A stretch of DNA of 64,000 nt, taken from the NCBI RefSeq assembly GCF_964213995.1, contig NC_135816.1, positions 61,442,001 to 61,506,000 of the forward strand. Direction: 5' to 3'. Of the stretch, positions 1 through 64,000 are shown one piece after another. This DNA is from Mustelus asterias. Taxonomy: Eukaryota. The notes beneath the pieces were generated by a model that saw only the letters and a list, made by a program, of their open reading frames with translations, was not told where the DNA came from and did no database searches. The translations under genes and the position numbers were made by a program. Numbering within the stretch: the stretch's first letter is position 1; each line of letters begins with the position of its first letter.

Positions 1-143
1 GGTCATCAGTAGATTCTCAATTCCAGATATTTTTCATTGAATTCAAATTCCACCATCTGCCGTGGCGGGATTTGAACCTGGGTTTCCAAAACATTGGCTG
101 AGTTTCTGGATTAATAGTCTAGTTATAACACCACTCAGCCATC
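1..143 (-). mobile_element. tRNA-derived SINE (SacSINE/DeuSINE-like), 5' part
   Basis: Reverse complement has A-box-like tggctgagtgg and B-box-like ggttcaaatccc; same family recurs at 44866-45219 and 58766-59136. Confidence 0.7.
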
Positions 144-2353
144 ATCTGGAGCAGAGGAGGGAAGGTGGCAGCTTTTGTTGCAGCGGATTGCAGAATTGTA
201 GCGCCCTGCCCCTTATATGTATTGGCCACTGTTGGTATTACATTGTGGGGCGTATATGAGCGATCGATTTGGCAATCAGGAGTGAGAACACTGCCCACTA
301 AATTACAATCAGGAGTGAGAACACGGGCCAGTAAATTATAGTAAGAAGTCTCACAACACCAGGTTAAAGTCCAACAGGTTTATTTGGTAGCAAAACCACT
401 AGCGTTCGGAGTGCTGCTCCTTCGTCAGGTAAGTGGGAGTTCTGTTCACATCCAAGATAGATCAGGATGCAGACCAGCTGCAAAACTCTGCCAAGCAGAT
501 GAGACAAAGGAACTATGCCATCGGCATGCACGCCAAGAACAGGAAACTTGAGAAACTCGGCATCACCACCAGCAGCAACCAAGCCTCCCCCGGTACCACA
601 GTAGAAAACATTGGCACTGCAGTGAAGTCCATTGTCAACTTGTCGGACTACACACTTCAACCAGATGAAATCGAAGTTCTCAGCCGAGGGCTCAATTTCT
701 GCCCCACCACCAAAATAGACCCCATCAGTCACGCAGCAGACACAGGGGAATTCATCAGGCGAATGAAGCTGCGGGAGTTCTTCCACAAATGCCAAGAGGC
801 CAACAGCGAACGCAATGAGACAGTCAATGAACCGGAACAGCCGACAGAGACATCCGCAGTGCAGCAACCGAAGAGGAAAGAGTCAAATTGGACTCCTCCG
901 GAAGGCCGCTGCCCTCGACTTGACATGTATGCCCAAGCCGTCAGGAGGTGCGTCAACACCAAATTCATCAGCCGCACTCACAAGACAGCCCCGAACATCA
1001 CCCAAACACAACGCAATGCCATCCACGCTCTCAAGACCAACCGCAACATTGTCATTAAACCAGCAGACAAAGGAGGGGCCATCGTCATACTGAACAGAAC
1101 GGTTTACTGCAAAGAAGTGTATCGACAACTGAACAACGAGGAACACTACAGACAGTTACCTGCAAATCCGACCAAAGAATACACCCGTCAACTCAACAGA
1201 CTGATCAAGACCTTTGATCGGGACCTTCAGAGCATCCTCCGTGCTCTCATCCCACGTATTCCCCACATTGGAGATCTCTACTGCCTCCCGAAGATACACA
1301 AGGCAAACACACCCGGCCGTCCCATCGTATCGGGCAATGGGATCCTGTGCAAGAACCTCTCCGGCTACGTTGAGGGCATCCTGAAGCCCATTGTGCAAAG
1401 AACCCCAGCTTTTGTCGCGACACTATAGACTTCCTACAGAAACTCAGCACACATGGAGCAGTTGAACCAGGAGCACTCCTCGTCACAATGGATGCCTCGG
1501 CACTCTACACCAGCATCCCCCACGACAATGGCATTGTGGCAACTGCCTCAGTACTCAACGCCGACAACTGCCAGTCTCCAGATGCAATTTTACAACTCAT
1601 CCGCTTCATCCTGGACCACAATGTCTTCACCTTCAACAACCAGTTCTTCATCCAGACACATGGAACAGCCACGGAGACCAAATTCACACCTCAATATGCC
1701 AACATCTTCATGCACAGGTTCAAACAAGACCTCTTCACTGCACAGGACCTTCAACCGATGCTATACACGAGATACATCGATGACATTTTCTTCCTTTGGA
1801 GTCATGGTGAACAATCACTGAAACAACTATATGATGACATCAACAAGTTCCATCCCACCATCAGACTCACCATGGACTACTCTCCGGAATCGGTTGCATG
1901 TTTGGACACATGCATCTCCATCTAGGACGGTCACCTCAGCACTTCACTGTACCGCAAGCCCACGGATAACCTCACGATGCTCCACTTCTCCAGCTTCCAC
2001 CCTAAACACATTAAAGAAGCCATCCCCTACGGACAAGCCCTCCATATACACAGGATCTGCTCAAGTTTTGCAAGCCCAGGCAAGTTGTGGGGATTACAGA
2101 TAGTGTGACATGAACCCAAGATCCCGGTTGAGGCCATCCGTGTATCTGGATGAAGAACTGGTTGTTGAAGGTGAAGACATTGTGGTCCAGGATGAAGCGG
2201 ATGAGTTGTAAAATTGCATCTGGAGACTGGCAGTTGTCAGCGTTGAGTACTGAGGCAGTTGCCGCAATGCTATTGTCATGGGGGATGCTGGTGTAGAGTG
2301 CCGAGGAGGATCGCAACAGACACCTCCAGACGCTGAAAGATACCCTCATAAGA

Positions 2354-5320
2354 GTGGGAAAAGGAGTTGTAGTCCGGAAGTCAGTGTTGAGGGTGGTGAG
2401 GTATTGGGGAAGGTATCAAGGTCAAGGGTGGGTACCGGTAGACAGGAAGATGGGTTGAAGTGTGTCTACTTCAATGCAAGGAGCATCCGGAACAAGGTGG
2501 ATGAACTTGGGGCGTGGATTGCTACTTGGGACTACGATGTTGTGGCCATTACGGAGACGTGGGTAGAACAAGGACAGGAATGGTTGTTGGACGTTCCGGG
2601 GTATAGATGTTTCAGTAAGTGTAGGGAAGCTGGTAAAAGAGGTGGAGGAGTAGCATTGTTAATCAAGGATAGTTTAACGGCTGCGGAAAAGCACTTTGAG
2701 GGGGATATGCACACTGAGGTAATATGGGCTGCAGTTAGAAACAGGAAAGGAGCAGTCACGTTGCTAGGAGTTTACTATAGGCCCCCAAATAGTAATAGAG
2801 ATGTGGAGGAAGAAATTGCTAAGCAGATTATGGATACGTGTGGGGGTCACAGGGTAGTTGTCATGGGGGACTTTAACTTTCCAAATATTGATTGGAACCT
2901 TTGGAGGTCAAATAGTTTGGATGGGGCACTTTTTGTGCAGTGTGTGCAGGAGGGTTTCCTGACACAATATGTGGATAGGCCGACAAGGGGTGAGGCCACA
3001 TTGGATTTGGTACTGGGAAATGAACCGGGCCAAGTGTTAGATTTGGTTGTGGGAGAGAACTTTGGAGATAGTGACCACAATTCGGTGTCTTTTGTTATTG
3101 CAATGGAGAGGGATAGGGCCGGACGGCAGGGCGAGGCTTACAATTGGGGGAGAGGTAATTATGATGCGATTAGGCAAGAATTAGGGGGCATAAGATGGGA
3201 ACAGAAACTGTCAGGGAAAGGCACTGATGAAAAGTGGAACTTTTTCAAGGAACAAATACTGGGTGTCCTTGATAGGTATGTCCCTGTCAGGCAGGGAGGA
3301 AATGGCCGAGTGAGGGAACCGTGGTTCACAAAAGAGGTGGAATGTCTTGTGAAAAGGAAGAGGGAAGCTTATGTAGGGATGAGGAAACAAGGTTCAGATG
3401 GCTCGATTGAGGGTTACAAGTTAGCAAGGAACGAGCTGAAAAAGGGGCTGAGGAGAGCTAGGAGGGGACATGAGAAGTCCTTGGCGGGTCAGATCAAGGA
3501 AAACCCCAAGGCTTTTTACTCTTATGTGAGGAATAAAAGAATGACCAGGGTGAGGTTAGGGCCGGTCAAGGACAGTGGTGGGAACTTGTGTATGGAATCA
3601 GTAGAGATAGGCGAGGTGATGAATGAATACTTTTCTTCAGTGTTCACCAAGGAGAGGGGCCATGTTTTTCAGGAAGAGAAGGTGTTACAGGCTAATAGGC
3701 TGGAGGAAATAGATGTTCGGAGGGAGGATGTCTTGGCAGTTTTGAATAAACTGAAGGTCGATAAGTCCCCTGGGCCTGATGAAATGTATCCTAGGATTCT
3801 TTGGGAGGCGAGGGATGAGATTGCAGAGCCTTTGGCTTTGATCTTTGGGTCCTCGCTGTCCACGGGGATGGTGCCAGAGGACTGGAGAGTGGCAAATGTT
3901 GTTCCTCTGTTTAAGAAAGGGAATAGAAATGACCCTGGTAATTATAGACCGGTTAGTCTGACTTCGGTGGTTGGTAAATTGATGGAAAAGGTCCTTAGGG
4001 ATGGGATTTACGACCATTTAGAAAGATGCGGATTAATCCGGGATAGTCAGCACGGATTTGTGAAGGGCAAATCGTGCCTCACAAATTTGATAGAATTTTT
4101 TGAGGAGGTAACTAGGTGTGTTGATGAAGGTAGGGCAGTTGATGTCATATACATGGATTTTAGTAAGGCGTTTGATAAGGTCCCCCATGGTCGGCTTATG
4201 ATGAAAGTAAGGAGGTGTGGGATAGAGGGAAAGTTGGCCGATTGGATAGGTAACTGGCTGTCTGATCGAAGACAGAGGGTGGTGGTGGATGGAAAATTTT
4301 CAGACTGGAGGCAGGTTGCTAGCGGAGTGCCGCAGGGATCGGTGCTTGGTCCTCTGCTCTTTGTGATTTTTATTAATGACTTAGAGGAGGGGGCTGAAGG
4401 GTGGATCAGTAAATTTGCTGATGACACCAAGATTGGTGGAGTAGTGGATGAGGTGGAGGGCTGTTGTAGGCTGCAAAGAGACATAGATAGGATGCAAAGC
4501 TGGGCTGAAAAATGGCAAATGGAGTTTAACCCTGATAAATGTGAGGTGATTCATTTTGGTAGGACTAATTTAAATGTGGATTACAGGGTCAAAGGTAGGG
4601 TTCTGAAGACTGTGGAGGAACAGAGAGATCTTGGGGTCCATATCCACAGATCTCTAAAGGTTGCCACTCAAGTGGATAGAGCTGTGAAGAAGGCATATAG
4701 TGTGTTAGCTTTTATTAACAGGGGGTTGGAGTTTAAGAGCCGTGGGGTTATGCTGCAACTGTACAGGACCTTGGTGAGACTGCATTTGGAATATTGCGTG
4801 CAGTTCTGGTCACCTCACTATAAGAAGGATGTGGAAGCGCTGGAAAGAGTGCAGAGGAGATTTACCAGGATGCTGCCTGGTTTGGAGTGTCGGTCTTATG
4901 AGGAAAGGTTGAGGGAGCTGGGGCTGTTCTCTCTGGAGCGGAGGAGATTGAGGGGAGACTTAATAGAGGTTTATAAAATGATGAAGGGGATAGATCGAGT
5001 GAACGTTCAAAGAATATTTCCTCGGGTGGATGGAGCTATTACAAGGGGGCATAACTATAGGGTTCATGGTGGGAGATATAGGAAGGATATCAGAGGTAGG
5101 TTCTTCACGCAGAGAGTGGTTGGGGTGTGGAATGGACTGCCTGCAGTGATAGTGGAGTCAGACACTTTAGGAACATTTAAGCGGTTATTGGATAGGCACA
5201 TGGAGCACACCAGGTTGGTAGGGAGTGGGATAGCTTGATCTTGGTTTCAGATGAAGGTCGGCACAACATCGTGGGCCGAAGGGCCTGTTCTGTGCTGTAC
5301 TGTTCTATGTTCTATGTTCT
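2354..5320 (+). mobile_element. CR1-clade LINE (HER1-like), 5'-truncated, inserted in the PLE
   Basis: APE + RT ORF, 3' (ttctatg)n tail, short taaga duplication; PLE sequence resumes seamlessly after 5320. Confidence 0.95.
2455..5238 (+). CDS. CR1 ORF2 (AP endonuclease + reverse transcriptase), uninterrupted
   Basis: LKCVYFNARSIRNK, ITETW, MGDFNFP, SDHN, NYRPVSLTS, DFSKAFDKV, GVPQGSVLGP, KFADD; no stop codons. The ORF-track start at 2278 lies in PLE sequence and is spurious. Confidence 0.92.
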   Translation: MKCVYFNARSIRNKVDELGAWIATWDYDVVAITETWVEQGQEWLLDVPGYRCFSKCREAGKRGGGVALLIKDSLTAAEKHFEGDMHTEVIWAAVRNRKGAVTLLGVYYRPPNSNRDVEEEIAKQIMDTCGGHRVVVMGDFNFPNIDWNLWRSNSLDGALFVQCVQEGFLTQYVDRPTRGEATLDLVLGNEPGQVLDLVVGENFGDSDHNSVSFVIAMERDRAGRQGEAYNWGRGNYDAIRQELGGIRWEQKLSGKGTDEKWNFFKEQILGVLDRYVPVRQGGNGRVREPWFTKEVECLVKRKREAYVGMRKQGSDGSIEGYKLARNELKKGLRRARRGHEKSLAGQIKENPKAFYSYVRNKRMTRVRLGPVKDSGGNLCMESVEIGEVMNEYFSSVFTKERGHVFQEEKVLQANRLEEIDVRREDVLAVLNKLKVDKSPGPDEMYPRILWEARDEIAEPLALIFGSSLSTGMVPEDWRVANVVPLFKKGNRNDPGNYRPVSLTSVVGKLMEKVLRDGIYDHLERCGLIRDSQHGFVKGKSCLTNLIEFFEEVTRCVDEGRAVDVIYMDFSKAFDKVPHGRLMMKVRRCGIEGKLADWIGNWLSDRRQRVVVDGKFSDWRQVASGVPQGSVLGPLLFVIFINDLEEGAEGWISKFADDTKIGGVVDEVEGCCRLQRDIDRMQSWAEKWQMEFNPDKCEVIHFGRTNLNVDYRVKGRVLKTVEEQRDLGVHIHRSLKVATQVDRAVKKAYSVLAFINRGLEFKSRGVMLQLYRTLVRLHLEYCVQFWSPHYKKDVEALERVQRRFTRMLPGLECRSYEERLRELGLFSLERRRLRGDLIEVYKMMKGIDRVNVQRIFPRVDGAITRGHNYRVHGGRYRKDIRGRFFTQRVVGVWNGLPAVIVESDTLGTFKRLLDRHMEHTRLVGSGIA

Positions 5321-6261
5321 AAGAATAGGATATGGCGCTTGACTCATCGATCGACCGTTCCGACGCGACACAGCGAAAAACCAGACCGACCTCCTCAGAA
5401 GACAAACACGGGACACGGCGGACAGAGTATTCGTCGTCCAGTACTTCCCCGGAGCGGAGAAGCTACGACATCTTCTCCGGAGCCTTCAACATGTCATTGA
5501 TGAAGACGAACATCTCGCCAAGGCCATCCCCACACCCCCACTTCTTGCCTTCAAACAACCGCACAACCTCAAACAGACCATTCTCCGCAGCAACCTACCC
5601 AGCCTTCAGGAGAACAGTGACCACAACACCACACAACCCTGCCACAGCAACCTCTGCAAGACATGCCGGATCATCGACACGGATGTCATCATCTCACGTG
5701 AGAACACCATCCACCAGGTACACGGTACATACTCTTGCAACTCAGCCAATGTTGTCTACCTGATACGCTGCAGGAAAGGATGTCCCGAGGCATGGTACAT
5801 TGGGGAAACCATGCAGACGCTACGACAACGGATGAATGAACATCGCTCGACAATCACCGGGCAAGAATTTTCTCTTCCTGTTGGGGAGCACTTCAGCGGT
5901 CACGGGCATTTGGCCTCTGATCTTCAGGTAAGCGTTCTCCAAGGCGGCCTTCATGACACACGACAGCGCAGAGTCGCTGAGCAGAGACTGAAAGCCAAGT
6001 TCCGCACACATGAGGACGGCCTCAACCGGGATCTTGGATTCATGTCACACTATCTGTAACCCCCACGACTTGCCTGGGCTTGCAAAACTCACTAACTGTC
6101 CTGTCTGGAGACCATACACATCCCTTTAACCTGTGCTTAACCCTCTCTCCACTCACATTGTCTGTAAGTTTAAGACTTGATTACCTGTAAAAACTCGCAT
6201 TCCAACCATTATCTTGTAAATTGAGTTTGTGTCTTTATATACCCTGTTTGTGAACAGAACT

Positions 6262-6304
6262 CCCACTTACCTGATGAAGGGGCAGCGCTCCGAAAGCTAG
6301 GGGC
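6262..6304 (+). ncRNA. Minimal type I hammerhead ribozyme motif in PLE terminal repeat
   Basis: CTGATGA - stem II (ggggc agc gctcc) - GAAA - GCTA, flanked by cccac/ggg stem I; PLE hammerheads are established. Confidence 0.75.
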
Positions 6305-7048
6305 TTGTGCTACCAAATAAACCTATTGGACTTTAACCTGGTGTTGTGAGGCTTCTTACAGGAAATTACAATCAGGAGTGAGAACACTGCCCGATTTTCC
6401 CTTCCCTGTCCCAGAGTGTTTGTTGCAGCAAATGAAACAACATTGGTACCACATGGACAAGCAAAGCTAACAGTATTTCAGTATCAATATCTCAATGATG
6501 CAATTGATAAGGGGCCAAATGAGCACCAATGACCAGATGATAGATTGCCATTTGTAGGGTCAAAGCTCCAAACGGCAACTTTAAATTGACAGAAACGGCC
6601 ACCCACTCTCTTAGCAACAGAGAAAGCTGTAACCTTTTTCACAAGATAGCTCACTGGGCTGTTACAAAGAGAGCGAAGTCCGTTTAGCAAATAACACCGA
6701 CCTTTCTGCCAGCTAACCACACGTCTCTCCACTCATCTATTTGCAAAATTTGACCTAATTTAAAGCCAAGACTACTCTTCAGATTCTAAGGCTAAACAAG
6801 TATATCTTCAAGGTCTCAGTTAGCTATCTAAAATCTGATTATTCACAATCTATGCAAATAAATATCATTTATTTTTGGATTGGAGATTTAAAGAAGATAA
6901 CTTGTATGGTCTGGGACATGAAGATTGACCTTCAGTTGCATTTTAAGTGTAAAAGTTAACATGGTCTGTGGTCAGGGACACATTAGAGGGTCATTGTGTA
7001 AGTGAAAAAAATGTGTTACTTTCCAGTGCTCATGTTGATGAAAGTATC

Positions 7049-8166
7049 GGACGCAATTCTCCCAGCCGGCAGCTCGAGCAGCGCAGCAGGCCGGGGGGGA
7101 GAGGTCAGTGGAGGCCGTGTAGCGGGTTTCCCACTGGGCGCCTTGGCCTCCACTTGCCTCCGGCCGCCATATTTCTGGCATCGTCAGCTCCACGCCAGAA
7201 ATCCACACAGAGCTGATTAAAATATTTAAATCATGATGTCTCTATCATTTGCAGGCCTGGGACTGAGGTCTCAGGGTCTGCTAGCCTCTCCCGCCCCACC
7301 AGGAGTGTTTCACACCAGCGGGGTTTACAACAGCTCCCCACTAGCGGGGAGCTGGCGGCCCAACCCTGGTAGAGTGAAGGGAGGCCCCCCAGGATGTCAG
7401 GGGTAAGGGGGGATGCCCCCTGGGCATTGCCAGGCTGGTAGTGCCAGCCTGCCTCCTGGCACTGCCCAAGGGGGCAAAGTGGCAATGCCCCTTGGCATCG
7501 GGCAATGCCAAATGGGTGGGGGCAGAGCGGGCAGATCTAATGGGGGTCTCCTATGGGGCAATCGGTGGGAGTGGGCGGGGGGGGGTCCCGCTGTCACTCT
7601 GCAGTCGGGACCGGTGGTAGAGGGTGGGAAAGGCTGATCGGGGCTAGCCATTGGTGTCGGGGGGGCGGTTCGGGCTGCGGGGTGTTGGGACTGCGGGGTA
7701 GGGGACTGGAATGCGTAGAGGCGGTCGGGGCCGTCGGGTTGGTTGGGTAGATCGGGTATTGGGTGGGGGGGTGAGATCGAGGTGGGTCGGGTGGAGGGTG
7801 GTTGAGGCTGGCCTGGACACATCCGAGAGGCTAGCAATTTGGGAATGGAGGGGTCACACGGAAAGCGATGTGGGGTCGTGGGACTGGCAAGCGATTAGGA
7901 GGCCAGCAGTGTGGGCTACTGCACATGTACCAATCTCGGCGCTGACAGATCAGCGCATGCGCAATGGCCCGCTCAGTGTCTTGCTGCCAGCCTCACCAGC
8001 GGGAATAGACCCTGTCCCCAGCTTTTCAGCTTGATTCACGCTAGGGCACTCTGTGATGCGCAGAGTGTGGGAGATTCGTTTTGAAAATCCAACTGAAAAA
8101 ATCAACGGGATTTACTCCAGTTTTTAAGTGAATTTCGCACTTAGAATGTTTTTGGGAGAATCCCAG
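7049..8166. mobile_element. Non-autonomous TIR element (Harbinger-like family 2)
   Basis: Ends ggacgcaattctccc ... gggagaatcccag; GC-rich body shared with 15679, 18364, 40721 and 55561 copies. Confidence 0.65.
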
Positions 8167-8470
8167 TAGAGTCAAACTCACTCACTACTAAGCCATATAT
8201 TATATCATTCAGTCTACAGATTACATCCAGCTGCAAGACTTTAAATAGATACTCTTGAAATGGCTCGTTAGACCTGGAAAAGTAAGGTGGATCAAGCTCT
8301 CTACTCTCATTCCTTTTTTTCAAAATGGAAGATGCTTGCCTCTGAACTGAATTTTGTTTGGGCAAAATATTCAAAATGAGGAAGATAATAAAACACAAAA
8401 ACATCTTTGGTTTTGAGTTTTTTGCCAGGTGCATTTTCTGTACACAAGAGTTTTATGCTCGGTAAAATCA

Positions 8471-8687
8471 CAGAATCCCTATAGGGCAGAAGTCCATTCA
8501 TCCCATCAGCTCAGCACCAACTCTCCAACAGAGGCCACCATGTGCCCTATCCCCATAACTCATCATAATTACCCCACTAATGACCCTAATCTACACATCT
8601 TTAGACTGTCGGAGAAAACCAGAGCACACGGAGGAAACCCATGCAGACACAGGGAGAACGTGCAAACTCCACACAGTCACTCAAGGG
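8471..8687 (-). mobile_element. HE1/V-SINE-like fragment
   Basis: ggaggaaacccatgcagacacagggagaacgtgcaaactccacacagtca core. Confidence 0.75.
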
Positions 8688-8689
8688 CA

Positions 8690-9105
8690 TGAATCAATTC
8701 CAACCTCCCGGACTACCTGGATCCACTACAGTTTGCCTACTGCCGCAACAGGTCCACAGCAGACGCCATTTCCCTGGCCCTGCATTCAACCCTGGAACAC
8801 CTAGATAACAAGGACATCTGTTTATTGACTACAGCCCAGCCTTCAACACTATTATTCCCACGAAACCCATCTCTCCAAACTCCGTGGCCTGGGCCTCGGC
8901 ACCTCCCTCTGTGACTGGATCCTGAACTTCCTAACTCACAGACCACAATCAGAAAGGATAGGCAACAACACCTCCTCCACGATAATCCTCAACACCGGTG
9001 CCCCACAAGGCTGTGTTCTCAGCCCTCTACTATACTCCTTGTACATCTATGACTGTGCGGCCAAATTCCCCTCCAATTCATTTTTCAAGTTTGCTGACAA
9101 CACCA
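8690..9105 (+). mobile_element. Rex1/Babar-like LINE RT fragment
   Basis: Encodes [54 protein letters not shown]. Confidence 0.8.
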
Positions 9106-9240
9106 GCAAATGCTCAGATGTCCCTCTTTGTAAAGGCCGTGTGTAACATGTTATTTCTGTGGTTTGTCACCACCTGACCAGTTCTTGAGCATTTTTTCCT
9201 TTCTATTGATGGAAAGCATGGAGCCATTCTGTTGATCACC

Positions 9241-9595
9241 TGGGCAGCACAGTGGCAGAGCAGGGTGGCATTGTGGCACAGTGGTTCGCACAGCTCCAGG
9301 GACCCGGGTTCAATTCCGGCCTTGGAAGACTGTGAGTTTACACATTCTCCTAGTGACTGCGTGAGTTTCCTCCAGGTGCTCCAGTTTCCTCCCACAGTCC
9401 AAAGATGTGCAGGTTAGGTCAATTGACCATGGTAAGTTGCCCCTTAATGTCCCAAGGGTTGGATGGATTAGCCGTGGGAAATGTATGAAGTTATGGGAAT
9501 AGAGCAGGAGAGAGGGCCTTGGTAAGTTACTCTGTCAGAGAGTCAGAGCAAACTCGATGAGCCGAATGGCCTCTTCTGAACTGTAGGGATTCAAT
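9241..9595 (+). mobile_element. HE1/V-SINE-like element
   Basis: tRNA-like head, V-domain core, CR1-like tail; paralog at 37890-38250. Confidence 0.8.
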
Positions 9596-9838
9596 GAGCT
9601 ACATGTGGCATTCCTACGTAAGGAAACCCTGCTACCCAAGGAAAGCTTCCTGTTCTACCCTCATACTTCTGCTCCACAACAAATGTGTATTTGTCACTAT
9701 ATTTGACATGGAAACACTTAATAACATGAAGCCTCATTTGTGTAAGAGAGATCATGAGAAGGAGAAAGTGGAGACTCTGCAATGTCAAACAAAATGTCAC
9801 TGTAGTCATTGAGCTGCATTGATTCGCCCCTCACTCAC

Positions 9839-10142
9839 ATCATGTTCCTCTGCATCACAAAGTTTCCACATATTCCACATATTCCACACAGTCCAAAGAT
9901 GTGCGGGTTAGGTTGATTGGCCAGGTTAAAAATTGCCCCTTAGAGTCCTGAGATGCGTAGGTTAGTGGGATTAGCGGGTAAATATGTGGGGGTAGGGCCT
10001 GGGTGGGATTGTGGTCGGTGCAGACTCGATGGGCCGAATGGCCTTCTTCTGCACTGTAGGGTTTCTATGATGATATTCAGATCCCCTAAAGAAATATTCA
10101 TCTCCATCTCTGTGTTTGGTACCATTTGATTGCCAGCAGCAA
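9839..10142 (-). pseudogene. Candidate exon of TIM-like gene A after the IgV exon, interrupted by a SINE 3' fragment (~9885-10072)
   Basis: Acceptor ttttctcag, phase 1, reads VAAGNQMVPNTEMEMNISLGDLN; the uninterrupted paralog is 38500-38600. Confidence 0.4.
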
Positions 10143-11357
10143 CTGAGAAAAATGAAGCATAACTACAGGCAGAGAGAAAAACTGGATAATATAAAATGGA
10201 GGACAACCCAACAGAACCAGTTAAAGTACAGAGCAACATCCAACAGGAAGGAAATGAAACCAAAATATCTGTTAGCTTTCTGAGCAAGGCTAGCCCTGCG
10301 CCTTTGTTTTATGGTGAAGTATGGGACTACTTCAGAGCTTCACATGAAACAATGAATGAAATCATTTAGTTGTACAGTAAACAGACAGCACAGCACAGAG
10401 AATACCGGTTACCAACCATCGGAAAATATTCATTACAATAAATACTATAGCATAATATTCATGTACTGCATATTTTTAGCTATATAAATATTTAAATCCC
10501 ATTCTACATTCAGCGGGGGTGCAGAGTATACCCAGGGATACAGTCACTAATGTCTAGCTGTGAAATATCTCTCCTGCCCATGTTCTATCACTGTCACCAA
10601 TATACACAGCGCTTCTCTATGGAAAAGTAGCAGATCCGTTGGGCCCGATTTTGCCATTTTCATTCTAAGTGCTGAATCTGGGCGCAACTCAGATCCGACT
10701 TGGAAATCTGTTTTCAGGCGCCCCCGTACACACTTAGCCTGAAAAAAAAATTGCAGGTCTGAATCGCACTGTGAGCAGGGCTTATCGTGCCCAAAACGAT
10801 CGGAGCTCTGAACTGCGCATACACAGTTAGAAAAAAGAAATTGAAAATCGTGCTGTCACATCACTCCCGGGCCGCAAAAAAAGCAGATAAAGCGGCCCGG
10901 GAGCGATGGTCCCCACAGACATCACCCCATCCCTACAACATAACTTTCCCCCTTATCCACCCACTCCCCCCCTCCACTACCCAGACCGATCGCGACCCTC
11001 TGTCCCCTTTTCCCCCCGCATTGCCCGCAGAGTGGCAACGGACTCCCCAGCCTCTGCCCCCACCACCCCCCGCACCTGTGATCCATCTGGCCTCCCGCCC
11101 ACCCCACAGAGATCCATCTGGCCTCCCTCCCAGTATATTTCGCATACTCACAGCCGAGCACTTAGACAGTTTCACTAATTAAGTGCATTTGCACTATTAT
11201 AGCTGTGGAATCCCTTCTCTCTGCTGCCTGTACTTGCAAAATCTACCGAGGTACATATCCAGGCCTTTATTGAAGTTGTGTAATGAAACATATAGGTGCG
11301 TGTACAAATAACTGTTGCTTGATTCAACAACCTTTGCAATTGTGTTTAGCAACAGCC

Positions 11358-13515
11358 AAGAACAAAGAACAAAGAACAAAGAAAATTACAGCACAGGAAC
11401 AGGCCCTTCGACCCTCCAAGCCTGCACCGACCATGCTCCCCGACTTAATTAAAACCCCCCTACCCTTCCGGGGACCATATCCCTCTATTCCCATCCTATT
11501 CCTGTACTTGTCAAGACGCCCCTTAATAGTCACTACCGTATCCGCTTCCACTACCTCCCCCAGCAACAAGTTCCAGGCACCCACTACTCTCTGTGTAAAG
11601 AATCTGCCTCGTGCATCTCCTTTAAACCTTACCCCTCGCACCTTAAACCTATGAACCCTAGTAATTGACTCTTCCACCCTGGGAAAAAGCTTCTGACTAT
11701 CCACTCTGTCCATGCCTCTCATAATCTTGTAGACTGCTATCAGGTCTCCCCTCAACCTCCGTCGCTCCAGTGAGAACAAACCAAGTTTCTCCAACCTCAC
11801 CTCATAGCTAATGCCCTCCATACCAGGCAACATCCTGGTAAATCTTTTCTGTACCCCCTCCAAAGCCTCCACATCCTTCTGGTAGTGTGGCGACCAGAAT
11901 TGAACACTATATTCTAAGTGCAGCCTAACTAAGGTTCTAAAAAGCTGCAACAATTTTTAAACTCAATACCCCGGCCGGTGAAGGCAAGCATGCTGTATGC
12001 CTTCTTGACTACCTTCTCCACCTGCATTGCCACTTTCAGTGACCTGTGTACCTGTACACCCAGATCCCTTTGCCTATCAATACTCTTAAGGGTTCTGCCA
12101 TTTACTGTATAATTCCTATCTGTATTAGACCTTCCAAAATACATTACCTCACATTTGTCTGGATTAAACTCCATCTGCCATCTCTCCGCCCAAGTCTCCA
12201 ACTGATCTATATCCTGCTGTATCCTCTGATGGTCCTCATCACTATCCACAAATCCACCAACCTTTGTGTCGTCCGCAAACTTACTAATCAATCCAGTTAC
12301 ATTTTCCTCCAAATCATTTATATATATTACAAACAGCAAAGGTCCTAGCACTGATCCCTGAGGAACACCACTTGTCACAGCCCTCCATTCAGAAATGCAC
12401 CCTTCCAGTGCTACCCTCTGTCTTCTTTGACCGAGCCAATTTTGTATCCACCTTGTTAGCTCACCTCTGATCCCATGCAACTTCACCTTCTGCACCAGTC
12501 TGCCATGAGGGACCTTGTCAACGACCTTACTGAAGCCCAAGTAGACAACATCTACTGCCCTACCCTCATCAATCATCTTCGTCATTGCCTTGAAAAACTC
12601 GATCAAGTTCGTGAGACACGACCTCCCCTTCATAAAACCATGTTGCCTCTCACCAATATGTCCACTTATTTCCAAGTGGGAATAAATCCTGTCTCGAAGA
12701 ATCCTCTCCAATAATTTCCCTACCACTGATGTAAGGCTCACCGGCCTGTAATTACTTGGATTATTCTTGCTACCCTTCTTAAACAAAGGAACTACATTGG
12801 CTATTCTCCAATCCTCTGGGACCTCCCCTATAGCCAGTGAGGATACAAAGATTTCTCTCAAGGCCTCAGCAATTTCCTCCCTTGCCTCTCTCAGTATTCT
12901 GGGGTATATCCCATCAGGCCCTGGGGACTTGTCTACCTTAATGTTTCTCAAGAACCCCAATACCTCCTCCTTTTTGATCTCAACATGACTCAAACTATCT
13001 TCACATCCTCATCATCATCCACCAAGTCCTTCTCTTTGGTGAATTTTGATGCAAAGTACTCATTTAATATCTCGCCCATTTCCTCTGGCTCCAAGCATAG
13101 ATTCTGTCCCTTGTCCTTGAGTGGGCCAACCCTCTCCCTGGCTACCCTCTTGCTCTTTATATACGTATAAAAAGCCTTGGGATTTTCCTTAATTCTGCTG
13201 GCCAATGCTTTTTCATTACCCCTTTTAGCCCTTCTTACTCCTTGCTTAAGCTTCTTTCTACTTTCCTTGTATTCCACACTTGCTTCGTGTGTTCCCAGCC
13301 TCCGAGCTTTGACAAATGCTTCCTTTTTCTCTTTGACTCGGCTCAAACTATCTCTCGTTATCCAAGGTTCCCAAAACTTGCCATACTTATCCTTCATCCT
13401 TACAGGAATGTGCCGGTCCTGAATCCCTATCTACTTACACTTGAAAGCCTCCCACATGCCAGATGTTGATTTGCTCTCAAACATCTGCCCCCAATCTATA
13501 TTCTTCAGTTCCAAC
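11358..13515 (-). mobile_element. CR1 LINE, 5'-truncated, frameshifted
   Basis: RT ORF pieces 11324-13397; (aagaaca)n tail at ~11358-11385. Confidence 0.92.
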
Positions 13516-13703
13516 TTGCAGTAAATTCTAAGAGCTGCATTTCCAAGTTTAGAAGACAATTTGGGAAATGGTAATAAGATCATTTCTACTTCTTCTGAAC
13601 TTCTGGTGTCGGGGGAAAAGAACAACATTCATGGCAAGTGAAATATTATCTAAGTAGCATTTATAACAGGAATAATCAGAATTAGAAATGTGATGGGATA
13701 GAA

Positions 13704-14290
13704 TTAACCCCACCCCCCCCCCCCCCCCCTCAGAGAATGATCAGGCCTCCCCCACCTCCCACCCCCCAGAGAATGATCAGGCTTTCCCCACCCCTCCCCC
13801 CAGAGAATGATCGGGCCCGCCTCCCCCACCCCCACCAGACAACAATCTGCCCTCCTCCCCTCCCACCTCCCCCTCCCCCCCCTCCACCAGACAACGATCA
13901 GGCCTTCCTCCTTCCTCACCCCCATCCACCGGAGATACATCTGACCTGCCTCACCCCCCCCCCCCCCCCCCCCACCCATCAGAAAATGATCGGGCCTTCC
14001 TTCTCCCCCACACACCACCCCACCCCCCCTCACCAGACACCGATCTGGCCAAGCCCCCCCCCCCCACCCCCCTCCCACCAGAGAATGATCTGGCCTTCCT
14101 CCCTCCGCCCACCCCTCCTCAACCAGACAATGATCGGGCCTCTCTCTTCCCTCCCTCCCACCAGAGATACATCTGACCCACCTCCTCCTCCCTCCCCCCT
14201 ACCAGAAAATGATTGGGCCTCCCTTCTCCCTCCCCCCCGACCAGAGAATGATCTGACCCGCCTCCCCCTACTCCCCCCACCCCACCACCA
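13704..14290. repeat. Degenerate ~35-40 bp C-rich minisatellite (ccagagaatgatcgggcc + polyC)
   Basis: More than a dozen repeats of the core, separated by C runs. Confidence 0.8.
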
Positions 14291-14851
14291 ATCTGAGTCA
14301 GAGAGCCGTTGGAAGCTCTGAACTTACCTCTTCAGCAACTGGAGCGCCCGAAACAGACCTTTGCCGAGCAGTTCTGTTTCGTGCCGAATCTGGACGCGCG
14401 AACACGATGGTAAAGCGGGAAATGCTGATAAAGTTGGGCGGGCAGTTCATTAATTCAATTTAAATGCATGCAAATGCATTTAAATCGCCGTTGCGCCGTT
14501 TCGGGCACGAATCAGATTGTGGCCATTTTCAGGCCTCGGTATAGTGGGCATCTGTGCGGACACGGGCACGCATCGCGTTAATGGCCTCACGCCCGACTTT
14601 ACCACATTTTCGCGCCCGAAAATGGGCGCAACGCAATGGTAAAATTGGGCCCATTGTCTGTGTATATTAAAGTTACCGCCTCACCTTCCGCATCGTCGCG
14701 GGCGGGGGCGCAATTTAACCGAGTGGATGGAAGCGGGAGTGGGACATCCCGGCTTCATCCCTCGATATTCAACATAGACATCAACAATAACTCTCGAATC
14801 AGTATTGAAATGGGAGAAATATAAGTAATGGATAATATTGAACTGACTTAC

Positions 14852-15199
14852 CCTCCAAAACCAGCAGATTGAAATTCACTTTCTGAGCATTAAAAAGACC
14901 AGAAATCCTTACACAGCAGCAATACCAGCCACTGTCTCCTTCACCGAGATTATCCACAGTGAGAGATACATCCCCTTCCTCTATTTTACCATCAAGGTGG
15001 TATTTTGTGGAGATTGTGTCAGTTACAGTTTTCCCATTTGTTTTAATCAGTGTTTGTGAACAGTCGAATGTAGAGCACCTTCCCCTGCCCCAGCACATTG
15101 CAGTTTCACCATTCTGAGTGACAGAGTATGTGCAGGGCAGCGTGACTGACTGTCCCAGGAATCCTCGCACTTCAGATCCTCTTACAGAGGGGACTGGAC
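14852..15199 (-). CDS. IgV-domain exon of TIM-family (HAVCR1/TIMD4-like) gene A
   Basis: GQSVTLPCTYS..MCWGRGRCSTFDCSQTLIKTNG..KYHLDGKIEEGDVSLTV..DSGWYCC..GLFN; tttcag acceptor, gtaagt donor, 348 nt, phase 1-1. Confidence 0.92.
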
Positions 15200-15678
15200 C
15201 TGAAACAATCCAGATAAAGACAGTAATAATTCAGTGTCCATTGCAGTGACAGAGAAAGTGTGCAGTGAATGAACAGACAGCACAGCACAGAGAATACCAG
15301 TTACCAACCAGCTGCTGTGACGGGAACATAGTGACTCATAAATAAGAACCGGAGTCAGGTATTCAGTAACCGAGCCTCTTCCACCACTCAGTTAGATCGA
15401 AGTTGATCTGTGCTACAATTCACTTTATTCCGTTTAGCTCCATATCCTTCCACATTCCTACCTAATGTTACAGACAAGGGAAAGATGGTTCTCCTTTCTT
15501 CCCATCTGTCAACTAACAGCAACATGATGTGTTTTCAGAGATGTGTGTTAACACTTGAGTGCTGAAACTTCCAAGAACAGACGCAAGTCAAGCTTTCTCA
15601 TGACGAAAATACATATTTAATTCCCAGCACCACCTTTTCCAGTCCAAGTTGTGGTTGAACCCTTGCAGTGAATATATA

Positions 15679-16648
15679 GGCTGGGATTCTCCCAAAAGAA
15701 TTCTCAGTCTCCAGTTCGCGTGAAAGCGGGAATAACTCCTGCCTATTTCTTTAGCGGGGATTTCAGATTGAATCTCCGACACTTTGAGCACTGCAGAGTG
15801 CCCGAGCGAGATTCACACTGAAAATCTGCAGGTGGGGCAATTCCCACTGGAGAGGCCGGCATCATAGCGCTAAGTGGGCCACTGCACATGCGCCGATCTG
15901 ACAGCGCCGAGATTGACTCATGCGCAGTGCCCTTCCGATCGCTGGCCAACCTGATCGCTGTCCAGCCCAGCAACCCCCACCCCCAATCGCTGGCTTCCCG
16001 GATCTCCCCAAGCAACCATTGTTTCCCCACTGTGTGGCCAACCCCAATCTCCCTGAACGCCCCCCCCCCCCCCCACAACCTGGATGGACAACCACAATTG
16101 GCGTCCTCCGTCCCTCTGCTACAATCCCAAATACAGAGTGGCAATGGTTCTCCCCACCCCCACTAATCGTCCCTCCCAATAGGCCCGGCCTTGCCCGGTG
16201 GGAAATGCCAAGGTGCCCCTTGGGGCATTGCCAGTTTTCCCCTTGGGCCAGTATGGCACTGCCAGGCTGGCACTGCCCAGGGGGCAGCCCCCACCTTGGG
16301 GGGCCTCAGTGGCCTCTCTTCACTCCAGTGGGGTCGGCCACCTGTTCCCCGCTAGTAGGGAGCAGTTGTAAACCCTGCTGGAGTGAAGTACGCCTGGCAG
16401 GGGGAGAGACACTAACGGGCCCAGGGACTTCAGTCCTGGGTCTACAAAAGACATTGAAATGTGAATTAGCATATTATAATCAGCTCCGCGCCGATTTCCA
16501 GCCAGGAGCTGATTACTCTAAAAACCTATACTATAGAGATACGTGGAGACCATGACGCCCAACAGGAAGCCCGTATAACGGCCTCTTCTAATGTCTCCCG
16601 GCCCGTTGTGCTACTAGAGCAGCACAGCAGGCTACAAGAATCGCCCCC
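15679..16648. mobile_element. Harbinger-like non-autonomous TIR element (family 2)
   Basis: ggctgggattctc ... gaatcgccccc ends, ATA on both flanks. Confidence 0.7.
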
Positions 16649-17547
16649 ATAATCTGCAAGTAAAAGAATTGATCCATTTCTCTGCCTTTGCTGAATTTCG
16701 AGGCAGGATTCATCCTTTCTCTGAGTGTGCTTCTATGGCCTCCGTAATGAAACTGCCTGCCTTTTACTCTTTGGACTAATAAGATGCTTCATATAACAAG
16801 CCAATGAGGAATGTTTGACATCCCTGTCATTACTCCAGTAATGAATAGTCTCCAAAACCTTTATTTGCTTTTCCATCTCCATGAGACCTGCAAATATATC
16901 AATTATTTTTACTCTCTACTTGAAATGGCAAGAAGCAGGTAGTACTTGGGAAGGTGGTTTGCATTTTAAGTGACTACCCAGAGATATGCTCAGACATGAA
17001 TGAATCCCTGACCCTGTACACAAAACACAAAAGAAGGTCACCGTGCTAAATTCTCTATGGTCAAGGTGTTTTTTCAAAATACAAGCCTATCTGAAGATCA
17101 TGGACATATTACACAGGTGCCACATGAATAAAAAATAATCAATTTTAATGGTGAAAGTTTCAATTGATACACGATCCAGAACCTTTGGGAGAGACTTTCT
17201 TATTTCTACTGTCATCTGCGTGATGTAGTTTTTCCTAATTCACTCTTAAATGGGCCAGCTGTAATATAAGATTATGTGTCCAGGTAAACGGTTTCGCTGT
17301 ACCTGCCCTTTCAAATCACTTTCTCAGTTTAAAGATCTTGATTAATTCCTCCTTGAACCTTCTAAATGCGAGTGAATACAAACATTATTTATGCAGCAAG
17401 CCCTTACACTTTAACACTTCAGGCAACACATTAGGTGAATCTGCACTGATCCTGTTGAAGGCCAGCTGGTCACTCACACACAGAACACTTTATATATGAA
17501 CATCATACATCTGTAGGAAAATTCACTTTTTAAATTCTGAAACTTAC

Positions 17548-17945
17548 CTAAAATCATAGAAACCCTACAGTACAGAAAGAGGCCATTTGGCCCATCGAGT
17601 CTGCACCGACCACAATCCCACCCAGGCCCTACCCCCATATCCTGACATATTTACCCACTAATCCCTCTAACCTACGCATCTCAGGACGCTAAGGGCAATT
17701 TTTAGCATGGCCAATCAACCTAACCCACACATCTTTGGACTGTGGGAGGAAACTGGAGCACCCGGAGGAAACCCACGCAGACACAAGGAGAATGTGCAAA
17801 CTCCACACAGACAGTGACCCAAGCCGGGAATCGAACCCAGGTCCCTGGAGCTGTGAAGCAGCAGTGCTAACCACTGTGCTACCGTGCGGCCCATCAAAAG
17901 AACAAGTAGTGCGGTCAAATGAACAATCATCCTGGTAATAAACAT
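17548..17945 (-). pseudogene. Signal-peptide exon 1 of TIM-like gene A, disrupted by a SINE
   Basis: MFITRMIVHLTALLVLL then SINE; the original donor G|gtaagt is displaced to 17548; intact paralog at 42809-42860. Confidence 0.8.
17554..17892 (-). mobile_element. Full-length HE1/V-SINE-like element
   Basis: GGGCCGCACGGTAGCACAGTGG head, B box, CR1-like tail ending tctatga; absent in paralog B. Confidence 0.9.
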
Positions 17946-18363
17946 AATGCTGGACAGCACAGAATGGAACTATCTGTGTTACAGCTGCTGTAGAATTTTG
18001 AGGCTGGAGTTGAATTTTTGTTTCTAAAGTTAGATCCGTACTGGCGTGAGTGGGTTAAACTTTCATGGGTGATGCTTCCTGTGAACAAGCTCTGTGAACT
18101 GAGGCATGTGTTTAGCAAGAATATATTGGGCTAAATTCTCCGACCTCACCGGCAGCTGCGAAGCACTGGCCCGACTGCAGGGAACGGAGATTTGGCTGAG
18201 TGCGAATTGTCTGTTCTCGCTGGCAGCGGCAGTGGGATGTGAATTGCCCGAGAATACCTCCCATTATCTCCAGTGATTTCCACCATTTTGCAACTGGAAC
18301 AAAATTAACCCATAATCCAAATTATTTTCGAGAGAAACATTAACACTCAAGTAAAATGTATAT

Positions 18364-19386
18364 GGGGGTCATTCTCCCATTCCGCTGCTCTGACTTTTTA
18401 GCGCAGTGGGCCTGGATTAGCCCGATCCGCGCTGGGCGTCCGACCCCGAGTATGCAGCTCCACACCGGAAGTAGTAATGTAATTTAAATGCAGTTAGTGG
18501 GCCTGCGACTGAATTATCCGGGCCCTCTATGATTACCCCCCACCCCAACCAGAGCAGGAATATTTCACTCCAGAGGGTTAACAATAGCTCCCCAATTTTT
18601 GGAAGCTGGCAACCCAGCCCTGTTGGAGTGAAGGAGGGGCAATTGGGACCTTCCAGTGGGTCAGGTGCCGGTGGGTGCCCCCTAGGCATTGGCACCTTGG
18701 CAGTGCCTGCCTCCTCCCCCCGGCACTGCCCAAGGGCAAAGTTCCAATGCCCAGGGGGACCTTGGCACTGTCCATCAGGCATGGGGCTATGCCAAGGGGG
18801 CAGGACTAATATGGGGGATCGGTGGGGAAGAGGGTGTCCTGCTGCCACTCTGCACTTTGGGATCGTGAGCAGAGGAAGGGAGGCCAGCGATCGAGGCTAG
18901 GCATTGGTGGGGGTTGTGGGTTGGGGGGGAGGGGATGGAGATCGGAGCTGCCAGGGGTGATCGAGGCTGCTGGGAGTAGGGGGGGGGGGGGTGGAGGGAG
19001 AGTGATCCAGCTGTGCTGGGGCCGTGGGCATGCTTGGGGGTGCGTGTGATCAGGCTGTGGGAGGGTAAGAGGGCCAGAGTTGCAGGTGGCAGGGCTGACC
19101 AGCAATCGAGCTGGCCATCAATCGGGAGGCCGGCAAACAGGGGCCACGATCTTGGCGCTGACAGATCGGTGCGTGCGCAGTGGCCCACTCACCTCTATAC
19201 TGCCGGCCTCACCAGCAGGAACTGGCCCTGCCTGCTGTTTTTTTAGTGCAATTCACGCTAGTCCACTCTGCAGTGCACAGAGGGTGGGAGATTCTTCTCT
19301 AAACTCCCAGTGAAAAAGAAACAGCGTGATTTACTCCAGGTTTCATGCAAATTCGACACTTCGAATTTTTTGGGAGAACCCCGGCC
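18364..19386. mobile_element. Harbinger-like non-autonomous TIR element (family 2)
   Basis: gggggtcattctccc ... gggagaacccc ends; absent at the paralogous site ~43275. Confidence 0.7.
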
Positions 19387-19749
19387 TTTGTCATTATTTC
19401 CACGCTGCAGGTTTAAGAGCAAAGAACTCCAAGGGGTCAGCTATGCTGAATTTGTGTTACCGAGCTGAAACTCGCATTGTCCAATGCTCTGCAATTCTGA
19501 CCCTATCGTATTTTGCATAGGTCTATTAATTACCATATCTATTGCAACTCTCATCCTAAATGGGAGTAATGTGATGGGTGCCTGAAAATTAGGCTGCAAT
19601 ATTTTGAAAATCAACTTTCTCTAAAGAATACAACAGCAGGTTGGGGGAACAGTAGATAAGTAAGCAAATGCTCAATTTGTGGCACTTGTGAAGAGTGCCT
19701 TCAAATTAGAAATGAAGAAGGAGCCGAGGCAAAAAAGAGAGACAGTGAG

Positions 19750-20640
19750 AGAACTTAAGAGCATTAGGACAAATGAAATAGGAGCAGAGTTTACCATTCA
19801 GCTTCTCGAGCTTACTCCACCATTCAATATGGCTGATCTTCTGCCTCAATTCCACTGTCCACGTCCATTGATTTACTGAGATATAAAAACTCCATTACAG
19901 CCTTGAATAAAATCAATGAGGGAGCACCCACAACCCTCTGAGGTAGAGAATTCCAATGATTCACAACCCGCTCAGTGAAGAAATTGCTCCTCATCTCTTG
20001 TCCTATATAATTGATCCTTTTTCCTGACCCCCGTGTTCTAGATTCCCCAACCAGTGAAAACAACTTCTCAGTGTCTGTCCGACCAAGCCCCTTCAGAATC
20101 CTGTATGTTTCACTTCGTTAAACTCCAAAGAGTACGGGGCCAGTTTACTCAATCTCTCAACACAGAACAAAACTTTCATTCGAAGAACCAATTTAATGAA
20201 CCTTCAGCGTAACACCTCAAAGTATATCCTTTCTTATATTTGGGACCAAACCTGCACAACTGTACTCAGGTGTCATGTATTCAAAGCACTGTTCAACTGT
20301 GCTTCATTCTTGTACTGGAACAAGCAGATGCCCCTACTGGTGCTTCACTGTGACAGAGCTGTCAGGGTGCCTTGTACAACTGCAGCAAAATTCCCTCATT
20401 CTGGTACTCCAACTCTCAATAAAGACCAACATGCGATTTGCCTTCCTAGTTGCTGTCTCTGCATGAAAAATGTTTGTGTTCCTTATGTGAGAACATCAAA
20501 GCCCCTCTGAACATGAACACTTATAAGTTTAATACCTTTAAACAAGTATTCTGCTTTTCTATTTTACTACCAAAGGGTATAATTTCACACCTTCCCACAT
20601 AATGCTCCATCTGCCATACCACCATTTGCTTAATCTGTCT
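19750..20640 (-). mobile_element. Old degenerate CR1 3' fragment
   Basis: FFTERVVNHWNSLPQRVV in the ORF track; paralog from ~43970 onward. Confidence 0.7.
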
Positions 20641-20929
20641 CTATCGAGAGTGACTAATTGTCCAGTTTTCAGCTGGACACTCCATGGTCCGGTACCAAAT
20701 GCCTTTATGGCGGCATTTTTACTTTGGGGTGCAAACAGTCACTGCAAGATCATCCTCACATTGACAGCTCTGCCACAGTGACTCACCAGTAGGGGCATCA
20801 GCTTATTCCTTTTCTCATTGTTACTTTCAGTCAGTATTTAGTTGAGGGCCACACACAAGCTTGGCCTCTGCTCAAGCACTCTCCCTTGCATGTATGCTTG
20901 AATAAACTAGCTTGACTTTACTCTTCCCG

Positions 20930-21040
20930 GACTCTGAACAAAAAGAAGCCTTTGCAAAAATTAAGCAGGCTCTGCAGTCGTCGATCTTCCGGATGCACTT
21001 CACCACAATCAAACCCTTGGCAGTAACCTGCGATGTTCTA
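20930..21040 (+). mobile_element. Gypsy-like RT/RNase H linker fragment
   Basis: SEQKEAFAKIKQALQSS..HF..KPLAVTCD. Confidence 0.45.
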
Positions 21041-21103
21041 GTGGAGTGCAAGGGTCTACTAAGGCAATAACTACCCAGAACAGGGTCATCAATATGGATG
21101 ATA

Positions 21104-21193
21104 CAGTAAGAAGTCTCACAACACCAGGTTAAAGTCCAACAGGTTTATTTGGTGGCACGAGCTTTCAGAGCGCTGCCCCTTCATCAGGTGATA
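21104..21193 (-). mobile_element. Short PLE terminal fragment with hammerhead motif
   Basis: pLTR sequence flanked by atatggatgat duplication; absent at paralog ~47515. Confidence 0.85.
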
Positions 21194-21429
21194 GATATGG
21201 ATGATGACTGATTGAGAGGCTCATGATTGGAACATTATAAACCACAAAACAAAAGGCAGGACCAGACACCAAATAAACATTCCTTAGTAAAATGTTGTGG
21301 AGGAAAGGGGGTCATGCAAACCTTATGAAATCACTATATCCAGTTGTGAACTCAAAAGCAGGCCAGTCAGCTGATTTATCACCAGCCTGCAAATCTCCAA
21401 CAGCAGAACCACAGGCTGACCAAGCAGGC

Positions 21430-21755
21430 ATAGAATCATAGAATCCCTACAATGTAGAAGGAAGCCATTCAAACCATCGAGCTTGCACCGACAACAATCC
21501 CACCTAGGTCCTATCCCCGTAACCCCATGTAATTACCCTGCTAGTCCCCATAACATTAAGGGACAATTTTAACATTGCCAATCAAACTAACCTGCACATC
21601 TTTGGACTATGGGAGGAAACTGGAGCACCCGGAGGAAATCCACGCAGACATGGGGAGAATGTGCAAACTCCACACAGTCACCTGAGGCCAGAATTGAACT
21701 TGGGTCCCTGGTGCTGTGAGACAGCAGTGTTATCCACTGTGCCACCGTGCTGCCC
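21430..21755 (-). mobile_element. HE1/V-SINE-like element
   Basis: Family core and tail; absent in paralog. Confidence 0.85.
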
Positions 21756-24237
21756 AACAAGAAACCTTCTGAAAGCCTACTTTACTATAGCCACTGACCA
21801 CCATCTGCCAAGCAGAACAAATTTCTATCCAAATCTTCTCACTGCAGTGCCATCACCTTCAAATAATTCTGCACTTCTGCCTTTATCCTGAAACCCACCT
21901 GAATTGGAACTTCATTACTTCCTGTAATCTGGAAATGAACTGATATCTATTTATGTGAAAGTTACTTTAAAAGTCACTACACAAACCAAGGTTTATTGGA
22001 ATAAGTATCACAACCTACTTTAAAACAAAAAAAATGCCTCTGCTTGTAGATAGATGGCGAGAGAGCGCAAAGGAGTTCAGTTTTGCCTCTCTCTCCTGTC
22101 CGCAAAGCATGGTTACAATTTGGTGTGCCTTTGTCCCACGTTAAACAGGAAGATGTATTTTATGCGTTCAAACTCCGAGCTAACTTGTCACAAATTAGCA
22201 TCCACCGAAGAGGCTGAACCCTTGAAAATGTGCCTAGCTGAAGAGGCGCAAGCAAATTACAGGATTCTGAATGACTTGGCCAATTTTCACATGCAGATCG
22301 AATGTCTGGTAGCGTTGCGAGGCATCAAGGTCAACCCAGACATACATATCAGTAAACCCAACAATGGAACTGGGAGGGTTATCCTTAACAAGTGTTAAAG
22401 TATTAATAAAATGCACAAAATGCTTAATGATGGGTCCAAATTCACATCCATTGGAACTGTCGCTCAGCATGACAAGACAGCCTTGCTCAAAGATTAGCTG
22501 AAAAAACATTTGTCTGGCCTGTTGAACAGCAATGAGTTGATGGATGATGGAATTTATCGTCACAGCTCACTACATTGTTTATGTATGGGCTTCCCAAGAC
22601 AAATAAAAGTGATGTCCCATTCTGCTCTATCTTATCTATGCACATAATGTGAATTGGCCAAATGGTTGGGCGAATTGCTACAATTTGTTTTGAACAAGTT
22701 TTCCAGATAAACAGTGAAGGATTCCTTCACATTTGCAAAGACGATACGGGAGTTCCATATCAATAGCAATGCTGTGTTCATGTGCTCATTTCACATTGCT
22801 GGCCTCTTCACCGATGCAGCGACATTATCCGAATCAATATTCACTGAACTTCTGAACTCAATAACTGGCGCAGTTCAGGTCAGTTTTAATGACACCATGT
22901 ATGTCCCAATATATGGTGTTGCCATGAAATCCCCTCGAGGCATGATGTGGAGATGCTGGCGTTGGACTGGGGTGGGCACAGTAAGAAGTCTCACATCACC
23001 AGGTTAAAATCCAACAGGTTTATTTGGCAGCCTGAAGAAGGAGCGAGATCCCCTCTAGGCCCAGCTCTCACAAACATTTTTTTTTGGGTTCCACGAGAAA
23101 CGCATCACTTCCTATCCCTTGCATATTCCTGATATGTCAATGATCTCATTGCTATATTTAAATCTGTAACTGCATGTAAGAATTTCCTTACACATCTTAA
23201 TAGGCTCATCCTGTGCTCAAATTCACCTTTGAAATAGAGCAGTTAAATGAGCTCCCTTTCTTGGACGTGCTTGTTGAGAAATCTGTTAATGGGTTCTCTA
23301 CCACCGTCTGCAACAAGCCCACCTATACTGGTCACTCTATGCATTGGGATTCATACAGTTCCCGACGCAATAAGATTGGCCTTATCAGCAATCTCATATA
23401 TAGGGCTCCAAGTCATTTTCTCACCCTGCAAGCCTGATGCTAAAATAGGGTGCGTCAAAGTCATTCTGCGAGATAGCAGTTACGCTGATTAGATCATTGC
23501 TCTCTGTATATCATATAAACTCATAATCGGTCTAATGCTGTCACTTTCAGTCCTGAAAAATATCCAGTCTACCTTAGATTATCTTGGAAGGGAAGGTTTC
23601 TCAAAGATTTGAGCAACAGGTGAGGCTAGCAACTTCACACTGCTACTATGCAGTAGCAACACAAGTGGTATTCATCACTAATAGAATATTGCTGTCAAGC
23701 CAAAGATTCTGCCTATCACACATGTAAGTAATGTGGTATATGAATTTCAGAGTCAGTGTGAAGCTAGGCATGCAGACCATACATCCCAATGACTGACGGG
23801 CAGATTGTATCAAACAGCATTGGCTGTTTGCAATGGACGAAGTACTGACTATGCCCAACCAGCTTGCAAAACTCAAAACATACTGTCCAACATTAGATGT
23901 GATTCTGTGATAGTACAACATTTGTTAAACAATCTAGATTGTGCTAAGAATTACACTGACAACCAATTTAAGATTGTTGATGGGGCTAGCGGTATGGCTC
24001 ACTTACGTGTGCTCGATGCTACATATATTAATACACAGGACGCAGTCCTTGGCAGACAGGAAGAACATGTACACACATTGTGCCTAAATCAGATCGGCCA
24101 CAGCCATTTCCTTCTCAATTCCCTGGGCAATGCCTTGACCAATCAGAATAAACCAGCTTGGTTTAAATGTAAACAAAACTTGGCATTTAATTGTCAGTTA
24201 TCAATTGGCTAGTGCATCCTCTATGGCAATGCATTGA

Positions 24238-24397
24238 CAGTAAGAAGTTTAACAACACCAGGTTAAAGTCCAACAGGTTTATTTGGTAGCAAAAGCCACT
24301 TGGCTTTTGCTACCAAATAAACCTGTTGGACTTTAACCTGGTGTTGTTAAACTTCTTACTGTGTTTACCCCAGTCCAACGCCGGCATCTCCACATCA
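24238..24397. mobile_element. Palindromic mini-PLE (two pLTR ends head-to-head)
   Basis: Perfect ~60 bp arms around ccac-t-tgg at 24300; atgcattgac duplication on the flanks. Confidence 0.9.
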
Positions 24398-24489
24398 TGC
24401 ATTGACCAGTCAGAGTCCACTTGCCAGCCAATTAGCACTCTCTCCTCATGCAGTATAAATTGTTGTCCCCTTCACAATTTAAGTTTTAA

Positions 24490-24785
24490 GTTATTTATTA
24501 TTGTCACAAGTAGGTTTACATTAACACCGCAATGAAGTTACTGTGAAATTCCCCAAGTCGCCACACTCCAGTGCCTGTTTGGGTACACTGAGGGAGAATT
24601 TAGCACGGCCAATGCACCTAACCAGCACGTCTTTTGGACTGTGGGGGGAAACCGGAGCACCTGGAGAAACCCACGCAGACACAAGGAGAACATGCAGACT
24701 CCGCAGAGACAGTGACCCAAGTCGGGAATCAAACCCGACTCCCTGGCGCTGTGAGGCAGCAATGCTAACCACTGTGCCACCGTGC
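24490..24785 (-). mobile_element. tRNA-derived SINE (V-SINE head, alternative tail)
   Basis: Same head as the HE1-like copies, tail gtaacttcattgcggtgttaatgtaaacctacttgtgac; second copy at 30471-30750. Confidence 0.8.
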
Positions 24786-26239
24786 AATTGTGTATTCTTG
24801 TGAATTTTCCTGATTAGCACAAGACAAAAAGTTTCGACAACATGTCTTTTTTCAGAAATACTGGTGTTTAGTTCTTTAATTAACCAATATACATTACAAT
24901 GTCACAACAAATTGGCTGAATTCTCCAGCTGTTCACACCCTACCGCCACTGCCAGAGAGGACAGAGAATTTGGCACTCAGCCAAATCTCTGTTCATTGCA
25001 GTGGGATGGGAGAATCCCTTTGGCATGTATGGCCGGAGAACCCCACCCATTATTTTTGAATGAACCGGTAGAAACTAAATACTTAGTTTTTAGATACTAG
25101 GACGGTGCATATTGCATTTAGCATTAAAGTTAACTTCTAATGTGGCTACACAATCTTTGGCCCAAGTTCCCAGATTTAAAATACACTGCCAGATGTAAAA
25201 TTAAACATCTCCCCTTTTCCCTTAAAAGCTTCAAAAGATCTTTCCCATGTCCATTCTAAATGCGCAGAGCAGTGTTTTTCAATGGCACTTCATGCTGCTG
25301 CTGCTGCGGGTTGTGGAATATTACAGCATATTTTCCTGGGCTTGATGTTGCTGTGGTTCAAACAGGTCAAGGATGGGTCTGGGTTGCAGGAAGGTCGCAG
25401 AACACGGAGGAAACGACATCACATAATTTGCTTGGTTTGTGTAGGAATAGTGTGCATGGTCTTACACGGAGAAAAGTCCCAATCCTTTCAGAACAAAATA
25501 AGTTTTCTGTCATGACAATATTTCATTTGCTGGATAGTTAGCTGAAAACCAGAAACAAGAGTATCAAACAACTCAATCACTGGTTGAACTTCACAACATG
25601 ATAGAGCTCAGAAAAACAGGATTTGGAAATACATTTATTTTTGTGTGAATTGACCAGACAGACGAGCAGGAAACACACTATATCGGAGCAGAAGTGGACC
25701 ACATGGATTCTCAAGTTTGCTCCACCATTTACTATGATCATGGTTCCATTTATCTGCCTCTTTCCCAAATCCCTTGATTCCCTTAATGACCAAAAATCTA
25801 GCTCAGCCTTCAATATGATACATGGAGCATTCACAACTCTCGAGAGTAGAGGATTCCAAAGATTCACAACCCTTTGAGTGAAGAAATGTTTCCTCATTCC
25901 AGTCCTAAACAATCAGCCCTTATCCTGAGGCTGTGCTCCCATCCCTCCCCGCCCCCTCCAGCCAATGGAAACAATTTCTCCATGTCTACCCCACCAATGC
26001 CCTTCAGAATCTTGTACTTGTCCAATGAGATCACCTCTCATTCTTTGAACTCCAGACAATATAGAGCCAGTTCACTCACCTTATCTTAGGACAACCCTCC
26101 CATCCCAGAGACTACTCTTGTGAATCTTTGCTGTACTGATTCCGTGTCTCTAGATCCTGCCTTATAAATGAAGGCCAAAATGGTTTCACCAAAACCATGT
26201 ACAATTGTAGTAGGACTTCTTTTATTCCTATACTCGAAA

Positions 26240-26770
26240 TTTATTTAACCTTTATTTAGCCAGATGAGTCAATTGAGAACCACTTCTTATTTACAACAAT
26301 GACCTGCCCAAGAGACTAATGCCGCCGCAGCATAAATTACACAACAATACAATTCATTAAAACACTAAAAACAATAAAATACCAATTAGCAATGAGAGTT
26401 AACAGCTTAACAAATGAAAGTACAGTTGACAGAGCCTTAGCCCTTCAGCGAAATTATCCATGGTCATAAAGTTAGATAGCTTCAGCTTTAGTTGTACCTT
26501 GTTCCAGTCATTGACAGCCTCAAACGGAAATGAATTACAACCAAAGCTTTTGCTCACTGTTAGAACAACCAATTTGATCTAGTCGCATGACCTCAGATTA
26601 TAAGGCAAGATAGTAAAATGTAACAAACTTTTCAAATAGGCAGGTGTTTTCCCAAACAAGGTTCGATAAACGAACAGAAGCTAATGGAGTTGGCGCCTTG
26701 TGTGCAATTAGGGCCAGTTAATCAGGGGGTACAGGTCACAGTGATGGCTGTGAAAAGGGACACCAAAAAC
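26240..26770 (-). mobile_element. L2-like LINE 3' fragment
   Basis: Reverse frame HHCDLYPLINWP..HTRRQLH..KTPAYLKSLL..FEAVNDWN; paralog at 50800-50860 plus 53778-54230. Confidence 0.7.
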
Positions 26771-27265
26771 AAATCAAATATTATGTGGTGTCATTTACAC
26801 TAGCTTAAAGCTCTTTGTATCTGGACATTTAGAGTGTATTTATTAAACAGCAAGTCTGTGTAAGTTTATCCTTTATAAACTATATATGGGCAAAGTGTAA
26901 GTATCCTCGACTATCCCACACAAAGAACAAACTTATTTTAAAAATACCTTTCACATTTCCACATGTCCCAAAGTGTCTCATGGTCAAAGAATAATAGTTG
27001 ACTCCTAAAAATGTGAAAAAAGCTTTTTTCTTGTCTTTTTTATGTTGGAGACAGTTCATTATATCTTGGGACTATCAGTTCCTGTGGCACTTGTGAGCTT
27101 TAGGAAGGGATTATTGAGCCTGGCAAGTGTCACGAACTCCAATATTCCAATGCATGTCATAGGGGCGCTTTCAATCAAAATTTGACACTGAACCACATAG
27201 GAGATATTAGAGCAGATGATCAAAAACTTGGTCAAAGATGTAGATTGAAAGTGGAAAGAGAGGTG

Positions 27266-27575
27266 CGGCACGGTGGCATTGCGGTTAGCACTGCTGCCTC
27301 ACAGCGCCAAGGACACGGGTTCAATTCCTCACTTGGGTCACTGCGCGGAGTTTACACATTACCACCATGTCGGCGTGTGTTTCCTCCGCGTGCTCCGGTT
27401 TCCTCCCACAGTCCAAAGATGTGCGGGGTAGGTTGATTGGCCGTGCTAAACTGACCCTAGTTTCGGAAAGATTAGCAGGGTAAATGTGTGGAGTTACAGG
27501 GATAGGGTGGGATTGTTGTCAGTGTAGGCTCGATGGGCCGAATGGCTTCGTTTTGCACTGTAAGGATTTTATGAG
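27266..27575 (+). mobile_element. HE1/V-SINE-like element
   Basis: Family head, core and tail. Confidence 0.8.
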
Positions 27576-28118
27576 AATTAGAAAGGCAGAGAGATTTAGA
27601 GAGGGAGATGCTGAAATTAGGATCTAGACAGTTGAATTCAGTCACCAATGGTGGACAGATAAAAGGCTGCGAACCAATGCCCTAAACCATCTCTTTGACC
27701 AGTCACCCCCCTAAATTCCTCCAGCGACTGTTCAACATCTTCCATTTAGAAAATGCCACGCAGTGTTTTGTTACAAAGTAGAAGTTCTCTGATGAAATTT
27801 GGCTCTACTTTTGAACTATTACTTAAGCATATGGATACACATCCTCATAAAAGGCAGTGTAACCCTGAAGTCAGGAAACATCTCTTTACACCAGGGTTGA
27901 TCAGTACTTTGAATGCTACCGAGGAATCCATAGATTTTCATAGAAAGAAGAACCAGAACAGTTAAAGATCTTAGTCACCTGCAATTATATTGACAAAATA
28001 AAGCATCATTGTTTCACACTCAAACCATCACACGTCAGTTGAAAAATAAACACTGCCGGTGTAAAAAAGTCTTCGTGTTATGAGGATTGAGGCAGATTAT
28101 GAGATGGTGGCACCTCAC

Positions 28119-28221
28119 ATTTCCATTGGCACAGGAACACGGTGATTATAATGTAGCAGATTAAAACAGGAAAAGCCAACAGAATTGTAGCAATCAGGCT
28201 GTGAGGGAACTCTTCTGGTAT
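28119..28221 (-). CDS. Transmembrane exon of TIM-like gene B
   Basis: cttcag acceptor, IPEEFPHSLIATILLAFPVLICYIIITVFLCQWK, gtgagg donor; paralog at 57949-58057. Confidence 0.7.
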
Positions 28222-28659
28222 CTGAAGCAGAGAAATAGAATCAGAGAATTAAGACCTTTCTCTGCAATATTAAAACCAGCATCAATGCAGGAAAGACAGC
28301 TAAAAAATCATTACGGGACGAAGTGATATTCATTAACTATTGATCATGACTTGAAATGAGGTGTGAAGAGAAGTGATAAGAATTCCAGAATTCCTGTTAT
28401 TGCAGCATCCAAAGATTCATAGTAAACATGCAAACATTATGTGAGTCGATATCAAGTGCAGCTCATTGAATGATCATCTGAAATTCATGACATTCTGCCA
28501 CCCTATTCACATTGCGATATAATATAATTTCTGTGATCCTGATCATATCTTTTCCCAAGCCTTTATAACTGATTTTTCTATTAATTCATCCCAGAAAGAT
28601 GAGAGCAGGACTTCCACCATGATCTTGTCCCAGTTTCCTGGATTTGGTTCTTTTTTGTT

Positions 28660-29640
28660 CTGTTTTTGATTCATTCCTGCAAAGTGAGCATTGTTGGCAG
28701 CAGTGGCATTTACTCCTCATTCCTAATTGCCCTTGAGAAAGTGACAGTGAGCCACCTTCTTGAATCACTGCAGACTATGTGCTGGCGATGGAGGGAAAGA
28801 TGTTGAAAGTGGTGGTTGGGGAAGTTGATCAAGTGGGCTGCTTTGTCCTGGGTTGGTTCAGTGTTGGAGCTGTACTCGTCCAAACCAATGGAGAGAATTC
28901 CATCACACACCTGACTTGGTGCTCGTAGATGGTGGAAAGGCACTGGGGAGTCAGGAGCTGTGTTCTTCACTGCAGCATACCCAAACTCTGACCTGTGACC
29001 ATGACTGTTAAGTGTTTTGTCCATAGTGACAGACAGCCCCAACTCTTCCCCAGGATGTTGATGGTGGGGAATTCAGCAACGGTGATTGTTTTGAAATTGA
29101 AAATGGTGGTTCACTCATTGGACGTGGCCATTACCTAGCACTTGTGTGATGCAACTATCCTGTGAAGGACTACATCCTGACATAATTCTTAAATTAACTC
29201 TGAATTTCTAGTTATTCTTTCATGCAATAATTTTGGAAAAAGCTGCATAAAGCTTTTCTTGTGCTTTTTTTTATTCATTTATGGGATATGGGTGTCGCTG
29301 GCCAGACCAACATTTATTGCTCATCCCTAGTTGCCCTTTTGAAAGTGGTGGTGAGCTGCCTTCTTGAACTGCTGCAGTCCCTGAGGTGTAGGTACACCCA
29401 CAGTGCAGTTAGAGAAGGAATTTCAGGATTTTGACCCAACGATAGTGAAGGAATGGCGATATATTTCCAAGTCAGGATAGTGAGTGACTTGGCGGGGAAC
29501 CTCCAGGTGGTGGTGTTCCCATGTATCTGGTGCTCTTGTCTGTCTAGATGGTAGTGGTCATGTGTTTAGAAGTTGCTGCCTAAGGAACTTTGGTGAGTTC
29601 CTGCAGTGCATCTCGTACACATGGCTGCCACTGTTCATCA
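28660..29640 (-). mobile_element. Two degenerate LINE 3' fragments (CR1/L2-type)
   Basis: ttttattcatt..gggatatgggtgtcgctggc ends, similar to 63800-64000. Confidence 0.55.
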
Positions 29641-30062
29641 GTGTAGAGACAGGCTCTCAAATCTTCACCAATTTATTCCTTTCATACTCAACTGTTCACT
29701 GCAGCTGTAGATCCCTTCAGTGTTCAGAACTCTGCATCAAATACCCTCCCCCTAAATATTCAGTCCTTTCCTTCATCAACTCTCTTTACTGTTTTTGAAA
29801 CTGCTTTATAACCCACCGTTCATCTCACACCCTTGATCCCCCAGACTACTCCCACATCATTCCCAAAAAAGCAGTATAAATGAAAGCTCAATCACGAACA
29901 CCCGAACTTCTAACTTACCATCAACGCTCCCTTATCACTTCCTCACCTTACACTGTGTGCTCGGACTGCCTATCAGCTCAGGGACAGGAGATCGACCAGA
30001 GTAACAAGAAAATACAGAAGCGAACAAAACCATTGCATTTGGAGAAAAACTGAATTGCTCAC

Positions 30063-30142
30063 AATTGAATGTGGAGTTTGAGTTGAATTTTTTTTATTTG
30101 GTGAGGAAGTCATCGAGTTAGCGGAAGAGAAAATCTTGTTCC
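30063..30142 (-). CDS. Ser/Thr-rich stalk exon of gene B (predicted)
   Basis: tctttcag acceptor, (G)NKIFSSANSMTSSPNKKNSTQTPHSI, gtgagc donor; phase 1-0 fits between the 32337 exon and the TM exon. Confidence 0.55.
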
Positions 30143-30470
30143 CTGAAAGAAACCAAACAAAAGAGGTTATGGTTTAAAGAGCCTTATCCAGAAATCCAGA
30201 CCAATTGCTAACTTCTCATCGATATAGCAATGAAGCATCTCTGGAGCTCAGAAAGTAGAATGCTCACCATGTTATTATTTCAATGGGATATGAGAATGAA
30301 GCCAGAAACTGGAGATGAGATAGAAGATCAGCTATGATCTTATTAATCAGCAAAACAGGCTGATGGGCCATATGTTCTACTCCTGCTCTTATTCTTTGTC
30401 CCCTAATGGTTGGGTTGGATGGGACAGCTCCTATCTACATATCCTTCAACTGACAGGATATTATTATTGG

Positions 30471-30750
30471 GGTGGCACAGTGTTCAGCACTGCTGCCTCA
30501 CAGTGCCAGGGACCAGGGTTTGATTCCTGGCTTGGGTCACTGTCTGTGCGGAATCTGTACATTCTCCTCAGGTCTGTGTGGGTTTCCTCCAGGTGCTCCG
30601 GTTTCCTTCTGGAAGACTTGCTGGTTAGGTGCATTGGCCATGCTAAATTCTTCCTCAGTGTACCCGAACAGGCACCGGAGTATGGCGACTAAGGGATTTT
30701 AACAGTAACTTCAGTGCAATGTTAATGTAAACCTACTTGTGACACTAATT
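30471..30750 (+). mobile_element. tRNA-derived SINE (alternative-tail family)
   Basis: Homologous to 24490-24785. Confidence 0.8.
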
Positions 30751-31402
30751 TAAAAAATATCTGAACCAGTGCATAGAGCTAGTGTGAATTGATTCTTCAA
30801 CTTAACCTATCCAGTTAATGTGAACTTCTTCATTAATGCAGGTAGACAAGTTCAGTGATGGATCACAGGGTCACATCATTGTAAGTGAGATTATTATCAT
30901 ATTAACCCATTGGCAAGGCCACCAATACAGCTTGTGGTTGTCCTTTCTTCAAAGAATTCCACTGTTCTGTTTCACAAGAATGGTCAGTTGTCACCCACGT
31001 GAAATCATTGGAACATGCACCCCCTGCCCTTTTAATATTTCTGCCAATTCATAATTTCCAATCGCAAATTAAGATTTGTGCTATTAATTAACACCTGCAA
31101 AATGATTATTTCTTGAGATAATTTTACAGAGAGTATGTTTGGTATCAAAGCAGGATTCCCCAAATTTAATATTAAATGCCTAATTTTGCTTTCATTCTTT
31201 GATCAATATCTATTTTTAAAAACCAAATCAATGGGTGGAATTTTCCACTCTGTGCACAGAGAAAATGAGATCTTGTTAGTGAGAATCCCGTTTTCTGATT
31301 CTCACGAGATTCTATGTCCACGTCACAGTTTACTACCACAGCGAATGCAGCGGCAAAATACCCCAATGTGTTTGGTCTCACTGAAGTTGGTATCCTTACC
31401 AT

Positions 31403-32323
31403 AGTAAGAAGTTTAACAACACCAGGTTAAAGTCCAACAGGTTTATTTGGTAGCAAAAGCCACACAAGCTTTCGGAGCTGCAAGCCCCTTCTTCAGGTGA
31501 GTGGGAATTCTGTTCACAAACAGAGCATATAAAGACACAGACTCAATTTACATGAATAATGGTTGGAATGCGAATACTTACAACTAATCAAGTCTTTAAG
31601 AAACAAAACAATGTGAGTGGAGAGAGCATCAAGACAGGCTAAAAAGATGTGTATTGTCTCCAGACAAGACAGCCAGTGAAACTCTGTGGGGGTTACAGAT
31701 AGTGTGACATGAACCCAATATCCCGGTTGAGGCCGTCCTCGTGTGTGTGGAACTTGGCTATCAGTTTCTGCTCAGCGACTCTGCGCCGTCGTGTGTCGCG
31801 AAGGCCGCCTTGGAGAACGCTTACCCGAATATCAGAGGCCAAATGCCCGTGACCGCTGAAGTGCTCCCCAACAGGAAGAGAACAGTCTTGCCTGGTGATT
31901 GTCGAACGGTGTTCATTCATCCGTTGTCGCAGCGTCTGCATAGTTTCCCCAAAGTACCATGCCTCGGGACATCCTTTCTTGCAGCGTATCAGGTAGACAA
32001 CGTTGGCCAAGTTGCAAGAGTATGTACCGTGTACCTGGTGGATGGTGTTCTCACGTGAGATGATGGCATCCGTGTCGATGATCCGGCACGTCTTGCAGAG
32101 GTTGCTGTGGCAGGGTTGTGTGGTGTCATGGTCACTGTTCTCCTGAAGGCCGGGTAGTTTGCTGCGGACAATGGTCTGTTTGAGGTTGTGCGGTTGTTTG
32201 AAGGCAAGAAGTGGGGGTGTGGGGATGGCCTTGGCGAGATGTTCGTCTTCATCAATGACATGTTGAAGGCTCCGGAGGAGATGCCGTAGCTTCTCCGCTC
32301 CGGGGAAGTACTGGACAACGAAG
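31403..32323 (-). mobile_element. 5'-truncated PLE with open GIY-YIG domain and pLTR/hammerhead
   Basis: ORF FVVQYFPGAEK..NVVYLIRC..WYFGET..GLNRDIGFMSHYL; 13 bp TSD gtat(c/g)cttaccat. Confidence 0.92.
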
Positions 32324-32336
32324 GTTGTATGCTTAC

Positions 32337-32393
32337 CATGTCCAGTAGTTTGGGTCACATCAGTGAACGGAGGAATCATTACTGTGGAATGAC
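32337..32393 (-). CDS. Mucin-like exon of gene B (predicted)
   Basis: tctgtcacag acceptor, (G)HSTVMIPPFTDVTQTTGH, G|gtaagc donor, phase 1-1. Confidence 0.65.
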
Positions 32394-33388
32394 CTGTGAC
32401 AGATAAAAAAATTATTGGCAATCGCTTCTGCAACAATTTTAAACTACAGTTATACCAAAAGTATTCATACTTGATTAAAATATGCCAGGGAACTAAACAT
32501 AGCAGATGATAAGGTCTACAGGAATGATAGAGGGACTGGTAAAGGGGCATGAGTAGCCTTAATACTTCAGGATAAAAATCACCCCAATTATGAGATAGGA
32601 AATAAACCAGCAGTGGAGATTTTATGGGAGAGTTATGAAATTGAAAATAATTGAAGGAATGTCGCAAGAGTTGTGTATGGACCCCCAATCATGGCTGTGA
32701 AGTGGTAGCTTGTATGAGTTCTGTAATTAGGCATGTATGTAGCAAGAGTGATTTTAATGAGAGATTTTAACCTTCATGTACATTGGGATAAGCAAACTAG
32801 CACATGTCAAAAATGTAGCTAATTTCTTGACTGTATCTGGGATAGTTTTCGGGAGCCATATCAGTGCAGTCCAACAGCCTGTGTACTCCATCAAATTACT
32901 ATGAGTGCTCAATTTCACCATGGGAAAGTGGCAGTGGCTCCATGGAACGGGAGAACCTGCTACCCGCTCATGGGGTAAAAAGTTCATTCTCCCACTACTG
33001 CTACTCTGCTCGTTCCATTGCTGTTGCCTCTCACCCAGTCCAGACTGATGCCTTCCATGCCAAGTGAACACATTCTGAAGCAGGGCTGTTGAGGCACAGA
33101 TCTCCTGGAGATTGGTCAGCAAGGTTATCTGCAGTGTCAGCAACCTGACACCATATATCTTAAGGTAGCATTGTGTAGGAGCAGTAGGACCAGGCAAAGG
33201 CACTCAGGATACAGGGATGATTGGAATGGACAGGAATGATTAGTTGATTTTTGAATGGAGTATTGAATGATTTGGATAAAGTTGATTCAGTTGTCTTGTG
33301 GTCACTTTGATTTTAGCATTGTGGCTAAGTGGACGCTCTAAATGGCCTATAGTAGGTGGATGGTGAGCTGTTATAGAATGGAGACTTA

Positions 33389-34733
33389 GGGCCCGATTCT
33401 ACCAAAATTTCGCACCCGTTGGGCGTCGGGCCTAAAACACGGTCCAGACCCGACCCAAGGCAATCGCGCCTTTACCAAAGGCCAATCCGGGCGCCGATCC
33501 GGCGCGCACCCGAATCGGCCAGCGGGCCTATTTAAATGCATTTGCATGCATTTAAATCAACATAATGAAGCCCACGCCCAACTTACGCAAGGATTCCCAC
33601 TTTACGAGGCTCCGGCCCGATCCGATCGGCGCCCGCGCACTTACCGTGTTGCTGAATTCAAGTCCGATAGGGCTTCAACTCAGCAACTGAAGCGCCGAAT
33701 CGCCCCCGACCACCCTTCGCGGACCGCCCCCGCGAACCACCCCGGCAGCCCACCCCTCCCGTCCCCCCCACACGATCGGACCACCCTGGGATGCAGGCCC
33801 TGCCAGCAGCCTCCCCCCCACCCCCTCCCAGGATCAGACCCCCCAGACCCCCGGCCTACCTTGATCGCTGGTGTCCGTCGAAAGCATCTTGCGATCCTGG
33901 CCTTGCTCCAGGGGTCCTGATGGGTAGGATGACGTCTCTTCCCTGAGGGGGGGTGGGGGGATGTGATATCTCTTCCCTGAGGAGGGGGGGGGGTAGGGGA
34001 AAATGTGACGTCTCTTCCCTGAGGGGGGGGGGGGGGGGGTAGGGGGGGATGTGACATCTCTTCTCTGAGGGGCGGGAGGTGGGGGGGGGAATGTGACGTC
34101 TCTTCCCTGAGGGGCGGGAGGGGGGATGTGACGTCTCTTCCCTGAGGGGGTGGGGTAGGGGGGGTTGTGACATCTCTTCCTTGAGGGTGGGGGGGTAGGC
34201 TGGGATGTGACGTCTCCTCCTGAGGGGGGGGGGGGGGGGGGGGAATGTGACGTCTCTTCCCTGAGGGGGGTTGGGGGGGGATGTGATGTCTCTGCCCCTG
34301 GGGGGGGGCGGAGACGTCACATCCCCCCCCAACCCCCCCCTCAGGGAAGAGACGTCACATCCCCCCTCCACCCCCCGCCCCTCAGGGAAGATACATCAGA
34401 TCCCCCCCCCACCCCCCCCAGGGAAGAGACGTCAGATCCCCCCCCTACCCCCCCACCCTCAGGGAAGAGATGTCACATCCCCCCCTACCCCCCCCCCCCT
34501 CCTCAGTGCTGTCAGCGCTGCCTTTGACTTTTGCGCTCGGGCGCACTGAGTGCTGACGGCTTCGAACTGCGCGTGCGCAGTTCGGTGCTCCGACAGATGC
34601 AAATGCACTAGGCCCCGCCCACTGGACCCACGCCGAAAAAAGGCGTATGGAGACGCTGGTGCGTGGCTGCCGGGCGCGGGTCTGATTTACGAACGCACTC
34701 GGCACTTAGAGCCGATTTGGTAAAATCGGGCCC
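33389..34733. mobile_element. PIF/Harbinger-like non-autonomous element
   Basis: TIRs gggcccgattctaccaaa / tttggtaaaatcgggccc with TTA on both flanks (Harbinger-type 3 bp TSD). Confidence 0.88.
33925..34500. repeat. Inverted minisatellite array (atgtgacgtctcttccctgagGn)
   Basis: About ten forward units, then about five reverse-complement units, switching near 34310. Confidence 0.88.
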
Positions 34734-35286
34734 TTAGTATTGTCTTCAGTGGAACAGTAACCAAATGAGATGATCATGGACAATTCAGCTGGAAAGGGAA
34801 TGTGTAAGTTGCCTCTTCCCTTCTTCCTGATCATCCTCATAATCAACACTTTTGGTCATCTTTTTCCATGGAATGGAACAGAGTTGTGAAATTACACATG
34901 CATTTCATAAATGGAGCATTTGTAACCAACAATTTTCTGTTTGTAAGGAACAACTTCAGAATTGAGTTCAAACTCTAGTTACTGAAATATATCGAACAGC
35001 TCAAAGCCACTGGCTTTCCTCAGCAAACATAAAGTTACTTTTGCTGTACCAGATTTGTTCACCAGTACCTACAGTTGTGTGATTTCAGTTTAGGGCAAGA
35101 ATTCTCTGGCCGTTGACGCCAGCGGGATTGTCCAGTCCTGTCAGCGATGGCAGCGTGGGGTGACATCAATGGGAAATCCGATTGACAGCAGCGGGAACAG
35201 AGAATCCGGCCGCTAACGAACAGCACGCTGAGAACACTGACCAATAAATTACAATCAGGAGTGAGAACACTGCCCAGGAAATTACA

Positions 35287-35523
35287 CAGTAAGAGTTTTA
35301 ACAACACCAGGTTAAAGTCCAACAGGTTTATTTGGTAGCAAGTGCCAGTCGCTTTCGGAGCGCTGCTCCTTCGTCAAATGGAGTGGAAACGTGCTCTCAA
35401 ACAGGGCACAGAGACACAAAATCAAGTTACAGAATACTGATTAGAATGCGAATCTCTACAGCCAACCAGGTCTTAAAGATACAGACAATGTGGGTGGAGG
35501 GAGCATTAAGCACGGGTTAAAGA
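35287..35523 (-). mobile_element. PLE terminal fragment with hammerhead-like motif
   Basis: pLTR of the subfamily also seen at 59586. Confidence 0.85.
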
Positions 35524-36419
35524 GGCTGGCCTGGACACGTCCAAGAGGTTAGTAATTTGGGGATAGGGGGCTCACATGGAAAGCGATGCGGGGTCGCGGG
35601 ACTGACAAGCGATCGGGAGGGCAGAGTGCAGGTTACTGCGCATGCACCTATCTCGGCACTGACAGATCGGCGCATGCACAATGGCTCGCTCAGTGCCTTG
35701 CTGCCAGCCTCACCATCTATTTGCAAAATTTGACCTAATTTAAAGCCAAGACTACTCTTCAGATTCTAAGGCTAAACAAGTATATCTTCAAGGTCTCAGT
35801 TAGCTATCTAAAATCAGATTATTCACAATCTATGTAGAGTCAAACTCACTCACTACTAAGCCATATATTATATCATTCAGTCTACAGATTACATCCATCT
35901 GCAAGTCTTTACAATAGATACTGTTGAAATGGCTAGTTAGACCTGGAAAAGTAAGGTAGATCAAGCTCTTTACTCTCATTCCTTTTTCTTAATGGAAGAT
36001 TCTTGCCTCTGAATTTTGTTTGGGCAAAATATTCAAAATGAGGAAGATAAGAAAACCCAAAACCATGGACATCTTTAGTTTTGAGTTTTTTTGCCAGATG
36101 CATTTTCTGTACACAAGAGTTTTATGCTCGGTAAAATCACAGAATTCCTATAGTGCAGAAGTCCACTCAACCCATCAAGTCAGCAATAACTCTCCAACAG
36201 AGACCCAACATGTGCCCCATCCCCGTAACTCATCATAATTACCCCGCTAATGACCCTAATCTACGCATCTTTAGACTGTCGGAGGAAACCCATGCAGACA
36301 CAGGGAGAACGTCCAAACTCCACACAGTCACTCAAGGCTGGAATAGAACCTAGGCCCCTGACACTGTGAGGCAGCAGTGCCAACCACTGTGCCACCGTGC
36401 TACCTCTAGAACACGAAAA

Positions 36420-36770
36420 TGGAACACTATTTGTCAAAGCATTGCTAGTTTGTACCAACTGGTAGACAGGTTTGTGCTGTGGACTAATAAAATTTACAAA
36501 CTGCAGTCATTCGGCAACGTTCACAAAGTCAATCGCTCTGGGGCCTTCCGGAGCCTTGTGGAGTGGTGCAACTCGACACCCGGGTTCTCTGAGCTAGGGG
36601 ATAACTGAGACTTCAATAGCGGTAGATTGGTCAAGAGATACCAACACTGAATTGGGGCCAGCGCCCTCTTCGTCCGCTTCTGCTGACTGTCGAGATACTT
36701 CCTGGAGAACACTAGGTCCTGCTAGCGCTGACATAAGTTGTGAACTGCTGGATCATTGGCAGTAAAACAG
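36420..36770 (-). mobile_element. Gypsy-like integrase C-terminal remnant
   Basis: ELHHSTRLRKAPERLTL* resembles the typical Gypsy pol C-terminus. Confidence 0.45.
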
Positions 36771-36789
36771 ACTTGCGAGCTCATTGAAT

Positions 36790-37665
36790 AAAAAGAACAT
36801 TAGCAACATGGATACGGATTGGCTAAGCAACAAGAAACAAAGAGTGCTAGTTAATGGTTGTTTCCATGCTGGAGGAAGGTTTTTAGCGACATTCCTCAGT
36901 GATCAGTGTGGGGACCCTTGCTTTTCCTGAATATATTAATTACCAGGCAGGTCTTGCTTAGGCATTCCGGGCACAATTTCAAAATTGTAGATTATAGATT
37001 GCAAACTGTGAGGAAGATAGTGTAGAACTTCAAAGGACACAGACACAGTTGGTGGAATGAATAGACAGTTGGCAGATGAAATTGAATGCAAAGAAATGTG
37101 AAGTGATTCATTTTGAAAGGAAGGACATAGAGAGCCAATATAAAATAAAGGATGCAACTGTAAAGGAAAGGGATGTGGACAATATATACATAAGTCATTG
37201 GAAGTGGCAACACCTGTTGAGAGAGTGGTTAATCAATCATATAATAAACTAGGCTTTTTTGATAGGGGTATAAAGTACAAGAGCGAGGAGGTTCAGCCTC
37301 AGGAAAAGTATTGTGTCCTGTTCTGTGCATTGATACTTTAGATAGAATGTGAAAGCATTAGAGATGGTCCAGAAAACATTCATGAGAATCGTTCCAGTGA
37401 TGAGGGACTTCAGTTATGAAGATACATTGGCGAAACTGGGACCGTTTTCCTTGGAGAAAAGTGAGTGGTTAAGGTCAGAATGCACTGCATGAGAGTGTGG
37501 TGGAGGGAGGCTTAATTGAAGCATTCAAAAGGGAATTATACTGTTCTCTGAAAGGGAAGAAGATGATGGAATGGCACTGTGTGAGTTGCTTATTTGAAGA
37601 GCCTGTGCAGACACTGTGGATTGAATTGCTCTTTTCTGTGCCATAAGAATTCTGTGATTCTGTGA
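36790..37665 (+). mobile_element. Old degenerate CR1 fragment
   Basis: Degenerate RT C-terminal motifs and (ttctgtga) tail. Confidence 0.65.
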
Positions 37666-38499
37666 AACACTGTTCACAGATATTGCATTTTTATAGACAC
37701 TCATTCATTGTTCCAAATCTGCGAGGTGAACTTCCCTTGAGGGTGAAGACACAGCATTGGATGCTCAGATGTCCCGCTTTGTAAAAGCTGTGTGTAGAAT
37801 GTTATTTCTGTGGTTTGTCACCACCTGAGCAGTTGAGTGTTTTTTCCTTTCTTTTCATGGAAAGCATGGAGCTATTCGGTTGATCACCTGGGCATCACAG
37901 TGGCAGAGTAGGGTGGCGTTGTGGCACAGTGGTTAGCACTGCTCCAGGGACGTGTTCAATTCCGGCCTTGGAAGACTGTGTGAGTTTGCACATTCTCCCT
38001 GTGACTGCGTAAGTTTCCTCCGGGTGCTCCAGTTTCCTCCCACAGTCCAAAGGTGTGCAGGTTAGGTCATTGACCATGGTAAGTTGCCCCTTAATGTCCC
38101 AAGATATGTGTGTTGGATGGATTAGTCTGGGGAAATGTGTGGAGTTATGGGAATACAGCGGGAGAGAGGGCCTGGGTAAGTTACTCTGTCAGAGAGTCAG
38201 AGCAGACTCGATGAGCCGAATGGCCTCTTCTGAACTGTGGGGATTCAATGAGCTACATGTGGCATTTCTACTTAAGGCATTTCTACTTGCTGCTACCCAA
38301 TGAAAGCTTCCTGTTCTACCCTCATATCTCTGCTCCACAACAAATATGTGTTTGTCACTATATTTGACATGGAAACACTTATTAACATGAAGCCTCATTT
38401 GTGTAAAAGAGATCATGAGAAGGAGAAAGTGAAGACTCTGCAATGTCAAACAAAATGTCACTGTAGTCATTGGGCTGCATTGATTCGCCCCTCACTCAC

Positions 38500-38600
38500 A
38501 TCATGTTCCTCTCCATCACAAAGTTTCCACATATTCAGATCCCCTAAAGAAATCTCCATCTCCATCTCTGTGTTTGGTATCATTCGATTGCCAGCAGCAA
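38500..38600 (-). CDS. Candidate alternative exon after the IgV exon of gene B
   Basis: Strong acceptor, phase 1, VAAGNRMIPNTEMEMEISLGDLNMWKLCDGEEHD then gtgagt, or read-through to TGA at 38467. Confidence 0.4.
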
Positions 38601-39320
38601 CTGAGAAAAATGACGCAAAACTACAGGTAGAAAGAAAAACTGGATAATATAAAATGGAGGACAACCCAGCAGAACCAGTTAAAGTACAGAGCAACATCCA
38701 ACAGGAAGGAAATGAAACCAAAGTATCTGTTAGCTTTCTGAGCAAGGCTAGCCCTGCGCCTTTGTTTTATGGTGAAGTATGGGACTACTTCAGAGCTTCA
38801 CATGAAACAATGAATGAAATCATTTAGTTGTACAGTAAACAGACAGCACAGCACAGAGAATACCGGTTACCAACCATCGGAAAATATTCATTACAATAAA
38901 TATTATAGCATAATAGTCATGTACTGCATATTTTTAGCTATATGTAATAATTGTTACATTGTTATTTGCTGCTTCCAAATATTTAAGTCCCATTCTACAT
39001 TCAGCAGGGGTGCAGTGTACACCAAGGGATACAGTCACTAATGTCGAGTTGTGAAATATCTCTCCTGCCCATGTTCTTTCACTGTCACCAATATACACAG
39101 CGCTTCTCTATGGAAAAGTAGCAGACTCGTTATCTGTGTGGATTAAACTCATCTTCCGCATCGTCGCGGGCGGGGGCGCAAATTTAACCGAGTGGACGCA
39201 AGCGGGAGCGGGACATCGCGGCTTCATCCCTCGATATTCAACACAGACACAAACAATAAATCTCGAATCAGTATTTATCTGAGAGAAATATAAGTAATGG
39301 ATAATATTGAACTGACTTAC

Positions 39321-39811
39321 CCTTCAAAACCAGCAAATTGAAATCCCCTTTCTGATCATTAAAAAGACCGACAAACTCTACCCGGCAGCAATACCAGCCA
39401 CTGTCTCCCTCGCCGAGATTATCCACAGTGAGAGATACATCCCCTTCCTCTATTTTACCATCAAGGTGGTATTTTGTGGAGATTGTATCCGTTACAGTTT
39501 TCCCATTCGTTTTAATCAGTGTTTGTGAACAGCCCAATGTAGGGCACCTTCCCCTGGCCCAGCACATTTCAGTTTCTCCATTCTGAGTGACAGACTCACC
39601 TGAAGAAGGGGCTCAGAGCCTCGAAAGCTTGTGTGGCTTTTGCTACCAAATAAACCTGTTGGACTTTAACCTGGTGTTGTTAAACTTCTTACTGTGTTTA
39701 CCCCAGTCCAACGCCGGCATCTCCACATCATGACAGAGTATGTGCAGGGCAGCGTGACTGACTGTCCCAGGAATCCTCGCACTTCAGATCCTCTTACAGA
39801 GGGGACTGGAC
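39321..39811 (-). pseudogene. IgV exon of TIM-family gene B, frameshifted by a PLE insertion
   Basis: Same splice sites as A; 491 nt = 348 + 143; retains WYCCRVEFVGLFND. Confidence 0.9.
39595..39730 (+). mobile_element. 136 bp PLE 3' terminus with hammerhead motif
   Basis: ctgaaga-aggggctcagagcctc-gaaagctt; tgacaga TSD at 39588-39594 and 39731-39737. Confidence 0.92.
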
Positions 39812-40140
39812 CTGAAACAATCCAGATAAAGACAGTAATAATTCAGTGTCCATTGCAGTGACAGAGAAAGTGTGCAGTGAATGAACAGACAGCACAGCAC
39901 AGAGAATACCAGTTACCAACCAGCTGCTGTGACGGGAATATAGTGACTCATAAATAAGAACCGGAGTCAGGTATTCAGTAACCGAGCCTCTTCCACCACT
40001 CAGTTAGATCGAAGTTGATCTGTGCTACAATTCCATTTATTCCGTTTAGCTCCATATCCTTCCACATTCCTACCTAATGTTACAGACAAGAGAAAGATGG
40101 TTCTCCTTTCTTGCCACCTGTCGATTAACTGCAACACGAT

Positions 40141-40619
40141 GGCCCCGATTTTACCCCATTTTAATTCTACGTGCTGAATCTGGGCGCAATTCACATCCGA
40201 GTTGGGAATCTGTTCTCAGGCGCTCCCATACGCACTGAGCTTGATCTGGCCCCCCTCCCACCACCGATCTGAGTCAGAGAGCCATTGGAAGCTCTGAACT
40301 CACCTCTTCATAAGCTGGAGCACCTGAAACAGACCTTTGCCAAGCAGGTCTGTTTTGTGCTGAATCTGGATTCACGAACACGATGGTAAAGGGGGAAATT
40401 CTGGTAAAGTTGGGCGGGCAGCCTATTAATTCAATTTAAATGCGTGCAAATGCATTTAAATCGCCGTTGCATCCGTTTCGGGCGCGAATCGGATAGTGGC
40501 CATTTTCGGGCCTTGGTAAAGTGGGCATCTGCGTGGACGCAGGAGGGGATCACGTTAATGGCCTCACGCCTGACTTTACCACGTTTACGTGCCCATTACG
40601 CAATGGTAAAATGGGGCCC
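40141..40619. mobile_element. Harbinger-like element (family 1), internally deleted
   Basis: ggccccgattttacc / ggtaaaatggggccc TIRs; absent in paralog ~15527. Confidence 0.8.
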
Positions 40620-40720
40620 AATGTGTTTTCAGAGAAGTGTGTTAACACTTGAGTGCTGAAACTTTCAAGAACAGACATAAGTCAAGCTTTCTCATAGGAT
40701 TAAACTGAAGAAAAAAAGCA

Positions 40721-41428
40721 GGGGTCGGATTCTCCCAACAAAATTCTAACGCCGGAACTTTACCACCTCACCCACCACGGAATCGGAGTGGGTGAGGATC
40801 CAACAACGGAAATCTCCATTGATCTCAGGCGAGAATTTCCTGTCTCGCTTGAGCGGGGTCTTAAAATCCCACCCAAAGTGTTGAAAACTGAAGTAAATCA
40901 CGCTGTTTTTTTCCGTAGGCGGTGAGAGAATAATTTCCCACACTCTTTGCACTGCAGAGTGCACCAGCGTGAATCCTGTTAAAAATCAGGGGACATGGCC
41001 TATTCCACTGCAGAGACCAGCAGCACAGCGCTGAGCGGGCCACTGCGCATGCACTGATCTGTCAGCGCCAAGATCAATGCATTTGCAGTGGCACGTGCTG
41101 CCTTTCCAATCGCTGGTGCCACTGCCAAGGGGGCACCCCCTGACCACTGTCTGAACCTCTGGAGGGCTCCGATTGCCCCCCACTTCACTCCAGCGTGGTC
41201 GGGCTGATGGTAGTCGCCGCTGAAGTGAACCACTCCTGGCGGGGGCAGATGCTAGCGGAACCGGAGACTTCAGTCCCGGGCCCACTAATTAGATTTAAAA
41301 TACATTCAAATGAAGGCCTGTATATGTAATCCACGCTGGTGCAGAGCGGACTGTGCCGGAAATCCGATGCTGAGAGATGCGCACGGGACCGGATGCCCAG
41401 CACAGCAGGATGGGAGATCTGCCCCCCA
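40721..41428. mobile_element. Harbinger-like element (family 2)
   Basis: ggggtcggattctccc ... gggagatctgccccc. Confidence 0.6.
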
Positions 41429-41796
41429 CATGTTTCTTTCCCAACACCAGAAAAGTAATCAGGACAGCACACACTCACTCACTCACACAAAACCTTGCGC
41501 ACACAAGAAAAATGATGACACAAGAGGTAGCATGACTTCTTAAAGAGACAGAAAAAAAATCCCAGAATTAGTTCCTGGAATGTTCCGCGCCTGAAGATTC
41601 TCCATTCACTGAAAACAATTGACGCTGGCAGTTTCTGGCCTTGAACTTATTCCATCCACCAGCCGGTTTCTGGCTTGAAGTTATGGTTGAACCCCCGTAG
41701 TGAATACAACATCTGCAACTAAAATAACTGACCCACTTCTCTTCCTCTGCTGAATTTCTAGATAAGATTCATCCTTCCTGTGTGTGTGCCTGTCTA

Positions 41797-41898
41797 TGAT
41801 GTGGAGATGCCGGTGTTGGACTGGGGTAAACACAGTAAGAAATTTAACAACACCAGGTTAAAGTCCAACAGGTTTATTTGGTAGCAAAAGCCACACAA
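41797..41898 (-). mobile_element. Short PLE terminal fragment
   Basis: gatgtggagatgccggtgttggactggggtaaacacagtaag..; gcctgt(c/a)ta flanks. Confidence 0.85.
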
Positions 41899-42808
41899 GC
41901 CTGTATAGCCTCTATAGCCCCGGTATCCCAGCGTGCCTGCCATTTGCTCGCTTTGTGGACTAATAAGGTGCTTTGTATAACAAGCCAATTTCTGTCATGT
42001 CACCACAATATCTGTGTTTCCATTATACATTCAAATGGTTAGGTAGCCTAAGCAATTGTCAAACAATGGGGAATGTTTGATATCCCTGTATTACTCCAAT
42101 AATGAATAGACTCCAAAACCTTTATTTACTTTTCCATCTCGATGAGACCTGCAAATAAATCAATTATTTTTACTCTCTACTTGAAATGGCAAGGAGTACG
42201 TAGTACCTGGGAAGGTGGTTTGCATTTTAAGTGACTACCCAGAGACATGCTCAGATATGAATAAATCCGTGTCCCTGTACGCAAAGCACAAAAGAAGGTC
42301 ACCATGCTAAATTCTCTATGGTCAAGGTGCTTTTTCAAAATACAAGCCCATCTGAAGATCATGGACATATTACACAGGTGCCACATGAATAAAAAATAAT
42401 CAATTTTAATCTTGAAAATTTCAATTGATACACGATCCAGAACCTTTGGGAGAGACTTTCTTATTTCTACTGTCATCTGCGTGATGTAGTTTTTCCTAAT
42501 TCACTCTTAAATGGGCCAGCTGTAATATAAGATTATGTGTCCAGGTAAACGGTTTCGCTGTACCTGCCCTTTCAAATCTCTTTCTCAGTTTAAAGATCTT
42601 GATTAATTCCTCCTTGAACCTTCTAAATGCGAGTGAATACAAACATTATTTATGCAGCAAGCCCTTACACTTTAACACTTCAGGCACCACATTCGGTGAA
42701 TCTGCACTGATCCTGTTGAAAGCCGGCTGGTCACTCACACACAGAACACTTTATATATGAACATCATACATCTGTAGGAAAATTCACTTTTTAAATTCTG
42801 AAATTTAC

Positions 42809-42860
42809 CTAAAAGAACAAGTAGTGCGGTCAAATGAACAACAATCCTGGTAATAAACAT
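42809..42860 (-). CDS. Signal-peptide exon 1 of TIM-like gene B
   Basis: ATG FITRIVVHLTALLVLL G|gtaaat; phase 1 joins the IgV exon in frame (GPVPSVRGSEVRG). Confidence 0.8.
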
Positions 42861-43635
42861 AATGCTGGACAGCACAGAATGGAACTATCTGTGTTACAGC
42901 TGCTGTAGAATTTTGTGGCTGGAGTTGAGCTTTTGTTTCTAATGTCAGGTCCGTACTAACGTGAGTGGGTTAAACTTTCATGGGTGATGCTTCCTGTGAA
43001 TAAGCTCTGTGAACTGAGGCATGTGCTTAGCAAGAATATATTGGGCTAAATTCTCCGAATTCACCGACAGCTGCGAAGCACTGGCCCTACTGCAGGGAAC
43101 GGAGATTTGGCTGAGTGCCAAATTGTCTGTTCTCGCTGGCAGTGGCAGTGGGACGTGAATTGCCAGAGAATTCCAGCCAGTATCTCCAATGATTTTTCCA
43201 CCATTTTCTAACAGGAACAAAATTAACCTATGATCCAATTCTTTTCAAGAGAAACATTAACACTCTAGTAAAAAGCGTGCATCTTTATTTCCACTCTGCA
43301 TGTTTAAGAGGAAAGAACTCCAAGGGGTCAGTTATGCTGAATTTGTGTTACCGAGCCGAAACTTACATTGTCCAATGACCTGCAATTCTGACCCCACTGT
43401 ATTTTGTACAGGTCCATTCATTACATTGCAAATCTCATACTAAATGGGAGCAATGTGATTGATGCCTGGAAATTAGGCTGCAACCTTTTAAAAATTAACT
43501 TTCACTAAAGAATACAACAGCCCGTGGGGGGACAGTAGGTAAGTCAGCAAATGTGAATTTGTGGCCCTTGTGAAGAGTGCCTTCTAATTAGAAAAGAAGG
43601 AGCTGAGGCAAAAGAAGAGACAGTGAGAGAGCTGC

Positions 43636-43970
43636 ATGGTGGCACAGTGGTTAGCACTGCTGCATCACATCGCCAGAGACTCAGGTTCAATTCCAGACTT
43701 GGGTCACTGTCTGTGTGGAGTCTGCATGTTTCTCCCCATGTCTGTGTGGGGTTCCTCCGGGTTCTCCTGTTTCCTCCCACAGTCCAAAAATGTGCAGATT
43801 ACCTTGACTGACCATGTCAAATTGCCCCTTAGTGTCCTAGCATGTGTAGGATTAGGGGGATTAGCAGGGTAAGTAGGTGGGGTTACGGGGATAGGTAGGA
43901 TGATCTGTCAGACAGTCAGTGCAGACTTGATAGGCCGAATGGCCTCCTTCTGCATTGTAGGGATTCTATG
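43636..43970 (+). mobile_element. HE1/V-SINE-like element
   Basis: Absent at paralog ~19750. Confidence 0.85.
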
Positions 43971-44865
43971 AGAACCTAAGAGCATTAGAGCATATGAAAT
44001 AGGAGCAGCGTTTACCATTCAGCTCCTCGAGCTTACTCCACCATTTAATATGATCATGGCTGATCTTCTGCCTGAATTCCACTGCCCACATCCATTGATT
44101 TACTGAGAAATGAAAGATCTATCACAGCCTTGAATACAATCAATGAGGGAGCACCCACAACCCTCTGAGGTAGAGAACTCCAAGAATTCACAACCTTTTC
44201 AGTGAGGAAATTTCTCCTCATTTCAGTCCTAAATGATTGACCCTTTTCCCTAAGCCCCCGTGTTCGAGATGACCCAATCAGGGAAAACAACCTCTCAGTG
44301 TCTGTCCCACAAGCCCCTTCAGGATCCTGTATGTTTCACTTCTTTAAACTCCACAGGGCCCATTTACTCAATCTCTCAACACAGGACAAAACTTTCACTC
44401 AAGGAACCAATCTAACGAACCTTCACCATACCACCTCCAAGTACATCCTTTCTCATACATGGAGACCAAAACTACATAACTGTACCCAGGTGTCATGAAG
44501 TTAAGTGCATGCACAAGGTCGACGACTGCAGAGTCTTGCAAAGACTTATTTTTGTTCAGATTCTAGAGACAGTAGAGTCAAGCTGGTTTATTCAAGCTTC
44601 ATTCACGGGAGAGTCCTTGAGCAGAGGCCAAGTTTGTGTGTAGTCCTCAACTAAATAATGACTATGAAAGTAAGAATAAGGGATGGAACAAGCACATGCC
44701 CCTACTGGTGCTTTACTGTGACAGAGCTGTCAGGTTGCCTTGTACAACTATAGCAAAATTCCCTCATTTTTGCACTCTAATTCTCAATAAAGACCAACAT
44801 GCGAGTTGCCGTCCTATTTGCCATCTCTGCATGAAAAATGCTTGCATTCCTTATGTGAGAACATC

Positions 44866-45219
44866 ATTTTTTTTTATTCATTCGTGGGACATGGGCGTCG
44901 TTAGTTGGCCAGCATTTATTGCCCATCCCGAGTTGCTTGAGGGCAGTTGAGAATCAACCACATTGCTGTGGCTTTGGAGTCACATGTAGGCCAGACCAGT
45001 TAAGGATGGCAGATTTCCTTCCCCTATGGACATTAGTGAACCAGATGGGTTTTTCCGACAATCGGCAATGGTTCCATGGTCATCTGTAGATTCTTCATTT
45101 CAGATATTTTTTATTGAATTCAAAATCCATCATCTGCCTGGCAGGATTCGAACCTAGGTCCCTGGAACATTAGCTGAGTTTCTGGATTAATAGTCTAGCG
45201 ATAATACCACTAGGCCATC
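44866..45219 (-). mobile_element. SacSINE-like element
   Basis: Same family as 1-143; catca duplication on the flanks. Confidence 0.75.
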
Positions 45220-45290
45220 AAAGCCCTCTGAACATTTATAAGTTCAATACCTTTTAACAAGTATTCTGCTTTTCTACTTTACTACCAAAG

Positions 45291-46990
45291 AGTGTTGGTA
45301 GGAGGAGAGGTAGGAGGAGAGTGTTGGTAGGAGGAGAGGTACTCAATACAATTATTGTTACTAGAGAGGCAGTGCTTGGTAGACTAACAGGACTGAAGGT
45401 GGACAAGTCCCCGGGCCTGGATGGAATGCTTCCCAGGGTACTGAAAGAAATGTCAGAGGTAATAGTGGATGCGTTAGTGGTTATTTATCAAAATTCACTG
45501 GACTCTGGGGTAGTGCCTGCTGATTGGAAAACGGCTACTGTTACGCCGCTGTTTAAAAAGGGAAGTAGACAAAACGCGGGTAACTACAGGCCGGTTAGCT
45601 TAACGTCTGTAGTTGGGAAAATGCTGGAATCCATCATTAAAGAAGAAATAGCAGGCCATCTGGATAAGAATGGTTCGATCAAGCAGACGCAGCATGGATT
45701 CATGAGAGGAAAGTCGTGTTTGACGAACCTACTGGATTTTTATGAAGATGTGACTAGTGCGGTTGATGGAGGGGAACCGGTAGATGTGGTGTTTTTGGAT
45801 TTCCAAAAGGCATTCGATAAGGTGCCTCACAAAAGGTTGCTGCAGAAGATTGGGGCACACGGAGTTGGGGGTAGGGTGTTAGTGTGAATTGGGGATTGGC
45901 TATCCAACAGGAAGCAGAGAGTTGGAATAAATGGGTGCTTTTCTGGTTGGCAGATGGTGACTAGTGGCGTGCCGCAGGGATCGGTACTGGGGCCTCAACT
46001 GGTTACTATTTACATAGATGATCTGGTGGAGGGGATTGAGTGTAGGGTAACAAAGTTTGCTGACGACACGAAGATAAGTGGGAAAGTGAATTGCGTGGAG
46101 GAAGCGGAAGGTCTGCAGAGAAATTTGAATAGGCTGAGTGAGTGGGCGAGGATCTGGCAGATGGAGTATAACGTTGGCAAATGCGAGGTTATTCACTTTG
46201 GAAGAAATAATAGCAAATTGGATTATTATTTAAATGGAAAAAAATTACAACATGCTACTGTGCAAAGGGACCTGGGGGTCCTTGTGCATGAGTCGCAAAA
46301 ACTCAGTCTGCAAGTACAACAGGTGATCAAGAAGGCAAATGGGATGTTGGCATTTATCGCAAGGGGGATAGAATATAAAAGCAGAGAAGTCTTGCTGCAT
46401 CTGTACAAGGCATTGGTGAGGCCGCACCTGGAATACTGTGTGCAGTTTTGGTCCCCTGACTTGCGAAAGGATATATTGGCCTTGGAGGGAGTGCAGAAAA
46501 GGTTCACCAGATTGATACCAGAGATGAGGGGTGTAGATTATGAGGAGAAATTGAGCAGATTAGGTTTGTACTCGTTGGAGTTTAGAAGGCTGAGGGGTGA
46601 TCTTATAGAGGCATATAAGATAATGAAGGGGCTGGATAGGGTAGAAGTGGAGAGATTCTTTCCACTTAGAAAGGAAACCAGAACTAGAGGGCACAGCCTC
46701 AAAATAAAGGGGGGTCAGTTTAGGACAGAGTTGAGGAGGAACTTCTTCTCTCAGAGGGTGGTGAATCTCTGGAATTCTCTGCCCACTGAAGTGGTGGAGG
46801 CTACCTCGTTGAATATGTTTAAGTCACGGATAGATGGATTTCTGATCGGTGGGGGAATTAAGGGTTATGGGGAACAGGCGGGTAAGTGGAACTGATTCAC
46901 TTCAGATCAGCCATGATCTTATTGAATGGTGGGTCAGGCTCGAGGGGCTGGATGGCCTACTCCTGCTCCTATTTCTTATGTTCTTATGTT
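45291..46990 (+). mobile_element. CR1 LINE, 5'-truncated, one in-frame stop
   Basis: RT ORFs 45321-45887 and 45954-46895; (ttcttatg)n tail; absent at paralog ~20577. Confidence 0.93.
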
Positions 46991-47804
46991 AGTATAATTT
47001 CACATCTTCCCACATAATGCTCCATCTGCCATGCCACCATTTGCTTAATCTGTCTATATCGAGAGTGGACAATTGTCCAGTTTTCAGCTGGACACTCCAT
47101 GGTTCAGTACCAAATGCCTTTATGGTAGCATTTTTATTTTGGGTTACAAACAGTCACTGCAAGATCATCCTCACACTGGCAGCTCTGCCACAGTGACTCA
47201 CCAGTAGGGGCATCTGCTTCTTCCTTTTCTCATTGTTACTTTCAATCAGTATTTAGTTGAGGACCACACATAAGCTTGGCCTCTGCTCAAACACTCTCTC
47301 TTGCATGCATGCTTGAATAAACTAGCTTGACTCTACTCTCCCTTTACTTTGAACAAAAAGATGCCTTCGCAAAAATTAAGTAGGGTCTGCAGTCGTCGGC
47401 CTTGCGGATGCACTTCAATCCAACCAAACCCTTGGTAGTAACCTGCGATCCTTTCATGGAGTCTGAGGGTCTACCAAGGCAATAGCTACCCAAAACAGAG
47501 TCATCAATATGGATGATGACTATTTCAGAAACCCATGACTGGAAGATTATAAATCACAAAACAAAGGCAGAACCAGACACCAAATAAACATTCCTTATGA
47601 AATTGTTGAGGAGGAAGGGGGTCATGCAACCATTTTGAAATCTTTATCTCCAGTTGAGAATTCAGAAGTAGGCCAGTCAGCTGATTTATCGCCAACCTGC
47701 AAATCTCCAATAGCAGAATGCCAGATTGACCAAGCAGCCTACAAGGAGCCTCCTGAAAGCCTACTTTACTACAGCCACAGACCACCATCTGCCAAGCACA
47801 CCGA

Positions 47805-48784
47805 GGGCCTGATTTTACCATTTTGGGTCTAAGTGCCGAATCCGAGCGTCAAATAGATCCGCGCCTGGAATCCTCTTTCCAGCGCGCCCATTCGCGTTTT
47901 GCCGGCTCCAGTCCGATCTGCGCTGTGGGCGGGGCTTAGCGCTGGCGGACCGATCGGAGCTCTGAACTGCGCATGCGCAGTTCGAAAAAAATCTGACAGA
48001 GCGTGCCCGGGCTCGAAAGAAAAAAAAAGCAGAAAGCGGAGAGAGCGGCTCTCTGACGGTCATCCTCTGGTCGGGAGGGGGGGGGGGGGGGGGGCGGGGG
48101 GGAGCGGTGGTGGGAGGAGGAGGGGGAGAGGGACCCAGATCATCCTCTGGTCGGCGGGGGCAGGGGGGGATGCAGATCACCCTCTGGTCGGGCGGTGGGA
48201 GGGTGTGGGGGGGTGTGGGACCCAGATCATCCTCTGGTCAGGGGAGGTGTCCGCTGCCAGTCTGCGGCCGATCGGTGGGGAGGGAGGGGGCAGGGGGGTC
48301 CGCCGCCACTCTGCGGGCGATTCCTCCTCCCCACCGGAAGAACGAATCCCTCCTGCCGGAGTGGACGTGCGGCCATGCCATCCCACAAAACCTTCAGGAT
48401 GAAGCGACTCCTCGCTAAGAAGATGAAGCAGAACCAGCCAATTCCACAGTGGATCCGCATGAAAACCACCTACAAGATCAGTACAAGTCCAAGAGGAGAC
48501 ACTGGAGAAGGACCAAGCTGGACCTGTAAAGGGATACACCATCACTGGTACACTACCAGCCACCGATTACTCTTCCCTGCAGTGGCAAGAGAGTGGGAGA
48601 GATGGCTGTGGCTGGTAGTGTACCAGTGATGGTGTATCCCTTTACCAGCCCGCGCCTGAATCGGGTGTCGGTAAAGCCGCAATCTGCTCGGAATTGGATG
48701 CAGATCGCGGTATAGTCCCGACGCCCAACTTTACCGCGATTTCGCGCCCGAAAATGGGCGCAAAGTTGTGGTAAAATCAGGCCC
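47805..48784. mobile_element. Harbinger-like element (family 1) carrying an RPL39 retrocopy
   Basis: TIRs gggcctgattttacca / tggtaaaatcaggccc; absent at paralog ~21820. Confidence 0.85.
48375..48529 (+). pseudogene. rpl39: Processed pseudogene of 60S ribosomal protein L39
   Basis: [31 protein letters not shown]..; after a 1-nt deletion [15 protein letters not shown]; 155 nt, intronless. Confidence 0.93.
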
Positions 48785-49018
48785 CAAGTTTCTATCAACA
48801 TCTTCTCACTGCGGTGCCATCATCTTAAAATAATGCTGCACTGCTGCCTTTAGCCTGGAACCCACCTGAACCCACCTGAACTGGAACTTCCCATGAGGGA
48901 ACCCCCTCTGGATTTTGAAGTCCTGCACTCCGTAAATCAAGAGAACTGATATCTACTTCAGTGATTCGTTTGGCAGTGAATTATTCATAGTTGTGAAACC
49001 CCCCTTTCCCCCTACTCT

Positions 49019-49058
49019 ATGTGTGTGTGTGTGTGTGTGTGTGCGTTTGTGTGTGTGT
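49019..49058. repeat. (TG)n microsatellite
   Basis: Directly visible. Confidence 0.9.
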
Positions 49059-50859
49059 AAAGCTGTTTTAATCCCCTGAGTTGGAAATGTATAAATAAAT
49101 TAACTTCTGATTTAATCCTAAATGTGAAAGTTACTTTAAAAGTCACTACACAAACCAAGGTTTATTGGAATAAGCATTACAGTCTACTTTAAAACAAAAA
49201 ACACCTCTGCTTATGGACAGATGGCGAGAGAGCACAAAGAAGTTCTGTTTTACCTTTCCTGTCCACAAAGCATGATTTCAATTTTGGTGTGTCTTTGTCC
49301 CACATCAAACTCCAGGGTGTATTTTGTGAGTTCAAACTCCTAGCATCCACTGAAGATGCTGAATCCTTGAAAATGCGCCTAGCTGATCTAGTGCATACAT
49401 ATTGCAGGATTCTGAATGACTTGGCCAATTTCCACATGCAAATCGAATGACTGGTAGCATTGCAAGGCATCGAGGACACCCCAGACGTACATATCTGTAA
49501 ACCCAACAATGGGACTGGAAAAATTACCCTTGACTCGTGTGATTATATAAAAAAAGTTTCAACAACGTGTCGTTTTTCAGAAAAAATAGGATTTAATTCT
49601 TAAATTAACTAATATATGTTAAAATTTCACAACCAGTTGGCTGGAATTCTCTGGTCGATCGTGCCCTGCTGCCGCTGCCACAGAGGATGGGGAATGTGGT
49701 GCTCAGCCAAGTTTCTGTTCACTGCAGCAGCATGGGAGAATCCCACTGACATGTGAATCCTGCCCATTATCTTTGAATGAATCAATAGAAACTAAAGACA
49801 TATGGGATAGCGCATTTTGCATTTACCATTGAAGTGAACTTCTGAAGTGGCTACACAATCGTTGGCTCAAGTTCCCAGATTTAAAATACACTGGGAGCTG
49901 TAAAGTTAAACATCTTCCATTAAAAGCTTGAAGAGATCTTTCCCATGTCCATTCTAAATGCGCAGAGCAGTGTTTTTCAATGGCACTTTATGCTGCTGCG
50001 GGTTGTGGAATATTACAGCATATTGTCCTCCGCTTGATAATGCTCTGGTTCAAACAGATCAAGGATGGGTCTGGGTTGCAGGAAGGTCGCAGAAGACTGA
50101 GGAAACAACATCACATAGTTTGCTTGGTTTTTGCAGGATTAGTGTGCATAGTCGTACACCGGAAAAAGTCCCAATCCTTTCAGAACAAAGTTAGTGTTTC
50201 TGTCATGACAATATTTCCTTTGCTGGATAGTTACCTAAAAACCAGAAACAAGAATATGAAACAACTCAATCACTGGTTGAACTGTACAATATGATAGAGC
50301 TTAGTAAAACAGGTTTTGGAAAGTACATTTATTTTTGTGTGAATTGAACATACAGAAGAGCAGGAAACACATTACATAGGAGCAGAAGTGGACCATATGG
50401 ATTCGCAAAAATCTAACTCAGCCTTAAATATGATACATAGAGCAATCACAACTCTCTGGAGTAGAGGATTCCAAAGATTCACAACCCCCTGAGTGAGGAA
50501 ATTGTTCCTTATCCCAGTCCTAAACAATCATTCTTTATCCTGAAGCTCTGCCCACCGTACTCCACCCCACCCCACAATCGACACACTACCACGTGTATTA
50601 GATTCTCCAACCAATAGAAACTATTTATCCATGTCTACTCTATCAAGCCCCTTCAGAATCTTGTACTTATCCAATCTCTCATTATTCTAACTCCAGTTCA
50701 TTCACCTTATCATAAGACAACCCTCCCATCCCAGAGACTAATCTTGTGAATTTTTGCTCTACTGATTCCGTGTCTGTATATCCTTCTCGTACTTGAATTT
50801 TATTTAAACTTCATTTCGCCAGATGAGTCAATTGAGAGCCATTTTCTCATTAATAACAA

Positions 50860-53777
50860 TAAGAAGTCTCACAACACCGGGTTAAAGTTCAACAGGTTTA
50901 TTTGGTATCATGAGCTTTTGGAGTGCTGCTCCTTCTTCAGGTGAGTGAAGAGGTAGGTTTTACAAACACAGCATATATAGACAAAGACTCCATTGCAAGA
51001 TAATGGTTGGAATGTGAGTCTATACAGGTAATCAAGTCTTTACAGATATAGACAACGCGAGTGGAGAGAGGTTTAATTACAGGCTAAAGAGCTGTGAATT
51101 GTCTCAAGCCAGAACAGTTAGGAGGACTTTGCAAGCCTAGGCCAAATGGTGTGTGTTACTCGTAATGTGACATGATCCCAAGATCCCGGTTGAGGCCGTC
51201 CTCATGCGTGTGGAACTTGGCTATCAGTTTCTGCTCGGCGATCCTGTGTTGTCGGTGTCTTGAAGGCTGCCTTGGAGAACGCTTACCCGAAGATCAGAGG
51301 CTGAATGCCCTTGACTGCTGAAGTGCTCCCTGACAGGAAGGGAACACTCCTGCCTGGTGATTGTCGAGCAGTGTCCATTCATCCATTGTCGTAGCGTCTG
51401 CATTGTCTCGCCGATTCACCATGCCTCGGGACATCCTTTCCTGCAGCGTATCTTGTAGACAACATTGGCTAAGTCGCATGAGTATGTACCATGTACTTGG
51501 TGGGCGGTGTTCTCAGTGTGATGGTGGTATCCATGTCAATAATCCAGCACGTCTTGCAGAGGTTGCTGTGGCAGGGTTGTGGGTGTCATGGTCGCTGTTC
51601 TCCTGAAGGCTGGGTAGCTTGCTGTGAACAGTGGTCTGTTTGAGGTTGTGCGGTAGTTTGAAGGCAAAAAGTGGGGGTGTGGGGATGGCCTTGGCGAGAT
51701 GTTCGTCTTCATCGATGACATGTTGAAGGCGCCGAAGAAGATGTTGTAGCTTCTCCGCTCCGGGGAAGTACTGGACAACGTACGGTACTCTGTCGGTCAT
51801 GTCCTGTGTTGTCTTCTGAGGAGATTGGTGCAGTTTGTCACTGTGGCGCGGCGGAACTATCGATCGATGAGTCGAGCACCATATCCTGTTCTTACAAGGG
51901 TGTCTTTCAGCATCTGTAGGTGTCTGTTGTGCTCCTCCTCATCTGAGCAGATCCTGCGTATATGGAAGGCTTGTCTGTAGGGGATAGCTTCTTTAATGCG
52001 TTTAGGGTGGAAGCTGGAGAATTGGAGCATTGTGAGGTTATCCATGGGCTTGCGGTACAGTGAGGTGCTGAGGTGACCATCCTTGATGGAGATGCGTGTG
52101 TCCAAGAATGCAACCGATTTTGGAGAGTAGTCCATGGTGAGTCTGATGGTGGGATGGAACTTGTTAATGTCATCATGTAGTTGTTTCAGTGATTCTTCGC
52201 CGTGAGTCCAAAGGAAGAAAATGTCATCGATGTATCTAGTGTATAGCATCGGTTGAAGGTCCTGTGCGGTGAAGTCTTGTTTGAACTTGTGCATGAAGAT
52301 GTTGGCATATTGAGGTGTGAATTTGGTCCCCATGGCTGTTCCGTGTGTCTGGTTGAAGAACTGGTTGTTGAAGGTGAAGACGTGATTCCTTTGGACTCAC
52401 CGCGAAGAAGCACTGAAACAACTATATGATGACATTAACAAGTTCCATCTCACCATCAGACTCACCATGGACTACTCTCCAGAATCGGTTACATTTTTGG
52501 ACACACGCATCTCCATCAAGGACAGTCACCTCAGCACTTCACTGGACCGCAAGCCCATGGATAACCTCACGATGCTCCACTTCTCCAGCTTCCACCCTAA
52601 ACACGTTAAAGAAGCCATCCCCTACAGACAAGCCCTCCGTATACACAGGATCTGCTGAGATGAGGAGGAACGCAACAGACACCTACAGATTCTGAAAGAC
52701 ACCCTCGTAAGAACAGGATATGGCGTTCGACTCATCGACCAACAGTTCCGCCGTGCCACAGGGAAAAACTGCACTGACCTCCTCATAAGACAAACACGAC
52801 CGACAGAGTACCCCTCGTCATCCAGTACTTCCCCGGAGCAGAGAAGCTACAATATCCTCTTCGGAGCCTTCAACATGTCATCGATGAAGACAAAAATCTC
52901 GCCAAGTCCATCCCCACATCCCCACTACTTGCCTTCAAACCACCACGCAACCTCAAACAGATCATTGTTCTCAGCAAACTACCCAGCCTTCAGGAGAACA
53001 GCGACCACGATACCACACAACCCTGCCACAGCAACCTCTGCAAGACGTGCCGGATCATCGACACGGATGCCATCATCACACGTGAGAACACCGCCCACCA
53101 GGTACACGGTACATACTCATGCGACTCGCCCAACGTTGTCTACCTCATACGCTGCAGGAAAGGATGTCCCGAGGCATGGTACATCGGCGAGACCGTGCAG
53201 ACGCTACGACAACGGATGAATGGACACCGCTTGACAATCACCAGGCAGGGGTGTTTTCTTCCTGTCGGGGAACACTTCAGCAGTCAAGGGCATTCAGCCT
53301 CTGATCTTCGGGTAAGTGTTCTCCAAGGCAGCCTTCAAGACGCACGACAACACCGAATCACCAAGCAGAAACAAATCGCCAAGTTCCACACACATGAGGA
53401 CAGCCTCAACCGGGATCTTGGGTTTTTGTCACAATACGTGTAACCCCACCCTTTGGCCTGGGCTTGCAAAATCCTATTAACTGCCCTGGCTTGAGACAAT
53501 TCACACCTCTTTAACCTGTAATTAAACCTCTTTCCACTTGCACTGTCTGTACCTGTAAAGACTTTATTACCTGTAAAGATTCGCATTCCAACCATTATCT
53601 TGCAATGGAGTCTTTGTCTATATATGCCGTGTTTGTGGAACGTACCTCTCCACTCACCTAATGAAGGAGCAGCGCTCCAAAAGCTCGTGATACCAAATAA
53701 ACCTGTTGGACTTTAACCTGGTGTTGTGAGACTTCTTACTGTGCCCACCCCAGCCCAATGCCGGCATCTCCACATCA
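50860..53777. mobile_element. Two head-to-head PLE 3' halves (inverted structure, junction ~52385)
   Basis: Minus-strand RT/GIY-YIG/pLTR at 50860-52385, plus-strand copy at 52386-53777; degenerate 12 bp TSD att(aat/tac)aacaat. Confidence 0.92.
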
Positions 53778-54789
53778 TTTACAACAATGACCTGTCCAAG
53801 ACACTAACGCCGCAGCAACATAAATTGCACAATGCAATTTATTAAAACACTAAAAACAATAAAATACAAATTAGCCATGAGAGTTAACACTTTAACGAAT
53901 AAATGTGCCAGTTGACAGAGCTTTAACCCTTCAACAAAATTGTCCATGGTAATAAAGTTAGATAGCTTCAGCTTTAGTTGTACCTTGTTCCAGTCATTGA
54001 CAGCCTCAAACTGAAATGAATTACAACCACTTTGTTGGAACAACCAATTTGATCAAGTCACATGACCTCAGATTAGAAGGCAAGTTAGTAAAATGTAACA
54101 AACTTTTCAGGTATTTTCCCTAGCAAGGTTTGATAAACGAACAGAAGCTAGTGGAGTTGGCACCTTGTGTGCAATTAGGGCCAGTTAATCAGGGAGTACA
54201 GGTCACAGTGATGAGCATGAAAAGGGAACCAACTATAAATTACAGAATCAAACAGGACCTCTAACTCATCAAGAGAGGTTTTGGAGGGCCATTTATTAAT
54301 TAGATCACCTTAATTAAAAATGAGCTGGACAGACATCTGAACTATGGTGCATCAAGTAGCATGAGTAAAACAGGATTTATTGTGATACTGAAAGCCAACT
54401 CTGGACATAATCTTAACTTGTAAAATATGGGAATTCAAAGTCAAAGCATGGTCCAGCCAGATTCAGAGATATTTGTAAGTGAAAACTTGCTTCAATTTGG
54501 TTTTAATCAAGTTCAAAGTCTGTTGTACATGAGCGTTAACAGTTTAACAAATAAAAGTGTCAATCGACAGAGCCTTAAAATAACCAATCCCCTATCCATG
54601 CTAATATATTACCCTGACTCCCCACTTTTGTTTTCTGTTATTCAGTTTTGTCCTCTATATTGTTGGAGTGTTGATCCTTTTCGTACTCGTCTTAGACAAT
54701 TTGACTTTCTGAATTAAGTTTGAAAGTGTTTTAGATGCATTTTGAATGCTGGGTGTTATACAGTTGTACGATTCTGCTAGCTGGCAAAG

Positions 54790-55240
54790 ATGACGTGGAG
54801 ATGCCGGCGTTGGACTGGGGTAAACACAGTAAGGAGTCTAACAACACCAGGTTAAAGTCCAACAGGTTTATTTGGTAGCAAACGCCACTAGCCTTCGGAG
54901 CACTGCTCCTTTGTCAGGTGAGTGGGAGATCTGCTCATAAACAGCAAACGGGGCATATAAAGACACAAACTCAATTTACAGAATAATGAATAATGATTGG
55001 AATGCGAGTCTTTACAGCTAATCAAGTCTTAAAGGTACAGAGAATGTGAGTGGAGAGAGCATTAGCACAGGTTAAAGAGATGTGTATTGTCTCCAGACAG
55101 GAGTCTTGTCTGGCCCCCCGCCCCCTCGCCCCCCCCCCCCCCCCCTTTCCGACCTGACAAAGGAGCAGTGCTCCGAAAGCTAGTGGCGTTTGCTACCAAA
55201 TAAACCTGTTGGACTTTAACCTGGTGTTGTTAGACTCTTT
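54790..55240. mobile_element. Inverted pLTR pair with internal polyC
   Basis: gctggcaaag 10 bp TSD. Confidence 0.9.
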
Positions 55241-55560
55241 GCTGGCAAAGGTGTCACGGACATAAGACAAAGGGGCTGTTAATGCTGCCATTAAGGACCG
55301 AAGAGTGTTAATAGTGGCAAATGTAAAATAGCAGAATGTGTAGTTAGGAAAACAGAGGTCAGAGTTCAGTGGAAGCAAAACTGAACAGCAAGGGACAATG
55401 TGGGGGAGGGGTTGGGTTGTGTTGGACAAGCCAGGGGAACTGAATAACATCTTTGTCAATTCCTCTTTAATTTTACATTTTTACATTCTGCCCCAACTCC
55501 CTATCCCAGTGTATAATTCATCATATTCCTTCCCTCTTATGTTCTGTAGAAGGGTCATAT

Positions 55561-56720
55561 GGGCCAGGATTCTCCCCCAAAAATTCTAAGTCCCCAATTT
55601 GCAGGAAAATTGGAGTAGATCCCACTGTTTTTTTTAGTGTGATTTCCAGAATGTATCTCTGACATTCTGTACATCTGTGGGAGGGGCCTATTACTGACCA
55701 AGAGGTGGGCAGCAAAGCGCTGAGCAGGCGCTGGTGCATACACCAATCTGTCAGAGCGGAGATCGGTGGCCACGCGTTGTCGACCTCTAGATCGCTGGCC
55801 TCCAATCACTGGCGAGCCTCACAACTCCCCATGGTTGGCCTTCCAACCACTCCCCCCCTCCTCCCCCCACCCAGATTGCCGGCCTACTGGACCTCCCCGG
55901 GCAAGCCCCAATTTCCCACCCGCATCTCGGCCAGCCCCGATCTCCCCGAACCCTTCCCAGCCAGCCCCGATCTCCCGATTCCCTCCTCCCCCCAGGGCAG
56001 TCCCGATCTCCCAATCCCAACCGCCCCAGACAGCCTGAACCCCATAACAGTCCCAACCCCGCCCCACCACCCCCCCCCAACCCCTGGCACCCTCTAACCC
56101 ACCCACCCCATACCCCCAACCCGCATGCCCAGCCCGATCACCTCCTCCCACTCGTACTAATGCATAGTGGCAGAGGCACCCCCCCCCCCCACCCCACCAA
56201 TCATCCCCCCAATAGTCCCTGCCCCCTCTGGCCTGACTCCCTTGACACTGCCCAATGCCTGGTGGCAGTGCCAAGGTGCCCCTTGGACATTGCTTGTTTG
56301 CCCCTTGGGCAGTGCCTGTTTGCCCCTTGGGCAGTACCAGGATGCCAGTTGGCACCGCTCAAGGGGCACCCCCCTAACCTCCAACCTCCTGGGTGGCCTC
56401 TCTTCCCTTGAGTGGGATCGGGGCACCTGTTCCCCGTTAGTGGGGAGCAGGAGAAAACAACTCCCAGCAGGGGTGGGGGGAGGGGAATGCTAGCAGGTCC
56501 GGAGACTTCAGTCCATGGCCCGCTAATGGAATGGAAATGCTGATTTCCATATTGTAATCAGCTCCACACTGATTTCCAGCGAGGAGCTGATCACGTTGGA
56601 AAATCTGGGAGACTTGCGGAGGCCGCGGCACCCAGCGGGAAGCCCGCGAAACGGCCTCCGCTGATGTCTGCCCGCCCGCTGCGCTGCTCAAGCAGCACAA
56701 TGAGCTGGGAGAATCACCCC
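55561..56720. mobile_element. Harbinger-like element (family 2)
   Basis: gggccaggattctccc ... gggagaatcacccc. Confidence 0.7.
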
Positions 56721-57534
56721 CATGGAATCAAAACATCAACTCTGTTTCTCTCTACACAGATGCTGCCAGACCTGCTGAGTTTCTCCAGCATTATCCGTTT
56801 TTATTTCAAATAATCCTATTTTATTTCCAAGATGACATTACCTACATGAAGAGTAAAAATACAGTAGATTGAGGAAACTATTTACCCAAATGATAGATCT
56901 CTGTTTAAGAGCCTGTATAATGTATAATGCAAAACGTTTCCACACGGGTGGTTTGAGTCTGGAATGCACTGCCTGGAAGTGTGGTGGAGACAGGTTCAAT
57001 TGAAGCATTCAAGACGGTGTTAGATGATGACTCGAATAGAAGAAGTGCGAAGGGGTACGGGGAAAAGACAGGAACTGCATTGAGCCATGATGCTCATTTG
57101 GCGAACTGGTATAGGCGCAATGGCCCAAACGGCTTCCTTTTGCACCGTAAGAATTTTGTAATTTACTAATTGGAAATTGGAATGTAATTGGACAAAGGGA
57201 ATGTAAATGGTGATGATAAAGGCTGACCGTCTATCAAGAGATCAGAATGTGTAAATGGCAGAACAAAGGTAGAGATTGCCAGGGGACAAACTGAGGTACA
57301 TGGCAGTTGGCTGGGGGGAGAGTTGGTGTTGGGAAGACAAGATTCAAAAGTTGTAAAATCAAAAAAAGAATATGAAGTAATGAAAATGGATGGATAAGAT
57401 GAAAAGAATAAATGAGTAATTACGGTTCCCCCTCCACCGCCATAGTATAAATCATGTCCTATTTTCTTTGTCTTTAGCTCTGATGAAAGGTCATCCAGAC
57501 TCGAAGCGTTGGTTCTATTCTCTCCCCACAGATG

Positions 57535-57752
57535 TTTTTTTTAATACTTTTCCAATTCAATCAAATCAAATCCAATTCAGAGTCTCAACAAGTTGAGACA
57601 TTTCAGATCCAGGCTGACAAGACAGGGCGAGTGACCAAACCACCCTGTCCTGGGCCTGATCTACATGAGCCAAGCTGATTGGAGAAGGGGGAGGTTCCTC
57701 CTCCAAGACTTGAGCTCATTTGCACCTTAGCCAAAAGGCCGAGATGCCGCTT
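57535..57752 (-). mobile_element. U2-snRNA-headed polyA retroposon (SINE-like)
   Basis: Reverse complement of 57726-57744 = TCTCGGCCTTTTGGCTAAG (U2 5' end); non-U2 structured body; A tail; splits a host repeat. Confidence 0.65.
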
Positions 57753-57948
57753 TGTTGTCAGACCTGCTGAGTTTTTCCAGCATTTTCTCTTCTTGTTTCC
57801 AAAGCAGGCTGTGCCAGTAACAGTTGACATGTCATATCTTACCTGCAGTTACCTGATGCAGTAAAGCATCTTGATTTCAGAGTCAAACCATCATACGTAA
57901 AAAAGTTGTTTTGAAGATTAAAGCTGATTATTAAATGGTGGCACTCAC

Positions 57949-58057
57949 ATTTCCATCGGCACAGGAGCACAGTGATTGCAATGAAGCAGATTAAAACTGA
58001 AACACGAAAAGCCAACAGAATTGGAGTCATCAGGCTGTGAGTGAGCTTTTCTGGTAT
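57949..58057 (-). CDS. Transmembrane exon of TIM-like gene C
   Basis: IPEKLTHSLMTPILLAFRVSVLICFIAITVLLCRWK, tatag acceptor, gtgagt donor. Confidence 0.7.
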
Positions 58058-58765
58058 CTATAACAGGGGAAACAGAAGCAGAGAACAGGAACTTTCTTTG
58101 CAATATCAAAACCAGTATCAAGTATATCCGTTCACAAATTTTAATTGACCATTGAACTTTACTTGGGGTCAATTTATCACCAAGCATCCAGAGTGTCATA
58201 TCATCCATGCAAATGGGATACAATGGAATCGATACCAAGTACTGCTCATGGTATGATTATCTGAAATTCATCAAATTCTGACATTCCTGTTTCACTTTTT
58301 GGCTTCTAAGGTCTCTCTGATCACAATTTTGTGTTTTACCAAGCCCTTTAGGCTAGATTATCAATAAATCCACCGCCGAAAGGCCAGCGTACCTTAACTC
58401 TGTCTCCGTTTCCTGGGTCAGGAATTAAGTATAAAATGGGGGTTCCCCAGGGCCATCACAAGTAGCAAAAGTAAGCTTGCCATTCATACAGGTGGTGTGG
58501 AGAATGGAGATGATGTTAAGGAGGAAATTGAGCTCCTTAAACTGGGTCAAAATTTTAAAAGGTGAGACATGAGGAGAGGGAAAGGTGTTCACCAATGCAA
58601 TCCCTCTATCCAAAAGGTAAATTGGGGCTTTCCACAACAGCCCCATTAACCAGCTTCATTCTTCCCATGTAATTAGGATCCGCAAAGGAAAGGAAATGAG
58701 AATGTTGATAAGGCCCCACCACCTGCCTTCATTTACCTAGCCGCAAGTCACAGGTCAGGACAACA

Positions 58766-59136
58766 ATTTTTTTTTATTCATTTGTGGGACATGAGCATTG
58801 CTGGCTGGCCAGCATTTATTGCCCATCCCTAGATACCCTTGAAGGGCAGTTGAGAGTCAATCACAAAGACATGTGGGTCTGGCGTCACATGTTGGCCAGG
58901 CCAGGTAAGGACAGCAGATTTCCTTCCCTAAAGAACATTAGTGAACCAGGTGGGTTTTCCGACAATTAACAATGATTTCATGGTTATCAGTAAGTTATTA
59001 ATTCCAGACATTTCTTTTCAATTGAATTCAAATTCCACCATTTGCCATGACAGGATTCGAACCTGGGTCCCCAGAACATGAGCTGAGTTTCTGGATTAAT
59101 AGTCCAGCGATAATACCACTAATACCATCGTCTCCC
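58766..59136 (-). mobile_element. SacSINE-like element
   Basis: Same family as 1-143. Confidence 0.75.
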
Positions 59137-59585
59137 TAGATGGAGTAAGGAGGAGGAAAATAGAAGTGAGAAAGCAATGTAGCAGCAGCTTCATCACCTG
59201 ATGTTGTCATGTCTTTCCACCACATTGGACAATGTAATGAAAGAAAATCCAACTCTGAGCCATTTATCTCTCAGTTCAGTCATGACGTTACACTTCAATT
59301 TCCCCATTGACACTTCCTGTTACTGAATTATCCTTCAACTTTGCTGTCCACAGGCTCCTATCCTCCCTAGAAAAGAGGATCCTCTGGTTCTCTAAACATT
59401 TGACATGTTGAATATTCGACACAACTTTTTCATCCAGGCACAAGCCTTCTGTTTCCCACCTCCACTTGCTATAACTGGGAAAACAGAGATTCTTGCATTA
59501 TCAAATCCATGGGTTGTTGAATTTGGTTAATTGTCACATGAGTGCCCTTGTTATTCAGTCTTTCTTTCCTGCCCCCTCCAACTAT

Positions 59586-60478
59586 GTAAGAGTTTTAACA
59601 ACACCAGGTTAAAGTCCAACAGGTTTATTTGGTAGCAAATTCCATTAGCTTTCGGAGCGCTGCTCCTTCGTCAGATGGAGTGGATATCTGCTCTCAAACA
59701 GGGCATACAGAGACACAAAATCAAGTTGCAGAATACTGATTAGAATGCGAATCTTTACAGCTAATCAAGTCTTAAAGATACAGACAATGTGACTGGAGGG
59801 AGCATTAGGCACAGGTTAAAGAAATGTGTATTGTCTCCAGACAGGACAGCAAGTGAGATTCTGCAAGTCCAGGAGGCAAGCTGTGGGGGTTACCGATAGT
59901 GTGACATGAACCCAAGATCCCGGCTTAGGCCATCCTCATGTGTGCGAAACTTGGCTATCAGTTTCTGCTCAGCGACTCTGCGCTGTCGTGTGTCGTGAAG
60001 GCCATCCTCATGTGTGCGAAACTTGGCTATCAGTTTCTGCTCAGCGACTCTGCGCTGTCGTGTGTCGTGAAGGCTTACCCGAAGATCAGAGGCTGAATGC
60101 CCATGACTGCTGAAGTGCTCCCCCACAGGAAGAGAACAGTCTTGCCTGGTGATTGTTGAGCAGTGATCATTCATCCGTTGTCGTAGCGTCTGCATGGTTT
60201 CCCTACTGTACCATGCTTCGGGACACCACATTGTCACATTGTCTGTATCTTTAAGACCTGATTAGCTGTAAAGATTCGCATTCTAATCAGTATTCTGTAA
60301 CTTGATTTTGTGTCTCTGTATGCCCTGTTTGAGAGCAGATATCCACTCCATCTGACGAAGGAGCAGCGCTCCGAAAGCTAATGGCATTTGCTACCAAATA
60401 AACCTGTTGGACTTTAACCTGGTGTTGTTAAAACTCTTACTGTGTTTACCCCAGTCCAACGCCGGCATCTCCACATCA
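59586..60478. mobile_element. Inverted PLE fragment pair with two intact-looking hammerhead motifs
   Basis: ccctccaactat TSD; CTGACGA..GAAAGCTA at ~60343-60385 (+) and ~59642-59683 (-). Confidence 0.92.
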
Positions 60479-62139
60479 TGCCCTCCAACTATCACAGACC
60501 TTTCTGTTATGGACAGGAGAGAGACAAACTGAACTTCTTTATCCTCTTCCTATCTGTCCATAAGCAGAAAATATTTGCAATTATTTTAAGTAGGCTGCAG
60601 CATGTTTCAAAAACCCCTAGTTTATGTGATCTAATTTTAAGTAATTCACAGCAAGCTCACATTATTATTAACTCAGGAGGTTAGTTTTTTCACACATGCA
60701 AACCCACAATATCCTATTCCACTGCGCGTGCCCATGCACACATGCACACACACACCCACACACACAGTAAGAGAAGATAGAAAAAAAAAAGTTTTACAAC
60801 TATAGACAGGAACAGTAAAAGAGCCCATAAATGAACATTAGTTCACATGATTATTCGAGTCAGAGGCAGAATCCAGTAACCCATTCTTTCACATAGGAAT
60901 CTGGGTTTAGCTGGATAAAGATAGGAGGTGTAGTGTGTTCTTTACAGTTGGTGCTGATACCGCAACAAGTTAGTACATAGAGACTGGGTCAGTTCTGCAG
61001 ACAATTGTAAGAAATCTTCCAGCAGGGATAGACTTCAAGGAGCAGGCTGTTGGTCAGCCTGGAGTCCTGCTCCTTAATGTTCACAGGTTGGATGTTAAGC
61101 AACAGACTCCTTGGGGATGATATTAAGCCCATGCTTGCTGTCTGATGAAATGGCGGCAGGGTTCAAGATTCGACGAAACCCCAGAAGACGCAGATCTCAC
61201 CAGCAAGATCACGACTTCCAATTTTCGCCACACCTCGCCAGTGACGTTAACAGGTTCACATCTATAATGGGCGTGAACCTGATTGAACATATTTAAATAC
61301 CATCAGCATTGTTTACAACAGGTACACCAGACATGAACCAGTTGTGCCGATCCCCCCAGAGGGCAGAAAGGTAAGTATAGCCTCTGGGGGAGAAGAACAT
61401 AGCCAAGCAGTTCCTTGACAATGCCCCCTGGCACTGTTCCTTGGCACAGGTTGGCACTGTCAGGTTGGCACCATGTCAACCTGGGAATGGCAACCTAGCA
61501 GTCCCAACCTGTGCTGAAGGGCATTGTCAGGAACGGACCCCGATAGGTGCCTCAATGGGGAGGGGGGATTCATTTATTTGTGGTGGTGGGGAGGAGCAGA
61601 CGAGGGGGCTGGGGATGTGCTGGTTTTGGGAGGGGGGGCCTGGGTACTGGCGTTGACTGTGTGGGTGGGAGGTTGGGGAAAAGGGGTCCGATGTTCAGGG
61701 GTAAGTGGGGGGGGGGGGGGGAGCGGGGGGTGCCAGCACTGACTGCTGGAGGGGTTGGAGGGGAAATGCTGGCTCCAATTGAGGAGGATGGGAAGAAATG
61801 CCGGCTCTAATCAGGGGGTGGGGGTGCTGGCTCCAATCAGGGAGGGAGGGCACCTACCAAGAGGGGAGGGAGGGGGGAGGGAAGCCTCTGAGACCTCCGT
61901 GGTGGGATAGGGGAGGTCATTGTTCAGTCTGAATCGAGCACCATTTAAACATGCCATTTTTCTCACCGGAACCAACGTGGCCATTATTTGGTCAGATTTC
62001 ACCTCTTGTGAGACCGAATATTTAATGTTAATAATGTCCATGAAGCCATGAGGCATCAGTCATGTGACATGGCACATTAATGAGCTCATAGCAGCTTAGA
62101 AATCAGTTTCTGGATTTCGGGACAGAATCCATTGTTCAC

Positions 62140-62399
62140 CCTCAGGGGAGAGACGAGGTGGTTAGTTTCATCTCTTCGGGTATATCTCTCTCTTTCAATC
62201 TCTCTCTCTGACAGTTCAGGTTGGAGAGCCAGTTCATCTACATTTCCTGTGCTTTTGTTGATTACAAGGGGTTTGTAAGGAGGTGTGAAATTCCGCAGGC
62301 TGAGAGAGGAAATATTTTGTTTTTGCAACTGCTGCTGGAACTTTTCGGAAGCTGTGATCAATCTTGTGGTCGGGTGGCCTGTAGCAGTCATCTTATGGT
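62140..62399 (-). CDS. Candidate stalk exon of gene C
   Basis: tttgctag acceptor, open 86-codon frame (D)HKMTATGHPTTRLITAS..VSPLR; donor (gtgaac) is weak. Confidence 0.4.
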
Positions 62400-62716
62400 C
62401 TAGCAAAGACCATTTTAACAATAACAAGAATCAGTAAAATGTGAAGTATATGTTTCTTTCATGTCTAATGGATACAATAGTCCTTTACACTCTTCTTCCC
62501 CATTTCACTTTCTCAGACTCTATCATATCTCTGTATTCCCTCAGTTCCGACGAGAGTCATCGAACCGAGGCTGCAGGTCACAGGTATTTGCAGCATTTCC
62601 TGTCCTGATTTCAGATACCTAGTGGTATTTTGCTCCTGCCCTGGTCACCAAGTCTTGCTCAAACACCTGAGAAAATATTCTGCCAAATCCTCCCCAAAGT
62701 CAAATTAGCTTATTAC

Positions 62717-62794
62717 CTGCTGACCATCCCGTGGGGGTAAAGATGGTGTCCTTTCCTCTACTACAGCCATTTCTGCCTTCAGCCATCTTTGCAT
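62717..62794 (-). CDS. Candidate 78 nt exon of gene C
   Basis: ttttcag acceptor, CAG|gtaata donor, open in phase 0 and phase 1. Confidence 0.4.
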
Positions 62795-63185
62795 CTGAAA
62801 AATGGTACAAAGGCAGTCATGAGATAAAAGAATAAAAATCAGGGGTGAGCCATCACCTATCCAAACGCAGCCCAAAAAGAGTGATTGGAGTGGAAATAGC
62901 CATACAGGTGGTTTTCAGGAGGAAATCACATGACGGTAACATTTTGAAAAGGACAAGGTACTGCATCCTGTCAAAAGCTTTGCAATGTCCAAGACAAATA
63001 ATGCACCAAAATATTTCAGGTCAGCTCAGCTGCCAAGACTGGAGACAGCCTTGAATGAAATGGGCAGGACATCTGCTCTTATTTTCTCTTCAAACAGAGG
63101 TTTAGCTCGTCATTGAATAACTGTGTTATTTCCTATGTGTACAATCTAAATTTGGGAAATAATCACCTTCCAATATTTAAGGGTG

Positions 63186-63676
63186 AAATTACCATTGGCA
63201 ATGTCATCGCAAGATCACAGAATAATTGCAGGCAAGAAAGATTGGGTTCGGGTTTGTACTCGTTGGAGTTTAGAAGGCAGAGGGGGGATCTTATAGAGAC
63301 CTATAAGATAATGAAGGGGCTGGATAGGGTAGAGGTGGAGAGATTCTTTCCACTTAGAAAGGACGCTAGAACTAGAGGGCACAGCCTCAAAATAAAGGGG
63401 GGTCAGTTTAGGACAGAGTTGAGGAGGAACTTCTTCTCTCAGAGGGTGGTGAATCTCTGGAATTCTCTGCCCACTGAAGTGGTGGAGGCTACCTCGTTGA
63501 ATATGTTTAAATCACGAATAGATGGATTCCTGATCGGTAAGGGAATTAGGGGTTATAGGGATCAGGCGGGTAAGTGGAACTGATCCACTTCAGATCAGCC
63601 ATGATCTTATTGAATGGCGGGGCAGGCTCGAGGGGCTAGATGGCCTACTCCTGCTCCTATTTCTTATGTTCTTATG
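63186..63676 (+). mobile_element. Short young CR1 3' fragment
   Basis: Nearly identical to 46560-46990. Confidence 0.92.
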
Positions 63677-64000
63677 AGAAAGGCTACTACGACCATTTGA
63701 GCTCATCGATCCAGGAGGTTCCTCCATTGCTTTGTTCTCTTCTTTTCTGCTAAAACTATTGGAACTCAGAGTGCATTCCCAGCGTCGATCACACTTTATG
63801 TTTTTTCTTTAGTTTTATCTGGGATGTGAGCTGGAAAAATCTGCCATTATTCCTTTTCCCTAATTGCTCTTGAGAAAATGGTAAACAATCTTCTTGAACT
63901 GCTGAATTCTGTGCGGTATTGTTACAGCAACAGGGTGGAAGACAGTAGCTCCAGGATTCTGACCCAGTAACAAAGAAGGAACATCAATATGCTTTAAAGT

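Follow-up and report, generated by a model that had tools for sequence, protein, structure and literature searches.

The 64,000-nucleotide stretch of Mustelus asterias DNA that we analysed (hereafter the window) is the middle part of a tandem cluster of TIM (HAVCR-like) genes. It contains two broken copies, A and B, together with the 3' end of gene C, which is intact (Table 1). Read in the direction of transcription, the exons of the broken copies are B exon 1, B IgV, two B mucin exons, B TM, B last exon, A exon 1 and A IgV. A large duplicated block holds the last exon of the upstream gene, a spacer, exon 1, the IgV exon and part of intron 2. The original prediction described three minus-strand units, and all the sequence features it claimed for them were located in the DNA. 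Units A and B were recovered as such, but the third is just the 3' end of C, whose IgV exon lies 32 kb outside the window. At position 9839, where the predicted array began, no exon-like sequence was found. Beyond the window, we identified three further IgV copies and one degenerate copy. The cluster has six IgV copies within 155 kb, only two of which sit in intact genes (C and Z), the other four being carried by broken genes; these counts bear out the birth-and-death turnover proposed for the locus. The dN/dS values among IgV exons (0.55-0.87) come from few sites and are too noisy for use. The last exon of B, the lack of a TM exon in A, the Asp-to-Ala change in A and the outside IgV copies were absent from the first reading.

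Table 1. Features of the TIM cluster in and around the window
Feature	Position	Strand	Remarks
Gene A signal exon, split by SINE	17548..17945	-	Coding 17945-17896 + 17549-17548; native donor intact
SINE	17554..17895	-	342 nt; 95.3% identical to nearest copies in region
Gene A TIM IgV exon	14852..15199	-	Open, 348 nt, phase 1-1; LFNA replaces LFND; seventh Cys
Gene A dead type II (Z-like) mucin exon	6928..6990	-	AG acceptor lost; in-frame stop
Gene B signal-peptide exon	42809..42860	-	Intact, 52 nt, phase 1
Gene B TIM IgV exon, interrupted	39321..39811	-	LFND kept
Likely Penelope-like terminal fragment in B IgV	39595..39730		136 nt; 7-nt duplication TCTGTCA at 39731-39737 + 39588-39594
Gene B mucin exon 1	32337..32393	-	Phase 1-1
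Gene B mucin exon 2	30063..30142	-	Phase 1-0
Gene B type I TM exon	28119..28221	-	2 codons shorter than that of C; Arg missing
Gene B last coding exon	25510..25541	-	Located between B and A
Gene C TM exon, conserved Arg	57949..58057	-	Intact short-tail type I TIM
Gene C last coding exon	50203..50234	-	10-residue tail end + stop
Gene C signal, IgV and mucin exons	96340-68105 (extended coordinates)	-	Outside the window
Duplicated block	8166..26774		Collinear with 35834-54240; identity mostly 81-97%

The assignment of these genes to the TIM family was checked against PDB chains. TIMs make up the top 15 of the 26 matches of the IgV domain (E 7.6e-34 to 6.5e-21), with TIM-1 as the best solved structure (E 7.6e-34), far above the best non-TIM chain, pIgR (E 4.1e-7). 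The family proposed at the outset is therefore confirmed, and a better match of the IgV domain to a non-TIM family was not found among the PDB chains. All six IgV cysteines occur in A, C and Z, as they do in B once the insert is left out. The sequence LFND occupies the WFND-type metal/phosphatidylserine site of the TIM family (PMC9611583) in B, C and Z, and the mucin stalk, TM and tail exons are present for the same three genes but not for A. Concerning orthology to TIM-1, TIM-3 and TIM-4, the deep forks of the IgV tree, which holds no TIM-3 row, have support under 80. Mammalian TIM genes adjoin MED7 and ITK. In M. asterias, MED7 (C16:13.63 Mb) and a BTK-motif (ITK-like) gene (13.68 Mb) are on the same chromosome as the TIM cluster, 48 Mb away, and no TIM IgV was detected in the 200 kb around them.

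As predicted, unit A combines an open IgV exon with a signal exon split by a 342-nt SINE. The latter is flanked by a TTTT duplication and breaks the exon at 17896/17549; reading through it leads to a stop at codon 77. Rescue through a cryptic donor inside the SINE was rejected, all nine in-phase GT sites before the stop scoring below zero with a donor frequency matrix that gives 7.4 to the native donor of A. The Asp-to-Ala change at the WFND-type site removes the lipid/metal-binding Asp from the IgV domain of A, and the same change has been reported to abolish TIM-1-mediated flavivirus entry (PMC9611583). In the 49 kb searched downstream of the A IgV exon, we found no TM exon, but only the dead mucin exon and no later ones.

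Unit B has the announced intact signal exon and frameshifted IgV exon, the insert and its duplication adding 143 nt that shift the frame to a stop at codon 66. The mucin and TM exons that follow are phase-compatible, as stated beforehand, and a last exon completes them. The insert is young, judged from its 97.8% identity to the nearest copy, which is itself the end of a longer repeat. One copy of this repeat family gives a GIY-YIG match. Since this match is weak and under the Pfam cut-off, the earlier Penelope label is kept here as likely only, on a weak test. Neither insert, in A or in B, has a match in Rfam. Splicing out of the B insert as an internal intron was also rejected, because the better donors are in phase 0 and the pyrimidine-rich acceptor needs phase 1.

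We then considered whether these lesions might be bypassed. It seems improbable that B is partly alive, either by skipping its IgV exon to give a 107-residue mucin-TM protein or because other chromosomes are missing the insertion. Every other exon and splice site of B is intact, the IgV exon is symmetric, the skipped frame is open, and the young insert offers an in-phase acceptor at 39599; however, a protein made in this way would be devoid of the binding domain, and the TM Arg has already been lost from B. The empty-site joint (39587-39731) was seen in read contigs, which does not prove a clean allele, since it is expected anyway from the paralogous IgV exons. The original prediction had instead proposed that a read-through transcript joins B exon 1 to the A IgV exon (42809->15199), bypassing both lesions and giving a useful protein. 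Both sites are in phase 1, no stop interrupts the joined frame within IgV and the splice sites of the A exon are intact, so that this part of the proposal holds. Nevertheless, the 27.6-kb splice jumps over five exons of B. Besides the last exon, these comprise the mucin and TM exons put forward as an argument for the splice, which sit between its donor and its acceptor and would thus be lost. No mucin or TM exon of gene A could be used instead, and the first mucin exon of Z is another 67 kb away. If no additional splice occurs, the frame closes after 17 codons of intron. The IgV domain obtained would moreover be the one deprived of its metal-binding Asp. In addition, the IgV acceptor of B itself, identical to that of A over 45 nt, is only 3.0 kb from the B donor, i.e. 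24.6 kb nearer. The IgV exons of A and B do not differ before position 15108, 91 nt into the exon. The product of the splice would not amount to a membrane receptor; at best, it would be a secreted IgV domain, or a receptor completed by even longer splicing into Z. Such a rescue of a pseudogene would be striking if true, but the exons it needs are missing, and we regard it as very improbable. The splice resembles human transcription-induced chimeras, which join same-strand tandem genes by an in-frame splice to the second exon of the next gene over similar distances: half of these read-through fusions span under 26 kb and 25% link an early donor to the second exon of the next gene (PMC3041646), so a trace of the 42809->15199 junction is possible. 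However, their commonest pattern uses the last donor, whereas the proposed splice uses the first one, its downstream gene lacks a 3' half, and its junction is a predicted one. The read runs over the cluster speak neither for nor against this junction. Introns are covered in runs X2, X4 and X5, whose behaviour is that of DNA. Run X1 derives from another organism; its reads fall mostly on the IgV exon and on repeats, with 7-13% differences in IgV pieces. The 42809 joint is not among the 15 joints listed of 342, these coming from a stretch without gene A.

The two intact genes of the cluster differ in their membrane and tail regions. Gene C (211 aa) has a short tail and a TM Arg (type I), while Z (seven exons) has a tyrosine tail ending in EENVYNIE (type II). 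This tail contains no canonical ITIM, its tyrosine sitting in ENVYNIE. The TM Arg is invariant in 9/9 aligned type I proteins (9/10 counting broken B, the sole loss) and found in 0/8 type II proteins, although this is no blind count, as the type I rows were picked by TM-region likeness. From sharks to skate and stingrays, the Arg is kept and most of the stalk is not. The proteins of other species are automated gene models, among which are type I models with longer tails (P0012, P0081). A homologue search with the TM region returned three catshark proteins and no more, and the Atlas search gave no usable match. TM exons of FcR-gamma-like and CD3-zeta-like type were found in the genome. We found no account of shark TIM genes or Arg-bearing TIMs in the main texts of the literature covered, which takes in a minority of the subscription journals.

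In sharks and rays, the tails cluster by type whereas the IgV domains cluster by species. In the post-IgV tree, 10 type I sequences are split from 8 type II at 100%. With the same 18 rows, the IgV tree needs 6 changes of type (mean of 6.2 after shuffling), and two groupings are rejected by the AU test, one of type II (tyrosine-tail) genes (p-AU 8e-10) and one of the shark type I genes (p-AU 6e-4). Within a species, type I and type II IgV domains share 111/113 residues in Chiloscyllium punctatum, 103/113 in Scyliorhinus canicula, 106/115 in M. asterias (B vs. Z) and 65/65 in Heptranchias (partial, and maybe one shared exon), compared with 73/113 for same-type pairs between C. punctatum and S. 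canicula. At the nucleotide level, B and Z are 96.3% identical in the IgV exon, compared with 73.5% in exon 1; once 100 nt beyond the donor, the figure is 22-32%. Not all type I genes are homogenised, however, since C has an IgV exon just 88% identical to that of Z and is placed with type I copies of catsharks (SH-aLRT 81). B has the same 5' block as A (mostly 81-97% identical), Z resembles A in the 3' flank (66-75%), and the 3' half of B is 64-83% identical to C.

The combination of tails sorted by type and IgV domains sorted by species is, by analogy with known systems, the signature of paired receptors. We consider it reasonably probable that A and B, each broken on its own, are copies within a paired-receptor system made of short-tail Arg genes (C) and the tyrosine-tail gene Z. 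Such a system, likely undescribed so far, would be shared by sharks and rays. The binding domains of C and Z would be kept alike through gene conversion, although recurrent unequal crossover could yield the same trees. Both types may bind the phosphatidylserine of dying cells or enveloped viruses via LFND. Like TIM-1 and TIM-3, Z would use the tyrosine of its own tail for signalling, and C would use its TM Arg, paired with the Asp of an FcR-gamma-like adaptor. Because the motif in the type II tail departs from the canonical ITIM, we only infer that the two signals are opposed. Gene B may have been born of an unequal crossover in intron 2 between a type II 5' half (the ancestor of A) and a copy of the 3' half of C, which implies that halves would have been swapped in DNA rather than RNA. 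The 3' exons of A would have disappeared afterwards, and two redundant copies would have been struck independently, one by the SINE and the other by the Penelope-like piece. A wider scenario, to which we give slightly less than even chances, is that sharks and rays possess an ancient, adaptor-coupled branch of activating TIMs that signals via FcR-gamma and is kept ligand-matched to the tyrosine-tail TIM by repeated IgV conversion and intron-2 crossovers. The main competitor is a plain birth-and-death array, with A and B as pseudogenes, C as an attachment-only or decoy molecule, and the Arg and the IgV likeness devoid of any paired-signalling meaning. The four of six IgV copies in broken genes, the loss of Arg from B and the lack of an ITIM in Z fit this scheme, and tandem genes convert and recombine whatever their function. 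It remains rather unlikely in our opinion, given that the Arg has stayed unchanged in sharks, skate and stingrays alike when most of the stalk has not, and that a high identity limited to the IgV exon and its edges is repeated in four shark genera.

TIM-1, TIM-3 and TIM-4 are involved in dying-cell clearance, entry of enveloped viruses and immune checkpoints, and how TIMs without a signalling motif of their own trigger engulfment is a standing question. If the paired system is real, the pairing of a conserved TM-Arg TIM with one that bears a tyrosine tail would be an adaptor-coupled solution to engulfment signalling, and TIMs would join the CD300, Siglec and LILR pairs in being subject to counter-decoy dynamics. 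Positive TM residues are also found in the Arg-type partners of FcR-gamma (LILRA, FcalphaRI, GPVI, NKp46). The paired-receptor pattern seen in sharks has already been described for other receptors (PMC3210942 and PMC12447643). In the "merohomogenization" pairs (KLRC, KLRI, KLRB, PIR), adjacent genes have a binding domain homogenised within species and a signalling part kept by type (PMC3210942). CD300A and CD300C share with the shark pair a single IgV domain, phosphatidylserine ligands and outer-domain gene conversion, with repeated loss of the charged-TM partner (PMC12447643); however, CD300C has a TM Glu and CD300A has ITIMs, whereas the shark pair is built on a TIM scaffold, with Arg as the charged TM residue and a tyrosine tail lacking an ITIM. 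Adaptor binding and opposite signalling, inferred here, are demonstrated in the known paired receptors. The mammalian TIM family (TIMD4, HAVCR1/TIM-1, HAVCR2/TIM-3 and mouse TIM-2) has the same six-cysteine IgV, WFND-type site, mucin stalk, single TM and tandem cluster. In contrast, the shark stalks are short, the shark cluster is 48 Mb from the MED7/ITK-like genes, and a TM Arg with a short tail occurs in no mammal-labelled match among those listed. Arg-bearing TIMs were also found in gar, eel, bonefish and frogs, which suggests that activating TIMs of this kind may be common among vertebrates other than mammals, and that mammals may lack them. As to the tyrosine tail, the EENVY of Z resembles the EDNIY of the mouse TIM-1-like protein P0017.

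The region examined consists of the window (C16:61,442,001-61,506,000) plus 100 kb on each side, in a genome of 3.68 Gb; positions outside the window are given on the same scale, as values under 1 or over 64,000 (extended). A search of the PDB with the IgV sequence placed TIMs as the best 15 of 26 matches (top E 7.6e-34, vs. 4e-7 for the next family). By sequence similarity, the IgV of the cluster is thus of the TIM type and the family is assigned to TIM, as had been predicted. Six IgV copies are found in 155 kb, in the transcription order E, D, C, B, A, Z, and the birth-and-death turnover put forward in the original prediction is supported. With its own signal exon, gene C encodes a clean protein of 211 residues, about 13 of which make up the tail. 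The database protein P0001, labelled Mustelus asterias, aligns to gene C exon by exon (88-100%), which identifies the source as a shark; its gene model (extended 108668-50203) lacks the signal exon and presents two odd upstream exons and an extra 81-nt exon at 62794-62714. Gene Z has seven exons and ends with EENVYNIE. D is preceded by a degenerate piece of IgV and by two signal exons in a decayed state (extended 119420-118740), and an assembly gap (N) separates the TM exon of D from C (extended about 106273). MED7 and an ITK-like gene are located on the same chromosome, but 48 Mb off, and a 200-kb stretch around MED7 contained no TIM.

Coordinates of the main features of the TIM cluster
Feature	Position	Strand	State
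E IgV	119.1 kb (extended)		degenerate
D IgV	118.5 kb (extended)		4-nt deletion
C signal exon	96340-96298 (extended)		
C IgV	96.1 kb (extended)		intact
B signal exon	42860-42809	-	intact
B insert	39595-39730		
B last exon	25541-25510		
A IgV exon	15199-14852	-	open
A mucin exon	6990-6928		dead
Z IgV	-35 kb (extended)		intact

All the features initially described are present. Of the two broken genes of the window, A combines an open IgV exon with a signal exon split by a SINE, and B an intact signal exon with an IgV exon broken by an insert. In A, the SINE (342 nt) interrupts the signal exon two bases before the donor, and read-through meets a stop at codon 77. Beyond the IgV, A has only a mucin exon, which lacks an acceptor and contains a stop in frame. 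When the 49 kb separating A from Z was searched at both the protein and the nucleotide level, neither a TM nor a tail exon turned up, whereas the protein search did recover the TM exon of B at E 1e-13. In B, the lesion consists of the end of a young repeat (136 nt) and a target duplication of 7 nt, and translation would stop at codon 66; all six exons are retained, including a last exon that had been overlooked. The nearest copy of the insert (97.8% identity) is the end of a longer repeat, and a weak GIY-YIG match in one member of this repeat family is consistent with Penelope. On its + strand, the insert carries the words CTGAAGA ... GAAA flanking a hairpin, which we take to be a hammerhead-like core; an Rfam search of the insert gave no match. 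On the gene strand, it also contains a splice donor that is nearly perfect (39599).

Both lesions could in theory be bypassed by a splice from the donor of B exon 1 (42809) to the IgV acceptor of A (15199). The two sites are indeed in phase 1, and joining them leaves the reading frame open. However, the mucin, TM and last exons of B sit between them and would be removed, A offers no TM exon, and its IgV reads LFNA at the site where B, C and Z have LFND. In human TIM-1, D115A reportedly abolished flavivirus infection (PMC9611583). The product would comprise a signal peptide and an IgV, terminating 17 codons inside intron 2, unless the transcript was spliced another 67 kb onward into Z. Moreover, the IgV acceptor of B itself is identical to that of A across 45 nt and lies 3.0 kb from the donor, vs. 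27.6 kb for that of A. Since human read-through fusions frequently cover spans of such length, and a quarter of them connect an early donor with exon 2 (PMC3041646), a low-level junction between B exon 1 and the A IgV is possible, but would not be expected to yield a working receptor. Short junction reads could not separate A from B, because the first 91 nt of the IgV exon are identical in both. Cross-unit rescue is not supported, and we regard it as very improbable. The SINE is missing from B and the insert of B is missing from A; the two lesions therefore arose independently, and the best explanation for their seeming to complement each other is coincidence.

A block common to A and B (8.2-26.8 kb and 35.8-54.2 kb respectively, with 81-97% identity for the most part) runs from the last exon of the upstream gene through exon 1 and IgV to part of intron 2. 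Beyond it, B resembles C (64-83%) and A resembles Z (66-75%). In the simplest history, a C-type and a Z-type gene would have undergone unequal crossover in intron 2, giving rise to B, whose front is Z-type and whose back is C-type; A would be the Z-type donor, its back half having been lost afterwards.

Two types of TIM can be distinguished after the IgV. In type I (B, C, D), the tail is short and the hydrophobic segment contains an Arg, after which come 15 residues that are mostly apolar, a spacing resembling that of FcR-gamma-coupled receptors. This Arg is invariant in the nine type I proteins aligned, which come from sharks, a skate and stingrays and were picked for the likeness of their TM. 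The broken B has lost it by deletion, and type II, the tyrosine-tailed Z-like form, lacks it (0/8). A tree of the post-IgV part (18 cartilaginous-fish rows) splits by type at 100%. The genome also holds an FcR-gamma-like TM exon (L082, C275:0.47 Mb) and a CD3-zeta-like one (L081, C17:72.92 Mb); the contig of the former is high-numbered and probably unplaced.

The IgV exons follow another pattern. B and Z are 96.3% identical in this exon; the value is 73.5% for exon 1, and starting 100 nt beyond the donor the two can no longer be aligned. Within species, type I/II pairs share 91-100% IgV identity in four shark genera, the sequences of the other species being automated gene models and the two Heptranchias copies perhaps one common exon, vs. 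65% when copies of the same type are compared between Chiloscyllium and Scyliorhinus; C and Z share only 88%. The IgV tree (18 cartilaginous-fish rows and two mammal outgroups, quick method, A, D and E omitted) mixes the types, and clades of type II (p-AU 8e-10) and of shark type I (p-AU 6e-4) are both rejected. Such IgV mixing with a post-IgV split by type is like that described for paired leukocyte receptors (PMC3210942) and for CD300A/C (PMC12447643). The cluster is thus probably a paired TIM system, in which adaptor coupling and opposite signalling would be putative, the tail tyrosine of Z lying outside a canonical ITIM. The use of automated models, the doubt about the Heptranchias pair and the lower C/Z identity weigh against this reading. 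A literature search whose coverage excluded most subscription papers listed nothing about TIM genes of sharks or about TIMs with a charged TM residue, and a term search of PMC4136775 gave no hits.

Gar, conger, bonefish and three frogs also have TIM-like proteins whose TM begins with or includes an Arg (P0087, P0100, P0114, P0136, P0184, P0186). In an IgV tree these do not group with shark type I, and they may therefore be independent. Elsewhere in the genome, C19:1,402,000-1,457,850 (L063-L068) presents three TIM-like IgV exons, then GAIN, GPS and 7TM exons matching the database proteins P0152 and P0062; from its exon content, this second locus is predicted to be a TIM-headed adhesion GPCR. 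Within the window, a 994-codon open frame (2254-5235, +) is nested in a Penelope-like element and looks, by eye, like a CR1-type LINE endonuclease/reverse transcriptase. Penelope-like ends inverted head-to-head form a 126-nt palindrome at 24237-24362, and a palindromic 40-nt tandem array with inverted copies head-to-head occupies 34111-34494.

Follow-up and report, generated by a model that had tools for sequence, protein, structure and literature searches.

The shark Mustelus asterias carries a young family of U2-headed retroposons that numbers more than 5,000 copies by motif count, and a 5'-truncated copy lies in the window, the whole 64,000-nucleotide stretch of DNA analyzed here. We favor, as the somewhat better bet, a reading in which this copy stems from a family that shares its insertion base with a Keno-type LINE, is likely mobilized by that LINE, and is likely transcribed by the U2 promoter from copies resident in U2 genes. 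That the family itself is real is nearly certain.

The window copy and its insertion site

The copy occupies window positions 57535..57752 on the minus strand, as do all of its parts and the flanking sequences described below. It corresponds to nt ~126-343 of a dimeric U2-headed retroposon of ~343 nt, is 99.1% identical to the full-length copy L014 over 219 nt, and is placed with the youngest copies in our tree. Near its 5' end is a degenerate piece of U2 (57717..57747; U2 nt 4-33 by alignment to the genome's U2 gene, L031), which is predicted to fold into a short stem-loop. This piece contains an exact 19-mer (57726-57744) that an earlier note, made from the letters alone, had taken for the 5' end of U2. 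The identity to U2 holds, but the match to the genome's U2 gene places the 19-mer at nt 7-25, and around it the similarity widens to nt 4-33 (27/31 columns). Nor is the piece the head of the element, as had been supposed, since it is internal to a truncated copy: 28/29 other top loci have ~125 nt of extra sequence upstream, starting with the U2 head.

The U2 piece is followed by hairpin 2 (57665..57719), with a stem that is constant across subfamilies and an apical loop that varies, and by the long hairpin 3 (57604..57663), in which the stem is retained, the loop varies and both sides of one pair are altered in 7/47 copies. Hairpin 4 (57582..57599) overlaps an 18-nt motif with 5,259 matches in the genome. 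A stretch of short GATTT/GAATT repeats comes next (57551..57579; from the sequence and the alignment), and the copy ends in a 3' terminus with a tail of eight A residues (57535..57550). The same 3' tail joins U2 nt 39 directly in six other copies. The three hairpins, GATTT-type repeats and A tail had all been recognized correctly beforehand, with two slips in the hairpin sequences: read on the minus strand, the last loop is TT, and the long hairpin has an outer arm that is one G longer. For the 218 nt, the predicted folding energy is -93.3 kcal/mol (z = -7.3), a value equaled by none of 200 shuffles. An Rfam search of the window sequence returned nothing at gathering score, with only sub-threshold matches at E up to 10 and no credible family.

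The copy is inserted within another repeat, as had also been noticed. The upstream half of this high-copy host repeat (57753..57802), identified by a second copy at window positions 56761-56810 and by empty sites, ends in the target-site duplication, which is only 2-4 nt long; the downstream half (57478..57534, far end approximate) was identified from the sequence and the empty sites. The empty site was sighted 30 times in the fetched loci, with overlapping loci counted twice.

Elsewhere in the window, the Ig V-domain exon of a HAVCR1/TIM-like gene lies at 14799-15230 (minus strand) and is 78-80% identical to the HAVCR1-like proteins of the catshark Scyliorhinus and the white shark Carcharodon, in keeping with a shark host. 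A frameshifted retrocopy at 48400-48560 (plus strand) is, judging from its translation, presumably of ribosomal protein L39-like origin. An open 994-aa endonuclease/RT frame at 2254-5238 (minus strand) is nested in another element; we take the frame to be that of a CR1-like LINE and the surrounding element to be Penelope-like.

A young family of dimeric elements

In the reference copy L014 (343 nt), the first 39 nt match nt 1-39 of the U2 gene in this genome exactly. Next come a spacer of ~88 nt with a T/A run at its end and the second U2 piece, and three hairpins, a stretch of short repeats and the A tail complete the element. It is at the T/A run that the window copy is truncated. A genome search with the window copy gave 806 candidates, and all 40 that were scored showed 99-100% identity. 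In addition to the 5,259 matches to the 3' motif, exact searches found 2,348 matches to a younger body motif and 532 to the motif of one young 5' subfamily, while reversed-pattern controls of all three found none. The junction after the head is constant within subfamilies, many of which coexist. Copy number and a constant U2 junction had been proposed as checks on an elasmobranch U2-headed SINE, and both bear that idea out, since the family has many copies of one fixed structure. The single-copy chimera that would have spoken against it is not supported.

Copies were sampled from the first 100 matches listed for the 2,348-match motif, which gave 81 loci in positional order on contig C1 containing 87 copies; since this motif favors young copies, the sample does too. 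The start lies at nt 1-5 in 43 copies, at nt 6-25 in 24 and further in for 20. Sixty of the 87 differ by at most 1% from another copy, and the median nearest-neighbor distance is 0.7%. Duplications of at least 8 nt (8-23 nt, some lengths containing microhomology with the head) accompany 37/87 copies, compared with a mean of 1.7 and a maximum of 6 in shuffled pairings, and are absent from the other 50. An A precedes the duplication in 43/47 defined events, which is what pairing of the tail at the nick would predict. The sample tree took in 151/162 copies. At least 7 of 19 sampled words of the element occur in nine organisms. Four sequencing runs yielded 261, 98, 1,107 and no contigs with the element; the run with 98 is guessed to be RNA, and neither it nor the run with none shows transcription.

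Among 20 arrays, the first copy is apparently the younger in 12 and the last in 3, with ties in 5 (p = 0.035), which indicates that new copies tend to enter upstream. This direction of entry suggests how the dimer formed, and fusion of two tandem insertions is its likely origin. The proposal that the first unit is a deleted version of the second was rejected (shuffle test, p = 0.36).

The near-identical SINE copies at L207, L208, L214 and L216 (small contigs C278, C305, C204 and C502) have a common 5' flank and lie beside a LINE ORF1, suggesting that they belong to a larger amplified unit. On different contigs, L003 and L010, and likewise L009, L012 and L268, share the same or nearly the same position in a common host repeat; the coincidence reflects either a preferred site or copying of the repeat around it. 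On the element strand, L084, L225:8905-9247 and the second copy of L018 show clusters of A-to-G changes, which could result from RNA editing of the hairpin before insertion.

A Keno-type LINE at the same U2 site

The U2 genes lie in two arrays on C24. At L061 and C24:44.81-44.94 Mb lies a 16-unit array of 8,035-nt repeats, each comprising one intact U2 gene and a broken Keno-type LINE that is interrupted by a ~350-nt common repeat; a dead LINE is thus amplified together with the U2 gene. The LINE encodes an ORF1 with PF23057, PF23058 and PF00098 domains, a PF03372 endonuclease (E 3e-15), a PF00078 RT and a PF13966 zf-RVT domain, and its APE-type endonuclease precedes the RT. This domain set makes the LINE Keno-like and not Utopia. 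In the available text of PMC4640811, both Keno (Tx1 clade, APE endonuclease) and Utopia (RLE endonuclease) are U2-targeting LINEs that insert at nt 39 of U2. The shark LINE sits at just this site, with U2 resuming from nt 39 behind it in U2 genes, and at L061 it is accompanied by a 20-nt U2 duplication like that of reptile Utopia as described in the same source. It begins with a U2 head of its own, as do full-length copies of the LINE.

The ORF1 at L061:1343-2209 is hit by the two models for the RNA-binding domains of ZCCHC3 (E 4e-28 and 5e-11) and has a CCHC knuckle, in line with a probable derivation of ZCCHC3 from the ORF1 of such a LINE. Many copies of the Keno-type LINE are dispersed; its 3' motif has 602 genome matches, and an intact ORF2 was found in 0/9 near-full-length copies fetched. 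The best homologs are unnamed frog and newt proteins (45-46%) and lancelet proteins (32-35%), with none named Tx1 or Keno among the protein matches.

Two observations concern the U2 loci themselves. L059, L062 and L063 (C24:41.73-41.75 Mb) hold a second U2-headed LINE lineage, ~80% diverged, beside an intact U2 gene without the canonical upstream region. At L096-L099 (C24:43.02-43.05 Mb), 9/58 canonical units have lost the region around the Keno site, and short repeats of the U2 sequence that precedes it stand in its place; these replacements alter the branch-point pairing region of U2 and are possibly repair scars that also remove the target.

All 30 junctions between an A tail and U2 nt 39 in the genome were fetched: LINE ends account for 22 and SINE ends for 6, and the remaining 2 are neither. 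Fifteen of the LINE junctions are units of the 16-unit array (one displayed, the rest by position), and seven are other LINE ends. Six of 30 LINE 3' ends abut a SINE, an arrangement to which, at a SINE density of ~1 per 700 kb, we assign a chance of well below 1 in 100 by our own estimate. At L015, L094, L142 and L224, SINE and LINE pieces alternate with one identical duplication repeated between them, and 8 of the 99 gaps between listed SINE matches are shorter than 700 nt, against 0.05 expected. At 4/81 loci the SINE is nested antisense in the head of another copy, 8-12 nt past nt 39, and one LINE copy (L264) is inserted likewise. U2 nt 39 follows only 1/81 sampled loci. Taking these data together, we consider it very probable that the Keno-type LINE is the partner of the SINE.

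Sequence similarity between the partners is slight. The SINE and LINE 3' ends gave p = 0.007 and the spacer and LINE 5' UTR a weak similarity at p = 0.04, each as one of five shuffle tests; blastn of the SINE body against the LINE ends found no match, and a profile of LINE ends gave no support when compared with SINE ends (best score -0.2). An origin of the SINE body from the LINE 5' UTR was rejected (p = 0.40), and an A tail separates the two at L234, where they abut. The suggestion in the earlier note of a derivative of a U2-targeting LINE therefore stands as far as the partner and shared target are concerned, but a simple deletion derivative is no more than a candidate reading, the body homology being borderline.

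Copies behind U2 upstream DNA

The genome has 58 canonical U2 upstream ends, and a search allowing up to 2 mismatches found no further canonical U2 upstream regions. At one of the 58 (C24:43,060,512), U2 nt 1-39 lead on into a SINE, behind which lie a remnant of U2 and a truncated LINE. The private junction of this fusion has a single genome match, and the fusion was accordingly rejected as a master, having no daughters. A second, variant U2 gene (85-90% identity, with the U-rich Sm-site-like run kept) was observed at L226-L229 (C21:28.04-28.08 Mb). The variant repeat is a tandem unit of ~450 nt with a spacer of ~260 nt, and its array on C21 is heavily invaded by the LINE and the SINE and partly inverted. 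Of 16 variant-U2 upstream ends, seven lead into a SINE, five into the LINE and four into an intact gene, which brings the SINE copies fused through their heads to U2 upstream DNA to eight.

One of the seven variant fusions lies in the C21 array and six lie in five dispersed blocks, four of which are enclosed by 10-18-nt duplications. These duplication-flanked blocks with their U2-array flanks show that copies of the SINE resident in U2 genes had been transcribed and inserted anew. Blocks that contain the upstream spacer must have begun upstream of U2 +1, pointing to read-through of the array and not to initiation at +1. The fused blocks belong to several subfamilies; two dispersed blocks have additional pieces of U2 in front of them that end at nt 48 and 52, and at L161 U2 sequence is present on both sides within a duplication.

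In the tree, the eight U2-site copies fall at eight separate places. Their scattered positions fit repeated landing and single out no master, and a single origin was rejected (8 changes for 8 rows). A clade of five with support 97/97 unites two U2-site copies with three dispersed ones. The 5' sequence of the 532-match subfamily was found in no U2-fused copy, nor was its master found behind the 74 U2 upstream ends.

The canonical and variant upstream types share 10/12 nt near -50, where a PSE would be expected. Within the element, T4, T6 and T4 runs occur at nt 15, 119 and 142. The element has no exact B box, three one-mismatch B-box-like strings, and one A-box-like string in the second U2 piece. 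The T6 run and the lack of an exact B box argue against Pol III. The copies resident in U2 genes are probably, with a modest lead over other sources, the main source of new copies through the U2 promoter.

Predicted folding of the element RNA

Folds were compared in 47/162 copies, chosen to be at least 2.5% different. Across 35 stem pairs, 98.4% of cells stay paired, while the loops vary. Pairs altered on both sides number 2/35, no more than in shuffles (381/500), and a covariation score beats the shuffles (0/500), though it is inflated by relatedness; we regard the covariation as weak. When 83 near-full-length copies were folded, all but one (82/83) showed pairing between U2 nt 25-32 and the spacer at P > 0.8, compared with means of 0.04-0.39 and maxima up to 1.0 for shuffled spacers. 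The branch-point hexamer pairs at P > 0.8 in 31/83 and at P > 0.5 in 59/83; for the largest young subfamily the value is only 0.31. The head is thus predicted to be masked in its upstream part, and masking of the hexamer is predicted not to be universal.

Discussion

The observations can be assembled into a cycle. Insertion junctions in U2 lie at nt 38/39, where the LINE endonuclease would nick the gene and the A tail of the SINE would prime reverse transcription. A cDNA that ends in U2 nt 1-39 could then anneal to the upstream half of the cut gene and join it seamlessly, so that the SINE would replace the 3' part of U2, the arrangement seen in the eight fusions. From there, the external snRNA promoter may start RNA at U2 +1 and thereby rebuild the head in each daughter; about half of the copies do start at nt 1-5, and blocks flanked by U2-array sequence have been retrotransposed. 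Specificity is relaxed, with most daughters landing elsewhere, as the window copy did, and earlier sites or the heads of other copies are often re-used. The predicted fold of the RNA pairs its spacer with U2 nt 25-32. A bolder extension, to which we give slightly less than even odds, is that the element is a promoter-less homing SINE. Its head would combine the Keno endonuclease site with a homology arm behind the U2 promoter, U2 arrays would breed it, and its first hairpin would hide U2 from the spliceosome; it would have arisen in sharks independently of SINEU and would still be moving.

The most serious competitor to transcription from U2-resident copies keeps the same family and LINE partner, and we put it at about one chance in four. 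Here, the masters would be dispersed copies read through from host or LINE promoters, the head would be kept or refreshed by template switching, and the copies in U2 would mostly be dead ends. Such masters would account for the commonest young subfamily having none behind the 74 U2 upstream ends found, for the promoter-fused variant without daughters, and for the many copies that immediately follow a LINE 3' end. For SINEU, the available text of Kojima (PMC4494074) proposes that the template switches to U2 snRNA, and the additional pieces of U2 before two blocks, with their ends at nt 48 and 52, could be products of such a switch. However, the ends of these pieces coincide with the points at which insertions in genomic U2 arrays make U2 resume or stop (nt 46-58), the displayed flanks of the youngest copies share no common non-U2 5' extension, the head junction is constant within subfamilies, and blocks with U2-array flanks were themselves retrotransposed.

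Other explanations fare worse. An internal promoter gained by the element, either of Pol III type (A-box-like, in the U2 piece) or of LINE-type Pol II in the spacer, would make any full-length copy a source. It would suit the coexistence of many subfamilies, the full-length LINE copies with the same kind of U2 head, and the A-box-like string in the second U2 piece with its three one-mismatch B-box-like companions. The T4, T6 and T4 runs would nevertheless stop Pol III, an exact B box is absent, and the spacer resembles the LINE 5' UTR weakly (one of five tests, p = 0.04), and we consider this promoter improbable. We hold it slightly less probable still that an abundant CR1-, L2- or RTE-type LINE mobilizes the SINE and that the Keno association reflects shared permissive sites only. 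The window is dominated by ORFs that we take to be CR1-like and Penelope-like, SINE and Keno have no clear common tail, and none of the nine Keno copies has an intact ORF2; yet permissive sites sit poorly with a base-exact common junction at U2 nt 39 at six loci, with the alternating SINE/LINE arrays that share one duplication, and with the nesting, by four of 81 SINE loci and the LINE copy L264 alike, just past nt 39 of other heads. The idea, already raised in the earlier note, of retrocopies of a functional variant snRNA gene, or of one-off U2 chimeras, draws on the strong, conserved fold. It is largely refuted by the thousands of copies, the subfamily series, the fixed dimer, the A tail and the lack of an Rfam family, and the variant U2 gene of this genome has nothing but the U2 pieces in common with the element; we give it hardly any weight.

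As far as the available text of Kojima 2015 (PMC4494074) goes, the shark element resembles the crocodilian SINEU-1, -2 and -3 in being shorter than 500 nt and non-coding with a U2-derived 5' end and a poly(A) tail, in the repeated addition of U2 pieces and the internal T runs, in tandem insertions that sandwich a duplication, and in a partner LINE that is itself U2-headed and has no clear tail in common with the SINE. It differs from SINEU as described there in its specific target (U2 nt 38/39 instead of Mariner-N4_AMi), in its partner (a U2-targeting Keno-type LINE instead of Tx1-Mar), and in its copies that sit behind U2 upstream DNA, an arrangement that the text does not report for SINEU. 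The shark element is also very young, and its host is a shark and not a crocodilian. The features by which SINEU is defined recur in it: a U2 head, multiple copies of fixed structure, a length below 500 nt, poly(A), target-site alterations of the non-LTR type, oligo-T stretches without a recognizable internal Pol III promoter, and a target preference shared with a Keno-type LINE.

With Keno and Utopia (PMC4640811, available text) the element has in common the 3' junction at U2 nt 39 and tandem insertion; unlike these LINEs, it is non-coding, only 343 nt long and located mostly outside U2. It is not a classical Pol III SINE, having a U2 head, a T6 run and no tRNA, 5S or 7SL Rfam match in the window. 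R2-derived SIDEs are promoter-less and land in a transcribed multicopy RNA gene by means of a site-specific LINE enzyme. The shark element would resemble them in its promoter-less reliance on a transcribed multicopy RNA gene and on a site-specific LINE enzyme, whereas its host is a Pol II snRNA gene, thousands of its copies lie off target, and the 5' piece of the host is kept as a head and not cut by a ribozyme, no ribozyme family matching in Rfam. Co-transcription of R2 in 28S rDNA is cited in the available text of PMC4494074. SacSINE1 and the CmiSINEs are, like our element, short retroposons of cartilaginous fishes, and are described in the available text of PMC5499810 as shark tRNA-headed SINEs with Pol III boxes and L2 tails; the portion of its main text available contains neither 'snRNA' nor 'Tx1'. 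In what is available of PMC4758252, PMC5499810 and PMC5381603, SINEU is reported only for crocodilians or is absent. Our literature search, with most subscription papers, Repbase and Dfam outside its scope, found no shark U2-headed SINE.

In the available text of Kojima 2015 (PMC4494074), the transcription of SINEU is named as an open question, snRNA promoters lying outside the RNA. Copies that stand in register behind U2 upstream DNA, together with daughters that carry U2-array flanks, make this question testable. The shark family would extend snRNA-headed SINEs from crocodilians to sharks and would link them to a U2-targeting LINE itself, and it would reveal a parasite load on spliceosomal genes. 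Furthermore, its young, near-identical copies are candidate insertion markers for shark populations and phylogeny.
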